Shown: piece after piece, positions 1 to 64,000 of the stretch
Position numbering within the stretch: position 1 is the first letter of the stretch
Layout of the letters: each line of letters starts with the position of its first letter
Assembly (NCBI GenBank): GCA_963771355.1
Contig: CAVYTA010000006.1
Coordinates: forward strand, 1,536,001-1,600,000
Length of the DNA: 64,000 nt
Direction of reading: 5' to 3'
Origin: an uncultured Candidatus Rokubacteria bacterium
GTDB lineage: Bacteria; Methylomirabilota; Methylomirabilia; Rokubacteriales; CSP1-6
The notes under the pieces: generated by a model
Seen by the model: only the letters and a program-made list of their open reading frames with translations
Database searches by the model: none
What the model was told of the DNA's origin: nothing
Position numbers and translations under genes: made by a program

Positions 1-473
1 ACGTCCCGCTCGTGGCAGCGGCGGACCAGGGCGGCGCCGGGGTCGCCGAGGCCGATGCTCCAGACCGGGACGCGCTCCTCCAGGATCACCTCGATGGCGG
101 CGTCCACGAGATCGGGCGGCCGGGTGAGCGGAGGCGGCGTGGGGGCGAGGCCGAGCTCCGCGCGGAACCGGTTGAGGGTCTCCTGCACCGCCCGCACCGT
201 CGCCTCGGGGAGCCGCGCGGGGTCGGCGGGCGGGCGGATGTCGCGGTGCAGCCAGAGATTCACCCCGAAGGGACGCCGGGTGAGCGCGCGCACCTTGCGG
301 ATCCCCTCGCGCACGACGTCGACGGGTTGGTTGAGGGCGGCGAGGATGCCGAGACCGCCCGCCTCGCACACCTCGGCCACGAGCTCGGGGCCGGCCACCG
401 CGCCCATTCCGGACTGGACGATCGGATACTCGATCTCGAGCAACCCGCACAGCGCCGTACGTAACCGGTCCAT
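1..473 (-). CDS. Nitronate monooxygenase / 2-nitropropane dioxygenase family flavoprotein (5' part; runs off window start)
   Basis: Not in the ORF track; translated by hand from ATG at 473: MDRLRTALCGLLEIEYPIVQSGMGAVAGPELVAEVCEAGGLGILAA...RPFGVNL, the typical NMO N-terminus. GGAGG RBS at 481-485. Confidence 0.85.
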   Translation of the reverse strand, partial: MDRLRTALCGLLEIEYPIVQSGMGAVAGPELVAEVCEAGGLGILAALNQPVDVVREGIRKVRALTRRPFGVNLWLHRDIRPPADPARLPEATVRAVQETLNRFRAELGLAPTPPPLTRPPDLVDAAIEVILEERVPVWSIGLGDPGAALVRRCHERD

Positions 474-560
474 CGGAGCACCTCCGCATCGAGAGTCGCG
501 CCCGCGCCGATTCTAGCGCAATCGGTTGCGAGGGGTAGGAGGCCGGGCTACGGTAAGAGC

Positions 561-1116
561 ATGGCGGCGCGACTCACGGTCCTGCTCGTGGGCCTTCTAC
601 TGACCGGCTGCGGCTCCGTTTTCCCGAAGGCCAGCCTGGTCGGCGTGAACCGCGCGCTCACCATTCCCGAGCTGCGCCGGGACGCCGATGCCCACCAGGG
701 CGAGCGCGTGGTGCTGGGCGGCGTCATCCTGGCCACCACCCCCAAGGTCGGCCAGACCGAGATCGAGGTGCTCTCCCGCCCCCTCGGCGAAGCCGACTCA
801 CCCAGGCGGACCGACCAGTCCGACGGTCGCTTTCTCGTGGTGACGCCCGACTTTCTCGACCCGGCCGTCTATTCGACGGGGCGCCGGGTCTCGGTGCTGG
901 GAACGGTGACGGGCGGTGAGGAGCGCAAGCTCGGCGAGCTCCCCTACCGATACCCGGTGATCCGCGCCGAGCGCATGTATCTCTGGGCGGAGGACCTGGC
1001 GCTGGGAGGCTATCCGTACTACGGCTACCCCTTGGTCTACGGGCCGCCCGGATTCTACGTGGGCGGGCTACTGGGGCCCTCGCTTCCCGGGGCCCCTTCA
1101 CCCGTTCTGGTGGTAG
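561..1116 (+). CDS. Slp-family outer-membrane lipoprotein (apparent +1 frameshift near 1061-1068; ORF track reads through to 1175)
   Basis: Lipobox LLTGC. Slp motifs RVVLGGVI..., EIEVLSRPL, GRFL...FLDPAVY..GRRVSVLG, YPVI. An aromatic tail GYWGPRFPGPLHPFWW-TAG(1116) lies in the shifted frame. Confidence 0.8.
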
Positions 1117-1120
1117 CGCG

Positions 1121-2434
1121 TCACGGGCGCTTGCCCGTCACCATCACCGTCGAGAACGTGTCCGGGTCCAGGTAGAGCGCCACCACGCGCCGCACGTCGG
1201 CGGCCGTGACTCGCGCGATTCGCTCGCGGTAGCGCTCCGGATAGTCGAGGCCGAGCCCCGCCTCTTCCAGTGAGATCAAGAGTCCCGCGACCTTGGAGGA
1301 GGTGTCCACGCGGAGCGGGTAGCTCCCGATGAGATAGGCCTTGGCGAGCTCCAGCTCCTGCGGCGTCACGTCGTCCCGGCCGAGCCGCCGCATCTCCTCC
1401 CGCACCAGGCGCACCGCCTCGTCCGCGGACTCGTTCCGCGTCTGGAGAGAGACGGTCTGTGAGGCTCCGTGACGCGCGGCGGACAGGCTCGCGTGCACGC
1501 CATAGACGAGGCCATGCTCCTCGCGCACGCGGGAATAGAGCCGCGAGGCCGATCCCCCGCCGAGGATGTAGTTCGCCACCACGAGAGCGGGATAGTCGGG
1601 CGAATCCTGCCGGATGGCGGGACGGCCCAGCAGCACCGTGGTCTGGGTCAGGGGACGGGTGAGGACGCGGGTCTCGGCGGGCGCCACGGGCGGCGCGATC
1701 GGGATCAGGGGCGGCGGCGCGGGCGGCGGCATCCACGCCCCCAGCCGGGCGGCGAGCGCGGCGCGTATCTCCGCGGTGGTCACGTCCCCCACCACCGCGA
1801 TCACCGTCGCGTCCGGACGGTAGCGCTCGCGGTGGAATCGCGCCACCTGGGCGCGATCGAGGGTCGCCACCGTGGTGAGGGTGCCGGACACGGGGCGCGC
1901 GTAAGGATGTCCCGGGTAGAGCAGCGGAGCGAGCGCCCGCCAGGCGACCGATCCCGGGTCCGTCTCCGCGTTCTGGAGCGCGGCCTCGATCTCCGCCACT
2001 TTCCGCCTGAGCTCGGGCTCCGGGAAGGCCGGCTGGGTCAGCACCTCGGCGAGCAGGTCCAGGCCCAGCGCGAGGTCTCGCTTGAGCACGCCCACGGACA
2101 CCGAGGCCCCGTCGCGGCCGCCCCCGCTGCCGAGCGATCCCCCCACGGACTCGATGGCCCGATCGATCTCCGGACCCGAGCGGCGCGCGGTGCCGCGGGT
2201 GAGCAGCTCCGCGGTGAGGTTCGCGAGGCCCAGGGACGCGGGCGGGTCCAGCACGGCGCCCGCGCGCACGTAGGCGGTCATCGCCACGATGGGCAAAGCG
2301 TGCCGCTCGCTCACGAGGAGCACGATGCCGTTGGGCAGGACCTCGCGATCCGCCAGCGGCGGAGCGGCCGCGGCGCCGGAGACCAGGGCGAGGGACAGCA
2401 GCCAGAGGGACACTCGCGCGGCGCGCGTGCTCAT
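1121..2434 (-). CDS. M16 (pitrilysin/PqqL-like) peptidase, non-catalytic subunit with signal peptide
   Basis: LPNGIVLLV; GLANLTAELLTRGT replaces HXXEH; ILGGGSASRLYSRVREEHGLVY. Start ATG 2434 overlaps the upstream stop (ATGA). Confidence 0.85.
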   Translation of the reverse strand: MSTRAARVSLWLLSLALVSGAAAAPPLADREVLPNGIVLLVSERHALPIVAMTAYVRAGAVLDPPASLGLANLTAELLTRGTARRSGPEIDRAIESVGGSLGSGGGRDGASVSVGVLKRDLALGLDLLAEVLTQPAFPEPELRRKVAEIEAALQNAETDPGSVAWRALAPLLYPGHPYARPVSGTLTTVATLDRAQVARFHRERYRPDATVIAVVGDVTTAEIRAALAARLGAWMPPPAPPPLIPIAPPVAPAETRVLTRPLTQTTVLLGRPAIRQDSPDYPALVVANYILGGGSASRLYSRVREEHGLVYGVHASLSAARHGASQTVSLQTRNESADEAVRLVREEMRRLGRDDVTPQELELAKAYLIGSYPLRVDTSSKVAGLLISLEEAGLGLDYPERYRERIARVTAADVRRVVALYLDPDTFSTVMVTGKRP

Positions 2435-2949
2435 GGCTCGAGAGTGAGCCGGAAGCCGCGCACCGTCAATCCCGGCGCCGGCTCGAAGTCCAGCTCGGGC
2501 ACGTGCACGAAGCCCAGCCGCGCGTACAGGCGCATCGCCACCGCCATCATGGGCGTGGTATGCAGGGTCAGCGCGTCCGCCCCCGCCGCCCGCGCCCGGT
2601 GAATGCACGCCTGCATCAGCTCCTCGCCCACGCCGTGCCCACGCTCGGCGGGGTCCACCGCGAGCAAGCGCACCTCCGGCCAGCGCGTGGAGGCGCCGTC
2701 GCCGTCTCGAGCCGGAAAGGCCGCCCCGGCCGGATAGAGCAGCACCGCGCCCACGATCCGGCCCTCGCGCTCGGCCACGAGCTGCGCGGCGGGTGTCACG
2801 TCCGCGAGCGTGCCCGTGATATTGGCGCGATAGGCTTCCCAGAAGGGCGGCGGTAGCTGGGTCGCGTACTGCTGGTACGCCGCCAGGGTCACCGACTCGA
2901 TGGCGGGAACGTCCGCCGGGCGCGCGTCGCGAATCGCGAGCGCGCTCAT
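2431..2949 (-). CDS. GNAT family N-acetyltransferase
   Basis: IRDARPAD start; VRLLAVDPAERGHGVGEELM acetyl-CoA motif A; LYARLGF. ATGA-coupled on both sides. Confidence 0.88.
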   Translation of the reverse strand: MSALAIRDARPADVPAIESVTLAAYQQYATQLPPPFWEAYRANITGTLADVTPAAQLVAEREGRIVGAVLLYPAGAAFPARDGDGASTRWPEVRLLAVDPAERGHGVGEELMQACIHRARAAGADALTLHTTPMMAVAMRLYARLGFVHVPELDFEPAPGLTVRGFRLTLEP

Positions 2950-3500
2950 GGCCGGGCGTCCGGGCTCGCGGTACGATCCGCCGCCGGCCAGCGCTGCGGC
3001 GCCGCGGGCAGCACCGTTTGCTTGCCCGTCATCCGCTCCACCGCGATCGCGTACAGCGTGATCTGGTCCAGGCGCGGATAGAAGCCGGCCGGGCGCCGCC
3101 AGGCGGGATCGCCATACTTGGTCATCAGCGCGCCGAAGAACCGCCGCTTGGCCTCCCGCTCCTCCACCACGCGGATGCGGCCGAACACCACCACGCTCCG
3201 ATACTCCACCGAGGTGTCGCACTCGAAGCGCCCGTAGGCGAACACCTCGCCCGGTTCGTCCACCTCGAAGCAGACGCGCGCCTCGTGGTCCACGTTGACG
3301 CGCAGGTGGCCGCGGACCCCCGCGTTGTGGACCCAGATCTCGCCGTCCCTCCAGACGTAGAGGAGCGGCACGATGTACGGCCAGCCATCCGGGCCCACGG
3401 TGGCCAGGCGTCCCGAGAACCCGCGCGCGAGCACCTCGGCGGCGGCGGCCTCCGGCATCGCCTTGTCGGCCCGTCGAATCGGGGCGGAGGGCGTGTCCAC
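2946..3500 (-). CDS. Pyridoxamine 5'-phosphate oxidase-like FMN-binding protein (NimA-like)
   Basis: IRRADK, GRLATVGPDGWPYIVPL, VCFEVD, YRSVVVFGR, MTGK motifs. Confidence 0.85.
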   Translation of the reverse strand: MDTPSAPIRRADKAMPEAAAAEVLARGFSGRLATVGPDGWPYIVPLLYVWRDGEIWVHNAGVRGHLRVNVDHEARVCFEVDEPGEVFAYGRFECDTSVEYRSVVVFGRIRVVEEREAKRRFFGALMTKYGDPAWRRPAGFYPRLDQITLYAIAVERMTGKQTVLPAAPQRWPAADRTASPDARP

Positions 3501-3501
3501 G

Positions 3502-4314
3502 TCACTGGCCGTCGCGCGCGGCCAGCGCGGCGATCAGGTCCGCCACCGCGTCCACGTGGGTGGCGGTGAGCGCGTGGGTCGCCTGCTCGAGGGTGACGAG
3601 GGAGCCCTGCGGCGCGTGCGACGCGATGGCGCGGCAGATCCGGGTCATGGCCTCGGGGCTGCGCGTCCCGCACACCACCAGCACCGGCATGGGGAGCCGT
3701 CGGAGCGCGTCCGCGGTGTAGCGCTCACGAAACGTCGCGCGGACGTCGCGGACATTGTGCGCGGTATGGGCGACCAGGAACTCCTTCATCGGCGGCGGCA
3801 TGCGCTCGAAGGCGCCGGCGCCGAACCAGTAGTTCGCCATGATGCCCACCGCCTCGCCGTCGCCACCCTCGAAGGCTGCGATGTAGCGGTCGAACTCCGC
3901 CTTGCTCGCGACAAAGGTCTCGGCCTCACCCAGCGCCTCCAGCACGGGAACCGCCACCGGCTCGAAGAGCGCGAGGGCTCGCGGCGTCACGGCGCCCGCC
4001 AGCGCCACGCGGAGTGCGATCACCCCCCCATAGGAGTGCCCGGCGAGCACGCGCGGCGTGCCCACCTCCGCGAGCAGGGCCTCCACCAGGCGCGCCGCGT
4101 AGGCGTTGTCCGGCGGCGCCCCCGCGGGCGCCGCGCTCGTCTCGCCGTAGCCCGGCAGGTTCGGCGCGATCACGCAAAAGCGGTCGGCGAGCCGCTCGGC
4201 CACCCTCAACCAGGCCTTGGACGTGCCCGGCGAGCCGTGAAGAAGAACGACCACGGGTCCCGCTCCATACTGGTCGTAGGCGATGACGTCCGCGCCGGCG
4301 GTGAGGGTCGGCAT
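3502..4314 (-). CDS. Alpha/beta fold hydrolase
   Basis: VLLHGSPG, APNLPGYG, GHSYGG nucleophile elbow, C-terminal His (ATHAL). Start taken at ATG 4314. Confidence 0.88.
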   Translation of the reverse strand: MPTLTAGADVIAYDQYGAGPVVVLLHGSPGTSKAWLRVAERLADRFCVIAPNLPGYGETSAAPAGAPPDNAYAARLVEALLAEVGTPRVLAGHSYGGVIALRVALAGAVTPRALALFEPVAVPVLEALGEAETFVASKAEFDRYIAAFEGGDGEAVGIMANYWFGAGAFERMPPPMKEFLVAHTAHNVRDVRATFRERYTADALRRLPMPVLVVCGTRSPEAMTRICRAIASHAPQGSLVTLEQATHALTATHVDAVADLIAALAARDGQ

Positions 4315-4322
4315 GCGCGCGA

Positions 4323-5696
4323 CTACCCGCCGGGAACAGGCGGGCCGGCGACGGGCGGGGCGGACTCGGGCAGCAGGATGCCGGTGGTCTTGCGGTCGGG
4401 CGGGAAGTACGCGCGCGCCACCCGCTGGATGTCGGCGGCGGTGACCGCGCGGATGAGGGGCACGAACTCGTCGAGGAGGCGCCACGAGCGCATCAGCTCG
4501 AAGCGGCCGAGCGCGGAGGCGCGCGAATAGATCGAGTCCTGACCCCAGACGAAGGACGCCTCGATCTGGTTCTTGGCCCGCTCGAGCTCCTCCTCCGTCA
4601 CCGGCTCCGTCTTCACCCGCTCGAGCTCCTCCAGCAGCGCGCGCTCCAGGGCCTCGACGCTCACGCCGCGGGCGGGGCGGCCGGACAGCCAGAAGAGGTT
4701 AGGATCGCGCGAGCCATAGGAATAGTCCGCGTCCGCGTCCAGGGCCAGCCGCTGCTCCTGCACGAGCCGACGGTGGAGCCGCGCCGCCCGGCCGCCCGAG
4801 AGCACGGTCTCGAGCACCTCGAGCGCGGGTGCGTCGGCCGACTGGTAGTTGGGCACCAGCCAGGTCAACGCCAGCCCGGGCAACGGGACCGATGGGCTGC
4901 GCAGGGTGACCCGCCGCTCCGCGCGCGCCGGCGGCTCGACGGCGGTCACCGCGGGCGGCTCGGGCCCGCGTGCGATTGCGCCGAACACGGCGCGCACGCG
5001 CTCGAGCAGGGCGGGCGCGGCGAAGTCGCCCACCACCACCAGCACCGCGTTGTTGGGCCGATAGTAGAGATCGTAGAAGGCGCGCAGCTCGACCGGATTG
5101 ATCCGCGCGATGTCCGTCATCCAGCCGATGACCGGCCACTGGTACGGATGCGCGGAGAAGGCGGTGGCCATGAGCTCCTCGGCGAGGAGACCGTCGGGAC
5201 TGTCCTCCGTGCGCATCCGCCGCTCCTCCATCACCACCCGGCGCTCGGAGTCGATCTCCATCGGGTCGAGGAGGAGGTTGCGCATGCGGTCGGCCTCGAG
5301 ACGGAGAATGTCCTCCACCTTGTCGGCGGCGATGTTCACGAAGTAGGTGGTCGAATCCTGGGTGGTGAACGCATTGTCGCGGCCGCCGTTGCCCTCGACG
5401 AGGCGCGCGAACTCCCCCTTGCCGTAGGTGGGCGTGCCCTTGAACATCATGTGCTCGAGGAAGTGGGCGAGCCCGGTGGCGCCCGGTTGCTCGTTGCGCG
5501 AGCCCACGCGGTACCACACCTGCACCGACACGATGGGGCTGCGCCGATCCTCCAGGAGCAGCACGCGGAGACCGTTGTCGAGCGTGGCCTCCAGCACCGG
5601 CGTGGCGGCGCCTCCGGGGACGGCGGCGAGGAGGGCGGCGGCGACCAGCAGGGCCACCGTCGCGACGGCGGCCGGGCGGCGCGACGGGAGCGGCAT
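4323..5696 (-). CDS. M16 zinc peptidase, catalytic subunit with signal peptide
   Basis: LDNGLRVLL, VWYRVGSRNE, GLAHFLEHMMFKGT (HXXEH), NAFT, EERRMR. Confidence 0.92.
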   Translation of the reverse strand: MPLPSRRPAAVATVALLVAAALLAAVPGGAATPVLEATLDNGLRVLLLEDRRSPIVSVQVWYRVGSRNEQPGATGLAHFLEHMMFKGTPTYGKGEFARLVEGNGGRDNAFTTQDSTTYFVNIAADKVEDILRLEADRMRNLLLDPMEIDSERRVVMEERRMRTEDSPDGLLAEELMATAFSAHPYQWPVIGWMTDIARINPVELRAFYDLYYRPNNAVLVVVGDFAAPALLERVRAVFGAIARGPEPPAVTAVEPPARAERRVTLRSPSVPLPGLALTWLVPNYQSADAPALEVLETVLSGGRAARLHRRLVQEQRLALDADADYSYGSRDPNLFWLSGRPARGVSVEALERALLEELERVKTEPVTEEELERAKNQIEASFVWGQDSIYSRASALGRFELMRSWRLLDEFVPLIRAVTAADIQRVARAYFPPDRKTTGILLPESAPPVAGPPVPGG

Positions 5697-5708
5697 GCGC
5701 GGATTATC

Positions 5709-6941
5709 CTATGGGCGCGTGGGCGCGGCAACCGGCGGCGGCGCGCCGGCGAGGCGGAAGGCGGGGCGGAGCGCCATCACGCTGACCACGCTGAGGAGAG
5801 AGAGCACGGCGGCACCGTAGATGCCGGCCACGAAGGAGCCGGTGAGGTCGCGCAGCCAGCCGGTGACCACCGGCGCCGCCACCGCGCCCGTGAAGCAGAT
5901 GGTGTTGTAGGCGCCGAAGGCCTTGCCGAGCACGGAAGGCGGGAAGAGCGGCCCGAAGATCGCGTAGGCCGGTCCCCAGCAGCCCCACACGCAGAAGCTC
6001 GTGGTGAGGATGAGGAGGGTGACCAGCCACGCCGGCCCGTGCCGCTCGATGGTGAGGCCCATTGCCGCCAGCGACAGCGCGGCGAGGATCATCGCCGCCG
6101 CGATATTGACCTTCCGGTGCAGCCCGCGCTCGTGGAGCCGGTCCGCCACCAGGCCGGAGACGAGCAGCCCGACCGGGGCGGCCAGACCCTGGAGGCTCGC
6201 CAGCGAGGCCGAGCGCGCGAGGTCGCGCACGCCCACCTCCACGAAGAAGGCCGGTCCCCAGGTGGCGAGGAGGAACTGCACATAGACCGGCATCACTCCG
6301 GTGAGCCCCAGCAGCCAGAATTCCCGCGTGCGCAGCACGCGGCGAAATGGCCAGGCGGGATCGGCGGGCGCGGTGGCCTGCGGAGGCTCCGGGACGAACC
6401 GCCAGAGGAGCACCACGGACAGGAGCGGGGGCAGCGCGAAGAGGAAGAACACCGCGCGCCAGGGCAACGTCGCACCGAGCGCGCCGGCGAGGACGAGGCC
6501 GAGGGTGGTGCCCAGCCCCGCCCCCGAGAAGGAGATACCCTGCCCCAGCGCCATCTTCTCCCGCGGCGTGGTGGCGGCGATGATCACCCGGTCGTTGGAG
6601 AAGAGAAAGCCCTGCGAGAGCCCGGTGAGGAGCCGCGCCGCGAAGAGCAGCGTCAGCGAGCCGGCGAGCCCGGTCAGCACCGACGCGGCCACGCCCAGCA
6701 GCACCCCGGAGATGAGCATGCGCCGGCGCCCCAGCCGGTCGCCGAGCACCCCCGCGGGCAGCTGCATGCACATGTAGGCGTAGAAGAACGCGGACGACAG
6801 CAGACCCGCTTCCGCATAGTTGAGCTGGAACTCCTGCATGACGGGCGGGAGCAGCGCGGACAGCGCCATGCGGATGAGATAGTTCGCGATCCAGACGTAG
6901 ACGAAGATGGCCCAGACGACCGCGTAGGAGGGGAGCGCCAT
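5709..6941 (-). CDS. MFS transporter
   Basis: About 12 hydrophobic segments; motif A GVLGDRLGRRR; second-half GLVADRL. Confidence 0.9.
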   Translation of the reverse strand: MALPSYAVVWAIFVYVWIANYLIRMALSALLPPVMQEFQLNYAEAGLLSSAFFYAYMCMQLPAGVLGDRLGRRRMLISGVLLGVAASVLTGLAGSLTLLFAARLLTGLSQGFLFSNDRVIIAATTPREKMALGQGISFSGAGLGTTLGLVLAGALGATLPWRAVFFLFALPPLLSVVLLWRFVPEPPQATAPADPAWPFRRVLRTREFWLLGLTGVMPVYVQFLLATWGPAFFVEVGVRDLARSASLASLQGLAAPVGLLVSGLVADRLHERGLHRKVNIAAAMILAALSLAAMGLTIERHGPAWLVTLLILTTSFCVWGCWGPAYAIFGPLFPPSVLGKAFGAYNTICFTGAVAAPVVTGWLRDLTGSFVAGIYGAAVLSLLSVVSVMALRPAFRLAGAPPPVAAPTRP

Positions 6942-6979
6942 TGCCGGCGGTCATGGTAGCACGCGGGCGCGGCGCCGCT

Positions 6980-7700
6980 TCAGCGCGGAGCGCGCGCGAG
7001 CCGGCGGGCACGCGCGAAGACAGCGTCGAGCATGGGGCGCGTGAGGCGTCCGGTGAACGTGTTCTGCTGGCTGGGATGAAAGCATCCCAGCAGGGTGATG
7101 CCGTCGGGCATGCGCGCGGCCACCCCGTGGCCGAAGCGCGGAAGCGGCCGAGGCACCGCCGCGCCGGCGGCGCGGCGCGCGCGGAGATAGGCGTCCCACC
7201 CGATCTTGCCCAGCGCCACCACGACCTTGAGACGACGAGAGGCTTTGCAGCTCCGCGAGGAGATAGGGCTGGCACCGCGACTGCTCGGCGGGGGTGGGCT
7301 TGTTGCCGGGCGGCGCGCAGCGCGCGGCGGCGGTGATGTAAGCGCCGCGGAGGGTCAGCCCGTCCTCCCGGTGCGCGGAGGTCGGCTGGCTCGCGAAGCC
7401 CGCCGCGTGCAGCGCGCGGAAGAGCCAGTCCCCGCTCCGGTCCCCGGTGAACATGCGGCCGGTGCGATTGCCTCCATGCGCGGCCGGGGCGAGCCCCATC
7501 ACCAGCACGCGTGCCCGTGGGTCGCCGAAGCCGGGCAAGGGCCGGGCCCAGTAGGCCTGCCCTTGATAGCGCCGCGGTGGTCGCACCGCCACCGACTCGC
7601 GATGGCGCACCAGCCGTGGGCAGAGACGGCACGCGACGATGCGCGCGGAAATCGCGTCGAGCGAGGCGTTGTCCTCGCCGCTGACTTCGGGGACAATCAC
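6980..7700 (-). pseudogene. udgB: Family-5 uracil-DNA glycosylase (UdgB), interrupted by a +1 frameshift near 7240 (real lesion or assembly error)
   Basis: Frame 1 carries CRLCPRL, GLAPAAHGGNRTGRMFTGDRSG and RCAPPGNKP. Frame 2 continues [14 protein letters not shown]...[13 protein letters not shown]. Start position uncertain (GTG 7700). Confidence 0.85.
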
Positions 7701-7729
7701 GGGGCGATGATAGCCAACGGAGGGCGACG

Positions 7730-8593
7730 GTGACAAGCCGCGTACCCACCCTGATCGTCCACGGGGGCGCGGGCGCCGACCCCCACGACGGGCGCGAAGA
7801 GCTACGCGAGGGCGTCGCGGAGGCGGTACGCGCAGGCTGGGATCGGCTCGTGGCCGGCGGCTCGTCGCTCGACGCGGTGGAGGCCGCGGTGCGCGCGCTG
7901 GAGGATCACCCGCGCTTCAATGCCGGGCGCGGCTCCGTGCTCACGAGCGCGGAGACGGTGGAGATGGACGCCTCCATCATGGAAGGCGACGGCCTCACCA
8001 ACGGCGCGGTGGCCTGCGTCACCGGGCTCCGCCATCCGATCACCCTCGCCCGGAAGATCCTCGAGGCCGGCCGGCACTCGTTCTTCGTGGGGGACGGCGC
8101 GCTGGCGCAGGCTCAGGCCCTGGGCGTGCCGCTCTGCGACCCCGCCGAGCTCGTCACCGCGCGCCAGAAGGAGCGGCTCCGGGCGGTGCAGGCCGGCACC
8201 GTGGGCGCGGTGGCCCTGGACCGCGCGGGCGTCGTCGCCGCCGCCACCTCCACCGGGGGCACCTCGGGCAAGGCGCCGGGCCGCGTGGGCGACTCGCCGC
8301 TCATCGGGTGCGGCACCTATGCGGAGAGCACGCTGGGCGGCGTCTCCTGCACCGGCGACGGCGAGGCCATCATCCGCGTGGTGCTCGCCCGGCGCACGCT
8401 GGACATCCTCAAATCAGTCGATGATCCCATGCTCGCCTGCCGGGTGGCGATGGACGTGCTGACGGAGGAGGGTCGCGGCGGCGGCGGGCTCATCTGCGTG
8501 GACTGGAAGGGCCGGCTCGGCTGGGCCCACTCCACTCCGCTCATGCCGGTGGGCTGGGCGAGCCCGGCCTTGGGCCTGGTGGTCGGCTTCTGA
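7730..8593 (+). CDS. iaaA: Isoaspartyl peptidase / L-asparaginase (Ntn hydrolase)
   Basis: LIVHGGAG, FNAGRGS, EMDASIM, GTVGAVALD (catalytic Thr), ATSTGG, GRVGDSP, TGDGE. Confidence 0.92.
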   Translation: MTSRVPTLIVHGGAGADPHDGREELREGVAEAVRAGWDRLVAGGSSLDAVEAAVRALEDHPRFNAGRGSVLTSAETVEMDASIMEGDGLTNGAVACVTGLRHPITLARKILEAGRHSFFVGDGALAQAQALGVPLCDPAELVTARQKERLRAVQAGTVGAVALDRAGVVAAATSTGGTSGKAPGRVGDSPLIGCGTYAESTLGGVSCTGDGEAIIRVVLARRTLDILKSVDDPMLACRVAMDVLTEEGRGGGGLICVDWKGRLGWAHSTPLMPVGWASPALGLVVGF

Positions 8594-8612
8594 CCGCCAC
8601 CGGGAGCGCCTG

Positions 8613-9830
8613 ATGGCGGTCACGCTCGCCGACGTGGAGGCGGCCCGCGCGCGCCTCCGCGGCGTCATCCACGAGACACCCTGCGCGTACTCACAGAGCC
8701 TCTCCGACCTCACCGGCGCGCGAGTCTTCGTGAAGCTGGAGAACCTCCAGATGACCGGCTCCTTCAAGGAGCGCGGCGCCGCCAACGTCCTCCTCCAGCT
8801 CTCTCCCGCCGAGCGGAAGCGGGGCGTCGTGACCGCGAGCGCGGGTAATCACGGTCTCGCGGTGGCCTTCCACGCCGCGCGGCTCGGCATCGGCGCCGCG
8901 ATCGTCATGCCGGAGTGGGCGCCGCTCACCAAGGTGACGGCGGCGCGCCGCCAGGGCGCGGAGGTGGTGCTCCACGGAGAGAACTACGACGAGGCCTATG
9001 CTCGCGCCCGCGAGATCGAGGCCGAGCGCGGCCTCGTCTTCGTGCACCCCTTCGACGACCCGCGCGTCATCGCGGGCCAGGGCACCATCGGGCTCGAGCT
9101 GGCGGCGCAGGTGCCCGACCTCGAGACGGTGCTGGTGCCGGTGGGCGGCGGCGGTCTCGCTGCCGGGACCGCGGTGGCGCTGAAGAGCCGCCGGTCCGGC
9201 GTGGAGGTGATCGGCGTCCAGACCGACGAGCTGGCGGCGATGAAGGCGGCCTGGGCCAGCGGCGAGCGCGTCACGGTGCCGCCGGCGCCCACTATCGCCG
9301 ACGGCATCGCGGTGCGGCGCGTGGGAGAGCACACCCTCGCCCTCTGCCGCCAGTGGGTCGACCAGATCGTGAGCGTCAGTGAAGAAGAGATCGCCAACGC
9401 CATCCTTCTCCTGCTCGAGATCGAGAAGACGGTGGTGGAGGGCGCGGGGGCGGTGCCTCTGGCGGCGCTGGTCAACAAGAAGGTGGCGGCAGCGGGCAAG
9501 ACGGTCGTGCTGGTGCTCTCCGGCGGCAACATCGACGTGAACCTGATCTCGCGCATCATCGAGCGCGGCCTGGTCAAGGACGGCCGCATCGTGCGCCTGG
9601 CGGTGATGCTGCGCGACCGCCCCGGCCAGCTCGCGCGGCTCACCGGGCTGGTGGCGGAAATGCGCGCGAACGTGCTCCACATCCTCCACGACCGCGCGTT
9701 CTCCCGGGCCCGGCTGGGCGAGACCGAGGTGGAGCTGACGCTGGAAACTTCCGGGCGCGAGCAGATCGAGGCGGTGAAGCGGCACCTGACCGCCGCCGGC
9801 TACACGGTGCACGAGATCGTCCGCAACTGA
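8613..9830 (+). CDS. ilvA: Threonine ammonia-lyase (PLP) with a C-terminal ACT domain
   Basis: KLENLQMTGSFKERGA, SAGNHG, VPVGGGGL, TIADGI, SGGNID; C-terminal DRPGQL ACT domain. Confidence 0.92.
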   Translation: MAVTLADVEAARARLRGVIHETPCAYSQSLSDLTGARVFVKLENLQMTGSFKERGAANVLLQLSPAERKRGVVTASAGNHGLAVAFHAARLGIGAAIVMPEWAPLTKVTAARRQGAEVVLHGENYDEAYARAREIEAERGLVFVHPFDDPRVIAGQGTIGLELAAQVPDLETVLVPVGGGGLAAGTAVALKSRRSGVEVIGVQTDELAAMKAAWASGERVTVPPAPTIADGIAVRRVGEHTLALCRQWVDQIVSVSEEEIANAILLLLEIEKTVVEGAGAVPLAALVNKKVAAAGKTVVLVLSGGNIDVNLISRIIERGLVKDGRIVRLAVMLRDRPGQLARLTGLVAEMRANVLHILHDRAFSRARLGETEVELTLETSGREQIEAVKRHLTAAGYTVHEIVRN

Positions 9831-9865
9831 GGGCGAGGTGCTACGATTGCCCTTACCGGATCGGT

Positions 9866-10825
9866 GTGATGCACTCTCTGTCCGTCATCGTCGAGTGGGA
9901 CAATGTCCGATACTACGAGGTCGCGCGAGCGACGCGCATGCTCCAGCGCCTCGTGGATCAGCTCGGTGGTCTCGCGGCCGCGCCCGCCGCCCGTCCCCCC
10001 GCGGAGATCTTGGTCCTCTATGACGAGGAGGCCATCGACGCGGCCACCGTGAACCGGGCCCTCGACGGCTTCGTCGGGCGCCTCCCCGCCGGCGTCGAGC
10101 TCCGGGGCGTGGGCACGCGAGGGCTCCGGTACTACCAGCTCAAGAACGAAGGCGCGCGTCGCGGCACGGGGGAGATCATCCTGTTTGCCGACAGCGACGT
10201 GCTGCCCGAGGACGGCTGGCTCGCCGAGCTGCTGATGCCGTTCGAGGACCCTGCCGTGCACGCCGTCATCGCCAACGCGTACATCGACCGCGACAGCCTG
10301 TACAGCAAGACGTTCGCGCTGGCCTGGTACTTTCCCGCCCGCGCAAAGGACGGGCCCCTCGCCGTCACGCGCTCCTCCATGGTCAATTCCATGGCGATCC
10401 GGCGGACCACCTTCGCGCGCTTCCCCTTCCCCGACGACCGGGAGCTCTACATCCAGCAATGCGTGGCATGGGCCCGGAATCTCCGGGCGCACGGGATCGA
10501 GATCCACCGCAACCCCCGCGCGCGCATCGCGCACCCGCCTCCCAGCTTCCTGCGCAGCGCCCTCATCCAGGGACACGACACCATCGTCACGTACCAGCGA
10601 CGAGCGGGCCGCTCGCCGGCGTGGCGGACGACCTACTGGTCGCTCCGGAGCCAGCTCGCCGGCTCGCTCGCCGCCGTCGTTCGCGACCACCGCGAGGTGG
10701 GACTCCCACGCGCGGCCATCCCGCTCGCGCTCGGCATCGCCACGACCTACTACGTTCTCTGGGCGCTGTCCGAGTGGGCGACCCGGTGGCGGCCGGGTAT
10801 CGTCCGCAGGCTCTACGGCATCTGA
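9866..10825 (+). CDS. Glycosyltransferase family 2-like protein
   Basis: LSVIV start; KNEGARRGTGEIILFADSD (DxD); WLAELL; C-terminal hydrophobic segment. Confidence 0.7.
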   Translation: MMHSLSVIVEWDNVRYYEVARATRMLQRLVDQLGGLAAAPAARPPAEILVLYDEEAIDAATVNRALDGFVGRLPAGVELRGVGTRGLRYYQLKNEGARRGTGEIILFADSDVLPEDGWLAELLMPFEDPAVHAVIANAYIDRDSLYSKTFALAWYFPARAKDGPLAVTRSSMVNSMAIRRTTFARFPFPDDRELYIQQCVAWARNLRAHGIEIHRNPRARIAHPPPSFLRSALIQGHDTIVTYQRRAGRSPAWRTTYWSLRSQLAGSLAAVVRDHREVGLPRAAIPLALGIATTYYVLWALSEWATRWRPGIVRRLYGI

Positions 10826-10885
10826 CGCCACCAGGGATCGGCCCCTCCACCGTCCGGCGCCCGGGCAAACCGCCCGCGGCGGGCC

Positions 10886-12712
10886 ATGAATAGATTCTGC
10901 GGCGCGCTCGAGTGGGCGGAGGTGGACGACACCCGCGGGACCCCGTGGGACTCCATGGTCGCCCTGCTCGGGGACGGGGCGCAGGATTGCTCGCCGCGCC
11001 CGGGCCGACGCGTGCGGATGGCGGGGTGGGTGCCCGACGGCAAGCCGATGGGTCCCGCGGCGCTACGCACCGCGCCGGGAATCACCGTGCTATTCGCGGG
11101 CTACCTCCGCGACCTGCCGCCGACCTCCGCGGGCGAGGCCGACTTCGTCCTGAGCCGCTACCGCGCGGGCGACTGGACGTGGCTCGGCGACGCCAACGGC
11201 ATCTTCGCCTTCGCCATCGTCGACGCCGAGCGGAATCGCTGCGTCCTCGGCGTCGATCGGCTCGGCATCCGGCCCCTCCTCTACACGCAGACTCCCCGCG
11301 GCCTCGCGTTCTCGAGCGACCTGGCGGTGCTCACGCGCTGGCACGACCGCTTTCCGGGCGTCGACTACGACGCTGTCCAGGAGCTGGTCACGGTGGGCTT
11401 CCCGCTCGGGGACCGGACCCTCGTCCGGGAGGTGGAGCATGTGCCGCCGGGCGCCTGGGTGGAGTTTGGCCCCACCGGCTCGCGGGTGACGCGGTACTGG
11501 TCCGTCGAGTCCCTGCCCGCGCCGCGTCCTCAGTCCACCGAGACCTTCCTCGATGAGGGCCGGGAGCGGCTCCGGCACGCGCTCGGACGGCTCCTGGAGC
11601 GATGTGCGGGCGGAACGCTGTGTCTGCTGAGCTCCGGGTACGACTCTCGGCGCATCCTCCTGGAAGCGCACGCGCTCGGGACCCGCATGGACACGATCAC
11701 CGCGATCGTGCCTTACCCGTGGCGGAAGGGGACCACCATCGAGCCCGCGGTGGTGGGAGAGCTGAGCCGGCGTCTCGGCATCACGAATCGGATGGTCAGC
11801 CTCCCCGGAGCGGGCGCACGGAACATGCTGTGGCGCGACCGGGACGCGCGCGACGTCCTGCTCGACGGCCAGGTCGCCGGCCGTGACCACATCTGGTCCA
11901 TCCCGCTGGTCCGCTCCATTCCGGCGTCGAGCGGGATCAGGAACTTCGACGGGATGGCGGGTGACACGCTCTTCAACAATCCCTACTACTTCGTGTCGCC
12001 TTCGGTCTGGGGCCGGTGGCGTCCCGAGCGCGAGCTGCTGGACGCCATCGCCCCGGACGCGGAGCTCGCCGATCGGATGTGGGGCGGGCTCGTCTCGCGC
12101 TCCCTGGTCTCGCGGCTGACCGGGGCGCTGAACGCGCTCCCCGAGGGCCCGTACCGGCTCTCGTGGTTTTATCTGCTCGGGCGGACCCGCCGTATCGTGG
12201 GCCTGCTCACCTACGGCCTCTTCGGGCTCCGCGTCGAGTCGTTCTGCCCCTATCTCGACAACGACGTGCTCGACCACGCCCATACGATGGATCCGATGCT
12301 CAAGGGAGAGCTGCGGATGCAGAAGCTGGCGCTCCAGCGCCACTTCCCCACGATGGCCGACATCCCCTCCTCGCACTCCGCTCCCGCCGAGGTCCCCGCC
12401 GCGTACTGGCAGACCGCGGACTTCGCGGACACGGATGCCAGCTGGCGCCTCACCGCCCCCGAGTTCTGGCGTCTCGCGCGCACGCGGTCGCCCGGTGGGC
12501 GCCTTCCCCGGATCACCGCCGACGACCTCGCCTTCGCGGGAGTGAGCGCGTTGGGGCTCGGCTTCCTCGGCGGGCGCTGGCGAGAGCCGCGGGTCCGGCA
12601 CCTCGTCCACGCGCTGAGCGCGATCCGAACGGTGAGCGCGACGACGGAGGATCTGCGCGCGCGCCGGGCGCGTGCCCGGAAGTGGCTCGACCGGGCGCGG
12701 TCCGCCGGCTGA
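10886..12712 (+). CDS. Asparagine synthetase B-like amidotransferase/adenylation enzyme (divergent)
   Basis: NGIFAFAIVD, DRLGIRPLLY, FSSDL, PP-loop LSSGYDS, DGMAGD, CPYLD. No N-terminal Cys1. Confidence 0.8.
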   Translation: MNRFCGALEWAEVDDTRGTPWDSMVALLGDGAQDCSPRPGRRVRMAGWVPDGKPMGPAALRTAPGITVLFAGYLRDLPPTSAGEADFVLSRYRAGDWTWLGDANGIFAFAIVDAERNRCVLGVDRLGIRPLLYTQTPRGLAFSSDLAVLTRWHDRFPGVDYDAVQELVTVGFPLGDRTLVREVEHVPPGAWVEFGPTGSRVTRYWSVESLPAPRPQSTETFLDEGRERLRHALGRLLERCAGGTLCLLSSGYDSRRILLEAHALGTRMDTITAIVPYPWRKGTTIEPAVVGELSRRLGITNRMVSLPGAGARNMLWRDRDARDVLLDGQVAGRDHIWSIPLVRSIPASSGIRNFDGMAGDTLFNNPYYFVSPSVWGRWRPERELLDAIAPDAELADRMWGGLVSRSLVSRLTGALNALPEGPYRLSWFYLLGRTRRIVGLLTYGLFGLRVESFCPYLDNDVLDHAHTMDPMLKGELRMQKLALQRHFPTMADIPSSHSAPAEVPAAYWQTADFADTDASWRLTAPEFWRLARTRSPGGRLPRITADDLAFAGVSALGLGFLGGRWREPRVRHLVHALSAIRTVSATTEDLRARRARARKWLDRARSAG

Positions 12713-12717
12713 GCCCC

Positions 12718-15700
12718 TCAGGCCTCGACGCGCGCCAGCTCGGCCTCCGCGCGCGCCAACCAGAGCGTCATGCCCATCGCGCGGAGCAGCGACGCGGCCG
12801 CCGCCAGCTCGGTGCGGGCGTCGGAATCCCGTCCGAGGCGCCTGGAGAGAATCCCGCGGCCCAGGCGACATTGCGCGACAAGGGGCCGCATCCCGAACCG
12901 CTCCGCCAGGTCGATGGCCTCGCCATAGAAGGCCTCGGCGCGCTTGGCGTCGGCCCCCTCGCCCTGCGCCAAGACCTCTCCGCACGCGCGGAGGGCATGC
13001 GCCTCGTTGCCCCGTGTCCCGTGCTCGCGCGATAGCTCCAGCGCCTTCGTCGCGTGCTTGAGCGCCCGGTCCCGATCGCCGGCGAGGACCAAGGCCTCGC
13101 TCAGCCAGGCCGACCAGAGGGATTGCCTCGCGGTGATCCGGCGGGCCGCGCCCTCCTGCACCCCCTGCTCGAGCAAGGCGATCCCCTCTTCGTGCCGGCC
13201 GGCCAGCGCGTACGCGAATCCCAGGCTCGACTCGAGTCCGGCCAGCACGGCTCTGACGTCGCCGGCCCGGCTCAGCTCGAGCCCCTTCTCGAGCACGGGA
13301 ATGGCCTGGCCGAGGTCTCCCTTTCGCAGATGGAGGACGCCGAGCCCGATCAGCGCCTGGCCCAGGCTGAACGGGTGCTCGGCCGCCTCGGCGAACCTCA
13401 CCCCCTCTTCCGCATAGGCGAGCGCCTCCGCGAACTCGCCGCGCTCGGTGAGACAGCCGGCCAGGTAGGCTCGGGACGTGACGAACGGCATGCCCGCCCA
13501 CCCGAAGCGTTCCCGGGCGCGCTCCGCGGGCAGCGAGGCGATGGTCTTCCGCAGGCACTCGATCGCCTGCGGATAGTCCCCCACCCCGTAGTAAGCGAGC
13601 CCGAGATTGACGTTGGTCATCTGCAGGGAAAAGTCCCCGACGGCGTCGGCAATCTCGAGGGCGCGATGCCCGGACGCGATGGCGCCCGCCTGGTCGCCGA
13701 TCCGCCAGAAGTAGTGGCACATGTAGGCGGCGACCCAGCCGAGCCGCCGCTGGTCCTGGAGACGCTCGGCCAGGACCTGGGCCTGCTGGAGATTATCGAA
13801 GATGCGTCCCAGCTCACCGACGGCGAAGAACGCGTTCCGGAGGTCGAAGCGGAGATCGACCGCCTGCTCCAGCGTCTCGCGGCTCTCGGGCAAACGCTCG
13901 AGGGCGCCCAGCGCGTGCTCGAAATAGGTGATGGCGTCCCGGTTGGCCGAGCGCGCCATCGCCTTGGCGCCGGCCGTGCGGAGGTAGACCACCGCCTTGT
14001 CCCACACCTCGCCCCGCAGGGCATGGCTGGACACTCGCTCCGCCTGCTCCGCCAGCCGGTCGGGGTAGAGCCGCTCGATGGCGGCCACGATGCGCGCGTG
14101 CAGCGCGCGCCGCCGCTCGTGGAGCAGGCTTCCATAGGCCACGTCGTGGGTGAAGGCGTGCTTGAACGTGTACTCGATCTCCGGGAAGATCGCGGCCTCG
14201 TAGAGGAACTCCGCCGCCTGGACGCGGCTGAGGCCCTGGCGAAGGGCGTCCTCGGACAGCTCGGCGATGGCCTGGAGCAGCGGGAACGGAACGTCCTTGC
14301 CGATGACGGCGGCGGTCTGGAGGAGGCTCTTGTCCTCGAGCGAGAGCCGGTCGATCCGGGCCGCGAGCATGGCCTGGACGGTGGGCGGCACCTGGATGGC
14401 GTGCAGCGGCTGCGCCAGGTGGTAGCGGCCGCGCTCGCCCCCGAGCACGTGCGTCTCGACGAGGGTGCGCACGCTCTCCTCGAGGAAGAACGGGTTGCCG
14501 GCGGCGAGCTCGATGAGGAGATGCTTGGCGGGTCCGAGCGTGGGATCGTTGCCGAGCAGCGCTTCCAGCAGGGCGTCGGCGCTGCCGGCGGGCAGCTGAT
14601 CGATCCGGAGCTGGGTGTAGTAGCTCTTGTTCAGCCACCCATGCTGATACGCGGGCCGGTAGTTCACGAGCAGCAGCAAGCGCGCCCCGGGAATCCCCTC
14701 CACGAGGCTGTCGAGCAGGGCCTGGGTCTCGGCGTCGATCCAGTGCAGATCCTCGAAGAGGACCAGCAGGGGCTGGATCCGGCTCTCTCGGAGGAGGAGG
14801 TGGCGGACCGCGTCCAGGGTACGCTGACGGCGCTGCGGAGGATCGAGCGCCTCCCACCGGGGGTCGTCGACGGGCGCGCCCAGGATGGACAGCAGGGCCG
14901 GCAGGGTCGGCGCCAGCGTGTCCGCCAGCGACAGGAGCTTGCCGGTGACCTTCTCGCCGATCTTCCGCGGATCGTCCTGGTCCTCGATCTGGAAGTACGC
15001 CTTGAGGAGGTCGATGAGCGGTAGGTACGCGGTGGCCTTCGCGTACGAAACCGAGCGGCTCTCGAGGATCAGCCAGCCGCGGCAGCGATCGGAGCGGATG
15101 AACTCCCAGAGGAGCCGCGACTTCCCCACCCCCGCCTCGCCCACCAGTGCCACCACCTGGCCGTGGCCGGACCGGGCCAGCTCGAGCGCGTGGTGAAGCT
15201 GCTCGATCTCGCTGTCACGGCCGACGAAGCGGGTGAGGCCGCGGGCGTTGGACACTTGCAGGCGCGAGCGCGTCGGCCGCGTCCCCACCAGCTCGAACAT
15301 GGCCACGGGGTCGTGCAGGCCCTTGACCTGGACCGGACCCAGGGGCACCACCTCCACGTATCCCTCGACGAGCCGGAGGGTCTCTGCGGTGAGGGCGATG
15401 GTCCCGGGCCGCGCCATCTGCTCCATGCGGGCGGCGAGGTGGGTCGTCTGGCCGACCGCGGAGTAGTCGAGGTGCAGGTTCGTATCGATGGCGCGCACCA
15501 CCACCTCGCCCGAGTTCAGCCCGACCCGGATCCGCACCCCATCGTCGCCGCCGCGGCGAACCGCCGTCTGCATGGCGAGCGCGGCGTAGCAGGCGCGCAG
15601 GGCGTGGTCCTCGTGGGCGAGGGGCGCGCCGAAGAGGGCCATGATCCCGTCCCCCAGGACCTGGTTCACCGTTCCCTCGAAGCGGTGGACCGCCTCCATC

Positions 15701-16062
15701 ATCCGCTCGAGGATCGGATCGATGAGCCGGCGCGCCTCCTCGGGATCGCGGACGGCAAGGAGCTCCATCGACCCGCTCACGTCCGCGAACAGCACCGTGA
15801 CCTGCTTGCGCTCACCCTCCAGCGCGCCCCGCGAGGTGAGGATTTTCTCGACGAGGTGCCGCGGCGTATAGGTGTCGGGCGAGCTGAACCGCGACGGCCG
15901 CGCCGGGGCCACCGGCAACGACTTTCCGCACATGTCGCAGAAGCTATTGCCGGGAACGACGGTGGCGCCGCAGGCGGGACAGTGGTCCGCGAGGCGCGTC
16001 CCGCACTGTCGGCAGAACTGGGCGCCCGGGCGATTGTCCGCCCGGCACTGCTGGCACTGCAT
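12718..16062 (-). CDS. Double zinc ribbon - class III adenylate/guanylate cyclase - AAA/STAND ATPase - TPR protein
   Basis: Four CxxC; ERKQVTVLFADVSGS and GDGIMALFG; Walker A GEAGVGKS; Walker B LLVLFEDLHW; GNPFFLEE; helical repeats at the C-terminus. Confidence 0.9.
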   Translation of the reverse strand: MQCQQCRADNRPGAQFCRQCGTRLADHCPACGATVVPGNSFCDMCGKSLPVAPARPSRFSSPDTYTPRHLVEKILTSRGALEGERKQVTVLFADVSGSMELLAVRDPEEARRLIDPILERMMEAVHRFEGTVNQVLGDGIMALFGAPLAHEDHALRACYAALAMQTAVRRGGDDGVRIRVGLNSGEVVVRAIDTNLHLDYSAVGQTTHLAARMEQMARPGTIALTAETLRLVEGYVEVVPLGPVQVKGLHDPVAMFELVGTRPTRSRLQVSNARGLTRFVGRDSEIEQLHHALELARSGHGQVVALVGEAGVGKSRLLWEFIRSDRCRGWLILESRSVSYAKATAYLPLIDLLKAYFQIEDQDDPRKIGEKVTGKLLSLADTLAPTLPALLSILGAPVDDPRWEALDPPQRRQRTLDAVRHLLLRESRIQPLLVLFEDLHWIDAETQALLDSLVEGIPGARLLLLVNYRPAYQHGWLNKSYYTQLRIDQLPAGSADALLEALLGNDPTLGPAKHLLIELAAGNPFFLEESVRTLVETHVLGGERGRYHLAQPLHAIQVPPTVQAMLAARIDRLSLEDKSLLQTAAVIGKDVPFPLLQAIAELSEDALRQGLSRVQAAEFLYEAAIFPEIEYTFKHAFTHDVAYGSLLHERRRALHARIVAAIERLYPDRLAEQAERVSSHALRGEVWDKAVVYLRTAGAKAMARSANRDAITYFEHALGALERLPESRETLEQAVDLRFDLRNAFFAVGELGRIFDNLQQAQVLAERLQDQRRLGWVAAYMCHYFWRIGDQAGAIASGHRALEIADAVGDFSLQMTNVNLGLAYYGVGDYPQAIECLRKTIASLPAERARERFGWAGMPFVTSRAYLAGCLTERGEFAEALAYAEEGVRFAEAAEHPFSLGQALIGLGVLHLRKGDLGQAIPVLEKGLELSRAGDVRAVLAGLESSLGFAYALAGRHEEGIALLEQGVQEGAARRITARQSLWSAWLSEALVLAGDRDRALKHATKALELSREHGTRGNEAHALRACGEVLAQGEGADAKRAEAFYGEAIDLAERFGMRPLVAQCRLGRGILSRRLGRDSDARTELAAAASLLRAMGMTLWLARAEAELARVEA

Positions 16063-16155
16063 CACGGAGCCTCCACCGCGGGGATCGCCGACGCGTGGTC
16101 AGAGAGTAGCCAGCCCGTCATCCGCGGTCAAGCGGATGCGGCTGCCCACCGGGCC

Positions 16156-16761
16156 TCAGAGCCGCGAGGCCACCGCGGCGCGAACTCGGTCGGCCAGCTC
16201 GCGCGCGGCGTGGCGAAGGTCACCGCCGTCGCCGGACGGGGTGATCACGGGATGAAACACGATGGTGAGGCGTCCGGGACGCGGCAGGAGGCGGCCGGGA
16301 GGCCAGGATTCGTGACCACCGACAATGGTGACCGGCAAGATGGGCACGCGGCGAGCGCAGGCCAGCCGGAAGGCCCCCAGCTTGAAGCGCTGGAGCGTCC
16401 CGTCGGGACTTCGCGCGGCTTCCGGGAATATCATCACCACATGCCCATCGTCCAGCAGCCTCACCGCCGCGCGCGTGGCGCGGGGATCGGAGGCTTCGAT
16501 GTCCACGGGAAACGCGCGCAGCCGGCGGATGAGCCAGGCGAGCCCCGGGATGTCGAAGAGACGGTCCCAGGCCATGTAATGGATGGGCCGCCGGAAGGGA
16601 ATGCTCACCAGCGGAGGGTCGGCGAACGTCACGTGATTGGGCGTGATGAGGAGCGGGCCCTCCGGCGGGATATGCTCGGTCCCCTCGAAGCGGATCCGGA
16701 AGAACAGCCGCGCGCTGGCCCACACCGCCGGGCGAAACACGTCAAGGACAGGCGTCCGCAC
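16156..16761 (-). CDS. plsC: 1-acyl-sn-glycerol-3-phosphate acyltransferase (PlsC family)
   Basis: NHVTFAD (HX4D), FPVD, IFPEAARS, FKLGAF, VPILPVTI. GTG start at 16761. Confidence 0.85.
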   Translation of the reverse strand: MRTPVLDVFRPAVWASARLFFRIRFEGTEHIPPEGPLLITPNHVTFADPPLVSIPFRRPIHYMAWDRLFDIPGLAWLIRRLRAFPVDIEASDPRATRAAVRLLDDGHVVMIFPEAARSPDGTLQRFKLGAFRLACARRVPILPVTIVGGHESWPPGRLLPRPGRLTIVFHPVITPSGDGGDLRHAARELADRVRAAVASRL

Positions 16762-16796
16762 GTCCCGATAGTGCCACGGAGTCGCGGAACGGGACA

Positions 16797-17537
16797 ATGA
16801 CGGTTCCCGTCCCCCTGGTGATCGCCCACCGGGGCGCCTCGGCGGCGGCGCCGGAGAACACCATCGCCGCCTTCGAGCGCGCGCTCACGGACGGCGCCGA
16901 CGCCATCCAGCTCGACGTCCACCTCTCGCGCGACGACCATCCCGTGGTCATCCACGACCCGACCCTCGAGCGCACCACCAATGGATCGGGGCCGGTGCGC
17001 GGCCATACGATGCGCGAGCTCAAGCGGCTCGACGCGGGAGCCTGGCGCGGAGCCGCCTTTGCCGGCCAGCGACTGCAGACTCTCCAGGAGGTGCTGGAGC
17101 GCTTCCGCGGACGGACAAAGTTCTGGATCGAGCTGAAAGGAGGCCCGGATCTCTACCCGGACGTCGAAGAGCGCATCGTGGGGCTCCTGGAGGTCTACGA
17201 CGTCATCGACGAGGCGCTGGTGCAAACGTTCGATCCCGCGGCGCTCGCGCGCCTCCGGGCCTTTTCCAGGGAGCTGAGCCTGGGAGCCATGCTGGCCCGG
17301 GCCCCGCTGGACGTGGAGCGGGATGTGCCCCCGGCTGCGAGCGCGGTCTGTCCTTCGGCGGAGATCCTGGGGCCGCCGGAGCGCGAGGCGATTCGCCGCT
17401 CGGGGCGGCAATGCCATGTCTGGACAGTCAACGAGCCGGCCCTGATGGACCGGCTCGTCGATTGGTCGGTGGACGGGATCATCACGGACCGGCCGGATCT
17501 GCTCCGGGCCCGTCTCCAGGCCCGAAGCCCCGGCTGA
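16797..17537 (+). CDS. Glycerophosphodiester phosphodiesterase family protein
   Basis: IAHRGAS, PENT, DVHLSRD, VVIHD, IELK, WTVN, DGIITD. Confidence 0.9.
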   Translation: MTVPVPLVIAHRGASAAAPENTIAAFERALTDGADAIQLDVHLSRDDHPVVIHDPTLERTTNGSGPVRGHTMRELKRLDAGAWRGAAFAGQRLQTLQEVLERFRGRTKFWIELKGGPDLYPDVEERIVGLLEVYDVIDEALVQTFDPAALARLRAFSRELSLGAMLARAPLDVERDVPPAASAVCPSAEILGPPEREAIRRSGRQCHVWTVNEPALMDRLVDWSVDGIITDRPDLLRARLQARSPG

Positions 17538-17547
17538 TCCGCGCTAG

Positions 17548-17955
17548 CTAGTCGTCGTCGCCGTCTTCACCGCGAACGGGGCCCCCCACCGGCTGGAGGC
17601 GCTTCGACCGCTCGAGGCGGTCCTGGCAGCGCACGCACGTGGTGACCTCGGGCATGGCCCGGAGCCGCGCCGGCGCGATGGGCTCCTCGCACTCCTGGCA
17701 GGTTCCATAGTCGCCGCCGCGCAGCCGCTCGAGCGCCTCGGCGAGCTTGTTGGCCCGCTCGACGAGCATGCTCCGGGTGGCGAAGCTCATCTCACGATCC
17801 TCGTTCAGCTGGATCAGATCCACCTCATCGGCCAAGGGGGTGTTGTCCCCGAACACGCCGGGGAACTCCTCGAACACCACCGCTCCGCCCATCCGGCGAA
17901 TCCGGCTGACGGTTGAACTCAGCTCGGTCTCAAGCCGCTTCTTGATCTCGTCCAT
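17548..17955 (-). CDS. DksA/TraR family C4 zinc-finger protein
   Basis: DEVD at the coiled-coil tip; ALERL..GDYGTCQECEEPIAPARLRAMPEVTTCVRCQ. AGGAGG RBS. Confidence 0.9.
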   Translation of the reverse strand: MDEIKKRLETELSSTVSRIRRMGGAVVFEEFPGVFGDNTPLADEVDLIQLNEDREMSFATRSMLVERANKLAEALERLRGGDYGTCQECEEPIAPARLRAMPEVTTCVRCQDRLERSKRLQPVGGPVRGEDGDDD

Positions 17956-18011
17956 CTCTCTATCCTCCTGGGTATCGGGTCTTTACCCGTCCCTGCGTTG
18001 GCCATGGGGAA

Positions 18012-18028
18012 TGCAAGCGGCATGCCCG
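18012..18028 (-). promoter_or_regulatory. Putative sigma54 (-24/-12) promoter of the DksA/TraR gene
   Basis: Minus strand CGGGCATGCCGCTTGCA = GG-N10-GC with TTGCA, about 57 nt upstream of the ATG. Confidence 0.6.
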
Positions 18029-18188
18029 GATTCTCGAAGCTTGGACTCCCCGTAAGGCTTCGATATTCAAGATTACCCCCAGGGCAAAAGGGATTCAGGA
18101 GGGCGAATTTCCTACCTGGATCAGGGAGAAATCCCCCTGAGCTGCCAAACTTTGTGGCCGGAACGACTCCCCGGTCGATCGGTAGCGG

Positions 18189-19685
18189 TCAGGGGCGGCG
18201 AAGTCGCTCCAGGGCCGTGAGGAGTTCCCCTAAGGTGGAGATACCCCGGCGCCCAAGGAGTTCGAGCAGCCGGACAAGCACCTCAGCTGTGGCCAGAGCG
18301 TCGCCCAAAGCCGAATGGCGGGCAAGTATGGTCACACCCAGCCGTTCACTCACCGCCTCGAGTGAGTGCGACACGTCCGAGCCATGGACGAGAATCGAGA
18401 TCAGCCGAGTATCGAGCACGGTGCGGTTCCCGGCCAGACGAGGCAGTCCGAGTCGTAGAGCCTCCGCCTCGAGAAACTCCAGGTCGAAAACGATCTCGTG
18501 GCCGACCAGCGGCGCCTCCCCGGCGTACCGGAGGAACGCCGGCAGGACCTCCTCCATCGGCGGGGCGGCGGCCACCATCGCGTCGGTGATGCCGTGGAAG
18601 CGCGTGCTGGCAGCCGGGATCGGGCGCCCTGGATGGATCAGCGCGTCGAAAGCTTCGTGCGCCCGCACCGTTCCCCCGCCCACTCTCACGGCCGCCAGCG
18701 AAACCACTCGATGGCCCTCCTGGAGGCGAAGCCCGGTGGTCTCGGTATCGAGCACCACGAACGTGAGGTCGGCGAGCCGTCGGGCGCGGCCGGCGGCGCC
18801 GGCTTCCCGCGCGACGGTATCGAAGTAAGAGAAGTCATACAGTAGCGGGCGGGGAGGTCCGGGCTCGCTGGCTCCGACCCCCGAGGTCAGTCCCGCCGCC
18901 GGCCGCCGGGGCGCGTCCACGCCCGGCACGGTTGCGGGCGCTCCCTCTGCGGAGCGCGCGGGATCGCGAATGGCAAGGATCAGCCCGATCACGTGCGCAT
19001 CGGCATTCGTGAGCGGCGTGACCCCCGCCTCGAGCAGTCCTTTCCCGCGCCGCTCCAGCCCGACCCGGCCGGACACGGGCTCGCCGCGCTTCACCCGCTC
19101 GAGCAGACCGGCCACGGGCTCGGGCTCGACGAGGTCGAGGAGCGAGCGGCCCAGCAAGGGCGCGCTCCCGACGAGTAGCTCGCTGGCCACGCGATTGGCC
19201 AGGGTGATCCGCCCATCGCCCGTCACCGCCACCACGCCCTCGTCCAGGTCGGCGAGTATGGCGGCGAGTCGGGCCCGCTCCTCCGCGAAGGCGCGCGTCG
19301 CCCGGAGCCCCTCGAGGTCCAGTGCACGCCGCGCTGCGGTCAACCGGTCGCCGAGGCGGTTGACCTCCTCCGCGAGGGCTTCCAGCTCATCCCCGGTCTG
19401 GAGCGCGATGCGGTGGTCCGGATTCACGGTGGCGATGAGCTCGGCTCCCCGCCGAATAGCGTGGAGATGACCTACGAGCGCACGGCCGAGCCCATGGGCG
19501 ACGAGAGCCAGGTAGCCCATTAGCGTCAATCCACCGATCGCGAGCGTGAGGGCCAGCGTAACAGGGTCCGCGAGCACCCCACGCCGGTAGAGAAGGTACA
19601 GCGCGGCGGCCGCGACCACGGTGGGCAGGGCGAAAAGCGCGAGGACGCCCGCGAGCAGCCGCCTTTCGAGGCTTCGACGTGCCAT
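18189..19685 (-). CDS. Membrane-anchored HAMP-PAS-DEDDh (DnaQ-like) 3'-5' exonuclease
   Basis: Two N-terminal TM helices; HAMP-like GDELEALAEEVNRL; PAS-like LDEGVVAVTGDGRITLAN; ExoI DTETTG, ExoII GHEIVFD, ExoIII HSALGDA. Confidence 0.85.
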   Translation of the reverse strand: MARRSLERRLLAGVLALFALPTVVAAAALYLLYRRGVLADPVTLALTLAIGGLTLMGYLALVAHGLGRALVGHLHAIRRGAELIATVNPDHRIALQTGDELEALAEEVNRLGDRLTAARRALDLEGLRATRAFAEERARLAAILADLDEGVVAVTGDGRITLANRVASELLVGSAPLLGRSLLDLVEPEPVAGLLERVKRGEPVSGRVGLERRGKGLLEAGVTPLTNADAHVIGLILAIRDPARSAEGAPATVPGVDAPRRPAAGLTSGVGASEPGPPRPLLYDFSYFDTVAREAGAAGRARRLADLTFVVLDTETTGLRLQEGHRVVSLAAVRVGGGTVRAHEAFDALIHPGRPIPAASTRFHGITDAMVAAAPPMEEVLPAFLRYAGEAPLVGHEIVFDLEFLEAEALRLGLPRLAGNRTVLDTRLISILVHGSDVSHSLEAVSERLGVTILARHSALGDALATAEVLVRLLELLGRRGISTLGELLTALERLRRP

Positions 19686-19693
19686 GGGACGAT

Positions 19694-21190
19694 TCAGCTC
19701 ACGAGGTTGGTCTGGAAGCGGTCCTCGAGCATCCGCTGCAGCCAGCCCACCGTCTTGAAGGCCTCCTTGAGAAGGAGACGGTCCGACTTGCCGAGCCGGC
19801 CGGGATCGATCCAGTTGTCCGGGTCGAGCCCGGCGTCGAGCTGCTCGAGCTGATGTCCAAGCCGCAGCCGCGAGACGACCTCGAAGGCCTGGCGGAGATC
19901 ACGGGCCTCCTCGACCCTGATGGCTCCGCGAGCCTCCGCGGCGGCCAGGCGGTCGAGTGTGCTGGTCTCGGGAACGCCGAGCGAAAGCGCGTAAACCCGA
20001 AGAGCCTGGGTGACGGGGAAGATGGCGCCCGCCTTGAGGTCCAGCCGGCCCCGGAGCGGGCCGGACCGCGACACGGCGAAGCCTCCGAGCAGACCCAGCG
20101 GCGGCCGGCGCTCCAGCGCGTCCCGCGCCATGAAGCTGAGGAACAAGTGCGCGGAGGGGGCGCGTTCGCACAACCAGCTCCGCAGAGTCCCCGCGAGCGC
20201 CTCGTCGCCGGCCAAGGGGCGGAGATCGCAGTACAGCGAGGCAAAGAGGAGGCGCTTGGGCTCCGGCGTGTCGATCCAGTCGGCGAACTCCCCGAGCCAG
20301 GAAGACAGGGGGCGACGCCAGCGGGGATTCGACGCCATGAACCCGCCGGGACAGGGCGGAAAACCGAGGCGGGCCAAGGCGGCTTCCGCCGCCTCAGCGA
20401 ATCGCGTGAAATACGCTTCCGTGTTCCCCACGCGGTCGGGCGCCGGATCCGCATAGACGAGTCCATTGTCCTGGTCGGTTCGGAGCGTCTGCTCGCGCCG
20501 TCCCTCGCTCCCCACCGCCAGCCACGCGTACGCCACCGGCGGACGGCCGACCCCCTCCCGTTCCAGCGCCGCCTCGACGAGCGCGAGCGTGCGGCGAACG
20601 AGACGGTCGTTGAGCTCGGCGATGATACGACCGATTTCCACGGCGCCCACGCTCACGCCCGCGAGCCAGCCCACCACACGCTGGAGCCGCGGCGCCGTTG
20701 CGATCAGCGCATCCAGCGACTCGGCGGTGTCGATTTCGCGCGCGAGACCCACCGGGTGCGCGGCCTGGAGGCCCAGCAGGTCGTGACTCGACACGACGCC
20801 GATGAGTCGCCCTTCCTCGACCACTCCCAGGTGATGGAAGCCGCCACGCGTCATCTCAAGCAAGGCCTCGAAAGCCCGGACCGCCGGGCCGACGGACCGC
20901 AGCGGCGAGGACATGATCCCCGCCACCGGAGTGTCCCCGGGTAGCCTCCGGGCGACCACACGACTCCGCAGATCGCGGTCCGTCACGATGCCGAGGGGGG
21001 CTCCGGTGGCATCGGCGATCACGACGGAGCCGATGTCACGCTCCGTCATGAGGCGGGCTGCCTCGGAGACGGGCGTCGCCGGGGCGCAGGTCACGGGCGG
21101 CCCCTTGATGAGGTCGCGGGCGCTCCGCACGAACAGGGGCAGGTCGCCCCGCGCGCCGCCCAGACTGTCGAGCCCGGGCGGGCCGCTCAC
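19694..21190 (-). CDS. CBS-pair + DUF294 putative nucleotidyltransferase (GlnD/GlnE-like) with DUF294_C
   Basis: CBS motifs (GIVTDRDLR, IMSSP); NTase motif GSEGRREQTLRTDQDNGL; CPGGFMASNPRW; DLKAGAIFP. Confidence 0.88.
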   Translation of the reverse strand: MSGPPGLDSLGGARGDLPLFVRSARDLIKGPPVTCAPATPVSEAARLMTERDIGSVVIADATGAPLGIVTDRDLRSRVVARRLPGDTPVAGIMSSPLRSVGPAVRAFEALLEMTRGGFHHLGVVEEGRLIGVVSSHDLLGLQAAHPVGLAREIDTAESLDALIATAPRLQRVVGWLAGVSVGAVEIGRIIAELNDRLVRRTLALVEAALEREGVGRPPVAYAWLAVGSEGRREQTLRTDQDNGLVYADPAPDRVGNTEAYFTRFAEAAEAALARLGFPPCPGGFMASNPRWRRPLSSWLGEFADWIDTPEPKRLLFASLYCDLRPLAGDEALAGTLRSWLCERAPSAHLFLSFMARDALERRPPLGLLGGFAVSRSGPLRGRLDLKAGAIFPVTQALRVYALSLGVPETSTLDRLAAAEARGAIRVEEARDLRQAFEVVSRLRLGHQLEQLDAGLDPDNWIDPGRLGKSDRLLLKEAFKTVGWLQRMLEDRFQTNLVS

Positions 21191-21627
21191 ACGGTAGGCG
21201 GACCGCTCCGCCCGCGAAGCCGCGCGGCGAGCGCGGAGAGCACCAGGTAGGTCGCGCCGGAGAGGTTGGCCAGCGCCACGAGCGCGAGGGCCGTGATGAG
21301 GAGCACCATGATCCGACCGACCAGGTGGTCGGCGCCCGCTTCGGGAGGCAGCTGCGGCCGCACGGCGAAGAAGGGGGTCAGGACGGCGACGGGGGCCAGC
21401 ACCACGGTAAGGACCAGCGCAAAGGCGGCGCGTCCCGTGCGCTCGAGAGGCGACTTCGTGAGACTTCCGCGCCGCTCGATCCGCACCCAGAGGGCGACCG
21501 TCACCCCAAAGGCCAGGACGAGGCTCGCGAGAAATGCGCCCTGAGACAGCCAGCGCAATGCCGCCGCTCCATAGGCGCCCACGAAGAGCCCGACGCCGAG
21601 CGCATTGATCGCAGCCAGGACCAGCAC
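21187..21627 (-). CDS. Hypothetical membrane protein (about 4 TM)
   Basis: Hydrophobic ORF in the operon; its stop overlaps the start of the DUF294 gene. Confidence 0.6.
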   Translation of the reverse strand: MLVLAAINALGVGLFVGAYGAAALRWLSQGAFLASLVLAFGVTVALWVRIERRGSLTKSPLERTGRAAFALVLTVVLAPVAVLTPFFAVRPQLPPEAGADHLVGRIMVLLITALALVALANLSGATYLVLSALAARLRGRSGPPTV

Positions 21628-21636
21628 GTCTCTAGA

Positions 21637-21927
21637 CTAGCCCAGGTTCGGGCCGCCCCAGCTCCCGAGGAAAAGCCGCATCCCGAACCAGATAACAGCG
21701 TAGAGCCCCAGTGCCAGCCAGCGGAGCCGGGTCTCGGATGTTCCATTCGGCACCAGCTTCCGGATGGGCCAGATCAGGGGGCGGGTCACCACCCCGAAGA
21801 ACCAGAGGAGCCGGCTCTCGGGCTTCCGGCTGAACCGTGCCACCAGGATGTGAAGGACCAGATAGACGCTTGCCGTGTAGGCGAGAAACCAGAGAAGCAC
21901 GGACAGCCGATAGATGAGGTCGCTCAT
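21637..21927 (-). CDS. Small membrane protein (about 3 TM; weakly YggT-like)
   Basis: MSDLIYRLSVLLWFLAY...FFGVVTRPLIWPIRKLVP; the TxPL..PIR pattern resembles YggT. Confidence 0.6.
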   Translation of the reverse strand: MSDLIYRLSVLLWFLAYTASVYLVLHILVARFSRKPESRLLWFFGVVTRPLIWPIRKLVPNGTSETRLRWLALGLYAVIWFGMRLFLGSWGGPNLG

Positions 21928-21982
21928 GGGGCACGCGGGGGCGGAGAGGCAAGCCTCCCCGCCCCCGCTCACTTCCCGACGC

Positions 21983-23905
21983 TCAGTGCTGGCCCAGCCC
22001 GATGCCCTGCGCGGACCGCGCGGTGGCCTGGCCGGACTTCGGATAGCGCACCGACACCACGAGGTCCTGGACGGACTTCGGCGGAGGCGCGGTGAGCAGC
22101 GAGACGATCCAGATGGTGAGGAATCCCGCCGGCAGCCCGAAGATGGCCGACGCGATGGTGAGCGTCCCGTACCACTGCAGGCCGTAGAAGCGGCTGCCGA
22201 TCATGTAAAAGGTGGTCACGCCGAGACCGACGATCATGCCGGCGACGGCGCCCGCCTTGTTCGCCCGCTTCCACCAGATGCCCATGACCAGCGCCGGGAA
22301 GAACGAGGCTCCGGCGAGGCTGAACGCCCAGGCCACCAGCTCGACGATGAGAGAGAGCCGGAACGTGGCCACCCACGCCGAGATCAGCGCGGTGACGATG
22401 AGGAGCACCTTGGTGATGGTGAGCCGCTTGGTGAGGGACGCCGAGGGGTCGATGACGTTGTAGTAGAGGTCGTGCGAGATGGCATTGGCGATGGTGAGCA
22501 GCAGGCCGTCCGCGGTGCTGAGGGCCGCGGCGAGGCCCCCCGCCATGACCAGCCCGGTGATCACGAAGGGCAGTCCGGCGATCTCCGGTGTGGCGAGCAC
22601 GACGAAGTCCGTGCTCTTCACGACGAAGTCCGCCCACTGCACGATGCCGTCTCCGTTCTTGTCCACGACGTCGAAGAGGCCGGCGGGCTTCCAGAGGGTC
22701 ACCCACCGCGGCAGCTCGGCGACCTTGCTACCGACGAGCTTGGCGTAGATCGCGAACCGCGCGAAGGCCGCGTAGGCCGGCGCGGTGAAGTAGAGCAAGA
22801 AGATGAAGAACAGGGACCACGCCACCGAGGTGCGCGCCTGGCGCACCGAAGGCGTGGTGTAGTAGCGCGTGAGGATGTGTGGCAACCCCGCCGTTCCGAC
22901 CATGAGGCAGAAGGTCAGGGCGAGGAAGTTCCACATCCCGATGCCGGTGGGCACAGTCAGGTAGTAGCCGAACTTGGCATCCTCGCTCGGTGCAGGCGGC
23001 CGGGCCTGGGCGAGCGCCGCCGCCCGTACCCCCGTCAGCCTGGCCCGATCCGACTCCGGCAGCGCGGGATCCTTGAGCTTCTCGGTGGCCTCGTCGGCGT
23101 CCTTCTTCCAGAGCGCCCGCGTCTCCTTTTCCTTCGCGTCCTTGGTGATCTCGATGGCGCTGGTGTTGTTTCGCTGGAGCAGCTGGCCGTAGGTGAGCTC
23201 GGGAATCGGGATGGAGAAGATCTGCCACGAGAGGTACACCACCGGCACCAGGTAAGAGATGATGAGGATGATGTACTGGGCCACCTGGGTCCAGGTCACC
23301 GAGCGCATCCCGCCCAGCACGGAGCAGAACAGCACGCCGAGGAGCCCCACGAAGACGCCGACATTGAAGTCGAGCCCGATGAATCGGGAGACGATCAGGC
23401 CCACCCCCGTCACCTGCGCGATCAGGTAGGTGAAGGAGCAGGCGACGGCGGCGATGACGCCGATGATCCGCGCGGCGGTGCCGCCGTAGCGGGCGCCAAG
23501 GAAGTCGGGAATGGTATAGGCACCGAACTGGCGGAGATAGGGGCCGAGGAAGACCGCGAGAAGCAGGTATCCGCCCGTCCAGCCCATGACGTAGGCGAGG
23601 CCGGCAAAGCCCTGGGCGGACAGCGCGCCACCCATCGAGATGAAGGACGCCGCGGACATCCAGTCCGAGCCCGTGGCCATGCCGTTATAGAAGGCGGGCA
23701 CGCCGCGGCCGGCGACGTAGTACTGGTCGGGATTGGAGGTCCGGGTCACGATGCCGATGAACACGTAGATGGCGAGCGAGAGCGCCATGAAGATCCAGCC
23801 GATCCACCGGTTGGGAAGCCCGAAGAAGATCTCGCCGATGCCGATGAGGATGGTGACGGCAAGAAACGCGACGGTATAGATGCCGAAGAGCTTGTCCAGG
23901 CTCAT
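21983..23905 (-). CDS. actP: Sodium:solute symporter, ActP-like (VC2705-type) acetate/monocarboxylate permease
   Basis: YYVAGR, NGMATGSDWMSAASF, GTAGLPHILTRYYT, GGLAAALSTADGLLL, FFPALVMGIWW. Lies near acs and directly after DUF4212. Confidence 0.85.
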   Translation of the reverse strand: MSLDKLFGIYTVAFLAVTILIGIGEIFFGLPNRWIGWIFMALSLAIYVFIGIVTRTSNPDQYYVAGRGVPAFYNGMATGSDWMSAASFISMGGALSAQGFAGLAYVMGWTGGYLLLAVFLGPYLRQFGAYTIPDFLGARYGGTAARIIGVIAAVACSFTYLIAQVTGVGLIVSRFIGLDFNVGVFVGLLGVLFCSVLGGMRSVTWTQVAQYIILIISYLVPVVYLSWQIFSIPIPELTYGQLLQRNNTSAIEITKDAKEKETRALWKKDADEATEKLKDPALPESDRARLTGVRAAALAQARPPAPSEDAKFGYYLTVPTGIGMWNFLALTFCLMVGTAGLPHILTRYYTTPSVRQARTSVAWSLFFIFLLYFTAPAYAAFARFAIYAKLVGSKVAELPRWVTLWKPAGLFDVVDKNGDGIVQWADFVVKSTDFVVLATPEIAGLPFVITGLVMAGGLAAALSTADGLLLTIANAISHDLYYNVIDPSASLTKRLTITKVLLIVTALISAWVATFRLSLIVELVAWAFSLAGASFFPALVMGIWWKRANKAGAVAGMIVGLGVTTFYMIGSRFYGLQWYGTLTIASAIFGLPAGFLTIWIVSLLTAPPPKSVQDLVVSVRYPKSGQATARSAQGIGLGQH

Positions 23906-23908
23906 GGT

Positions 23909-24178
23909 CTAGGCCTCCTCCTGGATGCCATACTCTTGGTCCTTGGCGTTCATGAGCTTGGCGTAGACGGCGATCTCGATCACGAAGATGGCCAGCGAGC
24001 CCTGGGCCGCCATGTAGTAACCCATGGGGAATCCGAGCACGGTGAACTGGTTGAGCCAGCTCGCCATGATGCCCGAGATGATGTAGGTGACGACGAACCA
24101 GATGACGAGCAGGATCGTCGTCAGCCGGACGTTGTAACTCCAGTATTCCTCTTTCTCTCGTTCGGTCAGATCGGCCAT
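23909..24178 (-). CDS. DUF4212 small membrane partner of the solute symporter
   Basis: YWSYNVRL..ILLVIWFVV...GFPMGYYMAAQGS. GGAGGG RBS; directly upstream of the SSS gene. Confidence 0.88.
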   Translation of the reverse strand: MADLTEREKEEYWSYNVRLTTILLVIWFVVTYIISGIMASWLNQFTVLGFPMGYYMAAQGSLAIFVIEIAVYAKLMNAKDQEYGIQEEA

Positions 24179-24291
24179 GGTCCCCTCCGTTGGGTGGCAA
24201 TTGGCTGATTGTCCCCGGTATTCCGGGCGACGAGGCGGGGCGGCGGCGCGCGAGGGACGGCTAATGGTCTTCGGAGCGAGCCGGCGGGGCT

Positions 24292-24576
24292 TCAGACCGC
24301 GCGTGGGTCCGAGGACGATCGACCATCCAGTCCTCGGTCGAGCGAGAAGATCGCCCAGCCCGGCTCGGTGCCATCCCCATCTTCCGGTCGGGCTCCACCC
24401 GACCAGATGATGGCAGGCTTGGCAAGCGGCCATGGGCCTCGCCGCGCGTCGACCCGGGCGCGCACGCCTTCCGCGGATGAACCCGCGTCGAAGGTGAACG
24501 CGCCACCGACGAACGGAGTGCCGAAGTCCACCGAAACGAACACGAAGAGCCAGAAGGCGAGCCGACGCGCTCTCAT
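24292..24576 (-). CDS. Hypothetical protein, first ORF after the sigma54 promoter (3' end possibly frameshifted; alternative stop 24261)
   Basis: MRARRLAFWLFVFVSVDFGTPFVGGAFTFD has a signal-like N-terminus; the ATG lies just downstream of the -12 element. Confidence 0.45.
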   Translation of the reverse strand: MRARRLAFWLFVFVSVDFGTPFVGGAFTFDAGSSAEGVRARVDARRGPWPLAKPAIIWSGGARPEDGDGTEPGWAIFSLDRGLDGRSSSDPRAV

Positions 24577-24590
24577 CCGATGTCGAGCAT

Positions 24591-24608
24591 TAGCACGGAG
24601 TGTGCCAG
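24591..24608 (-). promoter_or_regulatory. Sigma54 (-24/-12) promoter of the DUF4212-actP operon
   Basis: Minus strand CTGGCACACTCCGTGCTA: TGGCAC, with GG-N10-GC spacing. Confidence 0.75.
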
Positions 24609-24671
24609 GCCCCTCGACCATTCCAACCAGTTAATTTCATGAGCTCGACGCGGCCGTCTGCACACGATCCT

Positions 24672-24707
24672 TGGTATCCGCACCATGGCGGCTTGGTATC
24701 TCTACCC
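24672..24707. promoter_or_regulatory. Tandem putative enhancer (UAS) boxes
   Basis: TGGTATCCGCACCA (24672-24685) and TGGTATCTCTACCC (24694-24707), 22 bp apart. IHF-like TTCCAACCAGTTA at 24621-24633 lies between them and the promoter. Confidence 0.55.
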
Positions 24708-24821
24708 TGACGCAATGAGTCAGGTGCGATCCCAGGAGTCACGCCGCGACATTTTCCGACCGCTCCGCAATGAAGCCAATAGAATGTCGTGGCTCGTGCC
24801 TTTCCTGGAGACGCTCAACTC

Positions 24822-26063
24822 GTGACTGAGATCAAAGCGCTGCCCGCCTACACCATCCTCCCCTTCGTGGCCATGCTGCTGAGCATCGCCGTCCTGCCGC
24901 TCTGGACGCCGCACTGGTGGGAGCGCAACCGGAACAAGCTCCTCGTCTCCGCGGTCCTGGGCCTCCCGGTGCTCGTGCTCTATCTGGCGCGCCGGCCCGC
25001 CGCCCTCGTGCACATGGGCGAGGACTACGTCTCCTTCATCGTGCTGCTCGCCGGGCTCTTCGTGATCTCGGGCGGTGTCCTGCTCCGCGGCGACCTCAGC
25101 GCCACCCCGCTCGTCAATTCAGCCTTCCTCGCGGTGGGGGCCGTCCTGGCCTCCGCGGTGGGCACCACCGGCGCCTCCATGCTGCTGATCCGCCCCCTGC
25201 TCCAGACCAACCGCGAGCGAACCCGGCGCAAGCACACCGTGGTGTTCTTCATCTTTCTCGTCTCCAATGTCGGCGGCATGCTCACCCCGCTGGGCGATCC
25301 CCCCCTGTTCCTCGGCTATCTCGAGGGGGTCCCCTTCACCTGGACGCTCCGGCTCTGGCCCCAGTGGCTCCTCCTGACCGGCGCCCTGCTCCTGACCTAC
25401 TTCGTGTGGGACTCGATTGCCTACGCGCGGGAGCCGCTCGCCGCCCTGCGGCTCGACCGCGCCCAGATCGAGCCGCTCCGGCTGCGCGGGTCTACCAATG
25501 CGGTCTGGCTGGCGGGAGTGATCCTGGCGGTGGCCTTCCTGCGCGCGCCGCTCCGGGAGGTCGCCATCGTCCTCCTGGCCGCGCTGTCGCTCTGGCGAAC
25601 GCCCGCCGCCATCCGGCGCGCCAACGGCTTCACGTGGTATCCGATCATCGAGGTCGCGGTGCTCTTTCTGGGGATCTTCCTCACCATGATTCCCGCGCTG
25701 GAGCTCCTGCGGCTGCGGGGTGGTGAGCTGGGGGTCCGGACGCCGGCGCAGTTCTTCTGGGCGGCGGGGGCGCTCTCGTCGTTCCTCGACAATGCGCCGA
25801 CCTACCTCGCCTTCCTGGCGCTGGGACAGGGCCTGGGGCTGGCCGGTGAGGTGGTCGGGGTGCCGGCAGCCATTCTCGCCGCCATCAGCGTGGGGGCGGT
25901 GGCGATGGGGGCGAACACCTATATCGGGAACGCCCCCAACTTCATGGTGAAGTCGATCGCGGAAGAAACCGGGGTGAAGATGCCGAGCTTCTTCGGCTAC
26001 ATGCTCTACAGTGGGGCAATCCTGATCCCGCTCTTCGTGCTCGTGACGCTCCTCTTCTTCTGA
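24822..26063 (+). CDS. IT-superfamily transporter (putative Na+/H+ antiporter / CitMHS_2-like)
   Basis: PFVAMLLSIAVLPL..PHWWE, GTTGASMLLIRP, SNVGGMLTPLGDPPLFLG, SSFLDNAPTY, TYIGNAPNFMVK. GTG 24822 with a GGAG upstream. Confidence 0.85.
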   Translation: MTEIKALPAYTILPFVAMLLSIAVLPLWTPHWWERNRNKLLVSAVLGLPVLVLYLARRPAALVHMGEDYVSFIVLLAGLFVISGGVLLRGDLSATPLVNSAFLAVGAVLASAVGTTGASMLLIRPLLQTNRERTRRKHTVVFFIFLVSNVGGMLTPLGDPPLFLGYLEGVPFTWTLRLWPQWLLLTGALLLTYFVWDSIAYAREPLAALRLDRAQIEPLRLRGSTNAVWLAGVILAVAFLRAPLREVAIVLLAALSLWRTPAAIRRANGFTWYPIIEVAVLFLGIFLTMIPALELLRLRGGELGVRTPAQFFWAAGALSSFLDNAPTYLAFLALGQGLGLAGEVVGVPAAILAAISVGAVAMGANTYIGNAPNFMVKSIAEETGVKMPSFFGYMLYSGAILIPLFVLVTLLFF

Positions 26064-26093
26064 GCTTTGCCCGTCTTAGCTTGGCTTGGCCGC

Positions 26094-28046
26094 CTACTCT
26101 TCCTCGCCGTACTGGTCCTTGAGGCGCGCCACCACGGTGGGGTCGGCCAGCGTGGTGGTATCGCCCAGCGCCTTGCCCTCCGCGATGTCGCGGAGCAGCC
26201 GCCGCATGATCTTGCCGGAGCGGGTCTTGGGGAGATCGGCGGCGAAGATGAGGTCGTCGGGACGGGCGAGCGCCCCGATCTTCTTGCTCACATGCCCCTT
26301 GAGCTCGTCCATGAGCTCCTTGGAGCCCTGATGGCCGTCCTTGACGGTGACGAAGGCGGCAATCGCCTGCCCCTTGATCTCGTGCGGTCGCCCGATCACC
26401 GCCGCCTCCGCGACCTTGGGATGATCCACCAGGGCGGACTCCACCTCCATGGTGGAGACGCGGTGGCCCGAGACGTTCATGACGTCGTCCACCCGGCCGA
26501 GGAGCCAGAAGTAGCCGTCCTCATCCTGCTTGGCTCCGTCGCCGGTGAAGTAGATGCCCGGGTACTTGCTCCAGTACTGCGCCTGGAAGCGCTGCGGGTC
26601 GCGGTAGATGCCGCGCAGCATCCCCGGCCACGGCTTGGTGAGGACGAGATAGCCGGCCTTGGCCGGCTCGCCCTTGTCATTGACCACCTGAGCCTCGATA
26701 CCGGGGAAGGCCTTGGTGGCGGAGCCGGGCTTGAGCACGGTGATCCCGGGGAGCGGGGTGATCATGATGTGGCCCGTCTCGGTTTGCCACCACGTGTCCA
26801 CCACCGGGCAGCGCCCGCCGCCGATGACCTTCCAGTACCAGACCCAGGCTTCGGGATTGATGGGCTCACCTACCGATCCCAGGAGCCGGAGGGTCGAGAG
26901 GTCACAGCGGTTCGGGTACTGGTCGCCCCAGCGCATGAAGGTGCGAATGGCGGTGGGCGCGGTATAGCAGATGGTGATGCCGTGGCGCTCGATGACGCGC
27001 CAGAAGCGGTCCTTGTCGGGGAAGTCCGGGGTGCCCTCGTACATCACGGTGGTGGCGCCGTTGGCGAGGGGCCCGTAGACGACGTAGGAGTGCCCGGTCA
27101 CCCAGCCGATGTCGGCGGTGCACCAGTACACGTCCGTGTCCTTCAGGTCGAAGACCCAGTTGGTGGTCGCATACACGCCGGTGAGGTAGCCGCCGGTGGT
27201 GTGCTGGATGCCCTTGGGCTTGCCCGTCGAGCCCGAGGTGTAGAGGAGATACAGCATGTCCTCCGCGTCCATCTTCTCCGGCGGGCAATGGGCGGGGGCG
27301 TCCTTCACGAAGTCCGTCCACCAGATGTCCCGCCCCGAGACCATCGGAACGTCCTGCCCGGTGCGCTTGAGCACCACCACCGTCCTGACGTCGGGGCACT
27401 CCTTGAGCGCGGCGTCCACGTTGAGCTTCAGGGGCACGATGCCGCCCCGGCGGTAGCCGCCGTCGGCGGTGATCAACACCGTGGATTCTGCGTCGTGAAT
27501 GCGGTCGCGGACCGCGTCGGGAGCAAAGCCGCCGAAGATGACGCTGTGGGGCGCCCCGATGCGCGTGCACGCGAGCATGGCGATGGCGGCCTCGGGCACC
27601 ATGGGCATGTAGATGGTGACGCGATCGCCCCGCTTGACCCCATGCTGCTTGAGGGCCGCGGCGAAGCGATTCACCTCGCGGTAGAGGTCCCAGTAGGTCA
27701 GGGTGCGGGTGTCGCCGGGCTCCCCCTCCCAGATGAGGGCGGCCTTGGTGCGGCGGGCGGTGGTGATGTGCCGGTCCAGGCAGTTGTACGAGACATTGAG
27801 CTTGCCGCCGAGGAACCACTTGGCGTTGGGCGCCTTCCACGCCAGCGTCTTCTTCCACGGCGTGAACCAGTGGAGCTGCTTCGCCCAGCCCTCCCAGAAC
27901 TTCAGGGGGTTCTTCGCCGCCTCCTTGTAGATGGAGGGACGGTTGATGTTCGCCTTCTTCGCGAAGTCCTTGGGGGGCGGGAACTTCCGCCGCTCCTTGA
28001 GAAGGGCCTCGATCGGGGTCGCGCCGCCAGCGGGCTTGCTCGCCAT
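26094..28046 (-). CDS. acs: Acetyl-CoA synthetase (AMP-forming)
   Basis: [51 protein letters not shown]. Confidence 0.96.
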
Positions 28047-28139
28047 GGGAAACCTCGCCTGATTGGGAGACTCGGTCGCGTCGCCGCGCCGGCTATCTTC
28101 TAAACCATCCCTCTTCGAACTGCAAGGGCCGGCCCCGCC

Positions 28140-29540
28140 TCAGCCGGAGCGCGGTGCGTCGCCGCCCTCCGCGGGCGCGATACGCCGCAACCCGTAGCGC
28201 ACCATCTTGTCGGAGAAGTTCTTGGGATCCATGTCGGCGTGCTTGGCGGCGGTGGTGAGCTTTCCCCCGTGGGCGTCGAGGAGACCCGCCACGTAGGCGC
28301 GCTCGAACTCCTCCACCACTCGCGCCTTGGCGTCGCGAAACGGCAGCGAGAGGTCTACCGCCGCGGGCGCGCCGCTGGGGGCCAGGAAGCGCTCCACCCC
28401 CGCAAGCACGTCGCCCTTGGCCACGATCACCGCGCGCTCGATCACGTTCTCCAGCTCGCGGACATTGCCCGGCCACGGGTAGGCGAGGAGGGCCTGCCGG
28501 CTCTCCGGCGCGATGCCGCGCAGGCTCTTCCGGCAGCGTCGGTTGGCGGACTCCAGGAAATGCTCGGCCAGCACCGGGATGTCCTCCGGCCGCTCGCGCA
28601 GCGGCGGCACCAGGATGGGCATCACGGCGAGGCGGTAGAACAGGTCGCGACGGAACGTCCCGCGCTCGGCCTCCGCCTGGAGGTCCTTGTTGGTGGTGGC
28701 GATGAAGCGGACGTCCACCTCCACCGGCCGGTCCGAGCCCACCGAGGTGACCTTCTTCTCCTCGATGGCGCGCAGGAGCTTGGACTGCAGATGCAGCGGC
28801 ATCTCGCCGATCTCGTCGAGCAGGAGGGTGCCACCGTTGGCCATCTGAAAGAGGCCGCGCCGGTGCTCGCTGGCGCCGGTGAAGGCGCCCTTCCGGAAGC
28901 CGAAGAGCTCCGACTCGAACAGCTCCGCCGGAATGGCCGCACAGTTCACCGCCACGAAGGGCCGCTCGCGCCGTGCGCCCGAGAAGTGTATGGAGCGCGC
29001 GAGCAGCTCCTTCCCCACCCCGGTCTCGCCGTGGATGAGGACGGTGGTGTCGAGGTCCACCACCGATTGCACGAGCTCGAACACCGCCTGCATGGACGCC
29101 CCCCGGGCGACGATGTTCTTGAAGGTGAAGCGCTCCTGGTTGCGGCGGATGGTGCGACGGCTCGCGGACTTGAGCTCCTGGAACTCGATGGCGCGGCGGA
29201 TGACGAGGAGCAGCTCGGCGACCTCGAACGGCTTGACCAGGTAATCCTCGGCCCCCAGCCGCATCGCCTCCACCGCCGACTCGATGGTGCCGTAGGCGGT
29301 CATCACCACCACCGCGAGGTCGGCATGGTCGGCCTTCACGCGCCGGACCAGCTCTACCCCGTCCATGCCGGGCAGCCGCTTGTCGGTGAGGACCACGTCC
29401 ACGTCCTCCACCTTGAGAGCGTCGAGCGCGTCTTCCGCACTCGGCACCGGGAGCACGTCATAGCCGGCCAGCTCCAGGGTCCGGTGAAGCGGCCGCAGGA
29501 ACACGTCGTCGTCTTCCACCAGCAGGATCTTCCGCTTCAT
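28140..29540 (-). CDS. Sigma54-dependent response regulator (REC-AAA+-HTH, NtrC family)
   Basis: MKRKILLVEDD; GETGVGKE; ESELFGFRKGAFTGA; LLLDEIGE; WPGNVRELEN. ATGA overlap with the kinase. Confidence 0.93.
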   Translation of the reverse strand: MKRKILLVEDDDVFLRPLHRTLELAGYDVLPVPSAEDALDALKVEDVDVVLTDKRLPGMDGVELVRRVKADHADLAVVVMTAYGTIESAVEAMRLGAEDYLVKPFEVAELLLVIRRAIEFQELKSASRRTIRRNQERFTFKNIVARGASMQAVFELVQSVVDLDTTVLIHGETGVGKELLARSIHFSGARRERPFVAVNCAAIPAELFESELFGFRKGAFTGASEHRRGLFQMANGGTLLLDEIGEMPLHLQSKLLRAIEEKKVTSVGSDRPVEVDVRFIATTNKDLQAEAERGTFRRDLFYRLAVMPILVPPLRERPEDIPVLAEHFLESANRRCRKSLRGIAPESRQALLAYPWPGNVRELENVIERAVIVAKGDVLAGVERFLAPSGAPAAVDLSLPFRDAKARVVEEFERAYVAGLLDAHGGKLTTAAKHADMDPKNFSDKMVRYGLRRIAPAEGGDAPRSG

Positions 29541-32500
29541 GACTCCCCTCCCGTGGCGATGGGATGGACCGCCGCCGCCGGCAGCGCGATGCGGACGCGA
29601 GTCCCCCCTCCCGGCGTGCTTTCGACCGTGATGTCGCCGCCGTGCAGGTCGACGATCTTCTTGACGATGGACATGCCGAGCCCGGTGCCCGACGGCTTCG
29701 TGGTGAAGAAGGGCAGGAAGATCTTCTCGCGGTCCTCGGCGCCGATGCCCACGCCGGTGTCGGACACCTCCACCACCACGCGGTCGTGATCGGCGCGCAG
29801 GTCCACCACCACCCGGCCGCCGCCCGCGCGCGGATCGATGGCCTCCAGCGCATTCTGCAGCACGTTGGCGAAGACCTGGCGAAGCTTCTGCCCGTCGCCG
29901 ACCGCCACCAGGTCCCGATCGGTTCGTCCATACGTGACCGTGATGTCGCGCGGGCGCCCGGTGGCGGCGGCCGACTCCACCACCGGATCGAGGATGCGCA
30001 TCACCTCGTACTCCGCCCGCTCCAGCCGCGTGTCGCGCGTGTAGTCGAGGAGGCTGTTGATGATCCCCTCGATCTCCCCGATGCCCGCCAGGATGGCGCG
30101 CGCCATCTCCTGCGACAAGGGCCGCGCGTCGAGATCGTCGGACGAGAGCAGGTTGGTCGCCATCTTGATCCCGCCCAGCGGGTTGCGGATCTCGTGGGCC
30201 ACACCCGCCGCCATCTCGCCGAGCGACGCCAGCTTCTCTCGCTGAATGAGCCGGCGCTGGGTCTCCACCTGCTCGGTGAGGTCGCGGAGCACGCCCACCG
30301 TGCCCATGAGCTGCCCGCGCGCGTCGAAGATGCAGCGGACGGCGAGGTGAGCGGGAAACGTCTGCCCCGCGCCGGTCACCCCGGCCACCTGCCCGCTCCA
30401 CCCCGTCCCGCCCACCACCGCTCGCGCGATGGCGGGGGCGGCGCGGCGGCGGTCGTCGGGGCCGAGCAGATCGGCGTAGCCGAGACCGGTGAGCCCGCGA
30501 TCGCCCAGGCCGAGCAGTCGCTGGCCGGCGGGATTCATGGTAACGAGCCGCCCGTTGACGTCGGCGGTGAAGATGCAGTCGTCCACGCTCTGGACCACAG
30601 AGGCGAGCAGGCGCTCGCCGCGCCGCACCTCCTCCTCGCTGACCTTGAGCGACTCCTGCATCTGGTGGAAGGAGGCCACCAGCTGCTGCGCCTCGTCCTT
30701 GGAGATGGTGAACCGGTCCTCCACGATCATGCGCGCGGCGGCGGCGCCCAGGGGGGCGGCGAGCAGGCGCTCGAACCGGATGCGCAGCTCGAGCAACTCC
30801 GGCACCGAGAGATCGGTGGGGGACTTGCCCCCGAACAGCTCCCGCGTGATGGCGCGCGCCTCTTCCTCGCCGACGAAATGGTGAACCAGCCGCTCGATCT
30901 CGGTGGGCGACAGGATGGCGGGCGCGCCCGCGCCGCCCTTGTCCTCCCCGCGCGCGCCCACGAAGGCGGCGGCCTGGGCCCGGTCGTCCCCGCGCTGCTC
31001 GGTCAGGAGAGAGACCAGGACGAAGAGCCCGGCATTGAGGAAGAGCGACCAGAACACGCCGTGGCTCAGCGGATCGAGCCCCTCCAGGCCGAGAAAGGCG
31101 GTGGGCCGGAACAGGCCGAGGCCGAAGGGGCCGTCGACGAGGAAGGTCGCCGTCAGCACCCCCTCCCTCTCCAGCGCGGGGATGATGAGGGTGTAGAGCC
31201 ACATGAAGAAGCCCGCCGAGATCCCTGCGAAGGCGCCCTGGCGGTTGCCACGCCGCCAGTACAGCCCGAGGAGGATGGCGGGCGCGCACTGGCTCACCGC
31301 CACGAACGACAGTAGTCCCATCTCCACCAGGAGGAACTGGCCGCGCTCCAGCCGCGCCCACATCAGACCCAGCGCCACCACTCCCAGCATCGCCAGCCGC
31401 GTGTAGAAGAGGGTGATCCAGTAGATGTCCTCCATGCTGCGGCGGCGCAGGAGCATGGGCAGGATCACGTCGTTGGTGATCATCTTGGAGAGCGCGAGCG
31501 AATCGACCACGATCATGGCGGTGGCGGCGGAAAATCCGCCGAGGAACACCACGATCGACATGAGCCGGTGGTCGAAGTGCAACGGCAGCCGGAGGATGAA
31601 GCTGTCCGCCTGCGCGCCCGCCTCCGGGAACACGGAGAGCCCGGCCAGCGCGATGGGCAGGACGAAGAGGTTGATGAGGAGGAGGTAGAGCGGAAACGAC
31701 CACGACAGGGTCCGCACGTCCCGCTCCTGCGCGTTCTGCACCACCAGGACGTGGAACTGGCGGGGCAGGAACATCACCGCCATCATCGAGATCACGAGCA
31801 TCGCCGCCCAGCGCGAATAGGAGGCGGTGGGGGGCTGGTCCAGGGTGAGGAGCCGCGACCAGCCGGGGTGCGCGGTGGCGCGGCCGAAGAGATCACCGAA
31901 GCCGTCGAAGAGCCCCCAGGTGACGTACACCCCCACGCAGAGAAAGGCCACCAGCTTGACCACGGACTCCACCGCCACCGCGGTCATGAGACCGGTCTGG
32001 TGCTTGGTGAAGTCGAGGTTGCGCGCCCCGAACAGGATGCCGAACAGGGCGAGGGTGCCGGCCACGAGCACGGTGGGGTCGAAGATGTCGAGCACGGACG
32101 CATCCCGCATGATCATGGTGAAGGACACCGATACCGCCTTCAGCTGCAGCGCGATGTAGGGAATCATCCCGCCCACCACCAGCAGCGCCACCAGCATCCC
32201 CAGGGGCGCCGACTTGCCGTAGCGGCTCGAGATGAAGTCCGAGATGGACGTGATGCGCTGCTCCTTGGCCACCCGCACCAGCTTGCGCAGCAGCACCGGC
32301 CACAGGAGCGCGATGCACGCCGGCCCGAGGTAGATGGTGAGGAACTCCAGCCCCCGGTTGGCCGCCAGCCCCACGCTGCCGTAGAAGGTCCACGCGGTGC
32401 AGTACACCGAGGCGGCGAGCACGTAGGTGAGCGTGCGCAGCCGGCCGCGGGCCATCCAGCGCGACCCCGTCTCGGCGAGGGTAGCGACCACGAAGAGGAA

Positions 32501-32551
32501 GACCAGGTAGGCCAGGACGACCCCGAGGAGGCTGCCCTGGGAGAGCCACAT
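29537..32551 (-). CDS. CrbS/CbrA-like sensor: SLC5 transporter - STAC - PAS - histidine kinase
   Basis: SVYCTAWTFYGSVG, SISDFISSRYGKS, PYIALQLKA, LPRQFHV, GGFSAAT; STAC-like RFERLLAAPLGAAAAR; H-box AHEIRNPL; PFFTTK..GTGLG. Confidence 0.9.
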   Translation of the reverse strand: MWLSQGSLLGVVLAYLVFLFVVATLAETGSRWMARGRLRTLTYVLAASVYCTAWTFYGSVGLAANRGLEFLTIYLGPACIALLWPVLLRKLVRVAKEQRITSISDFISSRYGKSAPLGMLVALLVVGGMIPYIALQLKAVSVSFTMIMRDASVLDIFDPTVLVAGTLALFGILFGARNLDFTKHQTGLMTAVAVESVVKLVAFLCVGVYVTWGLFDGFGDLFGRATAHPGWSRLLTLDQPPTASYSRWAAMLVISMMAVMFLPRQFHVLVVQNAQERDVRTLSWSFPLYLLLINLFVLPIALAGLSVFPEAGAQADSFILRLPLHFDHRLMSIVVFLGGFSAATAMIVVDSLALSKMITNDVILPMLLRRRSMEDIYWITLFYTRLAMLGVVALGLMWARLERGQFLLVEMGLLSFVAVSQCAPAILLGLYWRRGNRQGAFAGISAGFFMWLYTLIIPALEREGVLTATFLVDGPFGLGLFRPTAFLGLEGLDPLSHGVFWSLFLNAGLFVLVSLLTEQRGDDRAQAAAFVGARGEDKGGAGAPAILSPTEIERLVHHFVGEEEARAITRELFGGKSPTDLSVPELLELRIRFERLLAAPLGAAAARMIVEDRFTISKDEAQQLVASFHQMQESLKVSEEEVRRGERLLASVVQSVDDCIFTADVNGRLVTMNPAGQRLLGLGDRGLTGLGYADLLGPDDRRRAAPAIARAVVGGTGWSGQVAGVTGAGQTFPAHLAVRCIFDARGQLMGTVGVLRDLTEQVETQRRLIQREKLASLGEMAAGVAHEIRNPLGGIKMATNLLSSDDLDARPLSQEMARAILAGIGEIEGIINSLLDYTRDTRLERAEYEVMRILDPVVESAAATGRPRDITVTYGRTDRDLVAVGDGQKLRQVFANVLQNALEAIDPRAGGGRVVVDLRADHDRVVVEVSDTGVGIGAEDREKIFLPFFTTKPSGTGLGMSIVKKIVDLHGGDITVESTPGGGTRVRIALPAAAVHPIATGGES

Positions 32552-32754
32552 CAGGCCGCGTCCTCCGGTCCCCGCGGCCGCCGGGCTTCCAGCACGAGGA
32601 GGATCACGATGGCCGCCCACACCCCGAAGAGGTAGAGAACCATCACCGGGATGCCGAGGAAGAGGACGGGGCGATTGGCGATGGACAGGAGCGGCCAGAC
32701 CAGGCAGGCCCCGAAGAGCAGGAAGCTGGCGACCAGGCGCTCCATGGCCCTCAT
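32551..32754 (-). CDS. Small 2-TM protein upstream of the SLC5 kinase
   Basis: WPLLSIANRPVLFLGIPVMVLYLFGVWAAIV; stop overlaps the kinase start; TATAAT at 32767-32772. Confidence 0.75.
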   Translation of the reverse strand: MRAMERLVASFLLFGACLVWPLLSIANRPVLFLGIPVMVLYLFGVWAAIVILLVLEARRPRGPEDAA

Positions 32755-32777
32755 TGGCGTGGCGGGATTATACTCCC

Positions 32778-33101
32778 TCAGCGGGACGGCGAATCGGGGG
32801 AGGGCATTCCCCCGGCGGGGGGTCCGACGAAGCGGCGTAGCACGAGATCCCCGAAGTCCGCCTCCAGCTCCGCCGCCACCGTGTCGGCCACCTCCTCGGG
32901 ACTGCCCGCGCGCTCGACGTCGGCATCCTGGCCCCATCCCTCGAGGTACGCCTCGGCCTCGGTGGCCCCCTCGCGCATCGCGAGCGCGTCGATGAGGTCC
33001 TGGAAGCGCGGCGTGAGGGCCACGCGTACCGTCCGACCGTCACCCTCGGCCTCCACCAGGGACGGGATATCCTTCCAGCGGACGATACGATACCGCGCCA
33101 T
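32778..33101 (-). CDS. Virulence_fact (CvfC-like) domain small protein
   Basis: Recognised pattern WKDIPSLV...LTPRFQDLIDALAM..G....AYLEGW. Confidence 0.75.
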   Translation of the reverse strand: MARYRIVRWKDIPSLVEAEGDGRTVRVALTPRFQDLIDALAMREGATEAEAYLEGWGQDADVERAGSPEEVADTVAAELEADFGDLVLRRFVGPPAGGMPSPDSPSR

Positions 33102-33164
33102 CCGTTATCGGCCCCCCGCGTCGCGCATCATGGCGCCCATTCTATCCAAAACGGCTCCGTTGCC

Positions 33165-33193
33165 TTGACAAAGCGCAACCCCACCCCTACGCT
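33165..33193 (+). promoter_or_regulatory. Sigma70-type promoter of the DUF169-methyltransferase gene
   Basis: TTGACA (33165-33170), 17 nt spacer, TACGCT (33188-33193); GGGAGG RBS before ATG 33214. Confidence 0.65.
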
Positions 33194-33213
33194 CGGCCTC
33201 GGGAGGATCCTCA

Positions 33214-35058
33214 ATGATCGACGTGCAGACGGCGGATCGGGAGCTCCAGACCTATATCCGCCCGCAGACCTTCCCGGTGGCGATCCGGATGCTCAAGCCC
33301 GGCGAGCCCATTCCGGACCGCGCGCGCCGTCCCGCGCGGGACTTCAAGAAGCTCAGCATGTCGTGCCAGGTCATCGACATGTCGCGGCGCTACGGCTGGA
33401 TGATCGCGCTCACGCGCGAGGACCACATCTGCTCGCTCGGCATCACCGCCATCGGCTTCGACCGGCCCCTGCCCATCTACAACGTGGGCACGCTGTGCGA
33501 GGGCATGTACACGGAGACGAAGGAAGCGGGCGCGCGCTCCGAGGCCGCCATCGACAAGTTCGCGCCCGGGGAGTACGAGACCCTGCTGGTGGCGCCGCTG
33601 GACCGCGCCACCTTCGAGCCGCATCTGGTCTGCGTCTATGCCAATCCCGCCCAGGTGATGCGGCTCACCCAGGCCGCGCTGTGGAAGCGTGGCGGCCGTC
33701 TTACCTCCTCCTTCGAGGGGCGCGCGGTCTGCGCCGACATCATCGTCACCACCATGAAGACCGGGGAGGCGCAGGTCATCCTCCCTTGCTCCGGGGACCG
33801 CATCTTCGGGCAGACGCAGGATCACGAGATGGCCTTCGCCATCCCGTGGGCGCGGATGGAGGAGATGGTGGAGGGCCTGCGGGGCACTCACAACGGCGGC
33901 ATCCGCTATCCCATCACCCAGTTCATGGAGTACGAGGCCAAGCTGCCGCCGCGCTACATGGAGGTGAACAAGCTCTGGGACGCCGAGAAGGGCAAGAGCG
34001 CGCTCACCAACCGGGACCGCGTGGTGGCCGCCTACAAGCGCTCGTTCTCCGACCGCGTGCCCGTCTATCCCATCGTGGCGTCGTTCGCGGGCACGCTGGA
34101 CGGGCTGAGCATCGAGGAGTACTGCACCAACCCCGTCAAGGCCATCAACGCGATGATGAACTACTACGAGCGCTATCAGCCCGACGTGGTGCTCGCCTAC
34201 AACGACCTCGCCAAGGAGGCGGAGGCCTTCGGCTGCGGCGTGAAGTACTCCGACTACGTGGTGCCCTCCATCGAGACCCACATCCTCGAGGACAAGGCCT
34301 CCCTGGCCCGGCTGGTGATGCCCGATCCCTACCGGACGGGGCGGCTGCCCGGTTTCCTCGAGCAGTGCGAGGCGCTCGTCAAGGCCAAGCCGCCGGCGGC
34401 CACCGGGGCGGTGGCGGTGGGCCCGTGGACCATCGCCATGCTGCTGCGGAACCCGGAGATGATGCTGCTCGACACCTTCGAGGATCCGCAGTTCATTCAC
34501 GACCTCATGCGGATCGCCACCGACTTCTCGAAGGTGTGGGGCGATGCCATCGTGAAGACCGGGATCGGACTGTCCTACTCCGAGCCCACCGCCTCCATCA
34601 GCTTGATCTCGCCCGACAACTACCGCGAGTTCATCGCGCCCTATCACAAGGAGCTGGTGGACCACTTCAAGGCCAAGAAGGTGGGAGTGACCACCCACAT
34701 CTGCGGCACCACCTATCCGATCTACGAAGACCTGATCCAGTGCGGGTTCACCACGGTGTCGTTCGACCTCGATCAGCAGGCCGATCCCGCGCTGCACGTG
34801 GACCAGCTCACGCGCTTCATGGAGGTGGTCAAGGGACGCGCGGTGGCCATCGGGAACGTGGATGCCACCAAGTTCGAGAAGACGACGCGGGAGGAGATGG
34901 AAGCCGACGTGCGGCGCTGCATCGATGCCGCCGCCCGGCACTCCGGCTTCATCCTGTCGACCTCGTGCGAGATCCCCCCGCGGTCCAATCCCGAGATCGT
35001 GAAGTGGTTCATGGACGCGGCCCACGACTACGGACGCTACGAGCGCGTGCTGGGCTGA
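33214..35058 (+). CDS. Fusion of DUF169 and a uroporphyrinogen-decarboxylase-fold MtaA/CmuA-type methylcobamide methyltransferase
   Basis: N-terminal ~250 aa: PVAIRM, SCQVI, HICSLG, YANPAQVMRL, AVCAD, LPCSGDR (DUF169-like). C-terminal part: DRVPVYP, EAEAFG, GPWT, EPTAS..LISP, THICG (HxC), GNVD, ILSTSCEI. Confidence 0.8.
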   Translation: MIDVQTADRELQTYIRPQTFPVAIRMLKPGEPIPDRARRPARDFKKLSMSCQVIDMSRRYGWMIALTREDHICSLGITAIGFDRPLPIYNVGTLCEGMYTETKEAGARSEAAIDKFAPGEYETLLVAPLDRATFEPHLVCVYANPAQVMRLTQAALWKRGGRLTSSFEGRAVCADIIVTTMKTGEAQVILPCSGDRIFGQTQDHEMAFAIPWARMEEMVEGLRGTHNGGIRYPITQFMEYEAKLPPRYMEVNKLWDAEKGKSALTNRDRVVAAYKRSFSDRVPVYPIVASFAGTLDGLSIEEYCTNPVKAINAMMNYYERYQPDVVLAYNDLAKEAEAFGCGVKYSDYVVPSIETHILEDKASLARLVMPDPYRTGRLPGFLEQCEALVKAKPPAATGAVAVGPWTIAMLLRNPEMMLLDTFEDPQFIHDLMRIATDFSKVWGDAIVKTGIGLSYSEPTASISLISPDNYREFIAPYHKELVDHFKAKKVGVTTHICGTTYPIYEDLIQCGFTTVSFDLDQQADPALHVDQLTRFMEVVKGRAVAIGNVDATKFEKTTREEMEADVRRCIDAAARHSGFILSTSCEIPPRSNPEIVKWFMDAAHDYGRYERVLG

Positions 35059-35085
35059 GCGGCGCCGGGCGGCGCCAAAGACGAA

Positions 35086-35112
35086 GGGCGCGGTGGGAAT
35101 CCCACCGCGCCC
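35086..35112 (-). terminator. Perfect GC hairpin between convergent genes; likely intrinsic terminator of the RRM gene
   Basis: GGGCGCGGTGGG-AAT-CCCACCGCGCCC (12-bp stem), followed on the minus strand by TTCGTCTTT. Confidence 0.7.
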
Positions 35113-35136
35113 GGGCTGGCTAGGCTCGAGACCGGT

Positions 35137-35529
35137 CTACCAGCGGAACGGCTTCTTGGACGGCGGAACGCCATAAGCGCCCCGATCCCCGCCGCCGCCG
35201 CCGGGACCACCGCGACCACCCCCACCGGGCCGGCCGCCGCGACCGCCCCCACCGCGCGGGCCGCCCCCGCCACCACCCGCCGGCCGCGGGTTGGAGACGT
35301 TCACGGTGAGCTTGCGCCCGTCGAGCTCCTTGCCGTTGAGCTCGGCGATCGCGCGCTGAGCCTCCTCGGCGGTGGCCATCTCGACGAACCCGAAGCCCCG
35401 GGACTGCCCCGAGAACTTATCGGTCACCACCGACGCCGACTCCACCGTCCCGCACTGCGCGAAGTACTCGCGCAGCGTCTCACTCGTGGTTGAGTAGGAC
35501 AGACCGCCCACGTAAAGTTTTGCAGCCAT
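35137..35529 (-). CDS. RRM (RNP-1) RNA-binding protein with a Gly/Arg-rich tail
   Basis: RNP2 LYVGGL, RNP1 RGFGFVEM, RGG tail. AAGGAG RBS. Confidence 0.93.
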   Translation of the reverse strand: MAAKLYVGGLSYSTTSETLREYFAQCGTVESASVVTDKFSGQSRGFGFVEMATAEEAQRAIAELNGKELDGRKLTVNVSNPRPAGGGGGGPRGGGGRGGRPGGGGRGGPGGGGGDRGAYGVPPSKKPFRW

Positions 35530-35670
35530 CTGGATCTCCTTGGGGCGACCGCTCGATTCTGACGCAGGCTCCGCAGCGCGAAGACGCTCACCGTCGCCAG
35601 GGATGGCGAGTCGAACAACCCGGGGTAGTGTACACCATGGCCCCGGGTCGCGCCACGCGCGAGATCCGTC

Positions 35671-36078
35671 TTAGCCGCACACCTCGCGCACCTGGGCCGC
35701 CGCGTCCCGGCGGGCCGCCTTCGGCTCGGCCGCCCAGTCGATCTTGTCGAGCACGTCCTCGGGCGCGAAGGGCTTCGCGAGCACGCGGAAGCCCTGGAGC
35801 TCGAACGGCACGTATTCCTCCACCCGCGTTCCCGCCGGCACCGTCACCACCACCGGCACTCCCGGCGCCACCGTCTCGAAGAGCCGGCCACGATCCGCGC
35901 CGGCCAGTCGTAGCGTGCCCGCATCCACCAGCACCGCGGACACCGGTGCCTCCATCAGGTAGCGGACACCCTCGCAGAATGTCTCCGCCATCCGGATCGC
36001 CACGCCGCGCTCCAGGCAGGTCATCGCCAGGGAGGCGCCGAGGGTCCGGTCTCGATCGATCAAGAGAATGCGATTCAT
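35671..36078 (-). CDS. Stand-alone, divergent receiver (REC) domain protein
   Basis: MNRILLIDRD, VLVD (phospho-Asp position), VVVT, LAKPF. AAAGGA RBS. Confidence 0.7.
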   Translation of the reverse strand: MNRILLIDRDRTLGASLAMTCLERGVAIRMAETFCEGVRYLMEAPVSAVLVDAGTLRLAGADRGRLFETVAPGVPVVVTVPAGTRVEEYVPFELQGFRVLAKPFAPEDVLDKIDWAAEPKAARRDAAAQVREVCG

Positions 36079-36118
36079 GTTGTTCCGTCCTTTCGGGTTT
36101 CGAACCGCGGGAAAAGAG

Positions 36119-36135
36119 AGCAAGGCTCGTGCCGA
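36119..36135 (-). promoter_or_regulatory. Sigma54 (-24/-12) promoter of the stand-alone REC gene
   Basis: Minus strand TCGGCACGAGCCTTGCT (GGCAC-N5-TTGC); IHF-like TTTCAGCTACTTG at 36164-36176. Confidence 0.75.
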
Positions 36136-36267
36136 AATGCGCAAGCTCCACTCGGACTCGGAGTTTCAGCTACTTGACGAGCCCCTCAGGATGCTCGGGG
36201 TGACAGGATCGGGCACGCTACCCGGCCTCTCCTGACACTGCCGGGGCGCAACAGGGCGGCTCGCGGC

Positions 36268-37634
<1,367 letters not shown>

Positions 37635-37638
<4 letters not shown>

Positions 37639-40600
37639 CGGCTGGGCTCTCCGGTTGGGACGGGACTGGTGAGGGGGAGCACGACGCGGAACGAGGCGCC
37701 CGCGCCCGGGCTCGAGTGGACCTCGATGCGGCCGGCGTGCTCGGTGACGATGCCCTGGGCGAGGGCCAGGCCGAGCCCGGTGCCCTGGCCCGGCGGTTTG
37801 GTGGTGAAGAAGGGATCGAAGAGTCGGGGCAGGATCGCCTCGGGAATGCCCGGCCCCGCGTCGCGGAACTCGATCTCCGCCTCCCCGCCGCGCACGCGCG
37901 TGGAGACCGTGAGGCGGCCTCGTCCCTCCATGGCCTCCAGCGCGTTGGCGGCGATGCCGAGAAAGACCTGGCGCAGCTGCCCCTCGTTGGCGATCACCGG
38001 CGGCAGGGCGGGATCGAACTCGGTGACCATCTCGCTGGAGGCGAAGCGCGGCTGGTGGCGCAGCAGCTCCAGCGTCCGCTCCACCAGCGCGTTCACGTCG
38101 GTGGCGCCCCGCCGGCTGCCGGGATCGCGGACGAAGCGGAGCAGGCTGCCGGTGAACTCCTTGCACCGGTAGGCCTCCTCTTCGATGAGCGCGAGATAGC
38201 TCGGGAAGTCGCGGAAGGCGTCCAGCCCGGCGAGACGCGGATCGCGGGCGCGCTCCCGCAGCGCTTCCGCGCAGCCGGCGATGGTGGCGAGGGGGTTGTT
38301 GATCTCGTGCGCCACGCCTGCCACCAGCCGCCCCGCGGTGGTGAGGCGCTCGGTGAGGAGCATCTGCCGCTCGAGGCGCTTCGGCAGGGTGATGTCCTCG
38401 ATCAGCAGGATGGCATGGGTGACGCGATGGTGGGGGCCCCGCAAGGGCGCCGCGGTGAGCCGGAGCATGCGCGTCTCCGCCGCCACCACCATCTCCTCCT
38501 CGGTCTGGTGCACCTCACCGTCCACGAGCACCCCCTCGAGAAAGCCGCGCACCGCGGCGGCCTTGGCGGGGGGCACGCGGTCGAGAAAGTCGGCGCCGGT
38601 GGCCGGCTCGCCGGTGAGCACGGTGGCGCCCTCGCGGTTGGCGCTCACCACCGTGAGGTCGCGATCGAGCACGTAGAGCCCCAGCGGCAGGGTCTCCAGC
38701 ACCACCTCCACGAAGCGCTTCTGCTCGTCCAGCTCGCGGGTCCGCTCGACCACCATGGCCTCCAGCCGCTCCGAGTAGGTCCGCACCGAGCTGAAGAGCC
38801 GGGCGTGCTCGAGGGCGAGCGCCGCCTGGTCCGCGAAGGCGGAGGCGAGGGCCACCTCGTGGACCTGGAAGTGATGCACGTCGGTGCGCAGGGCGGTGAG
38901 CGCGCCCAGGGTGCGGCCGCTCGCGACGAGGGGCACCGCGAGCATGGAGCGCAGCCCGCCTGCCACCGCGGGCTGGGGGAAGGCGCGCGGGTCGTTCCAG
39001 AGATCCGCGCTCTGCAGCGGCCGGCCTTCCGCGACGGCGAGACCGGTGATGCCCTGGCCTACCCGCACCCGGATCTGGCCCACCCGGGCCGGCCCCTCGT
39101 CCAGACTCGCCACCGAGGTCAGCTCGCCGGTGGCCTCGTCGAGCGTGAAGATGCTTCCCGACTGCACGCCCAGCACCTCGCGCGCCTGGTGAAGGATGAC
39201 GCGGATGGTCTCGCCGAGCTCGAGGCTCTGGCTCACCGCGCGGCCTGCCGCCAGGAGGGCCTCGGTCTCTCGCGCGCGGCGCTGGCTCTCCTCGAAGAAC
39301 CGCGCGTTCTGGATGGCGATGCCCGCCTGCTCCGCGAAGGCCTCCAGCAGGGTCTCTTCCCGGGAGGAAAAGTAGCCCGGCTCGCGCGAGTAGGCGGAAA
39401 TCACCCCGATCACGGCGGCGCCCGTCCGTAGCGGCACCGACAGCATGGCGCGAATTCCCTCTCTCTCGTCGATCACGGCGTCGGAGGTGCGGGGATCTCC
39501 ACGCATGTCCTCCACCCGGAACGGCGTGCCGGAGGCCGCCGCCCGCCCGATGATGCCGGCTCCCACCTTCGTGGACAGCGTCCGCCACTCCGCGGTGCGG
39601 GAGCCGTGCGCGGCCACGTGCTCGACGACGTTACCCTCCGCATTGAGCAGGCCGATGCCGCAGCCGGCGCTGCCGATCAGCGCGTTCACCGATCGGCTGA
39701 TGGTGGCGAGCACGGCGGGAAGGTGCAGCCGGGCGCTGATGAGCCGGCTCGTCTCGTTGAGCGCGCCCAGCGCCTCCGCGCGACGGAGCGTCTCGGCGTG
39801 GAGCCGGGCGTGCTCGATGGCGGAGGCCAGCGGGAGGGCCACCTCGGAGAGGATCTCCACGTCTTCCGCGCTGAAGGCGCGCGGGGTGGAGTGGCCCACG
39901 AAGAGGGAGCCGATGACCTCGCCCTGGGTGATGAGCGGCGCGAGCACCGCCGACTGGAAGCCGCGGCGCAGGAAGCGCTCGCGGCTCACCGGCGGCAGGC
40001 GCGGGTCGGAGAGATCGTCGATCCGGATCGGCGCGCGCTGCTCGGCCACCCACTGGGCGATGGAGCCCGCGCTGGGCAGGCGCATATCGCGCGCCTCCGT
40101 GCCGAGGGGGTCGTCGGGGCTCACCACGATGTCGACGAGGCGGAGCTCCTGCCGCTCGCGGTCCAGAAGACCCACGCCCAGCGCGGAGAAGCGGATGAGG
40201 CGCGCCACCGCCCGCGCGACCGCCTGGTAGACGCCGGCCAGGTCCAGCGCCGAGCTGGCGAGGGAGGTGACCTCGTTGACAACTTCCAAGCGGCGCGTGC
40301 GCTGGTGGAGCTGCCACACCTGGGCCATCGCGAGGCCGAACTCCTCCGGAAAGCCCAGCGGGATCCGGTCGGCGTGCAGGCCGCCGCGGCCGCCGGGACC
40401 GAGCAGGACGAAGCGACCCGTGGGCGCCGCGGGCTCGCCGAGGCTCGCGCGCAGCAGGCAGGGCCGCCCGCGGCGGCGCCAGCCCGGTGGAGGCTCGCGC
40501 AGCGTCCGGAAGGACACGCCTCGCGCGGGCTCGGCCAGCCGCTGGCCGATCCAGGTCTCCAGCGCCGAGCCCGGCCGCGGCCCCACCGTGACCTGGATGC

Positions 40601-40751
40601 GGCTGCCGCCCGCGGGCGTGAAGAGGAGGCCGCCCGCCACCGCGCCGGAATCCTCCACCAAGCGGCGGAGGGTCCGGGCGAATCCGGCCTCCGGCGATGC
40701 CGCCCGTCCCAGCGTGGCCAGGAGATCCGGGAACAGCCGCCCGATCTTCAT
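37635..40751 (-). CDS. Cytoplasmic multi-GAF - PAS histidine kinase
   Basis: Three GAF-like repeats (APLITQGEVIG, VPLRTGAAVIG, VPLVASGRTLG; AIEHARL/AIQNAR); H-box AHEINNPL; PFFTTK..GTGLGL. Confidence 0.9.
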
Positions 40752-40770
40752 CTCCCGGTCCTCACCGTCC

Positions 40771-42360
40771 TTACGACGGGGACAGCACGCGGCCGGGCAG
40801 GGCGCCGGTGTGCTCGCCGCCCTCGACGACCACGCGGCCGTTGACGAGGACGTGGCTGATTCCCGCCGCGTACCGGTGCGGCTCCTCGTAGGTCGCGCGG
40901 TCGATGATCCGCGCGGCGTCGAAGGCGACCACGTCGGCGCGCGCCCCCACCCGCAGCACCCCACGATCACCCAGCCCCAGCCGGTCGGCGGGCAGCCCGG
41001 TCATCTTCCGCACCGCCTCCGGCAGGGCGATGACCCGCTCGTCCCGCGCATAGCGGCCGAGGACCCGCGGGAAGGTCCCATAGCTCCGCGGGTGCGGCTG
41101 GCCGGCGGCCATGGGGCCTTCCACCGCCAGCGACGAGCCGTCGGAGCCGATCATCACGTGCGGGTGCACGAGGGCGGTGCGGAAGTCCGCCTCGTCCAGC
41201 TGAAACAGGATGACGCTGCCCTTGCCCGCCTCGTCCACGAGGAGGTCCATCGCCGCCTCCAGCGGGTCCTGCCCACGGGTCGCCGCGATCTCCGAGACCC
41301 GCCGGCCCTGGGCATCCGGCCGCGCGACCGCATAGGCGATCATCACGTCCTCCCAGCCGATGCCGCGGCTGAGGATGCCCGCACCGCCGTTGATCTCCGC
41401 GCGGATGCGCGCGCGCGCGGCGGGGTCGGTGAGTCGGCCCAGCATGGCCTCGATGCCGCCCTCGAGCACCCAGTCGGGCAGAAGCGTCCGGAGCGAGGTG
41501 CTGGACGCGGTATACGGGTACACGTCCGCGCGCACGTCGAGCCCCTCCGCGCGCGCGGCGTCGATGAGGACCAGCGCGTCCTTGACCCGTCCCCAGTGGG
41601 CGCGTCCCGCCGCCTTGATGTGGCTCACCTGCACCGGCAAGCCACCCGCGCGCCCGACCTGGATGGCCTCGCGGACGGCCTCCAGCAGCGTCGCGCCCTC
41701 GCCGCGGATATGGCTCGCGTAGATCCCGCGCCGGGCCCCCGCGCGCTTCGCGATACCGACGATCTCGTCGGTGGCGGCGTAGGAGCCGGGAGCGTAGATG
41801 AGCCCGGTGGCGAGCCCGGCGGCGCCGTCCGCCATGGACTCGTCCATCAGCCGCTCCATGGTGGCCTGCTCGCGCGCGGTGGGCGGCCGGCGCGCGAAGC
41901 CCATGGCGGCGAGCCGCAGCGTGCCGTGACCGATGAGCTGCACGACGTTCAGCGCCACGCCCTCGTCCTCGTAGCGGCGCAGATAGTCGCGGGTGGAGCG
42001 CCAGGAGAAGTCCATGCCCTCCGGCACGTAGAGGGCGAAGCCGCGGATCTCCTCGTGGAACTCGTCGGAGAGGGGCGCGGGAGAAAAGCCGCAGTTGCCC
42101 ACCACCTCGGTGGTCACGCCCTGGCGGATCTTGGACTCCGCCCGGCGATTTCCCCACAGCCGCCAGTCCGAGTGCGAGTGGATGTCGATGAAGCCGGGCG
42201 TCACGGTGAGCCCGGCGACGTCGAGGGTGCGGCCGGCGCCCTCGTGCGCGAGATCGCCCACTGCCTCGATGCGATCGCCCGTGATGCCCACGTCCGCGCG
42301 CCGCGGGGGCGCGCCGGTGCCGTCGATGACGGCCCCGCCGGCGATCTTGAGGTCAAACAC
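40771..42360 (-). CDS. N-acyl-D-amino-acid deacylase (D-aminoacylase)
   Basis: IDGTG, PGFIDIHSHSD, QGVTTEVVGNCG, SHIRGE, HPRSYGTFPR. GTG start. Confidence 0.9.
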   Translation of the reverse strand: MFDLKIAGGAVIDGTGAPPRRADVGITGDRIEAVGDLAHEGAGRTLDVAGLTVTPGFIDIHSHSDWRLWGNRRAESKIRQGVTTEVVGNCGFSPAPLSDEFHEEIRGFALYVPEGMDFSWRSTRDYLRRYEDEGVALNVVQLIGHGTLRLAAMGFARRPPTAREQATMERLMDESMADGAAGLATGLIYAPGSYAATDEIVGIAKRAGARRGIYASHIRGEGATLLEAVREAIQVGRAGGLPVQVSHIKAAGRAHWGRVKDALVLIDAARAEGLDVRADVYPYTASSTSLRTLLPDWVLEGGIEAMLGRLTDPAARARIRAEINGGAGILSRGIGWEDVMIAYAVARPDAQGRRVSEIAATRGQDPLEAAMDLLVDEAGKGSVILFQLDEADFRTALVHPHVMIGSDGSSLAVEGPMAAGQPHPRSYGTFPRVLGRYARDERVIALPEAVRKMTGLPADRLGLGDRGVLRVGARADVVAFDAARIIDRATYEEPHRYAAGISHVLVNGRVVVEGGEHTGALPGRVLSPS

Positions 42361-43709
42361 GGGGCGCCTCCCGGAAGTCGAGGACGGACTCGCACCATGC
42401 GGCGGCGCCGAGGAGGCGCGCTTCCGCGAAGACGCCCCCCACGAGCTGCAGCGAGAGGGGCAGGCCCTCCCGCGCGATCCCGCTCGGCAGCGCGATGGAC
42501 GGCATGCCGGCATGGCTCCACGGCGCGCAGAAGTACGGGTCACCGGTGGACTCGAGCCCGCGCGGCGCGGGCCCGGGAGCGGTGGGGGTGAGGAGCGCGT
42601 CGTAGCGCAGGGCGGTGGGCGCCATCTCGTCCCGGAACCGACGGAGGTGGCCGCGGGCGGCGAGGAAGTCCACCGCCCGGATGCCCTGCCCGACGGTCAG
42701 GGCCTCCCGGATCTTGGGCGGATACTCCTCGGCGAGCCGCGGGAAGTTCGGCGCGTGATAGGCGGCGGCCTCGGCGCGCACTACCACCTGCCCGGAATCG
42801 TGGAGGCCCGCGAAGGACGACGGCAGGGGCACATCGATGAGGGTAGCGCCGGCGGCGGCCAGGCGGCGCATCACCTCGCCCAGGTGCTCGACGTTCTCGG
42901 GCGCGGCGCGCTCGACGAGGGCGCGCAGCACGCCGATGCGCGGGGCGGGCCCGGGGCCGGCTCCGAGGCCGGCCAGGTAGTCGTCCACCGGATGCGGGAC
43001 GGACAATGGGTCGGCGCGGTCGGGCCCGGCGAGGATCTGGAGTGTGAGCGCCACGTCCTCCACCGCCCGCGCGAAGATGCCCACATGGTCATTGCTCCAG
43101 GAGAGCGGCACGACGCCGGCGGCGCTGATGCGGCCGTGGGTGGGCTTGAAGCCCACCACCCCGCAGTAGGCGGCCGGCCGCAGGACCGACCCCACCGTCT
43201 GCGAGCCGAGGGCCAGCGGCACCATGCGCGCACCCACCGCCGCGGCGGAGCCCGAGGATGAGCCGCCGGGCGTGTGCTCGGCATTCCAGGGGTTGGGGGT
43301 CGGGCTCGGGTCCATCAGGGCAAAGGTGGTGGTGGTCACCTTGCCGAGAATCACCGCGCCCGCCGCGCGCAGGCGCGCCACCGAGGCGGCATCGGTGCCG
43401 GGCTGGCGATGCGCGAAGGCGTTCGCGCCCGCGCGCGTCGGCATGCCGGCCACGTCGAAGATGTCCTTGAGGGCCACCGGCACGCCGTGCAGCGGACCGA
43501 CGAAGGCGCCCGCGGCGGCCTGGGCCGCCCGCTCGCGCGCCGTCCGCCGCGCGCCCTCGCGGTCGAGGTGCACCCAGGCCTTCACGGTGGGCTCGATCTT
43601 GTCGATGCGCTCGAGCAGCGCCTCGACCCACTCCACTGGATCCATCTGGCGCGCACGCACACGTCGAGCACCTTCAGCCGCGGTAAGGGAAGCGAAAGCG
43701 GATTGTGTA

Positions 43710-43714
<5 letters not shown>
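42353..43714 (-). CDS. Amidase signature family protein (start possibly ATT at 43714)
   Basis: GPLHGVPVALKD, GKVTT, TPGGSSSGSAAAV, GSQTVGSVLRPAAYCG. Confidence 0.88.
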
Positions 43715-45557
<1,843 letters not shown>

Positions 45558-45559
45558 CG

Positions 45560-46102
45560 CTAGGCGCCCGCCGCGCGCGCGGCGCCGGCGCCCCGCGCGC
45601 GCTCGGCGAGCAGCAGCGCCACGCGCGCCGCGACCTGATCGGCCCCGAGCGCGCTGGTGTCCACGGTGAGGTCGGCGCGGCGATAGAAGGGCTCGCGCGC
45701 GCGATAGAGCGCCTCCACGTCGGCGGGTGTGCGGCCGGCCAGCATGGGCCGCTCGCCCGCGCGCTGGGCGCGCGCGTAGAGGCTCGCAAAGTCGCCCCCC
45801 AGCCACACCACCGTGCCCAGCTCGCGGAGCGCCTCCGGCATGCCCGGGCGGCAGGGCAGCCCGCCGCCGGTGGCGATGACGTCACCCCGCTTGAGGGCGA
45901 GGAGCCGGACCGCCTCTGCCTCGGCGGCGCGGAAATATTCCTCGCCGTGGGTCGCGAAGATGGTGGGGATCGAGCAGCCCTCGCGGGCGATGATCATGTC
46001 GTCGGTCTCGACGAAGCACCGGCCGAGGCGGCGGGCGAGCAGCCGGCCCACTGAAGACTTCCCCGCCCCCATGAAGCCCACCAGAATGACGTTGTCCGCC
46101 AT
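45560..46102 (-). CDS. aroK: Shikimate kinase
   Basis: LVGFMGAGKSSVG, GEEYFR, VIATGGG, RPML, REPFY. Confidence 0.92.
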   Translation of the reverse strand: MADNVILVGFMGAGKSSVGRLLARRLGRCFVETDDMIIAREGCSIPTIFATHGEEYFRAAEAEAVRLLALKRGDVIATGGGLPCRPGMPEALRELGTVVWLGGDFASLYARAQRAGERPMLAGRTPADVEALYRAREPFYRRADLTVDTSALGADQVAARVALLLAERARGAGAARAAGA

Positions 46103-46114
46103 GTTCCAGCCATC

Positions 46115-46624
46115 CTAGCAGATTCGCGCCGAGCCCCGGCGCGCCCGCGCGACCACGTCCTCCATGCGGTAGCCGTAGAGCTGCGGGGGAGTGGCGCCGG
46201 CCTCGGCCAGCCAGCAGTCGAGCTGGCTGCGGTGGTGCACCTCGTGCTCGACCATGGCCATGAGGAAGCGCCAGAGCCGCATGGTCTGGCCCTCGAGGTC
46301 ACGGATCGACTCCTCGAGCCGCGTGTCCGGCACCGTCGCGAGCCGCGCCATCTCCCGCGCGTGGCCGTCCGAAAGCAGCGCCCGAGTGGCCGCGAGCTCG
46401 CGCTCCGGCCCGGGATCGAGGTCCTCCGTCCACCGGTCGTCGACCACGCGGGCCACGAAGAAGCGCTCCGCGCCCGCCAGGTGCCGGACGATGGCGCCGC
46501 AGCTCCACTCGTCAGGCCGCGGGCGCCAGCCCACCAGGGCCGGCGTGACGCGGTCCACCGCCACCCAGGTGCGGCGCCGCACCCCCTCGAAGTACCGGAT
46601 GAAGTCGGCGACGGAGCGGATCAT
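46115..46624 (-). CDS. DinB/YfiT-like four-helix bundle protein
   Basis: WSCGAIVRHL ... EHEVHHRSQL His triad. Confidence 0.85.
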   Translation of the reverse strand: MIRSVADFIRYFEGVRRRTWVAVDRVTPALVGWRPRPDEWSCGAIVRHLAGAERFFVARVVDDRWTEDLDPGPERELAATRALLSDGHAREMARLATVPDTRLEESIRDLEGQTMRLWRFLMAMVEHEVHHRSQLDCWLAEAGATPPQLYGYRMEDVVARARRGSARIC

Positions 46625-47655
46625 GCGGGGTCGCCCTCCGCGCGGTTCATGGGCTCGACGTAGAGCGCGCGGACGACCTCCCACACGCCGGCGAGCACGG
46701 GAATGGCGACCAGCGCGCCCACCACGCCGGCGAGCTGGGCGCCGGCGAGAATGGCGAGCAGCACGGCGACCGGGTGCAGCCCGGTGGCGCGTCCCACGAA
46801 CTGCGGAACGAGCACCTTGCCCTCGACGAGATTCGCGCCCCAGAAGAGCAGGCCCGTCCAGACCCCCAGCATCGGCGAGATATTGACCGCGCTCACGATG
46901 CCCAGCACCGCCGCCGCCGGCGAGCCGAGAAAGGGCACCACGTTCAGCGCAAAGGCGATGCCGCCGATGAGCAACCAGTACGGCACGCCCAGCAGCGCCA
47001 GCCCCACCGCGATCATCGTCCCCACGCAGAGGCTTACCACCAGCTGCCCGCGCACGTAGCCGCCCATCACGGCGAGCACGCGCGGGGCGAGCGCGAGGGC
47101 GTGCGCGCGGGGGCGGGGTGGGAGCATTCGCGCGAGGGAAAACCCGATGCGCTCGGCGTCCAGCACCAGGTAGGCGGCCAGCACCAGCACGAGGAAGAAT
47201 CCGACCACCGCGCCGAGCATACCCGCCGTCGCGCGCAGCGTATTTTCAAGGAGCACCTGGCCCACCTTCTGGAGGCCGTCGGCCCCCGCGGTCGGCGGGG
47301 GAAGGGGCAGCTCCCAGTGGGCCACCCACGCGAGCACGCGCCGGATCAGCCCGCGGGCGTTCTCGAGGTGCAAGGGCAGCTGCTGGACGAACTCCCGCGT
47401 CTGCTCGGCGAGGGCGGGAACGAGGAACCGCCCCAGCACCGCGAGCACCAGCGCAAAGCCCGCGTAGACGGCGATCACGGTCACCAGGCGCGGGATGCGC
47501 CGCTGGTCACCCCAGCGGGCGGCGGGCAGGATGGCGGCGGCGAGGATGACCGCGGTGAGCAGGACCATCCAGATCTGCCAGGTCTGGACCAGCACCCAGG
47601 CGGCGAAGACGGCGAGCGCGACGCGCCCGATGGTGCTCCAGGACAACGGGGTCAC
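46621..47655 (-). CDS. AI-2E family transporter
   Basis: GYVRGQL, NVVPFLG, NLVEGKVLVP, GLHP, GALVAIP. GTGA overlap. Confidence 0.88.
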   Translation of the reverse strand: MTPLSWSTIGRVALAVFAAWVLVQTWQIWMVLLTAVILAAAILPAARWGDQRRIPRLVTVIAVYAGFALVLAVLGRFLVPALAEQTREFVQQLPLHLENARGLIRRVLAWVAHWELPLPPPTAGADGLQKVGQVLLENTLRATAGMLGAVVGFFLVLVLAAYLVLDAERIGFSLARMLPPRPRAHALALAPRVLAVMGGYVRGQLVVSLCVGTMIAVGLALLGVPYWLLIGGIAFALNVVPFLGSPAAAVLGIVSAVNISPMLGVWTGLLFWGANLVEGKVLVPQFVGRATGLHPVAVLLAILAGAQLAGVVGALVAIPVLAGVWEVVRALYVEPMNRAEGDPA

Positions 47656-48386
47656 CGTCGCACCGTGGCGACGGCGGGCGCCCGCCGGTAGGCGCAGTCG
47701 CGCATCCAGCAGCGCCGGCACTGGGTGAAGTAGTGGTCCACCCTGGCCTCGGGCCCGATCCCCACCAGCAGGGTGATGGTCTTGCCCGGCGTCATGAAGC
47801 ACGCCTCGTTGAGGTGGACGCCGATGGGCTCGCCGTCGCAGAGCTGGAACAGCGCGCGCTGCTCCGCGGTATCCCAGCCGGCATAGCCCGGGCTGATGCG
47901 GTTGGTGACCTGCAGCTGCTCGCCGAGGCCGACCTGGCAGAGAAGATCGTTCACGTACTCGGCCAGGCTCTCCACCGCCGCCGAGCCCACGCTGTCGAGC
48001 ATGACCGCCAGGGGGAACTCTCGCACGTCGAAGAGCGCGCGCACGCGCTCCTCGATGGCGTCCCCCACCGTGCAGATTGCCGCTCCCACCGCGGTGAGCG
48101 GGCCCCACAGCCGGTCGATCTGGGGAATGTGCAGCGCCTCGCCGCCGGCCTCGATGAGGCCGGGCCCCTGCCCCGTCACCGCGCGGGCCCGGTAGACCAC
48201 TCGCGGGTACATGAGGCTCTCGCCGAGCGCGAGCGCCTCGTCGAAGATGGCGCGCACCTCGGCGGTGGGCACGTCGACGCCCTTCTTGTAGCCCTGGAAG
48301 CGCAGCACCTCGTCGGGATCGACGCGGAGGGGGAGCCCGTCGAGCACGACGGGCCCGGGGGCCAGGACAGACGGCAGACCGCTCAC
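47652..48386 (-). CDS. Stand-alone B12-dependent methionine synthase activation (AdoMet-binding) domain protein
   Basis: AICTVG, LDSVGSAAVE, RISPGYAGW, GVHLNEACFMTPGKT; C-terminal CRRCWMRDCAYRR. Confidence 0.8.
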   Translation of the reverse strand: MSGLPSVLAPGPVVLDGLPLRVDPDEVLRFQGYKKGVDVPTAEVRAIFDEALALGESLMYPRVVYRARAVTGQGPGLIEAGGEALHIPQIDRLWGPLTAVGAAICTVGDAIEERVRALFDVREFPLAVMLDSVGSAAVESLAEYVNDLLCQVGLGEQLQVTNRISPGYAGWDTAEQRALFQLCDGEPIGVHLNEACFMTPGKTITLLVGIGPEARVDHYFTQCRRCWMRDCAYRRAPAVATVRR

Positions 48387-49306
48387 CGCTTGCGGCGGGC
48401 GCGCGCCACCTCGGCGATGAGCCGGATGTGCTCGGGGCCGGATCCGCAGCAGGCCCCCACGATATTGCATCCCGCATCGAGCAGCGCCGGATAGTCCTTG
48501 GCCATGGCCTCCGGCCCGAGCTCGTAGGTGGTGACGTCACCCTTGGTGATGGGCAGCCCGGCATTTGGATAGGCGATCAGGGGAGCATCGGTGACCGCGC
48601 GCATCTCGCGGATGATGGTGATGGCGCGATCGGGCCCGCGGCCGCAGTTCATTCCCACGATGTCGGCGCCCGCGGCGAGGAGGGTCTTCGCCACCTCGGC
48701 GGGACTCTCGCCCCACATGGTGCGGTCGCGATCGTGCTGCTCCTCGTACTGGAAAAACATGGTGGCCATCACGGGGAGGTCCGTCACCGCCTTGCAGGCG
48801 GCGATGGCCGCCGTCGCCTCCTGCGGGAACATCATGGTCTCGACGGCGAAGATGTCGACGCCACCCTCGGCGAGCGCCTCCGCCTGCTCGGTGAACGTCT
48901 CGAGGTACTGCGCGTCGGTGGCGACGTTGTCGCCCACGCCGTAGTCGGCGGGGACGCAGGAGGTCGGCCCGATGGAGCCCGCCACCCAGCGGCCCGGCGG
49001 ACACACCGCGCGCGCCAGCCGCGCCCCCTTGACGTTCAGCTCGCGGGTGCGGTCGCCGATCCGGTACTCGTTGAGCTTGAGGCGGGTGCCGCCGAAGGTG
49101 TTCGTCTCGACGAAATCGGAGCCGGCGTCGAAGTAGCCCCCGTGGATGCCGCGCACCACCTCGGCGTGCGAGTCGTTCCACACCTCCGGGCAGGCCCCGT
49201 TGAGGAGGCCGGCGTCGAAGAGCGCGGTCCCGTAGCCCCCGTCGAAGACGAGGAGCTCGCCCGCCTTGACGCGCTGGACGATTTCCCAGCCGGAGGATCT
49301 GGTCAT
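48383..49306 (-). CDS. Stand-alone homocysteine S-methyltransferase (MetH Hcy-binding module)
   Basis: FDGGYGT, ETNTFG, GSIGPT, ETM, GMNC, PNAGLP, GACCG (three Zn cysteines). Confidence 0.88.
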   Translation of the reverse strand: MTRSSGWEIVQRVKAGELLVFDGGYGTALFDAGLLNGACPEVWNDSHAEVVRGIHGGYFDAGSDFVETNTFGGTRLKLNEYRIGDRTRELNVKGARLARAVCPPGRWVAGSIGPTSCVPADYGVGDNVATDAQYLETFTEQAEALAEGGVDIFAVETMMFPQEATAAIAACKAVTDLPVMATMFFQYEEQHDRDRTMWGESPAEVAKTLLAAGADIVGMNCGRGPDRAITIIREMRAVTDAPLIAYPNAGLPITKGDVTTYELGPEAMAKDYPALLDAGCNIVGACCGSGPEHIRLIAEVARARRKR

Positions 49307-49974
49307 GTGGCGGCGGGCACTCCGAGGAGCTCTTTGGCGCGGACGACGGCGAGGGTGGAGTCCCGGGCGTAGCCGTCGGCGCCGATCTCATCGGCATACG
49401 CCTGGCTCACCGGAGCGCCCCCGATCATCACCTTGACCCGCTCACGGTGGCCGGCCTTGCTCAGCGCGTCGATCGTCCGCTTCATCGCCGGCATGGTCGT
49501 GGTCATCAGCGCGGAGATCCCCACGATCTGGGCGCCGTGCTCCTCGACGGCGGCGACGAACTTCTCGGGCGCCACGTCGCGCCCGAGGTTGATCACCTTG
49601 AAGCCCGCCCCCTCCAGCATCATGGCCACCAGGTTCTTGCCGATGTCGTGGAGGTCACCCTGCGCGGTGCCGATCACGATCACGCCCAGGTCCTGCTGCT
49701 CGCGGGCGGCGGCAGTGATGAGGGGCTTGAGGAGATCGAGCCCGGCGTACATCGCCCGCGCGGACAGGAGCACCTGGGGCACGTAGTATTCGTTGCGCCG
49801 GAACTTCTCCCCCACCACGTCCATGCCGGGGATGAGCCCCCGGAAGATGAGCTCCTTGGGGTCCATCGAGCGGGCCAAGCCGTCCTGGGTCTTCCGGGCC
49901 ACCGTGTCCTTGTCCCCGAGAATCAGAGCGCGCGACATGGTGGGGTAGTCGAACTCCTCGGGCGGATCACTCAT
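49303..49974 (-). CDS. Corrinoid (B12)-binding protein (cap + Rossmann domains)
   Basis: GMDVVGEKF...YVPQVLLSARAM cap; GDLHDIGKNLV (DxHxxG); SALMTTT; IGGAP. Confidence 0.92.
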   Translation of the reverse strand: MSDPPEEFDYPTMSRALILGDKDTVARKTQDGLARSMDPKELIFRGLIPGMDVVGEKFRRNEYYVPQVLLSARAMYAGLDLLKPLITAAAREQQDLGVIVIGTAQGDLHDIGKNLVAMMLEGAGFKVINLGRDVAPEKFVAAVEEHGAQIVGISALMTTTMPAMKRTIDALSKAGHRERVKVMIGGAPVSQAYADEIGADGYARDSTLAVVRAKELLGVPAAT

Positions 49975-51368
49975 GCTCGGACCTGGGTGCCTCCGGCCTT
50001 GACGGTGGGATGGCCGGCGCGCAGCCACATGCCCATGCCGCCGGCGACGTTGTACCAGCGCGCGGCCATGCCCTCGCGGGCGAGCGCGCTGATGACCAGG
50101 CTGGAGCGGAGCCCGCCCGCGCACACCACCGCGGTGGGCCGGCCGGCGGGCAGCTCGGCGAGCCGGCGCACCGCCTCGCCCATGGGGAGATGGAAGGCGC
50201 CCTCGATATGCCCCTCGTCCCACTCGAAGGGCTCGCGAACGTCGACGATGAGGAGATCCGCCTGCTCTTCCTTCATGGTCGCCAGATCGTGCACGCTGAT
50301 CTGTGGCACCTGGTCCACCGGGTGGCCCTGGCTCTTCCAGTCACCCATGCCCCACTGCAGATGCCCCGCGATCTCGTCGAGCCCGATGCGCCCCAGTCCC
50401 TGCACGGCGCGGGTGAGATCGGTCGGGCCGCCGGCGACCAGCACGAGCGGACGGTCGGCGGGCGCGAACAGTCCCACGCGGTTTGCGAACTGCGGGCTGT
50501 CGATCCAGACATTGAGGGCGCCGGGGACATGGCCCTCCCCGAACTCGGCCGCCGTGCGGATGTCCACCACGGTGGCGCCCTTGCCCATCAGCTCGCGCAC
50601 CTGCGCCGCCGAGAGCGCCCGCGGCTCTCCGGACAGGGGCAGCGCGCGCGCCCGATTGCGGGCGATGATGCGGTCGAAGTTCGGCGGCTTGGCGGGGAGC
50701 CCGGTCATGAGGGCCCGGACGAAGGACGCCTCGTCCTCGGCGCGGAGCGCCAGATTGAAGCGCCGCTCGAAGCCGATGGTGGTGGTGGTCTTGCTCGACA
50801 TGGCGCGCCCGCAGGCCGAGCCCGCGCCGTGCGCCGGATACACCTCCACGCTGTCGGGCAGCGTGAGGAGTCGACGGGTCAGGCTCTGATAGAGCGTGGC
50901 CGCCGCCCGCTCGCCGCCGAAGTCGGGACGGCCCACGTCGCCCACGAAGAGCGTATCGCCGGTGAGGATGAACCAGGGCTCCTCGCCGCGGCTCCGGTCG
51001 GTCACGAGGAGCGAGACGCTCTCCGGGGTATGGCCCGGGGTGTGGAGGACCCGGAAGGCCACATTGCCGATGAGGATGGTCTCCTCGTCCTCGATCGGCG
51101 TGGTGGGGAAAGCCGCGTCGGCGGCCGGGTGCATGAGGATGCGGGCACCGGTCTGGTCCGCCAGGGCCTGATTGCCCGAGATGTGGTCGGCGTGGAGATG
51201 GGTGTCGAAGACGTGGGTCACGGTGAGGCCCTTGCGCCGGGCCAGCGCCATGTACTCGTCCACGCGATCCCGCGCCGGATCGACCACGGCCGCCTCGCCC
51301 GCCTGGCCACAGCCGATCAGATATGAGAGGCAGCCGGCCTCCTCGTTGAGAATCTGCTGGAAAATCAT
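49971..51368 (-). CDS. MBL-fold persulfide dioxygenase-like protein fused to two rhodanese domains
   Basis: DTHLHADHISG, TPGHTPE, TGDTLFVGDVGRPD, PAHGAGSACG; rhodanese GHVPGA and DVREPFEW..GHIEGA; active-site CAGGLRS. Confidence 0.88.
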   Translation of the reverse strand: MIFQQILNEEAGCLSYLIGCGQAGEAAVVDPARDRVDEYMALARRKGLTVTHVFDTHLHADHISGNQALADQTGARILMHPAADAAFPTTPIEDEETILIGNVAFRVLHTPGHTPESVSLLVTDRSRGEEPWFILTGDTLFVGDVGRPDFGGERAAATLYQSLTRRLLTLPDSVEVYPAHGAGSACGRAMSSKTTTTIGFERRFNLALRAEDEASFVRALMTGLPAKPPNFDRIIARNRARALPLSGEPRALSAAQVRELMGKGATVVDIRTAAEFGEGHVPGALNVWIDSPQFANRVGLFAPADRPLVLVAGGPTDLTRAVQGLGRIGLDEIAGHLQWGMGDWKSQGHPVDQVPQISVHDLATMKEEQADLLIVDVREPFEWDEGHIEGAFHLPMGEAVRRLAELPAGRPTAVVCAGGLRSSLVISALAREGMAARWYNVAGGMGMWLRAGHPTVKAGGTQVRA

Positions 51369-51507
51369 CGGTCGAATTGTCCCACAGGGCTCCGGTAGGG
51401 CGCAAGGCCGGACGCTCAATCTCCGTAGGAACTTGACCGGGCCTTGCCTGTTACACTAGAGTTTGCGAAATCCCACCGGCGGGTGAGGGGAAGGACGGGC
51501 AGGTCGA

Positions 51508-52272
51508 ATGCGGCTCAAGGTGCTCGGGGCCTACGGCAGTGACGGGCAGGGCCAGCGACCGTCGGCCTTCCTCGTCGACGACCACGTCTTGGTGGACGCG
51601 GGCACCGTCGGTGGCGCTCTCTCCGTCGCCGAGCAAACCGCCATCACCCACGCGGTGCTGAGCCACGCCCACCTCGACCACACCGTGGGCCTCGCCTTCC
51701 TCGCCGACACCCTGGCCATGGTCGCTCCGGAGCGCTCGGTCACCGCGTGCAGCATCGCCCCCGTCATCGAGACGCTCCGCACCCACGTCTTCAACGACTC
51801 GCTCTGGCCCGACTTCCTGGCCATCCCCAACCGCAACGCGCCGGTGCTGAAGCTCCGCGAGCTGCCGGAGGAAGGCGAGGCGCGCGTGGGAGAGCTCTGG
51901 GTGACGCCGGTCCTGGTGGATCACACCATTCCCACCACGGGCTTCATCATCCACGACGGCGAGACTGGCTTCGTCTACTCGGGGGATACGGGGCCCACCA
52001 CGCGGCTGTGGCAGGTGGCCCGGGAGATGCGCGGGCTCAAGGCGCTCGTGGTGGAGACGGCCTTCCCCAATCGGCTGGACGCCCTCGCGCGCGCCTCGGG
52101 GCATCTCACCCCGGCGAAGCTACGCGAGGAGATGAAGAAGATGCCCGCCGATCTTCCCGTGTGGATCTTCCACATCAAGCCGCAGCTGTATCAGGAAACC
52201 GCAGAAGAGCTGGCCCAGATCGACCCCGCCCGCCTTCACATCCTCGAGCAGGGCAAGACCTACACTCTCTAG
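51508..52272 (+). CDS. Class II cyclic nucleotide phosphodiesterase (MBL fold)
   Basis: VLGAYG, LVDAGT, SHAHLDH, HVFNDSLWPDF, SGDTGPT, ETAFPN, GHLTP, HIKP. Confidence 0.82.
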   Translation: MRLKVLGAYGSDGQGQRPSAFLVDDHVLVDAGTVGGALSVAEQTAITHAVLSHAHLDHTVGLAFLADTLAMVAPERSVTACSIAPVIETLRTHVFNDSLWPDFLAIPNRNAPVLKLRELPEEGEARVGELWVTPVLVDHTIPTTGFIIHDGETGFVYSGDTGPTTRLWQVAREMRGLKALVVETAFPNRLDALARASGHLTPAKLREEMKKMPADLPVWIFHIKPQLYQETAEELAQIDPARLHILEQGKTYTL

Positions 52273-52299
52273 TCCTTCGAGGCCCCCCGGCACGCGCGG

Positions 52300-53295
52300 T
52301 CAGGGGGCGTCGATCAGTCGGCTCAAGGACTCCCGGAATGGAAAGAGGCTAAATATGCCTCCCGTATGGATGAAACAGATCCTCTGCCCGAGCGCCTTGG
52401 GATCCTTTTCGAGCGTGGTGATGAGACCGGTGAAGGCCTTCGCGGTGTACACCGGATCGAGGACCAGGCCCTCTTCGCGAGCCAGGCGCACGATGGTCGC
52501 CAACTCGGCGTCGCCTACCGACGCCCGCCCCACGCCCTGATAGCCGTCGATCAGATGAAAGCTCTTCGGCACCTCGATGGCGAAGCCGAAACGCTGGATC
52601 GCCGCGACCATGGTCCGCCCGATATGGTCGCGCACCTTGGCCGCCGGCCAGGCAATGGGAATGCCGACGATCTCACCCGGAAGACCGGCCAGCTGCTTGC
52701 CCATGAGCATGCCGCCCTGGCTGCCGCCGCTGTACACGGAGATCACCACCGAATCGAAGCGGGGCGCCCCGTGATTGATCTGGTCGGCCAGCTCCACCGC
52801 ACACTCGAGATAGCCCAGCGCCCCCACCTCGTTGGCCCCGCTTTCCGGAATCACATAGGGCCGGTGCCCCCGGGCCACCACGTCGGCGGCGAGCTCCGCC
52901 ATCACCTCGTCCACGCGCTCCCACTGCGGGTCGGTGAGATAGCGCACCTCCGCGCCCAGCAGCCGGTCGAGCAGCAAGTTGCCGTCATAGGCCTCCGGGC
53001 GAGTCCCCTTGACGGCGAGAATGGCGTTCATGCCCAGCCGGGCCGCCACCGCGGACACGGCACGGCAGCAGTTGGACTGCAGCGTGCCGCACGTGATGAG
53101 GGTGTCCGCGCCCTGGGCGAGGGCCTCGCCCACGAGGAACTCGAGCTTGCGTACCTTGTTGCCGGACTCCAGCAGCCCGGTCAGGTCGTCCCGCTTGACA
53201 TAGAGCTCGACGCCGAGCCGACGCGAGAGCCGATCGAGCTTGAGGATGGGAGTGGGCGACAGCGCGAGGGGGATGCGGGGAGGCCCGGCAGGCAT
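52300..53295 (-). CDS. D-cysteine desulfhydrase / ACC deaminase family PLP enzyme
   Basis: KRDDLTG..SGNKVRKLEF, QSNCCR, GNLLLD, LDPVYTAKA, FIHTGG. Confidence 0.88.
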   Translation of the reverse strand: MPAGPPRIPLALSPTPILKLDRLSRRLGVELYVKRDDLTGLLESGNKVRKLEFLVGEALAQGADTLITCGTLQSNCCRAVSAVAARLGMNAILAVKGTRPEAYDGNLLLDRLLGAEVRYLTDPQWERVDEVMAELAADVVARGHRPYVIPESGANEVGALGYLECAVELADQINHGAPRFDSVVISVYSGGSQGGMLMGKQLAGLPGEIVGIPIAWPAAKVRDHIGRTMVAAIQRFGFAIEVPKSFHLIDGYQGVGRASVGDAELATIVRLAREEGLVLDPVYTAKAFTGLITTLEKDPKALGQRICFIHTGGIFSLFPFRESLSRLIDAP

Positions 53296-53337
53296 GATCC
53301 ATCGTAGCACCCTCCCCACTCCGGCGGAGGGTTCAGC

Positions 53338-54156
53338 TCATGGCTGGCAGTCGGGGCACCAGTAGGTGGACCGGCCGCGAAGCGACTCCGTCAGGATCCT
53401 GGCGCCGCAGCGCGGGCAGGGCTTGCGCGCCCGGTGGTGGACGCGGAAGAACTCGCGCTTGGGCTCGCCGCGCAGCGGCCCCGCCCCGACGAGCTGCCGG
53501 AGCGCCGCGGTGGCCGCCGCCAGCGTGGTCGCGGTGGCGGCGTGGACCCGCGCGATCTCCTCCGCCGTCATGAGGGACGCCGTGCGGCGGGGCTTGATGC
53601 GCGCCTCCCAGAGGATCTCGTCCGCATAGGCATTGCCGAGGCCCCCGATGAGCCGCTGGTCGCAGAGCACGGTCTTGATGGGCCAGAGCTTGTTGCGGGC
53701 GCAGAGGGCCTGCAGCGCCGCCACCGTGAAGGCGGGCGCGAGCGGGTCCAGCCCGCCACGCTCCTTGCGATCGAGCCCCACCCACATCTTGGCCTCACCG
53801 GGCTTGAGGAGATCGAAGTGGCGGTCGGAGAAGACCAGCCGCGCGCCGTCTTCTCGCTCGAGCGTGAGCACGGGCAGCGGCACCCGCGCGGTCGCGTCCG
53901 CCGGCAGCCAGTACGGCTCGCCGCCCAGCATGAAGTGCACGTCGACCCGGGGGCCGGCCTCCAGCGCGAGCGCGAGGATCTTGCCGCGCCGACTGACCGC
54001 CGTCACGCGCCGCCCCGTCACGGCGGCCTGGAAGGGCTCGGGCGCCACCGCCCGCAGCACGCGCGGCTCGTGGACCTCGACCGAGCGGATCGCGCGCTCC
54101 ACCAGAAGGGGTGCCAGCGCCTCGGCGTAGACGGTCAGCTCGGGCAGCTCGGCCAC
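53338..54156 (-). CDS. Fpg/Nei family DNA glycosylase/AP lyase with an atypical N-terminus (AELPE)
   Basis: ELPE, RRGK, H2TH GLGNAYADEIL, zinc finger CPRC...RSTYWCPDCQ. Confidence 0.85.
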   Translation of the reverse strand: MAELPELTVYAEALAPLLVERAIRSVEVHEPRVLRAVAPEPFQAAVTGRRVTAVSRRGKILALALEAGPRVDVHFMLGGEPYWLPADATARVPLPVLTLEREDGARLVFSDRHFDLLKPGEAKMWVGLDRKERGGLDPLAPAFTVAALQALCARNKLWPIKTVLCDQRLIGGLGNAYADEILWEARIKPRRTASLMTAEEIARVHAATATTLAAATAALRQLVGAGPLRGEPKREFFRVHHRARKPCPRCGARILTESLRGRSTYWCPDCQP

Positions 54157-54207
54157 TGGCCCCTTCGCCTCGACGCTCCTCACGCCCGCTGCCCCGAGGG
54201 AAGCGGG

Positions 54208-54522
54208 CTAGGAGGCGTGGTCCTTCTTGAGCGCGGAGGCGATGGGAGCGAAGTCGTAGGCGGGGAAGACCTGATAGCGGAAGGCGCCCCAGGCCTTCCC
54301 CTCCATGTAGCGGTTGAGGCTCCGCAGCTTGTCCGGCTCGACGCGCAGGGTGATGACGAACCCGTAGGACATCGCCACCACCCACGAGACCAGCTCCGAG
54401 CCCTCCGGCGGGAAATCGCGGTAGAAGCCGGTCTGGCGCAGATGCGCCATGATCTCGTCGAGGGTCTTGGTCTGATCGTGGTGGAGCAGCACGGTCACGA
54501 GCACGCGAGTGTCGTCGGGCAT
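54208..54522 (-). CDS. Small hypothetical protein
   Basis: 104-aa ORF with GC-typical codon use and a GGGAGG RBS; no family recognised. Confidence 0.7.
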   Translation of the reverse strand: MPDDTRVLVTVLLHHDQTKTLDEIMAHLRQTGFYRDFPPEGSELVSWVVAMSYGFVITLRVEPDKLRSLNRYMEGKAWGAFRYQVFPAYDFAPIASALKKDHAS

Positions 54523-54573
54523 CGGGCGCCTCCCGGGAGGGAACTGTGGCGCGCGGCACGCGGATTGTCAATA

Positions 54574-55809
54574 ATGGCGCGCGTGACCCGCGACCCGGAG
54601 ACCCTGGCGAACCCGCGGCTCTGGATCGCCTTCGCCAGCATGTTCCTGGTGTCGGGGATCACCAATGTCTTCCCCGTCTTCTTCCCCGCTCTTCTCGCCG
54701 AGTTCGGGGGCTCGCGCGGCGCCACCGCGTTCACCGTGTCGCTGTGCTGGATCGGAGGGGCCGTGTTCGGCCCGCTCGCCGGCTATCTCGTGGCGCGCGG
54801 GAACCCGCGTGCGGTGGTGGCGGCCGGCCTCAGCGCCGCCGCGCTGGGCATGCTCGCGGGGGCGCTGGCGCCGAGCCTGCCCGCGTTCATCCTCACCCTC
54901 GGCGTGGGCGCCGGCATCGGCATCGGGCTCACCGGCATCGCCACCCAGGCGGCGCTCCTCGCCGACGTTTACGTGCGCCGCCGGGGCCTGGCCATGGGCA
55001 TCGCGTTCTCCGGATCCATGGCGGGCTATGCGGTGGCGCCCCTCGTCCACTGGACCATCGAGCAGGCGGGCTGGCGGGCGGCGCTGGCCGCGTACGGCGT
55101 GACGGTGGCGGGACTGCTTCCGCTGGCCTGGCGCTTCCTCCCCGCGCGTCTCGAGAGCGCGCGCGCCGTGGCGACGTCCCCCGCCTCCGAGGGGCACCCG
55201 ACCGTCCGGCGCATCGTCACCTCCGCGCCCTTCCTCATGCTCTTCGTCTGCTTCACCAGCCCGCCGCTCTTCGGCTATCTCGCCACCACCCAGCACGCGC
55301 TCTACTTCGCCGCGCGCGGCTTCAGCGCGGAGGAGGCGTCGCTGATGCTGGCGGTGGGCGGCGTTCTCTCCGCCGGCGGGCGCATGCTCTCGGGCGTCGT
55401 TGCGGATCGGCTGGGCGCCCCCACCGCGGGCTTCCTCTCCTTCGGCCTCTCGCTCACCGGCATGCTGTGCCTCTTCGGGCTCGAGCTCTGGCCCCTCCGG
55501 CTCCTCGCCTACACCTACGTGCTCTTCCTCTTCCTGCCGCTGGGCAGTCGCGCCACCATCGTCTCCGTGCTGGTGAGCCGCCTCACCCCGCCCCGCCACT
55601 ACGGGGTGATCTTCGGGATCCTCGGCATCGGGAACAACCTGGGCGCGGCGGCGGGCCCGTGGATGTCGGGCGCGCTGTTCGACCGGACGGGATCCTACCT
55701 CGTGATCTATCTCTGGGCCGCGGGCGTCGGGCTGCTCGGGCTCGTCACCCTCGCCGCGTTCGTGCTCATGACGCGCGAGGCCGCCACCGCTGGCCCGCGC
55801 GTACGGTGA
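54574..55809 (+). CDS. MFS transporter
   Basis: About 12 TM; RRRGLAMGIAFSG, GVVADRLG, FDRTGSY. 3' end overlaps the convergent gene by 44 nt. Confidence 0.88.
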   Translation: MARVTRDPETLANPRLWIAFASMFLVSGITNVFPVFFPALLAEFGGSRGATAFTVSLCWIGGAVFGPLAGYLVARGNPRAVVAAGLSAAALGMLAGALAPSLPAFILTLGVGAGIGIGLTGIATQAALLADVYVRRRGLAMGIAFSGSMAGYAVAPLVHWTIEQAGWRAALAAYGVTVAGLLPLAWRFLPARLESARAVATSPASEGHPTVRRIVTSAPFLMLFVCFTSPPLFGYLATTQHALYFAARGFSAEEASLMLAVGGVLSAGGRMLSGVVADRLGAPTAGFLSFGLSLTGMLCLFGLELWPLRLLAYTYVLFLFLPLGSRATIVSVLVSRLTPPRHYGVIFGILGIGNNLGAAAGPWMSGALFDRTGSYLVIYLWAAGVGLLGLVTLAAFVLMTREAATAGPRVR

Positions 55810-56908
55810 GCACGGGCGCGAGGCGCCGCGACGCGCGCACCTCGTTGCCGGCGGCATCGCCGAAGGTGAAGTCGCCGTCTTCCACCGTGAGCACCGCGGC
55901 ATCGCCCGCCGCGCCGGCGGCCAGTGTGCCCAGGGTCCCCGCCTGCCCGACCGCGCGCGCGGGCGCCGCCGTCACGGCCTCGATCACCGCCGGCAGCGAC
56001 ATGCCCAGCGCCAGAAAGGTGGACATCACGCCGAGGAGGTCGTACATGCGTCGCGCCACCAGCGGCCGCACCATGTCGGTGGACAGCGTACTGGGCGGCA
56101 GCCCCTGCTCGAGGGCGGCGCGAGCCACCCGGAGGTCGATGTGCACGCCGGCGTGTCCGACGTCGAGGACCACCCCGCGCGCGGCGGCGTCGCGCACCGA
56201 CGGCCGCACCCGCCCGCCGGTGTCGAGGATGCCATGGTCATACCCGTTGAAGATATGGGTGACGATGTCACCGGGACCCAAGCGCGCGAGGATCTCCTCG
56301 AGCGGAATCGGCGTCCCCGAGATGTGGACCATGAGGCGCCGGCCGGTGGCGTCGCAGACCCGACGGGCCATGTCCAGCACCGGCCGCGCATTGGCCTCGC
56401 CGGTGGCCAGATGCTGGATGCGCACCTTGAGGCCGAGCAGCTCGGGAAACCGCGCGAGCGCGTCGCGGGCCCGGTCCTCCTGGGCGAACCGGAGGTCCTG
56501 GAGCTCCCCCACCCCGGCGGCGAGGCTTTGCAGACCCGTGGTGGCGAGGTGGAGGAAGGCGAGCACGCGGGTGTCGGCGCGGCGGATGACCCAGTCGCGG
56601 AAGCCGGCATAGGTGGCCCAGCCCGCGCTGCCGGCATCCACGCCGGTGGTGACGCCCACCGGCAGGCAGGCCGCGTCGGGATCCACGAAGAGCGGCATGC
56701 CGCGGTGGAAGAAGTGGCCGTGCAGGTCGATGAGCCCCGGCGTGACGTAGCGGCCGGCGACGTCCACGACCTCCGCCGCGCGCACCGCGAGATCGGGCCC
56801 CAGCGCGGCGACCCGCCCATTGGCGAAGGCCACGTCCATGCGCCCCTCGAGGCCCGCCCCGGGATCGAGGACGGTGCCGCCCTTGAGGAGCAGATCGGCG
56901 TCGATCAC
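55766..56908 (-). CDS. Amidohydrolase-family metallohydrolase (dihydroorotase-like deacetylase)
   Basis: PGLIDLHGH, GVTTGVDAGS, GLKVR, MVHI, GDIVTH, DVGH, STD. Confidence 0.85.
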   Translation of the reverse strand: MIDADLLLKGGTVLDPGAGLEGRMDVAFANGRVAALGPDLAVRAAEVVDVAGRYVTPGLIDLHGHFFHRGMPLFVDPDAACLPVGVTTGVDAGSAGWATYAGFRDWVIRRADTRVLAFLHLATTGLQSLAAGVGELQDLRFAQEDRARDALARFPELLGLKVRIQHLATGEANARPVLDMARRVCDATGRRLMVHISGTPIPLEEILARLGPGDIVTHIFNGYDHGILDTGGRVRPSVRDAAARGVVLDVGHAGVHIDLRVARAALEQGLPPSTLSTDMVRPLVARRMYDLLGVMSTFLALGMSLPAVIEAVTAAPARAVGQAGTLGTLAAGAAGDAAVLTVEDGDFTFGDAAGNEVRASRRLAPVLTVRAGQRWRPRAS

Positions 56909-56911
56909 GCG

Positions 56912-57754
56912 CTACCCGACGTGCGTGACGAAGCTGGCGTACCGATCCACGAGCGGCAGAACCGTGTCGCGGTCGGCGGACGGCAGGGTGAAGATCGCGC
57001 GCTCGACGCCCTGATCCCGCCACATGGCGAGCTTGGCCTCGTCGGGCTTCGCCCCGAAGAGTGACACCGTGACGGTGGCCGGATCACGTCCCAGCTTCGC
57101 GGCACGGGCGCGGAGGTCGGCCAGGCCCTCGTCGATCGGATCGCGACTGCTGATGGGCATCCAGTGGCCGTCGAACTCGGCCGCGCGCTGCCGCGCGTGC
57201 GGGCCGGTGCCCCCCATCAGGATGGGCGGATGGGGCTTCTGCACCGGCTTGGGATAGGACCAGAGCCGGTCGAAGTTGACGTACTTCCCGTGGTACTCGG
57301 CCTCGTCCCGCTCCCAGATAGCTTTCATCGCGGCGATGCGCTCGCGCAGGACCTTCCACCGGCTGGCGAAGTCGGTCCCGTGCTGCGCCATCTCTTCCGC
57401 GTTCCAGCCCCCTCCCACGCCGAACAGCACGCGGCCGCGTGAGAGCCAGTCCAGGCTGGCCACCTCCTTGGCGAGCGTGATGGGATCCCGCTCGATGACG
57501 AGGCAGATGCCGGTGCCGAGCTTGATCCGGCTTGTCACCGCCGCCGCCGCCCCCAGCGCCACGAAGGGATCCAGCGTATGCCAGTACTCGCGCGGGAGCG
57601 GGGCGCCGCCCGGCCAGGGACTCTGCCGGCTGGCCGGGATATGCGTGTGCTCCGGCACCCAGAAGGATTCGAAGCCGCGATCCTCGAGGGCCCGCGCGAG
57701 CTCGTCGGGTCGGATGGAGTAGTCGGTGGCGAAGATGTAGCAGCCGTATTTCAT
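56912..57754 (-). CDS. LLM-class (putatively F420-dependent) oxidoreductase
   Basis: GFESFWVPEHTHIP, LDPFVAL, RDPITLAKEVASLD, GVGGGWN, PKPVQKPHPP. Confidence 0.9.
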   Translation of the reverse strand: MKYGCYIFATDYSIRPDELARALEDRGFESFWVPEHTHIPASRQSPWPGGAPLPREYWHTLDPFVALGAAAAVTSRIKLGTGICLVIERDPITLAKEVASLDWLSRGRVLFGVGGGWNAEEMAQHGTDFASRWKVLRERIAAMKAIWERDEAEYHGKYVNFDRLWSYPKPVQKPHPPILMGGTGPHARQRAAEFDGHWMPISSRDPIDEGLADLRARAAKLGRDPATVTVSLFGAKPDEAKLAMWRDQGVERAIFTLPSADRDTVLPLVDRYASFVTHVG

Positions 57755-57916
57755 GATCGGCCCTTTCGAAGATGTGGGGGTTCGAACGACCGGGGTGCCG
57801 GAAGCGCCGCCCATTATACGCCGCCGCCCACCAATTCCTTGGCGCGCGCGCGAGGCCGTACTACGCTTTCCCCGTGGCCGCGGCCCGGACTCGGCCGGCC
57901 CGGAAGGAGATCTCAT

Positions 57917-58270
57917 ATGCAGACGAGCATACGGATCAGGTGGACGCTCGTGGGACTGGTGGTGCTCGCGCTGACCATGCCCGGCTGGGTGGGGGCAGAG
58001 TCGGCGGGCGGGCTCGATGCCGCGACCGGCCAGGTCAAGGCGGGAGCCAGCCAGATCGGGGAAGGCCAGGTCTTGAACGGCGCCGGCGAGATGACCAAGG
58101 GCGTCGGCAAGACCATCGTCGAGGGCGCCAAGGTCACCGGACGTGGGCTGAGCCGCGCGGGACAGGTGGCCGGCTTCGGCATCCGGACGGCCTGGGACAC
58201 CAGCTTCGACGCGACGGTGGACGCCACCGACGCGACGGTCGGCTTCTTCAAGCGCCTCGCCGACTTCTAG
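57917..58270 (+). CDS. Small secreted Gly/Ala-rich hypothetical protein
   Basis: AAGGAG RBS; signal-peptide-like MQTSIRIRWTLVGLVVLALTMPGWVGA. Confidence 0.7.
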   Translation: MQTSIRIRWTLVGLVVLALTMPGWVGAESAGGLDAATGQVKAGASQIGEGQVLNGAGEMTKGVGKTIVEGAKVTGRGLSRAGQVAGFGIRTAWDTSFDATVDATDATVGFFKRLADF

Positions 58271-58277
58271 CGTTCCC

Positions 58278-60827
58278 TCAGCGCGGCGGGCGGGCCAGGT
58301 AGGCAGCGAGGGCGGTGGACTCGCGCTCCTGGAACCGCGCCGCCACGCGGAGCTGCTCCAGGTACTGCTCCAGCGTCTTCCCGCCCAGGGTGATCTTGTT
58401 GCGCTCGAAGAACTCCCGCACGTCGCGCTCCCACTCGGGGCTCACCAGGCTCGTCACGCCCTCGTAGAGACGACGGTAGGCGCTCGCCGGGTACTGCCCG
58501 GCCATCGCTTCCCAGTGCTCCTTGACGAATTCCCAGGCCAGCCCGCGTGCGTACACGGAGCCCAGCATGGAGCGGATCAGGAAGGGTGCGTCCTGGCTTC
58601 GCACCTCGCCGTTGAGCGTTCGCTCGAGCGTCTGCCGGATGAGCGCGGGCTCGCGGAAGGCGCCCAGCGCGTAGAGGTAGCGCTGCTCCTCCTGCGGGTT
58701 CCGCGCGTTGCGGAACCGCTGGAAGAAGTCCGCATACTCGCGCTCGCCGCCGGTGAAGGCCAGGATGGCGATGACCGCGGGCAGGACATTGGGATCCAGC
58801 ACCGACTCGTCCTCGACGTACCGGGCCCACATCGCGCGCGCCTGCGCCTGCGTCTCCTCGTCGTTGCCGAGGGTGCCGAGCACTCGGAGGAGGTCGCCGC
58901 GGAGCTGCCGGACGAGCTCGCTCTCGCCCGCCTCGCGCTCCCAGCCCAGACGCTCGGCGGCGAGGCCCACCCGGTGGCGCACGAAGGCCTCCAGCCCGGG
59001 CCGAGCGCTCTCGGGCAGCACCCGGTTGACGTAGCCGAGGGAGCCGGTCAGGACCATCCACACATTGCGGTCCCTCTCCTCGCGGAAGCGCCCGGTCAGC
59101 TCCAGGTACTCCACCACCGGCAGGAGGCCGGCCTGGGCCAGCGCGAAGGCGTCACTCGCCACGTTGAAGCGGTCGATGGGCGGCACCTTGGCAACCGAGC
59201 GCGCGAGCTTCTTGAGCATGGCGGGGGCGTACCCGACCCGGAAGAAGCCATGACCACCCGTGTTCGCGAGCACCCAGTCCGGCGCCGCCGGCAGCTCGAC
59301 CCGCGTCTCCGCCTCCCCGAGCAGCAGGCGCTTGTCCACCCATCCGCCCTTCACCGAGGCGCGCAGGAAGATGGGGATGCGCCAGCGCTCGTCGGGGCTG
59401 CCCTCCGCGCCGAGATAGGTGAAGCGGCGCTGGGAGAGCTTGACCCCCGCTCCGTCGGCCTCGACGGACACCAGCGGATAGCCCGGCCGGAATATCCAGG
59501 CGTCCATGATCTCGGGGATGGGCTGGCCCGACGCCTTGCCCAGCGCCTTCCAGAGATCGGTGGTCTCGGCGTTGCCGTAGCGGTGGTCGTCAAGATACAG
59601 GCGCACGCCTTCTCGAAACACCGCCGGGCCGATGGACTGCTCGAGCATGCGGAGCACGCCGGCGCCCTTCTCGTAGGTAAGGAGGTCGAACATCGCCTCG
59701 CAGTCTTGCGGGGCCCTCACCTCGAACTCGATCGGCCGCGTGGACAGGAGCCCGTCCACCCCCATCGCCGCCGAGCGGGAGACGCCGAAGTTCACCCAGC
59801 GCTCCCACTCCGGCTTCCAGGCGTCCACCGCGAGCATCTCCATGAAGGTGGCGAAGGCCTCGTTGAGCCAGATGCCGTTCCACCACACCATGGTCACGAG
59901 ATCGCCGAACCACATGTGGGCCAGCTCGTGGGCCACCACGTCGGCCACGCGCTCCAGCTCGGAGTGCGACGCCGCGGTCTCGTCCACCAGGAGCGCGGTC
60001 TCGCGGAAGGTGATGGCGCCGAGATTTTCCATGGCCCCCGCCGCGAAGTCCGGAATGGCGAGGAAGTCGACCTTGTCACCCGGATAGGGGATGCCGTAGT
60101 ACTTCTCGAAGAAGTCCAGGGCAAAGGCCCCGCAGTCCAGCGCGAAGCGCGCCAGGGGCGCCTTGCCCGGCACGCACCACACGCGCAGCGGGGTAGACCC
60201 CACCATCACCGGCGCGGTGGCCTCCAGCTCGCCCACGATGAAGGCGACCAGGTAGGTGGACATCTTGATCGAGTCGGCGAAGCGCACCACCCGGCGGCCG
60301 CCCTCCGCCGGCTCCTCGCTCACCACCGCGGTGTTGGAGATGGCGGCGAGCCCGGCCGGGACCACCAGGGTGACGGAGAACACCGCCTTGCCGGCGGGCT
60401 CGTCCCAGCACGGGAAGGCTCGCCGCGCGTCGGTGGCCTCGAACTGGGTGGCGGCGATGGTGTGGGTGACGCCGGCGGCGTCCTTGTAGGTGCTGCGGTA
60501 GAAGCCGCGCAGCCGGTCGTTGAGGGTCCCGGTGAAGGCCAGCGTGAGCCGCCACTCCCCCGGCGCGAGGGCCGACGGGAAGAGGAGTCGCGCCCGCTCC
60601 TGCGCCTCCTCGAGCACGGCCGACCCCTGCACCACGGTGCCGGCAGCGTCGCGGATGGACACCGCCTGGATCGCGAGCTCGGCGGCATTCAGCACGATCT
60701 CGGTCACCGGCTCGCGGATGGTGACGGTCACCGTTTCCTCGCCCGCGAAGGTGGCGGCGTCGAGATCGGGCACGAGTCGGAGCTCGTAGCGGTTCGGCAC
60801 CACGGACGACGGCAACCGATAGTCCAT
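58278..60827 (-). CDS. M1 family aminopeptidase (puromycin-sensitive/ERAP1-type)
   Basis: YRLP, TQFEATDARRAFPCWDEP, GAMEN, HELAHMWFG..LNE, YEKG. True start ATG 60827. Confidence 0.93.
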   Translation of the reverse strand: MDYRLPSSVVPNRYELRLVPDLDAATFAGEETVTVTIREPVTEIVLNAAELAIQAVSIRDAAGTVVQGSAVLEEAQERARLLFPSALAPGEWRLTLAFTGTLNDRLRGFYRSTYKDAAGVTHTIAATQFEATDARRAFPCWDEPAGKAVFSVTLVVPAGLAAISNTAVVSEEPAEGGRRVVRFADSIKMSTYLVAFIVGELEATAPVMVGSTPLRVWCVPGKAPLARFALDCGAFALDFFEKYYGIPYPGDKVDFLAIPDFAAGAMENLGAITFRETALLVDETAASHSELERVADVVAHELAHMWFGDLVTMVWWNGIWLNEAFATFMEMLAVDAWKPEWERWVNFGVSRSAAMGVDGLLSTRPIEFEVRAPQDCEAMFDLLTYEKGAGVLRMLEQSIGPAVFREGVRLYLDDHRYGNAETTDLWKALGKASGQPIPEIMDAWIFRPGYPLVSVEADGAGVKLSQRRFTYLGAEGSPDERWRIPIFLRASVKGGWVDKRLLLGEAETRVELPAAPDWVLANTGGHGFFRVGYAPAMLKKLARSVAKVPPIDRFNVASDAFALAQAGLLPVVEYLELTGRFREERDRNVWMVLTGSLGYVNRVLPESARPGLEAFVRHRVGLAAERLGWEREAGESELVRQLRGDLLRVLGTLGNDEETQAQARAMWARYVEDESVLDPNVLPAVIAILAFTGGEREYADFFQRFRNARNPQEEQRYLYALGAFREPALIRQTLERTLNGEVRSQDAPFLIRSMLGSVYARGLAWEFVKEHWEAMAGQYPASAYRRLYEGVTSLVSPEWERDVREFFERNKITLGGKTLEQYLEQLRVAARFQERESTALAAYLARPPR

Positions 60828-60902
60828 GACGTTGAAGGATACCAAAATCCATGGAGCGGCACACTTGACATCTCTTCGGCGGCGGGCCCACACTCGCCAG
60901 GC

Positions 60903-61712
60903 GTGAGAACCCTTCGGGATCGCGTCGCGCTGGTGACGGGCGGGGGCAGCGGCATCGGCCGCGCGCTCTGCCTCGCCTTCGCGGGCGACGGCGCGCGCGC
61001 GGTGGTGGTGGCCGACGTCGACGAGACCGGCATGGCGGAGACCGCGGCGGCGGTGGAACGCGCGGGCAGCCGCGCCGTCACCGTGCGCACCGACGTGAGC
61101 CGCCGGGCGGACGTCGAGGCCCTGGCCGATCGCGCCTGGCGCGAGTGCGGGGCGGTGGACGTCCTCTGCAACAATGCCGGCATCGCGCTGTGGGGTGGGC
61201 TCGACAAGGCCACGCATCAGGACTGGGAGTGGGCCATCGGCGTGAACCTGTGGGGCGTGATCCACGGGGTCGAGGCCTTTGTCCCGCGCATGATCGCGCA
61301 GAAGACGGACGGCCACATCGTCAACACCGCCTCCATGGCCGGGCTCATCGCCTCCGAGGGCCTCGGCGTCTACAACACCACCAAGTACGCGGTGGTCGGG
61401 CTCTCGGAGACGCTCCAGAAGGACCTGCGCGCGCATCAGATCGGCGTGTCCGTCCTTTGTCCCATGGGCGTGAAGACCGCCATCCGCCAGAGCGCGCGGA
61501 GCCGGCCCGAGGCGCTGCGCAATCCCGCCGAGGCCGACTCCGGCGGCGAGGTCGAGCTGATCGGCCGCTATCTCACCCCCGAGCACGTGGCGGAGCGCGT
61601 GCTGCGGGCCATCCACGACAACCGTCTCTATGTCATCACCCACGCGGAGGGGCTCGAGCCGCTGCGGCGGCGCCTCGCCCGCATGGAAAAAGCCATCGAG
61701 GAGTGCCAGTGA
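60903..61712 (+). CDS. Short-chain dehydrogenase/reductase
   Basis: TGGGSGIG, NNAG, NTAS, YNTTK. GTG start. Confidence 0.92.
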   Translation: MRTLRDRVALVTGGGSGIGRALCLAFAGDGARAVVVADVDETGMAETAAAVERAGSRAVTVRTDVSRRADVEALADRAWRECGAVDVLCNNAGIALWGGLDKATHQDWEWAIGVNLWGVIHGVEAFVPRMIAQKTDGHIVNTASMAGLIASEGLGVYNTTKYAVVGLSETLQKDLRAHQIGVSVLCPMGVKTAIRQSARSRPEALRNPAEADSGGEVELIGRYLTPEHVAERVLRAIHDNRLYVITHAEGLEPLRRRLARMEKAIEECQ

Positions 61713-62639
61713 ATGCGCTTTGAGCCAGTAGTCGGCTGGGGCACGCTGCCCGCCGGATGGCGTTACGTCGAGGTCGCCGGCGTGGCGGTGGACGCCAAGG
61801 ACAATGTCTTCTGCTTCACGCGGGGCGAGCATCCCGTCATCGTCTTCGATCGCGACGGCAAGTTCCTCCGCTCCTGGGGCGAGGGACAGATCCGGCGCGC
61901 CCACGGGATCTCCCTCGACGCCGAGGGCATGCTGTGGCTCACCGACGACCTCCACCACACCAGCCGCAAGTTCACGCCGGAGGGTAAGCTCCTCCTCACC
62001 ATCGGGGATCCGGACACGCCGTCCTCCCTCCAGGGCGGCCGGCCCTTCAACCGGCCCACCCACGTCGCCGTCTGCCCGCGAACCGGCAATCTGTATCTCT
62101 CCGACGGCTACGGGAACTCCCGCGTCCACAAGTACGCGCCCGACGGCCGGCATCTGCTGTCGTGGGGCGAGCCCGGCACCGATCCCGGGCAGTTCAATCT
62201 CCCTCACAATCTCACTACCGACCGGAACGGGCTCGTTTACGTGGCCGACCGCGAGAACCACCGGGTGCAGATCTTCGACGGGGAGGGGCGCTACCAGGGC
62301 CAGTGGAACAACCTGCACCGCCCGTGCGGGCTCTACACCGACCGGCGCCAGGACGATCACCTCTACGTGGGCGAGCTCGGCTCGGCGCTCCCGGTGACGG
62401 CGCAGACGCCCAACATCGGCCCGCGCGTCACCGTGCTGAACGCCAAGGGTGAGCGGGTGGCGCGCTTCGGCGGCCAGTTCGAGGGCGAGAAGCCGGGCGA
62501 GTTCACCGCCCCGCATAGCGTGGTGACCGACTCGCGGGGCGATGTGTACGTGTCCGAGGTCTCGTGGACGGCCAAGGGAAGCCTCCAGAGCCCGCCGCGC
62601 GAGATCCGGTCGCTGCAGAAATTCCGCCGGCTGGACTAG
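61713..62639 (+). CDS. NHL-repeat beta-propeller (peptidyl-alpha-hydroxyglycine lyase-like)
   Basis: FNRPTHVAV, SDGYGNSRVHK, GQFNLPH, VADRENHRVQIFD, FTAPH. Confidence 0.88.
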   Translation: MRFEPVVGWGTLPAGWRYVEVAGVAVDAKDNVFCFTRGEHPVIVFDRDGKFLRSWGEGQIRRAHGISLDAEGMLWLTDDLHHTSRKFTPEGKLLLTIGDPDTPSSLQGGRPFNRPTHVAVCPRTGNLYLSDGYGNSRVHKYAPDGRHLLSWGEPGTDPGQFNLPHNLTTDRNGLVYVADRENHRVQIFDGEGRYQGQWNNLHRPCGLYTDRRQDDHLYVGELGSALPVTAQTPNIGPRVTVLNAKGERVARFGGQFEGEKPGEFTAPHSVVTDSRGDVYVSEVSWTAKGSLQSPPREIRSLQKFRRLD

Positions 62640-62652
62640 GACGGGGCCGCGC

Positions 62653-63849
62653 GTGACGGACGGCGAGGTCGGCTTCAACCCGTTCCTCCCCGAGTTCCAC
62701 GCCGATCCCTATCCCTTCTACCGGCGCCTGCGCGAGGCCGACCCGGTTCACCTCAGCTCCCTCGGCCTGTGGGTGCTCACCCGCTACGACGACTGCGTGA
62801 CCTGCCTCCGTGATCCGCGCTTCGGCCGCGACGGCTTCGAGCTGCTGCTGGCGCAGTTCGGCGAGGGCTCCGGCAAGCCCCTGCCCCGCTCCATGCTCTT
62901 CCGCGACCCGCCCGACCACACTCGGCTCCGCTCGCTGGTCAACCGCGCCTTCACGCCGCGCGTGATCGAGGGATTGCGGAGCCACATCCAGGGCATCGTG
63001 GACCGACTCCTGGACCGGGTGCAGTCCCGGGGCGAGATGGACGTGATCGGCGACCTCGCCTATCCCCTGCCGGTCACGGTGATCTGCGACATGCTGGGCG
63101 TCCCCGTCGCCGACCACGAGCAGATCAAGGAGTGGTCGTCGGACATCATCCGGAGCCTGGACGCCATCGGGGTGCCGTCCGACGAGACCATCGTCGCACG
63201 CGGCCGCGTCGGCCGGGAGGGCATCGCCGACTACTTCCGCGGTCTCCTGCCCGAGCGCCGGCGGAATCCGCGCGCGGATCTCCTCTCCTCGCTCATCGCG
63301 GTCGAGGAGCAGGGCGACCGCCTGACCGAGGGCGAGCTCCTCTCCACCTGCGTGCTGCTCTTCATCGCCGGCCATGAGACCACAGTGAACCTCATCGGCA
63401 ACGGCCTCCTCGCGCTGCTCCAGCACCGCGACCAGCTCGAGCGCCTCCTCGCCGACCCGGGCCTGGTAGGGACCGCGGTGGAGGAGCTGCTTCGCTTCGA
63501 CAGCCCGGTGCAGCGCACCGCGCGCATCACCAACGCGGAGGTGGAGCTCGGCGGGAAGGTCCTGCCGAAGGGCGCCTTCGTCGTCGCCGCCATCGGCGCC
63601 GCCAATCGCGATCCCGCCCACTTCGCCGATCCGGACCGCCTCGACATCGCGCGGGCCGACAACCGGCACATCGCCTTCGGCTTCGGCATTCACTTCTGCC
63701 TGGGCGCCCCGCTGGCCCGCGTCGAAGGTCAGATCGCGCTGCAGTCGCTCCTCCGCCGGATGCCCCGACTCCGCCTCGCGAGCCCCGAGCCCGGGTGGCG
63801 CGAATCGTCCACGCTGCGCGGCCTCAAGGCGCTCCCGGTCGCGTTCTAG
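62653..63849 (+). CDS. Cytochrome P450
   Basis: DPPDHTRLR, AGHETT, EELLR (ExxR), FGFGIHFCLG heme motif. GTG start 62653. Confidence 0.93.
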   Translation: MTDGEVGFNPFLPEFHADPYPFYRRLREADPVHLSSLGLWVLTRYDDCVTCLRDPRFGRDGFELLLAQFGEGSGKPLPRSMLFRDPPDHTRLRSLVNRAFTPRVIEGLRSHIQGIVDRLLDRVQSRGEMDVIGDLAYPLPVTVICDMLGVPVADHEQIKEWSSDIIRSLDAIGVPSDETIVARGRVGREGIADYFRGLLPERRRNPRADLLSSLIAVEEQGDRLTEGELLSTCVLLFIAGHETTVNLIGNGLLALLQHRDQLERLLADPGLVGTAVEELLRFDSPVQRTARITNAEVELGGKVLPKGAFVVAAIGAANRDPAHFADPDRLDIARADNRHIAFGFGIHFCLGAPLARVEGQIALQSLLRRMPRLRLASPEPGWRESSTLRGLKALPVAF

Positions 63850-63885
63850 GGGGCGCGGCCGGCGGGCGACGTTAGCGGCGCGGGC

Positions 63886-64000
63886 TCACGCGCGGCGCGG
63901 GAGGGCGAAGTAGCGCTGGAGCAGGGGCGCCCACGCTTCGAGCCGGCGCGTCGGCCGGTCGGGCACCTTGGCGAGATCGTCCCAGCGCCGGAGACGCACC
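63886..64000 (-). CDS. C-terminal fragment of a probable HD-domain protein (PhnZ/TmpB-like); runs off window end
   Basis: Hand translation gives VRLRRWDDLAKVPDRPTRRLEAWAPLLQRYFALPRRA-stop; LRRWDD.AK resembles the PhnZ-type C-terminal motif. Confidence 0.55.
   Translation of the reverse strand, partial: VRLRRWDDLAKVPDRPTRRLEAWAPLLQRYFALPRRA

Follow-up and report, generated by a model that had tools for sequence, protein, structure and literature searches.

The window analysed here is a stretch of 64,000 nucleotides from an uncultured Candidatus Rokubacteria bacterium. Two adjoining genes on its reverse strand encode a CBS-CBS-DUF294-DUF294_C nucleotidyltransferase of the COG2905 type (NTase, 19694..21190, 498 aa) and a 2TM-HAMP-PAS-DEDDh exonuclease (18189..19685, 498 aa), which is the only RNase_T-family match of the genome. 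The NTase gene has a GTG start that overlaps the stop codon of the preceding gene, and the gap between the two genes is 8 nt (19686-19693). A first-pass annotation of this DNA had given these coordinates and the gap correctly, together with the domain content and the intact NTase motif. A DNA contig from another run joins positions 18890-20917 with 3 substitutions and zero gaps, and a separate DNA contig crosses the junction of the NTase with the upstream gene, also without gaps. Contigs of two metatranscriptome runs of one study overlap both genes and their junction; such contigs are blind to transcription, strand, and level.

The neighbouring features all lie on the same strand. A VC_2705-family sodium/solute symporter (TIGR03648, 21983..23905), likely a monocarboxylate importer, comes after its DUF4212 small subunit (23909..24178, a match to the profile TIGR03647). 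This symporter had been labelled "actP", which its scores do not bear out: it reaches 718.8 bits with TIGR03648 (cut-off 320.75), and 130.9 and 164.8 with the ActP profiles TIGR02711 and PRK09395, far under their cut-offs of 1099 and 750. Two small membrane genes separate the symporter from the NTase. They encode a 96-aa membrane protein that is weakly YggT-like (21637..21927) and a 146-aa protein with four TM helices (21187..21627), which is kept at the same place in several relatives and has no match in Pfam or NCBIfam. The wider context comprises the acetyl-CoA synthetase AcsA (26094..28046) and a CrbS/MxtR-like symporter-fused PAS histidine kinase followed by a sigma54-activator response regulator (28140..32620). 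A sigma54-like -24/-12 site (24592..24608) has 11 of the 13 positions of the consensus; the chance of such a match is 0.014 per 720 nt. Comparable sites, scoring 9-11, were found in four of six relatives, and none in the other two. The operon had been described as sigma54-driven; the site is there, and we infer that it drives the operon. The kinase and the regulator likely control the operon, as suggested by the neighbourhood and the sigma54-like site.

The nucleotidyltransferase and its fold

The NTase starts with a CBS pair (residues ~25-141, 20768..21118), a predicted adenine-nucleotide sensor. It is followed by the DUF294 catalytic domain (20255..20689, E 7e-46), with G227-S228, D239, and D241, and a third Asp, D322, just beyond it, and by the helical domain DUF294_C (19715..20146, E 6e-44), with the conserved K386, R398, and R414. 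The CBS pair and both other domains exceed the Pfam cut-offs. The catalytic set (G227-S228, D239, D241, and D322) is entirely present, and is jointly intact in 116 of the 118 aligned homologues. The family is large, with 1,672 clusters (at 50% identity) matching the NTase part at E<=1e-30. No cNMP-binding domain was found at the N-terminus, either by Pfam or in the translated upstream open frame. The latter, of 645 codons, was considered as a hidden cNMP domain and ruled out, since it is an off-frame of the 146-aa membrane gene. Around 31 of 150 representatives of the NTase are likewise 420-540 aa long, and the form without cNMP domain is thus a common shorter variant.

A sequence search found no solved DUF294 structure, and we compared a structure model of the NTase (pLDDT 95) with known folds. 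The three best matches were the adenylylating domain of GlnE (Z 27.4, rmsd 2.9, 313 aligned), the removing domain of GlnE (Z 27.2, rmsd 3.2, 328 aligned), and DrrA (Z 25.3, rmsd 4.0, 299 aligned), before a drop to Z 18.4 for the fourth, which is a match to the CBS part. All three work on protein-NMP. Since the removing domain of GlnE matches as well as the adding one, the fold does not set the direction of the NTase chemistry. The likeness to GlnE and GlnD comprises the NTase fold with its helical domain (Z 27), GS/G, DxD, and the third Asp, and these systems pair a writer with a remover, sometimes in a single chain; the module of the window may likewise be such a pair. The motif region also aligns weakly with the GlnD of the same genome (E 0.0016). 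Yet the identity is only 11-15%, a CBS pair would take the place of ACT domains as sensor, DEDDh or PHP serves as partner rather than HD or a second NT domain, and the genomic link is to carbon uptake and not to nitrogen, for which the genome has its separate GlnD. Neither HD and ACT domains, nor tandem NT domains, nor a GlnD/GlnE family HMM above cut-off were found in the NTase.

The membrane-anchored nuclease and the distribution of the pair

The exonuclease begins with two membrane helices predicted by hydrophobicity (residues 14-32 and 44-62, 19500..19646), with a 7-residue loop between them and no extracytoplasmic sensing domain. The HAMP-like segment that follows (19338..19481) gives here only a weak Pfam match (E 0.02), and 46 of the 48 long homologues match HAMP at E<=0.1. 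The PAS domain (Pfam, residues 139-241, 18963..19271) and the DEDDh domain (RNase_T, residues 310-470, 18276..18758) follow. The residues D313, E315, D401, H457, and D462 of the latter are invariant in 65 of 65 homologues, which confirms the earlier description of a 2TM-HAMP-PAS protein with a complete DEDDh domain, HAMP being weak.

PolC/DnaQ exonucleases are the closest matches of this domain in sequence and fold, and it shares with DnaQ/epsilon, the PolC exonuclease domain, and RNase T the DEDDh fold, motifs I-III, and all five catalytic residues. These matches, and its being the only RNase_T-family match of the genome, would suit a nuclease that simply proofreads or repairs DNA and whose neighbourhood is incidental. 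We regard this reading as extremely improbable and largely refuted. Unlike these enzymes, the protein is anchored in the membrane, has no polymerase attached, and is patchy in the phylum: a match is present in 15 of the 81 genomes and missing from the other 66, which argues that it is not a replication proofreader. Where the phylum genomes have a true DUF294 protein, the nuclease adjoins it in 8 of 9. In NCBIfam, it scores 93 bits with TIGR01406 (cut-off 223), and the generic domain TIGR00573 alone passes. In a quick tree, a single branch (SH-aLRT 88) separates the 127 domains that are NTase-linked or sensor-fused, without exception, from 41 generic ones. The family also differs from the generic DnaQ/PolC type by S329 and by a C-terminal extension (T484-L485): position 329 is Ser in 101 of the 127 family domains and Glu in 26 of 31 generic members. 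Finally, the homologue of Pseudomonas putida, PP_0353, has no role in DNA utilisation. The net charge of family and generic domains (-3.3 vs -7.7) says nothing on the substrate.

In the relatives of 720-730 aa, a His-less pseudokinase sits between PAS and nuclease (the His is lost in 46/48), and a receiver gene accompanies 23 of 28 pseudokinase-bearing relatives. Compared with them, the protein of the window is missing ~217 residues of the DHp/CA pseudokinase at the junction 18927..18947, and neither a DHp domain with its His nor a CA ATP-binding domain was found in it. This copy is a decayed-kinase chassis with a deleted DHp/CA core, and pseudokinase and receiver are both lost. The earlier view that an exonuclease stands in place of the kinase is thus true but incomplete, as what was deleted is an already decayed kinase core that relatives keep as a pseudokinase. 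The term "sensor" used for this protein fits less well, since the short TM loop and the lack of receiver input make its N-terminus more a tether than a sensor. The long relatives resemble DivL-DivK of Caulobacter in being His-less kinase homologues with an adjoining single-domain receiver. They differ from it in having a DEDDh domain as output, and the window has neither pseudokinase core nor receiver. The family puts a stepwise loss of signalling input on view, with a pseudokinase form, a tether-only form, and, in one clade, a bare nuclease. The copy of the window, which comes from an uncultured lineage of soil, is in itself ordinary and reduced, and its value is as a record of this loss.

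The NTase-nuclease pair is widespread. The neighbourhood survey suggested in the first-pass annotation (DUF294, DEDDh, and SSS) found, within <=8 kb, a nuclease in 62 of the 78 NTase loci, a full symporter in 35 (24 of 44 among the long ones), and Acs in 33. In the reverse check, an NTase was found in 20 of 29 loci of family-type nucleases vs 0 of 18 loci of the generic DnaQ/PolC type. Among the 16 genomes without adjoining nuclease, 14 hold a family-type copy elsewhere. In the sole relative without any nuclease (G058, 100% complete), the NTase is fused to a PHP phosphoesterase whose motifs are intact, and this fusion gene sits behind DUF485-symporter genes. PHP is likewise fused to the NTase in P0263 and P0273-75, and four loci have single-chain Exo-CBS-NTase fusions. 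As to alternative erasers beside the 16 nuclease-less loci, Pfam revealed no consistent phosphoesterase in 67 of the 128 neighbours and the L038 fusion (67 proteins altogether).

Possible functions of the pair

Pseudomonas has similar pairs, in which a cNMP-CBS-NTase and an RNase_T protein belong to the MxtR/ErdR (CrbS/R) regulon: PP_0354/PP_0353 in P. putida KT2440, Pflu5625 in P. fluorescens, and PA3233/PA3232 in P. aeruginosa. By published domain descriptions, the window resembles them in the order of a CBS-CBS-NTase and an RNase_T/DEDDh gene of the NTase-linked clade. Both are tied to a carboxylate symporter with a small subunit, to Acs, and to a symporter-fused kinase. In contrast, the NTase of the window is without cNMP domain, its nuclease is fused to 2TM-HAMP-PAS, and it has TIGR03648/DUF4212 instead of ActP/YjcH, two extra membrane genes, and a sigma54-activator regulator. 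The pairing is already known, having been published in Pseudomonas without chemistry. The literature searched, with most subscription papers outside it, yielded neither biochemistry of the pair nor an account of the anchored form. Well-studied bacteria carry this family in their core acetate/pyruvate regulon.

We see roughly even chances that the GlnE/DrrA-fold NTase and the membrane-anchored DEDDh phosphodiesterase are a writer/eraser pair acting on short-chain carboxylate uptake, as suggested by folds, motifs, operon position, and co-inheritance. The first-pass annotation had proposed such a pair, which we still infer, now with the GlnE/DrrA-like fold, co-occurrence, fusion, PHP replacement, and the asymmetry in Pseudomonas in its favor. 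The CBS pair would sense the ATP/ADP/AMP status and gate the NTase, which would put an NMP (probably AMP or UMP) on a hydroxyl side chain of the DUF4212/TIGR03648 symporter, or of a protein that its activity needs, and reduce uptake. The DEDDh domain would cut the NMP-aryl or NMP-alkyl phosphodiester and bring uptake back. In most relatives, the CrbS-like kinase may gate the eraser via a single-domain receiver docking on the His-less pseudokinase. In the copy of the window, the TM-HAMP-PAS part would be mainly a membrane tether, perhaps with residual PAS input, because the receiver/pseudokinase input is lost. A Tyr in the symporter C-tail was rejected as a conserved NMP target, since most DUF4212-type relatives have Val or Leu there. 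Several Tyr are invariant across the aligned symporters, but none could be tied to the NTase.

No DEDDh enzyme was found as a protein-deNMPylase in the literature searched. Orn, itself of the DEDDh type, cleaves pNP-TMP (PMC6390093, in the part consulted), an aryl-NMP ester that may be viewed as a mimic of Tyr-O-NMP. RNase Z, also a nuclease, is a deAMPylase according to the part consulted of PMC12663964. A more ambitious version, which we hold only tentatively, is that of a third class of reversible protein NMPylation, widespread in prokaryotes. A CBS-gated GlnE-like enzyme would AMPylate and shut the symporter, and a DnaQ-type "exonuclease" would be the de-NMPylase, wired to the transceptor kinase through the pseudokinase-receiver pair in many phyla and a bare tether here. 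If the tagging model is true, a secondary transporter of bacteria would be switched on and off covalently, DEDDh nucleases would gain a new activity, and many "DNA polymerase III epsilon" annotations would need renaming.

The genetics of Pseudomonas bear on the target. In the consulted portions of PMC9927547 and bioRxiv 10.64898/2026.09.07.749794, deletion of PP_0353 (nuclease), and not of PP_0354 (NTase), impairs growth of P. putida on pyruvate, like loss of actP-I or yjcH. Such a pattern is expected if the writer inhibits and the eraser restores. On propionate, both deletions grow worse and the actP-I deletion is unaffected, which argues against a switch of the transporter only. Neither deletion has an effect on 20 mM acetate, and the effect of deleting pflu5625 in P. 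fluorescens is negligible. These null phenotypes count against a writer/eraser pair on uptake, as do the symporter being near only 35 of the 78 loci and the transporter of Pseudomonas being of the ActP type, not TIGR03648. The pair could instead modify a soluble enzyme that activates carboxylates, such as Acs or one of PrpE type, or else the CrbS-like pathway. Acs had indeed been named as a possible target, for which the support is its neighbourhood (33 of 78 loci), and the propionate phenotype of both deletions, absent from actP-I, would fit. Modification of proteins by PP_0354, including pathway enzymes, is already suggested in the same bioRxiv text, as far as consulted, so that the absence of a known mechanism stated earlier does not hold in the sense that none had been considered. 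However, acsA is required for growth on acetate, where the nuclease deletion is normal, and on pyruvate this deletion behaves like those of actP-I and yjcH. The anchor also suggests a target in the membrane, and we deem this reading very unlikely.

The main rival of the writer/eraser switch is a nucleotide signal, in which the NTase would produce a nucleotide of a short linear or an unusual kind (a dinucleotide, NpnN, or a nucleotidylated metabolite). This would target the transporter or a regulator, and DEDDh, or PHP elsewhere, would degrade it. This is possible, if on the unlikely side. Co-occurrence, fusion, PHP swap, and genetic asymmetry fit it equally well, the symporter tail has no conserved target Tyr, and symporter-less loci are common. 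There is also a precedent of comparable layout in CBASS, where a specialised DEDDh clade breaks down what the Pol-beta-type NTase next to it makes: ordinary DNA/RNA is no substrate of this Exo, which cleaves the linear 2'-5' dinucleotide of its CD-NTase (bioRxiv 10.1101/2025.03.04.641389, in the part consulted). Against a nucleotide signal, protein NMPylases lead the fold matches by far, with no cGAS/CD-NTase-like chain among the 50 matches listed. Moreover, the operon has no visible dedicated nucleotide-receptor gene and, unlike CBASS, no effector-like neighbour, in a metabolic rather than a defence context. A diffusible signal would presumably have less need of a membrane tether.

Control of symporter expression rather than activity is a further option, by adding to and trimming RNA 3'-ends of mRNA, sRNA, or tRNA. 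The RNase_T-family domain would agree with it, and so would published speculations, on a cofit gene necessary for symporter expression (Price et al., 10.1101/072470, in the part consulted) and on mRNA degradation (Henriquez et al.). We find such RNA editing unlikely. It fits poorly with the PHP replacement and the kinase-style membrane anchoring, Pfam gives neither protein an RNA-binding domain, and the NTase model best matches GlnE and DrrA, not CCA-adding enzymes or poly(A) polymerases.

The gene pair and its operon

Both genes of the pair are intact ORFs of 498 aa each on the minus strand, the nucleotidyltransferase (NTase) at 21190-19694 and the nuclease at 19685-18189, with a spacing of 8 nt, as the first-pass annotation had placed them. 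Pfam agrees with the domain content claimed there; it finds a CBS pair, DUF294, and DUF294_C in the NTase, and PAS and RNase_T in the nuclease. The HAMP match of the latter is weak (E 0.02), and 46 of the 48 long homologues (690 aa or longer) match at E<=0.1. In the nuclease model, a loop of only some 7 residues connects the two hydrophobic helices (14-32 and 44-62), which leaves no outside sensor. Contigs from independent DNA runs cover the junctions of the locus and, among the matches listed, all their indels lie upstream of DUF4212. By their source label, the nearest of the labelled homologues indicate Methylomirabilota. The window sequence occurs in soil and rhizosphere metagenomes.

The operon comprises, in order and on the minus strand, a sigma54-like site, a short ORF, DUF4212 (the small symporter subunit, 23909-24178), the symporter (21983-23905), a 96-aa YggT-like gene, a 146-aa four-TM gene, the NTase, and the nuclease. 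Farther upstream are Acs, a sigma54 response regulator, and a symporter-fused kinase. The order DUF4212-symporter-NTase-nuclease is kept in 6 of the 8 fetched relatives; on one other contig just the pair is visible, and one relative has a PHP form. The symporter was wrongly named actP: it scores above the TIGR03648 cut-off and below those of the ActP models. From its context, and by analogy with the D-alanine and lactate phenotypes reported for DUF4212 systems (10.1101/072470), we infer that its substrate is a monocarboxylate. Price et al. (10.1101/072470) also report that DUF4212 is cofit with a neighbouring gene; this gene bears two labels, COG2905 and RNase T, which leaves the partner ambiguous.

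Several smaller features accompany these genes. The short ORF (24292-24567, minus strand), between the sigma54-like site and DUF4212, matches no family; it is probably a real small gene, since weak homologues occur at shifting positions in three other loci (L037, L039, and L040). A related strain has an indel within it, at 24448. A strong GC-rich hairpin without a U-tract (21934-21968) follows the symporter stop and precedes the YggT-like gene. It could make the mRNA upstream of it more stable or cause attenuation of the regulatory genes that come after it; a 65-nt stretch of this region folds at -45 kcal/mol (without shuffle control). The two small membrane genes between symporter and NTase (21187-21627 and 21637-21927, minus strand) are kept there only in relatives of the window's phylum (5 of the loci scanned), and may serve the NTase as adaptors or be accessory subunits. 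A DksA/TraR-type zinc-finger gene (17548-17955, minus strand) lies 3' of the nuclease in the window and in 5 of 8 relatives; the 230-nt, AT-richer gap before it suggests that it is probably transcribed separately. Elsewhere in the window, a 614-aa ORF (33214-35058, plus strand) gives the impression, from its translation, of a fusion between a DUF169-type domain and a uroporphyrinogen-decarboxylase/methyltransferase-like one.

The phosphodiesterase partner

The neighbourhood survey proposed in the first-pass annotation covered 78 GTDB loci, taken from the best 80 among 616 confirmed ones; these were ranked by similarity and are hence not a random sample. Among these best loci, the nuclease lies within 8 kb of the NTase in 62/78 and the full symporter within 8 kb in 35/78; at the same distance, the small subunit is found in 32/78 and Acs in 33/78. 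Of the 16 genomes without an adjacent nuclease, 12 hold a copy elsewhere that scores at least 197 bits. In 2 others, weaker or truncated copies lie next to NTase or symporter genes, and the last 2 hold generic copies only. In the reverse direction, among loci of 7.5 kb or more, the NTase accompanies 20/29 nucleases with family-type scores vs 0/18 with generic scores, using a profile built from NTase-linked domains, though not from the tested loci. In four metagenome loci, nuclease and NTase are parts of a single chain. No family nuclease was found in the genome of one relative (G058), whose NTase is a one-chain PHP-Cache-PAS(-PAS)-CBS-DUF294 membrane protein (L038:6954-10685) behind DUF485-symporter genes; four further proteins are of this kind (P0263 and P0273-P0275). 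The NTase is almost always accompanied by a phosphodiesterase, and two unrelated folds fill this place. This indicates that the product of the NTase is a phosphodiester needing removal, protein-bound or free alike. The PHP-Cache-PAS-PAS-CBS-DUF294 chain is probably the cleanest object for biochemistry.

Catalytic domains and a probable loss of the sensor input

The claimed GlnD/GlnE-like motif is present in full, and the residues G227, S228, D239, D241, and D322 are jointly intact in 116/118 homologues. The AlphaFold model of the NTase (pLDDT 95) has three matches well ahead of all others among those listed. Two are domains of GlnE, the adenylylating one (Z 27.4, rmsd 2.9, 313 residues) and the removing one (Z 27.2), and the third is DrrA (Z 25.3); Foldseek gives the same three. 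The sequence link to GlnD of the same genome is weak (E 0.0016). Hence, the NTase is a GlnE-fold enzyme that is neither GlnD nor GlnE; the pair may work like these enzymes without belonging to either family. Eight loci (L042, L049, L064, L084, L085, L089, L091, and L097) carry two DUF294 NTase genes and a single shared nuclease gene.

The DEDDh domain is complete, as had been noticed, with five catalytic residues that are invariant in 65/65 short homologues; they are intact in 122/127 module-linked domains. It is not the replicative proofreader. A quick unrooted tree of 182 nuclease domains places all 127 rows that are linked to an NTase or symporter, or fused to a sensor or NTase, on one side of one branch (SH-aLRT 88). 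Another 14 rows on that side carry no label and are mostly short contigs; the 41 generic rows fall outside. Among 81 genomes of the phylum, some incomplete and with kin that are not independent, 66 yielded no RNase_T match, and the nuclease is next door in 8 of the 9 with a true DUF294 (E<1e-45). This survey speaks against a plain DNA proofreader, and an incidental DNA nuclease is a very improbable reading. In the 66 genomes without an RNase_T/DnaQ-family match, proofreading may be done by another domain. A second, stand-alone nuclease lies beside the sensor-fused one at L185:12590-13183 and L193:8105-8728; the one in L185 no longer has its catalytic residues.

The first-pass annotation saw an exonuclease where a kinase would be. 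The nuclease is indeed the output domain, but relatives keep a His-less kinase-like segment before it. This segment, between PAS and nuclease in the long forms (48/120 among the matches listed), aligns with the kinase encoded in the window (probability 93.8, E 1.8e-7); HisKA is matched weakly by 34/48 and the phospho-His is lost in 46/48. The window nuclease lacks exactly these ~217 residues. We then considered 41 sensor-fused loci, leaving out 6 long ones with too little upstream DNA. An adjoining same-strand single-domain receiver (4 Pfam-checked) is found in 23/28 long forms vs 0/7 short forms; with four closely related members among the short forms, this is a pattern rather than a statistic. 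There is no receiver in the neighbourhood of the window nuclease. Of the sensor loci that span at least 7.5 kb, 10/21 have a symporter-fused kinase nearby. In the quick tree, the window domain belongs to a 98-supported clade mixing long, short, and stand-alone forms, consistent with a stepwise loss of signalling input, the direction of which we infer.

A proposed reversible modification and its alternatives

The window pair is real and intact and represents a new form of a module that is known but unexplained; in Pseudomonas, the pair is a known MxtR/ErdR (CrbS/R) target. Deletion of the nuclease gene pp_0353 impaired growth on pyruvate, like that of actP-I, and deletion of the NTase gene pp_0354 did not; 20 mM acetate revealed no effect of the pp_0353 or pp_0354 deletion in the reported assays (Henriquez et al., PMC9927547). 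A 2026 preprint (10.64898/2026.09.07.749794) repeats this finding and reports reduced propionate growth in both pp_0353 and pp_0354 deletions, not in that of actP-I; its authors propose that proteins are modified and describe the function as unclear. For pflu5625, Sepulveda and Lupas (PMC5715377) describe a negligible phenotype and cite regulation by nucleotidylation as a prediction.

Our preferred reading, about as likely as not, is that the pair performs reversible protein NMPylation that lowers uptake. The NTase, as writer, would put NMP on a protein and switch uptake off; the nuclease, as eraser, would remove it and switch uptake on. This reading fits the co-occurrence, and the pyruvate asymmetry fixes its sign. 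The GlnE/DrrA-like fold favours a protein acceptor, and RNA editing by the pair seems unlikely. A membrane target fits the membrane-anchored nuclease; a soluble enzyme as target appears rather improbable. On the other side, no target residue for NMP was found in the symporter C-terminal tails, and the propionate data call for either a further target or another logic. A small-nucleotide signal, made by the NTase and removed by the phosphodiesterase, accounts for the genomics equally well and is a serious, if lesser, possibility. Chemical precedents include a CBASS DEDDh Exo that cleaves the linear dinucleotide of its NTase (10.1101/2025.03.04.641389), Orn, which cleaves pNP-TMP (PMC6390093), and RNase Z, a deAMPylase (PMC12663964). 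The symporter tails themselves (L041-L118 and window 21983-22050) share, in both symporter types, a conserved Arg...Gly-x-Gly/Ala, often ending in His, and are a candidate docking site for regulators.

Follow-up and report, generated by a model that had tools for sequence, protein, structure and literature searches.

A candidate folate-free methyl relay to methionine in Rokubacteria: a conserved corrinoid-protein trio and a DUF169-MtaA fusion

UroD-fold zinc methyltransferases with a His-Cys-Cys site and a cognate corrinoid protein are known from Methanosarcina (MtaA, MtsA and MtpA), and in MtpA an MT2-like protein serves as a donor module specific for thioethers. Type 1 mlp clusters also combine an MtaA-like His-Cys-Cys methyltransferase, a corrinoid protein and Ram/RACo, with no folate methylase nearby; the His-Cys-Cys motif is given as an S/Se-methyltransferase signature, and recycling of methyl-S/Se into methionine has been proposed for these clusters (PMC10418091). 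They carry two to three Mlps per operon, occur in obligate anaerobes and do not have a homocysteine methyltransferase (Hcy-MT) as a defining part. In the Roseobacter MtgB-MtgC-MtgD-MtgE system a stand-alone corrinoid hub is common to a substrate methyltransferase and an Hcy-MT, with a RamA-type activator (PMC12478193), and the split MetH of Phaeobacter has a stand-alone Hcy-MT and corrinoid protein (PMC5764234). MesA/B/C pass the methyl group of a methyl-corrinoid protein directly to homocysteine, but they derive from MetE and are supplied by MtrA or CoFeSP (PMC7857596), whereas the acceptor described here is of the MetH type and has its own corrinoid protein.

The features of the locus, which lies in a 64-kb stretch of Rokubacteria DNA (the window), are given in Table 1. 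Type 1 mlp clusters are defined by two or more Mlps with a corrinoid protein and Ram, co-directional and with gaps below 2 kb; this locus falls outside that definition, as its one Mlp, which is fused to DUF169, is encoded on the other strand and at a distance, and RACo is more distant still. Next to the corrinoid gene it has a dedicated MetH-type Hcy-MT and a reactivation gene. MtgD, the pterin module that the Roseobacter and Phaeobacter systems need, and the MttB-family donors that they use are both absent here, and a full MetH is kept.

Table 1. Features of the candidate relay and its neighbours, with positions in the window
Feature	Position	Strand	Basis
Predicted persulfide dioxygenase-rhodanese fusion (MBL+rhodanese)	49971-51368	-	Pfam; 3TP9/3R2U-like
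Stand-alone corrinoid protein (cap + B12-binding)	49303-49974	-	Pfam/NCBIfam
Stand-alone homocysteine methyltransferase, MetH N-terminal type (S-methyl_trans)	48383-49306	-	Pfam/NCBIfam
Stand-alone MetH reactivation-domain-like protein (Met_synt_B12, PF02965)	47652-48386	-	Pfam/NCBIfam
YitJ-type Hcy-MT/MTHFR	43710-45557	-	NF006396 above cut-off
PALP, D-cysteine desulfhydrase/ACC deaminase-family PLP enzyme	52300-53295	-	no NCBIfam family above cut-off
DUF169 + URO-D (MtaA-like) fusion	33214-35058	+	Pfam
Small PF13769 protein, divergent from DUF169-MtaA fusion	32778-33101	-	Pfam
Class-II phosphodiesterase gene, divergent, between dioxygenase and desulfhydrase	51508-52272	+	

The preliminary description had read four genes as chained by ATGA/GTGA overlaps, and both the gene assignments and the chain are borne out by Pfam/NCBIfam matches and by the junctions themselves (dioxygenase start ATG at 51368, then ATGA at 49971-74, ATGA at 49303-06 and GTGA at 48383-86). 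The overlaps continue past the trio into an AI-2E transporter gene (GTGA 47652-55) and DinB (ATGA 46621-24), and further along the strand come genes for a shikimate kinase, an amidase and a two-component system. Overlap by itself is therefore no proof of shared function. The YitJ-type gene is syntenic across Rokubacteriales, and any role in the relay is putative. The fusion is encoded on the other strand at a distance of 14 kb from the corrinoid gene, and its end is 12.6 kb from the reactivation gene, in keeping with the separation of about 13 kb first noted. No Rfam match or promoter signal was found in the region searched, and four metatranscriptome runs gave contigs that span short pieces of the region and serve neither to rank genes nor to show co-transcription. 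The PF13769 gene adjoins the fusion in 25/80 loci and is also found within a separate corrinoid cluster in one genome (G054), so its product is a possible accessory of corrinoid systems.

The corrinoid protein has the motif D107-x-H109-x-x-G112; no other stand-alone corrinoid protein of the methyltransferase type was found in this genome. The Hcy-MT has T. maritima MetH (1Q7M) as its best PDB match and carries Cys221, Cys286 and Cys287, and the PF02965 gene adjoins this pair in most relatives. Together the three form a conserved trio, without a folate donor module in this genome and in most of its relatives.

No pterin-binding module was found within the window, as the preliminary description had stated, and there is no folate methylase within 20 kb. 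Genome-wide there are two Pterin_bind matches, a full-length MetH and FolP, both elsewhere on the contig. Stand-alone pterin methyltransferases, MtrH and MttB were not found in the genome (MttB-family PF06253, 0 matches), MtrH was found in none of 121 phylum genomes and AcsE-like proteins in 5/121; an MttB- or MtrH-type partner was rejected. In one related genome, G092, the 15 kb fetched contains an MttB-corrinoid-HcyMT set and no pterin gene, an in-phylum precedent for a donor acting with such a pair. An activator is available, as RACo is encoded at C6:1.196 Mb, about 370 kb away, and with the PF02965 gene in the operon it makes up a corrinoid reactivation system.

MetH and RACo being encoded separately and none of these methyltransferases being present, the trio does not qualify as an ordinary split MetH. 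That reading, in which the set is completed from elsewhere by a methyl-THF module, either a stand-alone one or MetH in trans, draws on the resemblance of the trio to the Phaeobacter parts, of which the stand-alone Hcy-MT, corrinoid and reactivation proteins are present here and the stand-alone pterin methyltransferase is absent, and on the MetH of this genome and of family f1, where the MetH-pterin query matches 64/78 genomes. The MetH pterin domain was, however, found in 0/8 f2 and 0/2 f7 genomes, though both families keep the trio genes and the fusion. Each of the 23 genomes without a MetH pterin match has a single strong PF00809 match; all eight fetched match FolP, seven of them adjoining ftsH, and split-MetE-like genes are present in 18 of the 23. 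An ordinary split MetH is therefore largely refuted and extremely unlikely. For methyl-folate there is a separate ordinary route, through MetH or, in genomes that lack it, through a split MetE.

The protein encoded at 33214-35058 comprises DUF169 (residues 11-221, with Cys51/73/173/192, and His226) and an MtaA-like UroD-fold methyltransferase (residues 265-606). Its His495-Cys497-Cys585 triad is kept in 111/111 full-length fusions in the alignment. NCBIfam scores lie below every cut-off (127.5 against 235.4 bits for TIGR01463; 97.9 against 400 for MtaA), and identity to M. mazei MtaA is 24% by structural alignment. Mlps of the type 1 clusters fall in the Mlp1/2/3 clades and exceed 25% identity to a characterised SCMT; the tree made here was built without Mlp reference sequences. 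In an AlphaFold model built from a 132-row alignment (pLDDT 92.5), the barrel is predicted to adopt the UroD/MtaA TIM-barrel fold; MtaA 4AY7 is the top match in both Foldseek and VIA-align (Z 40.7, with 329 residues aligned at an rmsd of 2.1 A), the matches of the whole fusion being dominated by the barrel and not by DUF169. An Atlas search returned DUF169 clusters alone. Stand-alone MtaA-like relatives are found at 35-44%, and distant matches in a plasmid search include a corrinoid-UroD-ASKHA operon (Thiodictyon) and a DUF169 gene adjoining an acyl-CoA ligase.

Modelling of the fusion with the corrinoid protein, a check that the preliminary description had suggested for the MtaA domain, gave a score of 0.72 against 0.00 for the best of three controls, which contained no other UroD paralogue, with contact agreement of at least 54% and partner pLDDT of at least 78. 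The mark used for such models is reached by 116/157 solved pairs and 2/215 mismatched pairs. The fusion is thus predicted to dock the corrinoid protein, although the modelled contact uses the generic cap helix (residues 59-73) and may mirror family likeness.

Both the corrinoid orthologue and the fusion are present in 85 of 121 phylum genomes, with the corrinoid gene only in seven and the fusion only in three. In two Rokubacteriales families the fusion query matches 76/78 and 8/8 genomes, and the corrinoid query likewise; RACo (92/121) has the same family profile as the relay. Joint absences of fusion and corrinoid gene stem from few lineages (f4, f5). Where both lie on one contig (49 genomes) they are 5.7-53 kb apart, and in G011, G050 and G052 they are on different contigs. 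As gene order is generally conserved in Rokubacteriales, where the fusion neighbours an RRM gene in 70/80 loci and an amidase gene in 49/80, most of this linkage is not independent. In both genomes of the distant family f7, however, the pair is 5.7 and 7.3 kb apart while other neighbours differ. The preliminary description had named a conserved pterin-binding partner together with no co-occurrence of fusion and trio as grounds against its reading; across the genomes, the two were found to co-occur and no such partner was seen. Co-occurrence, retained linkage, the His-Cys-Cys site and the complex model make the fusion, a predicted donor-side module, the best candidate partner of the trio.

On balance, we favour by a small degree a relay in which the fusion, its zinc activating a soft S/Se ligand, would take a methyl group off an S- or Se-methyl compound and load it onto the corrinoid protein. 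The Hcy-MT would pass the methyl group to homocysteine, in place of the CoM of the Methanosarcina enzymes, to give methionine without folate. Reactivation would fall to the PF02965 protein together with the distantly encoded RACo, and the four-cysteine DUF169 may have a role in substrate handling or as an Fe-S/metal site. As methyl-folate has its own ordinary route, the relay would be a methyl-scavenging side entry beside MetH or split MetE. Methanethiol and DMS, the donors first suggested, are one candidate among several; selD, found in 30/30 genomes examined including three from families without the relay, permits but does not favour a Se donor.

The net direction of this relay is assigned tentatively. 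Transfer from thioether to cob(I)alamin is uphill, by about +20 kJ/mol for MMPA (10.1101/548461), so the reverse direction has to be weighed. The same partners could draw methyl from methionine through a reversed Hcy-MT, or from SAM through the reactivation domain, with the fusion as an MtaA-type acceptor methylating a thiol, sulfide or selenide for detoxification or cofactor synthesis. The closest structure, MtaA, belongs to an acceptor enzyme, and the assay of ClMlp2 ran in this direction (PMC10418091). In another lineage (L174-L176), one operon encodes DUF169 and MtaA-like modules along with a corrinoid protein and a pterin methyltransferase, which also counts in favour of the fusion as partner of the corrinoid protein; the partner there is a methyl-THF methyltransferase, and flow to the thiol is downhill. 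Thiol-to-thiol transfer would, however, be near-neutral and cost methionine or SAM, and the MetH-type Hcy domain ordinarily makes methionine. G014 (96% complete) keeps the trio despite having no MetH pterin or MetE N-domain match, which fits a biosynthetic role, although YitJ-like Hcy-MT matches offer an alternative there. Reversed flow is considered unlikely.

Four further UroD-like proteins besides HemE are encoded in the genome, and the one corrinoid protein might be loaded by these as well. They may even be its main donors, linked to RACo or ABC transporters and taking O-, N- or halide-methyl compounds as substrates, with the fusion only one input or employed elsewhere. Roseobacter MtgC works with several methyltransferases (PMC12478193), and O-demethylases as well as halide methyltransferases belong to the UroD family (PMC13222342). 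A second UroD-like protein, with a His-His-Cys site, is in an operon with RACo in 6/6 f1 loci fetched and is found in 67/78 f1 genomes, but in only 2/8 of f2 and none of f3-f10, whereas the fusion persists in f2, f6, f7 and f8; G014 and G046 hold a single other UroD match each. A hub fed mainly by such donors is accordingly quite unlikely.

The preliminary description had coupled the relay to sulfide detoxification, with methanethiol or DMS demethylated into methionine and the dioxygenase-rhodanese removing released sulfide; the version weighed here takes the dioxygenase-rhodanese, with the desulfhydrase, as a dedicated part. The protein encoded at 49971-51368 appears to be of the persulfide dioxygenase-rhodanese type, with THLHADH (HxHxDH, MBL), VVCAGGLRS (C-terminal, with the rhodanese catalytic Cys) and matches to 3TP9 (E 4e-75) and 3R2U (E 5e-64). 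Its gene overlaps the corrinoid gene, and the two adjoin in 23/92 genomes with a corrinoid orthologue (10 genera, one family); an SBP56/methanethiol-oxidase-like gene is present in the genome and no MetY above the cut-off was found there. Of the 68 genomes holding both genes, however, 45 keep them apart, and families f3-f10 yielded no dioxygenase orthologue, though f6, f7 and f8 carry the relay. The overlaps were rejected as proof of coupling, since unrelated genes share them. The desulfhydrase does lie 932 bp from the dioxygenase start, close to the 1 kb first noted, but the divergent phosphodiesterase gene intervenes, and adjacency in only 3/40 fetched regions led to its rejection as a part of the system. 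The folate-free trio and its candidate partner are thus supported, while sulfide detoxification finds no support as a core feature; the dioxygenase is a lineage-limited accessory add-on, and the full version is very unlikely.

No description of such a system in Rokubacteria was found in a literature search made mostly without full text and not extending to the list of 367 clusters in PMC10418091. The four-protein set bears on the open proposal that MtaA-like enzymes of non-methanogens recycle methyl-S/Se into methionine without folate. Near-universality in Rokubacteriales, together with conservation about equal to that of FtsH (fusion 85%, corrinoid protein 80%, FtsH 81% in G092), points to a core function in this uncultured soil lineage. 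It is doubtful, though conceivable, that nearly all Rokubacteria strip methyl groups from volatile S/Se compounds (methanethiol, DMS, methylselenol) into methionine by means of the fusion. If they do, DUF169 would gain its first function, and these gases would have an assimilatory sink, so far unrecognised, in an abundant soil lineage.

Every gene listed in the preliminary description of the window (C6:1536001-1600000) was recovered by profile searches with the domain claimed for it, in a genome that is 99.8% complete and has its relatives in Rokubacteriales (Methylomirabilota). The junctions between 51368 and 47652 read ATGA, ATGA and GTGA, as described. Equivalent overlaps also chain an AI-2E transporter and then DinB beyond the reactivation gene, and still more genes follow on this strand (shikimate kinase, YitJ, an amidase and a two-component system); a pathway is therefore not defined by overlap alone. 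The homocysteine methyltransferase (Hcy-MT) has three conserved Cys matching T. maritima MetH, the corrinoid protein retains DxHxxG, and the dioxygenase resembles MBL-rhodanese fusions of known structure. Divergent from the DUF169-MtaA-like fusion is a unit headed by a PF13769 gene, with a small membrane protein, a large membrane sensor kinase and a sigma-54 regulator; the N-terminus of the kinase appeared sodium:solute symporter-like by eye, and Pfam gave no confirmation.

Coordinates of the features discussed (window positions for the first seven; G000 is the genome containing the window)
Feature	Coordinates	Strand
PF13769-headed unit	29537-33101	-
DUF169-MtaA-like fusion	33214-35058	+
Reactivation protein (PF02965)	47652-48386	-
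Hcy-MT	48383-49306	-
Corrinoid protein	49303-49974	-
Persulfide dioxygenase-rhodanese	49971-51368	-
D-cysteine desulfhydrase-family gene	52300-53295	-
RACo-MaoC-UroD-like operon (L266)	G000:C6:1195715-1199479	
Second DUF169	G000:C6:1701679-1702458	
SBP56/methanethiol-oxidase-like gene and following gene	G000:C6:2369453-2371797	
SelD	G000:C4:223856-226309	
Stand-alone barrel, example	L099:8472-10539	
Fusion 3' end copies, genome G044	L114:12062-12283 and 18646-18867	
Split MetE, genome G092	G092:C8:1392917-1394706	
MttB-corrinoid-HcyMT (L280)	G092:C8:3.707 Mb	
GcvT-MtmB-corrinoid-reactivation-RACo (L277)	G052:C39	

The absence of a folate module for the trio (corrinoid protein, Hcy-MT and reactivation protein), first noted for the window, extends to the whole genome, where the only two Pterin_bind matches are full-length MetH (1160 codons) and FolP adjoining ftsH, and neither MtrH nor MttB was found. 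The genome encodes a single RACo activator, and its one stand-alone corrinoid protein of the methyltransferase type is the window copy. Across one fixed sample of 121 Methylomirabilota genomes (at least 85% complete), MtrH was found in 0/121 and an AcsE-like protein in 5/121; the MetH pterin query matched in 81/121, with 0/8 in the sister family f2 and 0/2 in f7. The few stand-alone pterin methyltransferases fetched belong to distinct clusters, most of which include corrinoid or Hcy-MT genes of their own. One strong PF00809 match occurs in 22 of the 23 genomes without a MetH pterin match, and those fetched were FolP (8/8), adjoining ftsH in 7/8. A short MetE N-domain gene is present in 18 of these 23, mostly with a second MetE-like match about 1 kb away, an arrangement described in the available text of PMC7857596. 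Adjacent short N- and C-half-like genes are seen in G092, and 17 other MetH-less genomes are alike. Split MetE has been described mainly from archaea. Accordingly, MetH or split MetE handles the methyl-folate route, which leaves the trio as an additional synthase without a folate module.

The fusion model (pLDDT 92.5) is structurally closest to M. mazei MtaA (Z 40.7, rmsd 2.1 A, 329 residues), with which Foldseek agrees; against curated MtaA-family profiles the fusion scores under the cut-offs. His495, Cys497 and Cys585 are kept in 111/111 full-length fusions, as are Cys51, 73, 173 and 192 and His226 of DUF169. In the available text of Kountz and Balskus (PMC10418091), His-Cys-Cys marks S/Se-methyltransferases in this superfamily, mlp-type clusters are proposed to recycle methyl-Se or methyl-S to methionine, and in a single assay selenide was methylated faster than sulfide. 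Fusion copies bearing names are from Rokubacteria or NC10/Methylomirabilota, one carrying another label. On three contigs from another lineage (GC 50-54%), DUF169 and the barrel are encoded apart, in one operon that also includes a corrinoid protein gene and begins with the gene for a 264-aa pterin methyltransferase; these barrels cluster with the fusion barrel in the tree. Both modules are thereby linked to corrinoid methyl transfer.

Many Rokubacteria carry a second, stand-alone MtaA-like barrel (L098-L107, L190-L247; 61-68% identity), nested inside the fusion clade and directly adjoining an F420-type LLM oxidoreductase in place of DUF169, hinting at analogous substrate-preparing roles for DUF169 and the LLM enzyme. 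Two additional copies of the final ~74 codons of the fusion lie downstream of it in G044. The genome containing the window also has a second, stand-alone DUF169 (27% identity), whose operon further encodes a branched-chain ABC transporter, an amidohydrolase and a molybdo-hydroxylase-like protein.

Modelling the barrel with the corrinoid protein, as the preliminary description had proposed, scored 0.72, whereas none of three controls exceeded 0.00 (contact agreement ≥54%, partner pLDDT ≥78); the mark used is attained in 116/157 solved pairs and in 2/215 mismatched ones. In the predicted interface, residues 59-73 of the corrinoid protein (its cap helix) contact fusion residues ~415-422 and ~462-469. 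Docking of cap domains is common to several methyltransferase barrels, so this pass may reflect family likeness rather than specificity.

Fusion and corrinoid gene also co-occur: among the matches listed, the corrinoid orthologue is in 92/121 genomes and the fusion in 88/121, with both in 85, corrinoid alone in 7 and fusion alone in 3. Among the same matches, f4 has neither (0/10), and f5 has no corrinoid orthologue (0/11) and just a stand-alone DUF169 in 4. RACo (92/121; none in f4 or f5) follows the same family pattern. These absences represent few independent losses. On one contig (49 genomes), fusion and corrinoid genes lie 5.7-53 kb apart; in G011, G050 and G052 they are on separate contigs. 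Much of this linkage is general synteny, since RRM adjoins the fusion in 70/80 loci and an amidase in 49/80. More telling are the two f7 genomes (gaps of 5.7 and 7.3 kb, differing neighbours), G105 of f8 (Hcy-MT 2 kb from the fusion) and one metagenome contig (reactivation-HcyMT at 1.6 kb). Conservation is high: in G092 the fusion and the corrinoid protein share 85% and 80% identity with the window copies, compared with 81% for FtsH and 52% for the amidase.

Besides HemE, this genome encodes four more UroD-like proteins. One, with His-His-Cys, is a candidate second, uncharacterised corrinoid methyltransferase; it is found in 67/78 f1 and 2/8 f2 genomes and no other family, and in an operon with RACo in 6/6 f1 and 0/5 other fetched loci. 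The RACo-MaoC-UroD-like operon is conserved in f1. Another of the four, with His-Cys-Cys, lies downstream of an ABC transporter. Given these further proteins, a shared corrinoid hub is plausible, the fusion being its most constant partner; Roseobacter MtgC is such a hub in the available text of PMC12478193. The donor-corrinoid-HcyMT architecture is seen directly in a second G092 cluster with MttB. A GcvT-MtmB-corrinoid-reactivation-RACo cluster also occurs in the phylum.

Coupling to sulfide detoxification was not upheld as a general trait. A dioxygenase orthologue is present in 70/121 genomes, none of them in f3-f10. Of the 68 genomes that carry both genes, 23, all f1 (10 genera), have it next to the corrinoid gene, a persistence that makes a local role possible. 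In 40 regions picked to cover the genera (the centre of five is a paralogous corrinoid gene, and some stop shortly upstream), the dioxygenase adjoins in 4/40 and the desulfhydrase in 3/40; the relay (fusion plus trio) is mostly found without an adjacent dioxygenase. An SBP56/methanethiol-oxidase-like gene, with a gene SCO1-like by eye after it, and SelD (selD in 30/30 genomes checked) are present in this genome, and no MetY scores above cut-off; none of these fixes the donor's identity, and methanethiol or DMS is one among several candidates. Most selD copies contain an in-frame TGA, likely selenocysteine, but in genus g1 the gene occurs solely as a long fused form that lacks this TGA.

The proposal that the fusion is the donor module holds up as a predicted function, on co-occurrence, retained linkage, His-Cys-Cys and the complex model. 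According to the available text of 10.1101/548461, transfer of a thioether methyl to cob(I)alamin is energetically unfavourable (~+20 kJ/mol for MMPA), and for this reason a reverse net direction of the relay is retained, as an unlikely alternative; in the forward direction, the homocysteine step would be needed as the pull. The relay would work like the mlp clusters and Roseobacter MtgB-C-E, yet it belongs to neither. The most likely reading, at slightly better than even, is that the fusion would pass the methyl group of CH3-S(Se)-R to the corrinoid protein, from which Hcy-MT would transfer it to homocysteine, with SAM- and ATP-dependent reactivation of the corrinoid.

Follow-up and report, generated by a model that had tools for sequence, protein, structure and literature searches.

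Why a domain of the DUF169 family is joined in one polypeptide to an MtaA-like methyltransferase, and what such a protein may do, is the question raised by a gene in the 64,000-nucleotide stretch of Rokubacteria DNA that was analysed here (the window). The gene is a single stop-free frame encoding 614 amino acids (Table 1), as the original prediction had described it, and the cysteine and histidine motifs claimed for its two halves are all present: SCQ (C51), HIC (C73), VCAD (C173) and PCSGDR (C192) in the N-terminal half, and THICG (H495, C497) and STSCEI (C585) in the C-terminal half. The N-terminus matches the DUF169 profile with 197 bits against a cut-off of 27, covering model positions 2–209 of 209, which bears out the proposed family assignment. 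The C-terminal half matches the Pfam URO-D profile (PF01208) with 208 bits against a cut-off of 23.9. The predicted promoter TTGACA-N17-TACGCT is also found upstream of the gene. The promoter scanner made no call at this site, which lies below its threshold because the -10 box matches at 3 of 6 positions only. A TTGACA-like box followed at a spacing of 16–18 by TAnnnT also precedes 22 of the 60 examinable loci among 80 homologous ones, as compared with 127 of 4045 genes of the same genome; the related loci are not independent of one another. Many of the homologous loci that lack the TTGACA-like pattern still keep a -10 box of the form TAGTA(C/G)(G/C)CT.

Table 1 Features of the fusion gene, its flanks and the corrinoid cassette (positions in the window)
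Feature	Position	Strand	Basis or remark
PF13769 ('Virulence_fact' label) small protein, divergent from fusion	32778..33101	-	Pfam; tracks corrinoid cassette across genomes
Sigma-70-type promoter-like site TTGACA-N17-TACGCT	33165..33193	+	sequence pattern
RBS GGAGG of fusion gene	33202-33206	+	sequence pattern
DUF169::URO-D-fold (MtaA-like) fusion gene, 614 aa	33214..35058	+	single stop-free frame
DUF169 Pfam match, residues 11-221 (folded unit ~1-258)	33244..33876	+	PF02596 HMM
C51 codon	33364-66	+	near-invariant DUF169 Cys
C73 codon	33430-32	+	near-invariant DUF169 Cys
C173 codon	33730-32	+	near-invariant DUF169 Cys
C192 codon	33787-89	+	variable DUF169 Cys
URO-D-fold methyltransferase domain, residues 265-606	34006..35031	+	PF01208 HMM, fold match
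His495-x-Cys497, predicted zinc ligands	34696..34704	+	aligned to LHICG of MtaA 4AY7; conserved
Cys585, predicted third zinc ligand	34966..34968	+	aligned to APGCG Cys of 4AY7; conserved
12-bp hairpin, terminator-like, between fusion and convergent RRM gene	35086..35112	.	hairpin scan
Stand-alone Met_synt_B12 reactivation-domain protein	47652..48347	-	low Pfam score, 27 bits (cut-off 25)
Stand-alone homocysteine S-methyltransferase (PF02574; Cys motifs GMNCG, GACCG)	48383..49306	-	
Stand-alone corrinoid protein (cap + B12-binding domains, DxHxxG motif), predicted partner	49303..49974	-	

The fusion is genuine. A stop-free frame of at least 585 residues is present at 77 of the 80 genome loci, and of the other three, two run off their contigs and one is split into two pieces; the titles of the records that hold these loci are mostly Rokubacteria or Methylomirabilota. 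Contigs from two DNA runs span the junction of the two halves with 0 and 1 differences, and those of one RNA-library run do so with 0 differences. Parts of the gene are covered by RNA-library contigs, which are no measure of its expression because contigs cannot show it. The best 120 database matches are all full-length two-domain proteins with 83–93% identity. According to a table of 161 genomes of the phylum, 103 of the 117 other genomes of the order contain one stop-free match spanning the junction, four have the methyltransferase half only (at least 85%), with the other half adjoining in another frame in one of them, and the remaining ten have no row among the matches listed. On sequence grounds, a lost stop codon is ruled out by the junction being intact at these loci, in these genomes and in the DNA and RNA contigs.

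Outside the order, the whole fusion was found in the single genome of family f7, in two of three genomes of f8 and in two of twelve of f9; the third f8 genome carries it in two contig-end pieces, and one more f9 genome in two frames. It was not found in families f4, f5, f6, f10 and f11 of this sample. The taxonomic spread, which was to be counted, stays inside NC10/Methylomirabilota for all named fused records, distant ones included. In a quick tree of the methyltransferase, calculated like that of DUF169 without bootstrap, the fused rows form one clade, within which a stand-alone paralog of the methyltransferase is nested, and the fusion looks, judging from the sequences, like one event within one phylum. 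No paper on a DUF169/methyltransferase fusion was found in the openly accessible main texts searched; the cluster tables of PMC10418091 may be relevant here. Databases already carry automatic labels for the fused proteins, and some of these labels call the protein URO-D.

The C-terminal half had been predicted to be of the MtaA/CmuA type and distinct from HemE. The distinction from HemE holds, and by profile, sequence and fold this half is nearer to MtaA; membership of the MtaA/CmuA family does not follow, since the score against the MtaA/CmuA model TIGR01463 (127.5 bits for the whole protein and 130 for the domain) falls short of the curated cut-off of 235.4, and we therefore call it MtaA-like. 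The hemE model TIGR01464 gives 40–42 bits against a cut-off of 303. The best solved match by sequence is MtaA, with an E-value of 1e-17 versus 3e-5 for HemE, and Foldseek matched MtaA 4AY7 with an E-value of 6e-24 (TM 0.86 over the target) and HemE with 1e-20. H495, C497 and C585 align with the HICG motif and the distal cysteine of 4AY7, residues that we take to be its zinc ligands, and the His-Cys-Cys set is retained in all 34 aligned fused rows. RQAGR near the N-terminus is a motif of HemE; it is absent from the fusion protein and present in the separate, true HemE encoded elsewhere in the genome. As far as sequence goes, HemE identity is thus ruled out. The joint alternative, that the C-terminal half is a uroporphyrinogen decarboxylase or that the fusion reflects a lost stop codon, could draw on the Pfam URO-D match and the labels mentioned above, and against the hemE score, the missing motif and the intact junction it has practically no chance of being correct. 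According to the accessible text of PMC10418091, His-Cys-Cys marks sulfur- and selenium-methyltransferases of this superfamily, the O-demethylases have carboxylates in place of the cysteines, and an MtaA-like protein methylates selenide, and sulfide weakly, in vitro. The C-terminal half is likely a sulfur- or selenium-methyltransferase with a zinc site formed by His495, Cys497 and Cys585, to go by its sequence.

A cassette of three genes for a corrinoid protein, a homocysteine S-methyltransferase and a Met_synt_B12 reactivation-domain protein is located approximately 14 kb downstream of the fusion on the opposite strand, and a gene for a YitJ-type homocysteine methyltransferase/MTHFR follows 2.1 kb after it. 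The cassette comprises a carrier, an acceptor module and a reactivation function, and has no methyl-donor module of its own. The genome, which is 99.8% complete, encodes one RACo activator about 370 kb from the fusion, so that a cognate corrinoid protein and a reductive activator, which a corrinoid methyltransferase requires, are both at hand. Its two pterin-binding matches are a 289-residue frame, interpreted as FolP, and a complete MetH; the stand-alone pterin-binding module that marks a folate-dependent split MetH of the Phaeobacter type was not found in the genome, and neither was MttB. Four further URO-D genes are present, one with HICG and a distal cysteine and one beside RACo. Close orthologs (at least 61%) of the HICG/distal-Cys gene occur in about 55 of the 161 genomes, and in family f1 a URO-D gene of the H-C-H type adjoins RACo. 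As candidate donors for the cassette, these other URO-D genes were matched (E <=1e-15) in 12 of 12 f6 genomes; f6 lacks the corrinoid ortholog and RACo, and the group therefore does not track the cassette, though its members stay candidates. SelD is encoded in 156 of the 161 genomes, and tRNA-Sec in this one; the phylum-wide presence of SelD gives no preference for selenium.

The fusion and the cassette occur together across the phylum. In family f2, the fusion, the corrinoid protein and the homocysteine methyltransferase are each present in 15 of 15 genomes, with full MetH in two and a single pterin match in 13; in f8 the cassette is present in all three genomes and MetH in none. Families f5 (0 of 11 genomes) and f6 (0 of 12) have neither the fusion nor the corrinoid ortholog, the homocysteine methyltransferase or RACo. 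Nearly all sampled genomes contain MetH or MetE-family proteins, so that a route through the fusion and the cassette would be an extra one and need not act as the only methionine synthase. In the home order, 57 of 64 same-contig pairs of fusion and corrinoid genes are within 20 kb of each other, with a median gap of 12.8 kb, counts that are not independent because they mostly reflect one syntenic gene order. The gap is 33–53 kb in f2. In f8 the fusion is 5.1–5.5 kb from the corrinoid gene amid wholly different neighbours, and at three further loci (L133, L135 and G105) a reactivation or homocysteine methyltransferase gene lies 1.5–2.2 kb downstream of the fusion. Fusion and cassette are on separate contigs in G050, G052 and G011. 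In G047, G115, G147 and G107, whose assemblies are 85–93% complete, the cassette is present and the fusion was not found by profile; G147 and G107 also lack the PF13769 gene that adjoins the fusion. The PF13769 gene follows the close corrinoid ortholog, and within f9 both are restricted to G047, G050 and G052. Five f9 genomes without the fusion carry homologs of the homocysteine methyltransferase with 58–61% at other loci. The genome G052 has a paralogous set of homocysteine methyltransferase, corrinoid, reactivation and RACo genes that holds an MtmB-family donor module in its own cluster, which indicates that a cassette of this type can take methyl groups from a separate donor module.

When the whole fusion protein was modelled in complex with the corrinoid protein, the score was 0.62, as compared with 0.00 for the best of three controls. 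Among solved pairs 116 of 157 reach the mark applied to such scores, and among mismatched pairs 2 of 215, counts that are rough for alignments of our own making. The runs agree in at least 54% of contacts, and the pLDDT of the partner is at least 77. The named interface consists of methyltransferase residues 415–527 placed on residues 59–73 of the corrinoid cap. No DUF169 residue is among the confident interface residues, which is no evidence against contact because residues that are not named are uncertain. The model supports binding of the corrinoid protein by the methyltransferase domain; the pass may instead reflect family likeness, by which any URO-D methyltransferase would dock on any corrinoid cap. 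Taking genomic context and model together, the fusion probably works with the corrinoid protein of this cassette.

The role of the DUF169 half is harder to approach. The family (PF02596/COG2043) is widespread and has no solved structure, and, as the original prediction held, no assigned function was found for it in the accessible text of the papers carrying the term. Three of its cysteines are close to invariant across the family (C51 in 93 of 93 sequences, C73 and C173 each in 92 of 93), and C192 is present in 67 of 93. The model of DUF169 alone is confident (pLDDT 96.6), and it retrieved no Foldseek match at E <=0.001. The best VIA-align match has a Z-score of 4.8, with 123 aligned at an rmsd of 4.1 A; matches of the thiolase/ketosynthase type fill 49 of the 50 rows, and no fold is assigned because all of them are under Z 5. 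A sequence profile search of the PDB gave no match, a protein atlas query returned DUF169 clusters only, and the search for an internal repeat by hhalign was negative.

The original prediction also read the fusion as a Rosetta-stone clue tying DUF169 to corrinoid or thiol methyl chemistry. This stands in that the fusion is real and its C-terminal half is linked to the corrinoid protein by context and by the complex model, and it is weakened for DUF169 itself, whose own tie to B12-dependent methyl transfer is moderate: the fusion looks like a single event in one phylum, f6 and f10 have unfused DUF169 orthologs of 57% identity whose 17-kb loci contain no methyltransferase gene, and the 67% methyltransferase paralog nested in the fused clade, which adjoins a luciferase-like oxidoreductase, has lost DUF169. 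A metagenome scan for DUF169 contexts outside Rokubacteria yielded mostly fusions, and no methyltransferase match was found in five stand-alone loci, two of which are less than 2.1 kb long. The one case from other bacteria of an unfused DUF169 gene beside a methyltransferase gene is a distant one, in G057, where 4 bp separate it from an HxC URO-D gene downstream and hgcA/hgcB-like genes directly precede it, the pair being near a cluster of corrinoid, DUF1638 and RACo genes. Another distant DUF169 gene (G125) abuts a RACo gene. DUF169 is also drawn near hgcAB in Nitrospina in the accessible part of 10.1101/648329.

Based on these observations, a mechanism can be proposed. The His-Cys-Cys, MtaA-like half, predicted to dock on the corrinoid protein, points to a likely supply of methyl groups to methionine that is independent of folate. 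The zinc site would activate a methyl-sulfur or methyl-selenium compound, and Co(I) of the corrinoid protein would take the methyl group. The homocysteine methyltransferase would then pass it to homocysteine to form methionine without folate, and RACo or the Met_synt_B12 protein may reactivate the cofactor. DUF169 may bind a metal or Fe-S centre through C51, C73 and C173, and take up or hand on the sulfide, selenide or thiol that is released. We tentatively prefer this transfer of methyl groups from sulfur or selenium to methionine without folate, with DUF169 as a cysteine-ligated metal module, while rating the whole of it at somewhat less than an even chance. Its parts differ in strength: flow of the methyl group toward homocysteine is fairly likely, a sulfur or selenium compound as the donor has about an even chance, and it is doubtful that DUF169 handles the released sulfur or selenium. 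A stronger form, in which Rokubacteria have an undescribed folate-independent methionine route with one bifunctional enzyme and DUF169 as a new carrier of sulfur or selenium, is unlikely. If true, it would provide the first function for DUF169, and methylated sulfur or selenium would have a sink in an abundant lineage of the soil.

The methyl group could also run the other way, as in MtaA, from methyl-corrinoid to a thiol, sulfide, selenide or metalloid (As, Hg or Te) held on DUF169, and serve detoxification or volatilisation. MtaA, the nearest solved protein, is an acceptor-side enzyme, the selenide methylation in vitro in the accessible text of PMC10418091 is a reaction of this direction, and the DUF169/URO-D pair of G057 and the Nitrospina genes partly seen in 10.1101/648329 both lie by hgcA and hgcB or genes like them. 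However, f2 and f8 show no other module besides the reactivation route that could methylate the corrinoid, the homocysteine methyltransferase gene, which is always next to the corrinoid gene, would drain the methyl group, and none of the genes observed beside the fusion relates to arsenic or mercury, which leaves this direction rather improbable. Less probable still is that the fusion is a new methyl-tetrahydrofolate:corrinoid methyltransferase in place of the pterin module and the cassette a folate-dependent split MetH. The pterin module is the sole piece missing, the YitJ-type gene is close by, methyl-folate-binding MetE is a relative in fold, and PMC10418091, in its accessible text, raises the same possibility for its own clusters. 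The His-Cys-Cys site nevertheless indicates a soft sulfur or selenium substrate, and MetH or MetE-family enzymes are already in the genomes. We know of no folate methyltransferase in the URO-D family (PF01208).

Whichever way the methyl group moves, the two halves need not cooperate. They may have been joined once in this lineage and kept together by co-regulation, with DUF169 doing a separate sulfur or metal job and taking no direct part in methyl transfer. The tree fits one origin, the named fused records all belong to Methylomirabilota/NC10, each half is also found alone, DUF169 occurs within a MaoC-type fusion as well (P0157), and the full-length model has a pTM of 0.72 versus 0.90 for DUF169 alone, the former coming from a partly unpaired alignment. 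Against such a loose join, the fusion is kept throughout the class across 51–98% identity, and none of the five DUF169 cysteines varies among the 34 fused rows, whereas C95 and C192 are variable in the family as a whole. Synonymous codon differences far exceed non-synonymous ones in both halves, and constraint on DUF169 is at least as strong as on the methyltransferase, with non-synonymous differences of 0.062 versus 0.098 and synonymous ones of 0.25 versus 0.24 over 22 loci. The distant DUF169 genes abutting a URO-D gene in G057 and a RACo gene in G125 speak against it too, and we consider independent jobs for the two halves an unlikely outcome.

The proposed folate-independent supply of methyl groups resembles several known systems in part. 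With MtaA, MtbA and MtsA (4AY7/4AY8; TIGR01463) the fusion shares the URO-D barrel (TM 0.86–0.88 over the target), 24% identity to MtaA, the aligned H-x-C...C residues and the predicted docking on a corrinoid protein; it differs from them in the N-terminal DUF169, the bacterial host, the TIGR01463 score below cut-off and a partner cassette that ends in a homocysteine methyltransferase. The type 1 mlp clusters, as far as covered by the accessible text of PMC10418091, likewise combine bacterial His-Cys-Cys URO-D proteins (Mlps) with a corrinoid protein and RACo and have no folate methylase, and salvage of methyl-sulfur or methyl-selenium into methionine is proposed there. Those clusters contain at least two Mlps in one operon with corrinoid and Ram genes, and belong to obligate anaerobes, whereas here there is one fused gene, a cassette 14 kb off, a distant RACo and a dedicated homocysteine methyltransferase. 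DUF169 does not come up in the accessible text of that paper. The fusion locus thus does not have the two or more Mlps with co-directional corrinoid and Ram genes within 2 kb that define the type, and its 24% identity, from a structural alignment with MtaA alone, compares with more than 25% to a characterised CoM methyltransferase in the definition of an Mlp.

A corrinoid hub that joins a donor module to a homocysteine methyltransferase has precedent in Ruegeria and Phaeobacter, according to the accessible parts of PMC12478193 and PMC5764234. The MtgBCDE system and split methionine synthase of these bacteria share with the present cassette the stand-alone corrinoid hub, the stand-alone homocysteine methyltransferase and a RamA-like activator, and include, in the same accessible parts, the pterin-binding MtgD and the MttB-family MtgB; here neither was found, and a Met_synt_B12 protein is present instead. 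The fusion and its cassette therefore differ from known split methionine synthases by the missing folate module, while their parts are known enzyme types. The likeness of the N-terminal half to other DUF169/COG2043 proteins (PF02596) extends to the full-length match, the conserved cysteines and the GDR and DxE motifs, and the difference is its fusion to a methyltransferase. The fusion, the corrinoid protein, RACo and the homocysteine methyltransferase make up a small defined set, and nearly all Rokubacteria, a soil group that is abundant and uncultured, have the module. A search of plasmids returned seven weak single-domain matches, none of them fused; both plasmid URO-D matches that were inspected adjoin cobalamin-dependent proteins.

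The PF13769 gene, labelled 'Virulence factor' and lying upstream of the fusion, is co-distributed with the corrinoid cassette phylum-wide. It is present in 93 of 101 genomes of family f1, 14 of 15 of f2, two of three of f8, and three of 12 of f9, and the phylum-wide comparison found none in f5 and f6. The encoded small protein probably has an accessory role in corrinoid methyltransferase systems. At locus L233, the gene is located within a separate corrinoid/RACo/pterin/FTHFS cluster.

Coordinates of the features discussed
Feature	Location	Strand	Remark
PF13769 gene	window 32778-33101	-	
Acetate-uptake-type block	window 18189-32745		
YitJ-type Hcy-MT/MTHFR fusion gene	window 43710-45557	-	near corrinoid cassette
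Second, stand-alone DUF169	G000:C6:1701676-1702458 (L002)		25% identical
RACo and co-directional URO-D gene	G000:C6:1195712-1199479 (L006)		
Locus L123	G057:C6:353000-370000		

The acetate-uptake-type block of the window is ordinary. It encodes an SSF transporter with DUF4212, a CBS/DUF294 protein, an exonuclease, and acetyl-CoA synthetase, as well as an SSF-sensor kinase and a response regulator. The TTGACA promoter is absent from the last 120 bases upstream of the fusion at loci L012, L014, L016, and L023, where the upstream region contains another element that includes a short inverted repeat of the TCAACATG...CATGTTGA type.

A paralog of the fusion's methyltransferase without DUF169 (65–68% identity) occurs in many Rokubacteria (L089-L096, L106-L108) and branches inside the fused clade. 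At these loci, it is usually adjoined by a luciferase-like oxidoreductase, with a nitrilase-family gene nearby. The stand-alone DUF169 protein of the window's genome has Asp at the C51 position, and its gene belongs to an ABC-transporter and amidohydrolase operon. Protein P0157 (574 aa), in which two MaoC/hot-dog dehydratase-like regions flank DUF169, is a further DUF169 fusion.

Consecutive genes of locus L123 encode hgcA/hgcB-like, PEMT-like, DUF169, and HxC URO-D proteins, and adjoin genes for DUF1638, a corrinoid protein, a Lar_N protein, a second URO-D protein, and RACo. The locus is a probable mercury-methylation cluster coupled to a corrinoid system. In the URO-D gene co-directional with RACo (L006, L215-L217, L219, L220), H-C-H replaces H-x-C, and a MaoC-like gene usually separates the two. 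This arrangement is present in family f1 and absent from both f2 loci examined. At loci L214 and L227 (G052:C39) and L213, the genes for Hcy-MT and a GcvT-containing dehydrogenase are grouped with those for MtmB-family, corrinoid, and reactivation proteins and for RACo, in what is probably a methylamine-to-methionine cluster.

The window's genome encodes six PF01717 (MetE C-terminal-family) genes and both SelD and tRNA-Sec. Several relatives without MetH have a stronger MetE-like match (E ~1e-80), which in some of them is a member of an adjacent pair.
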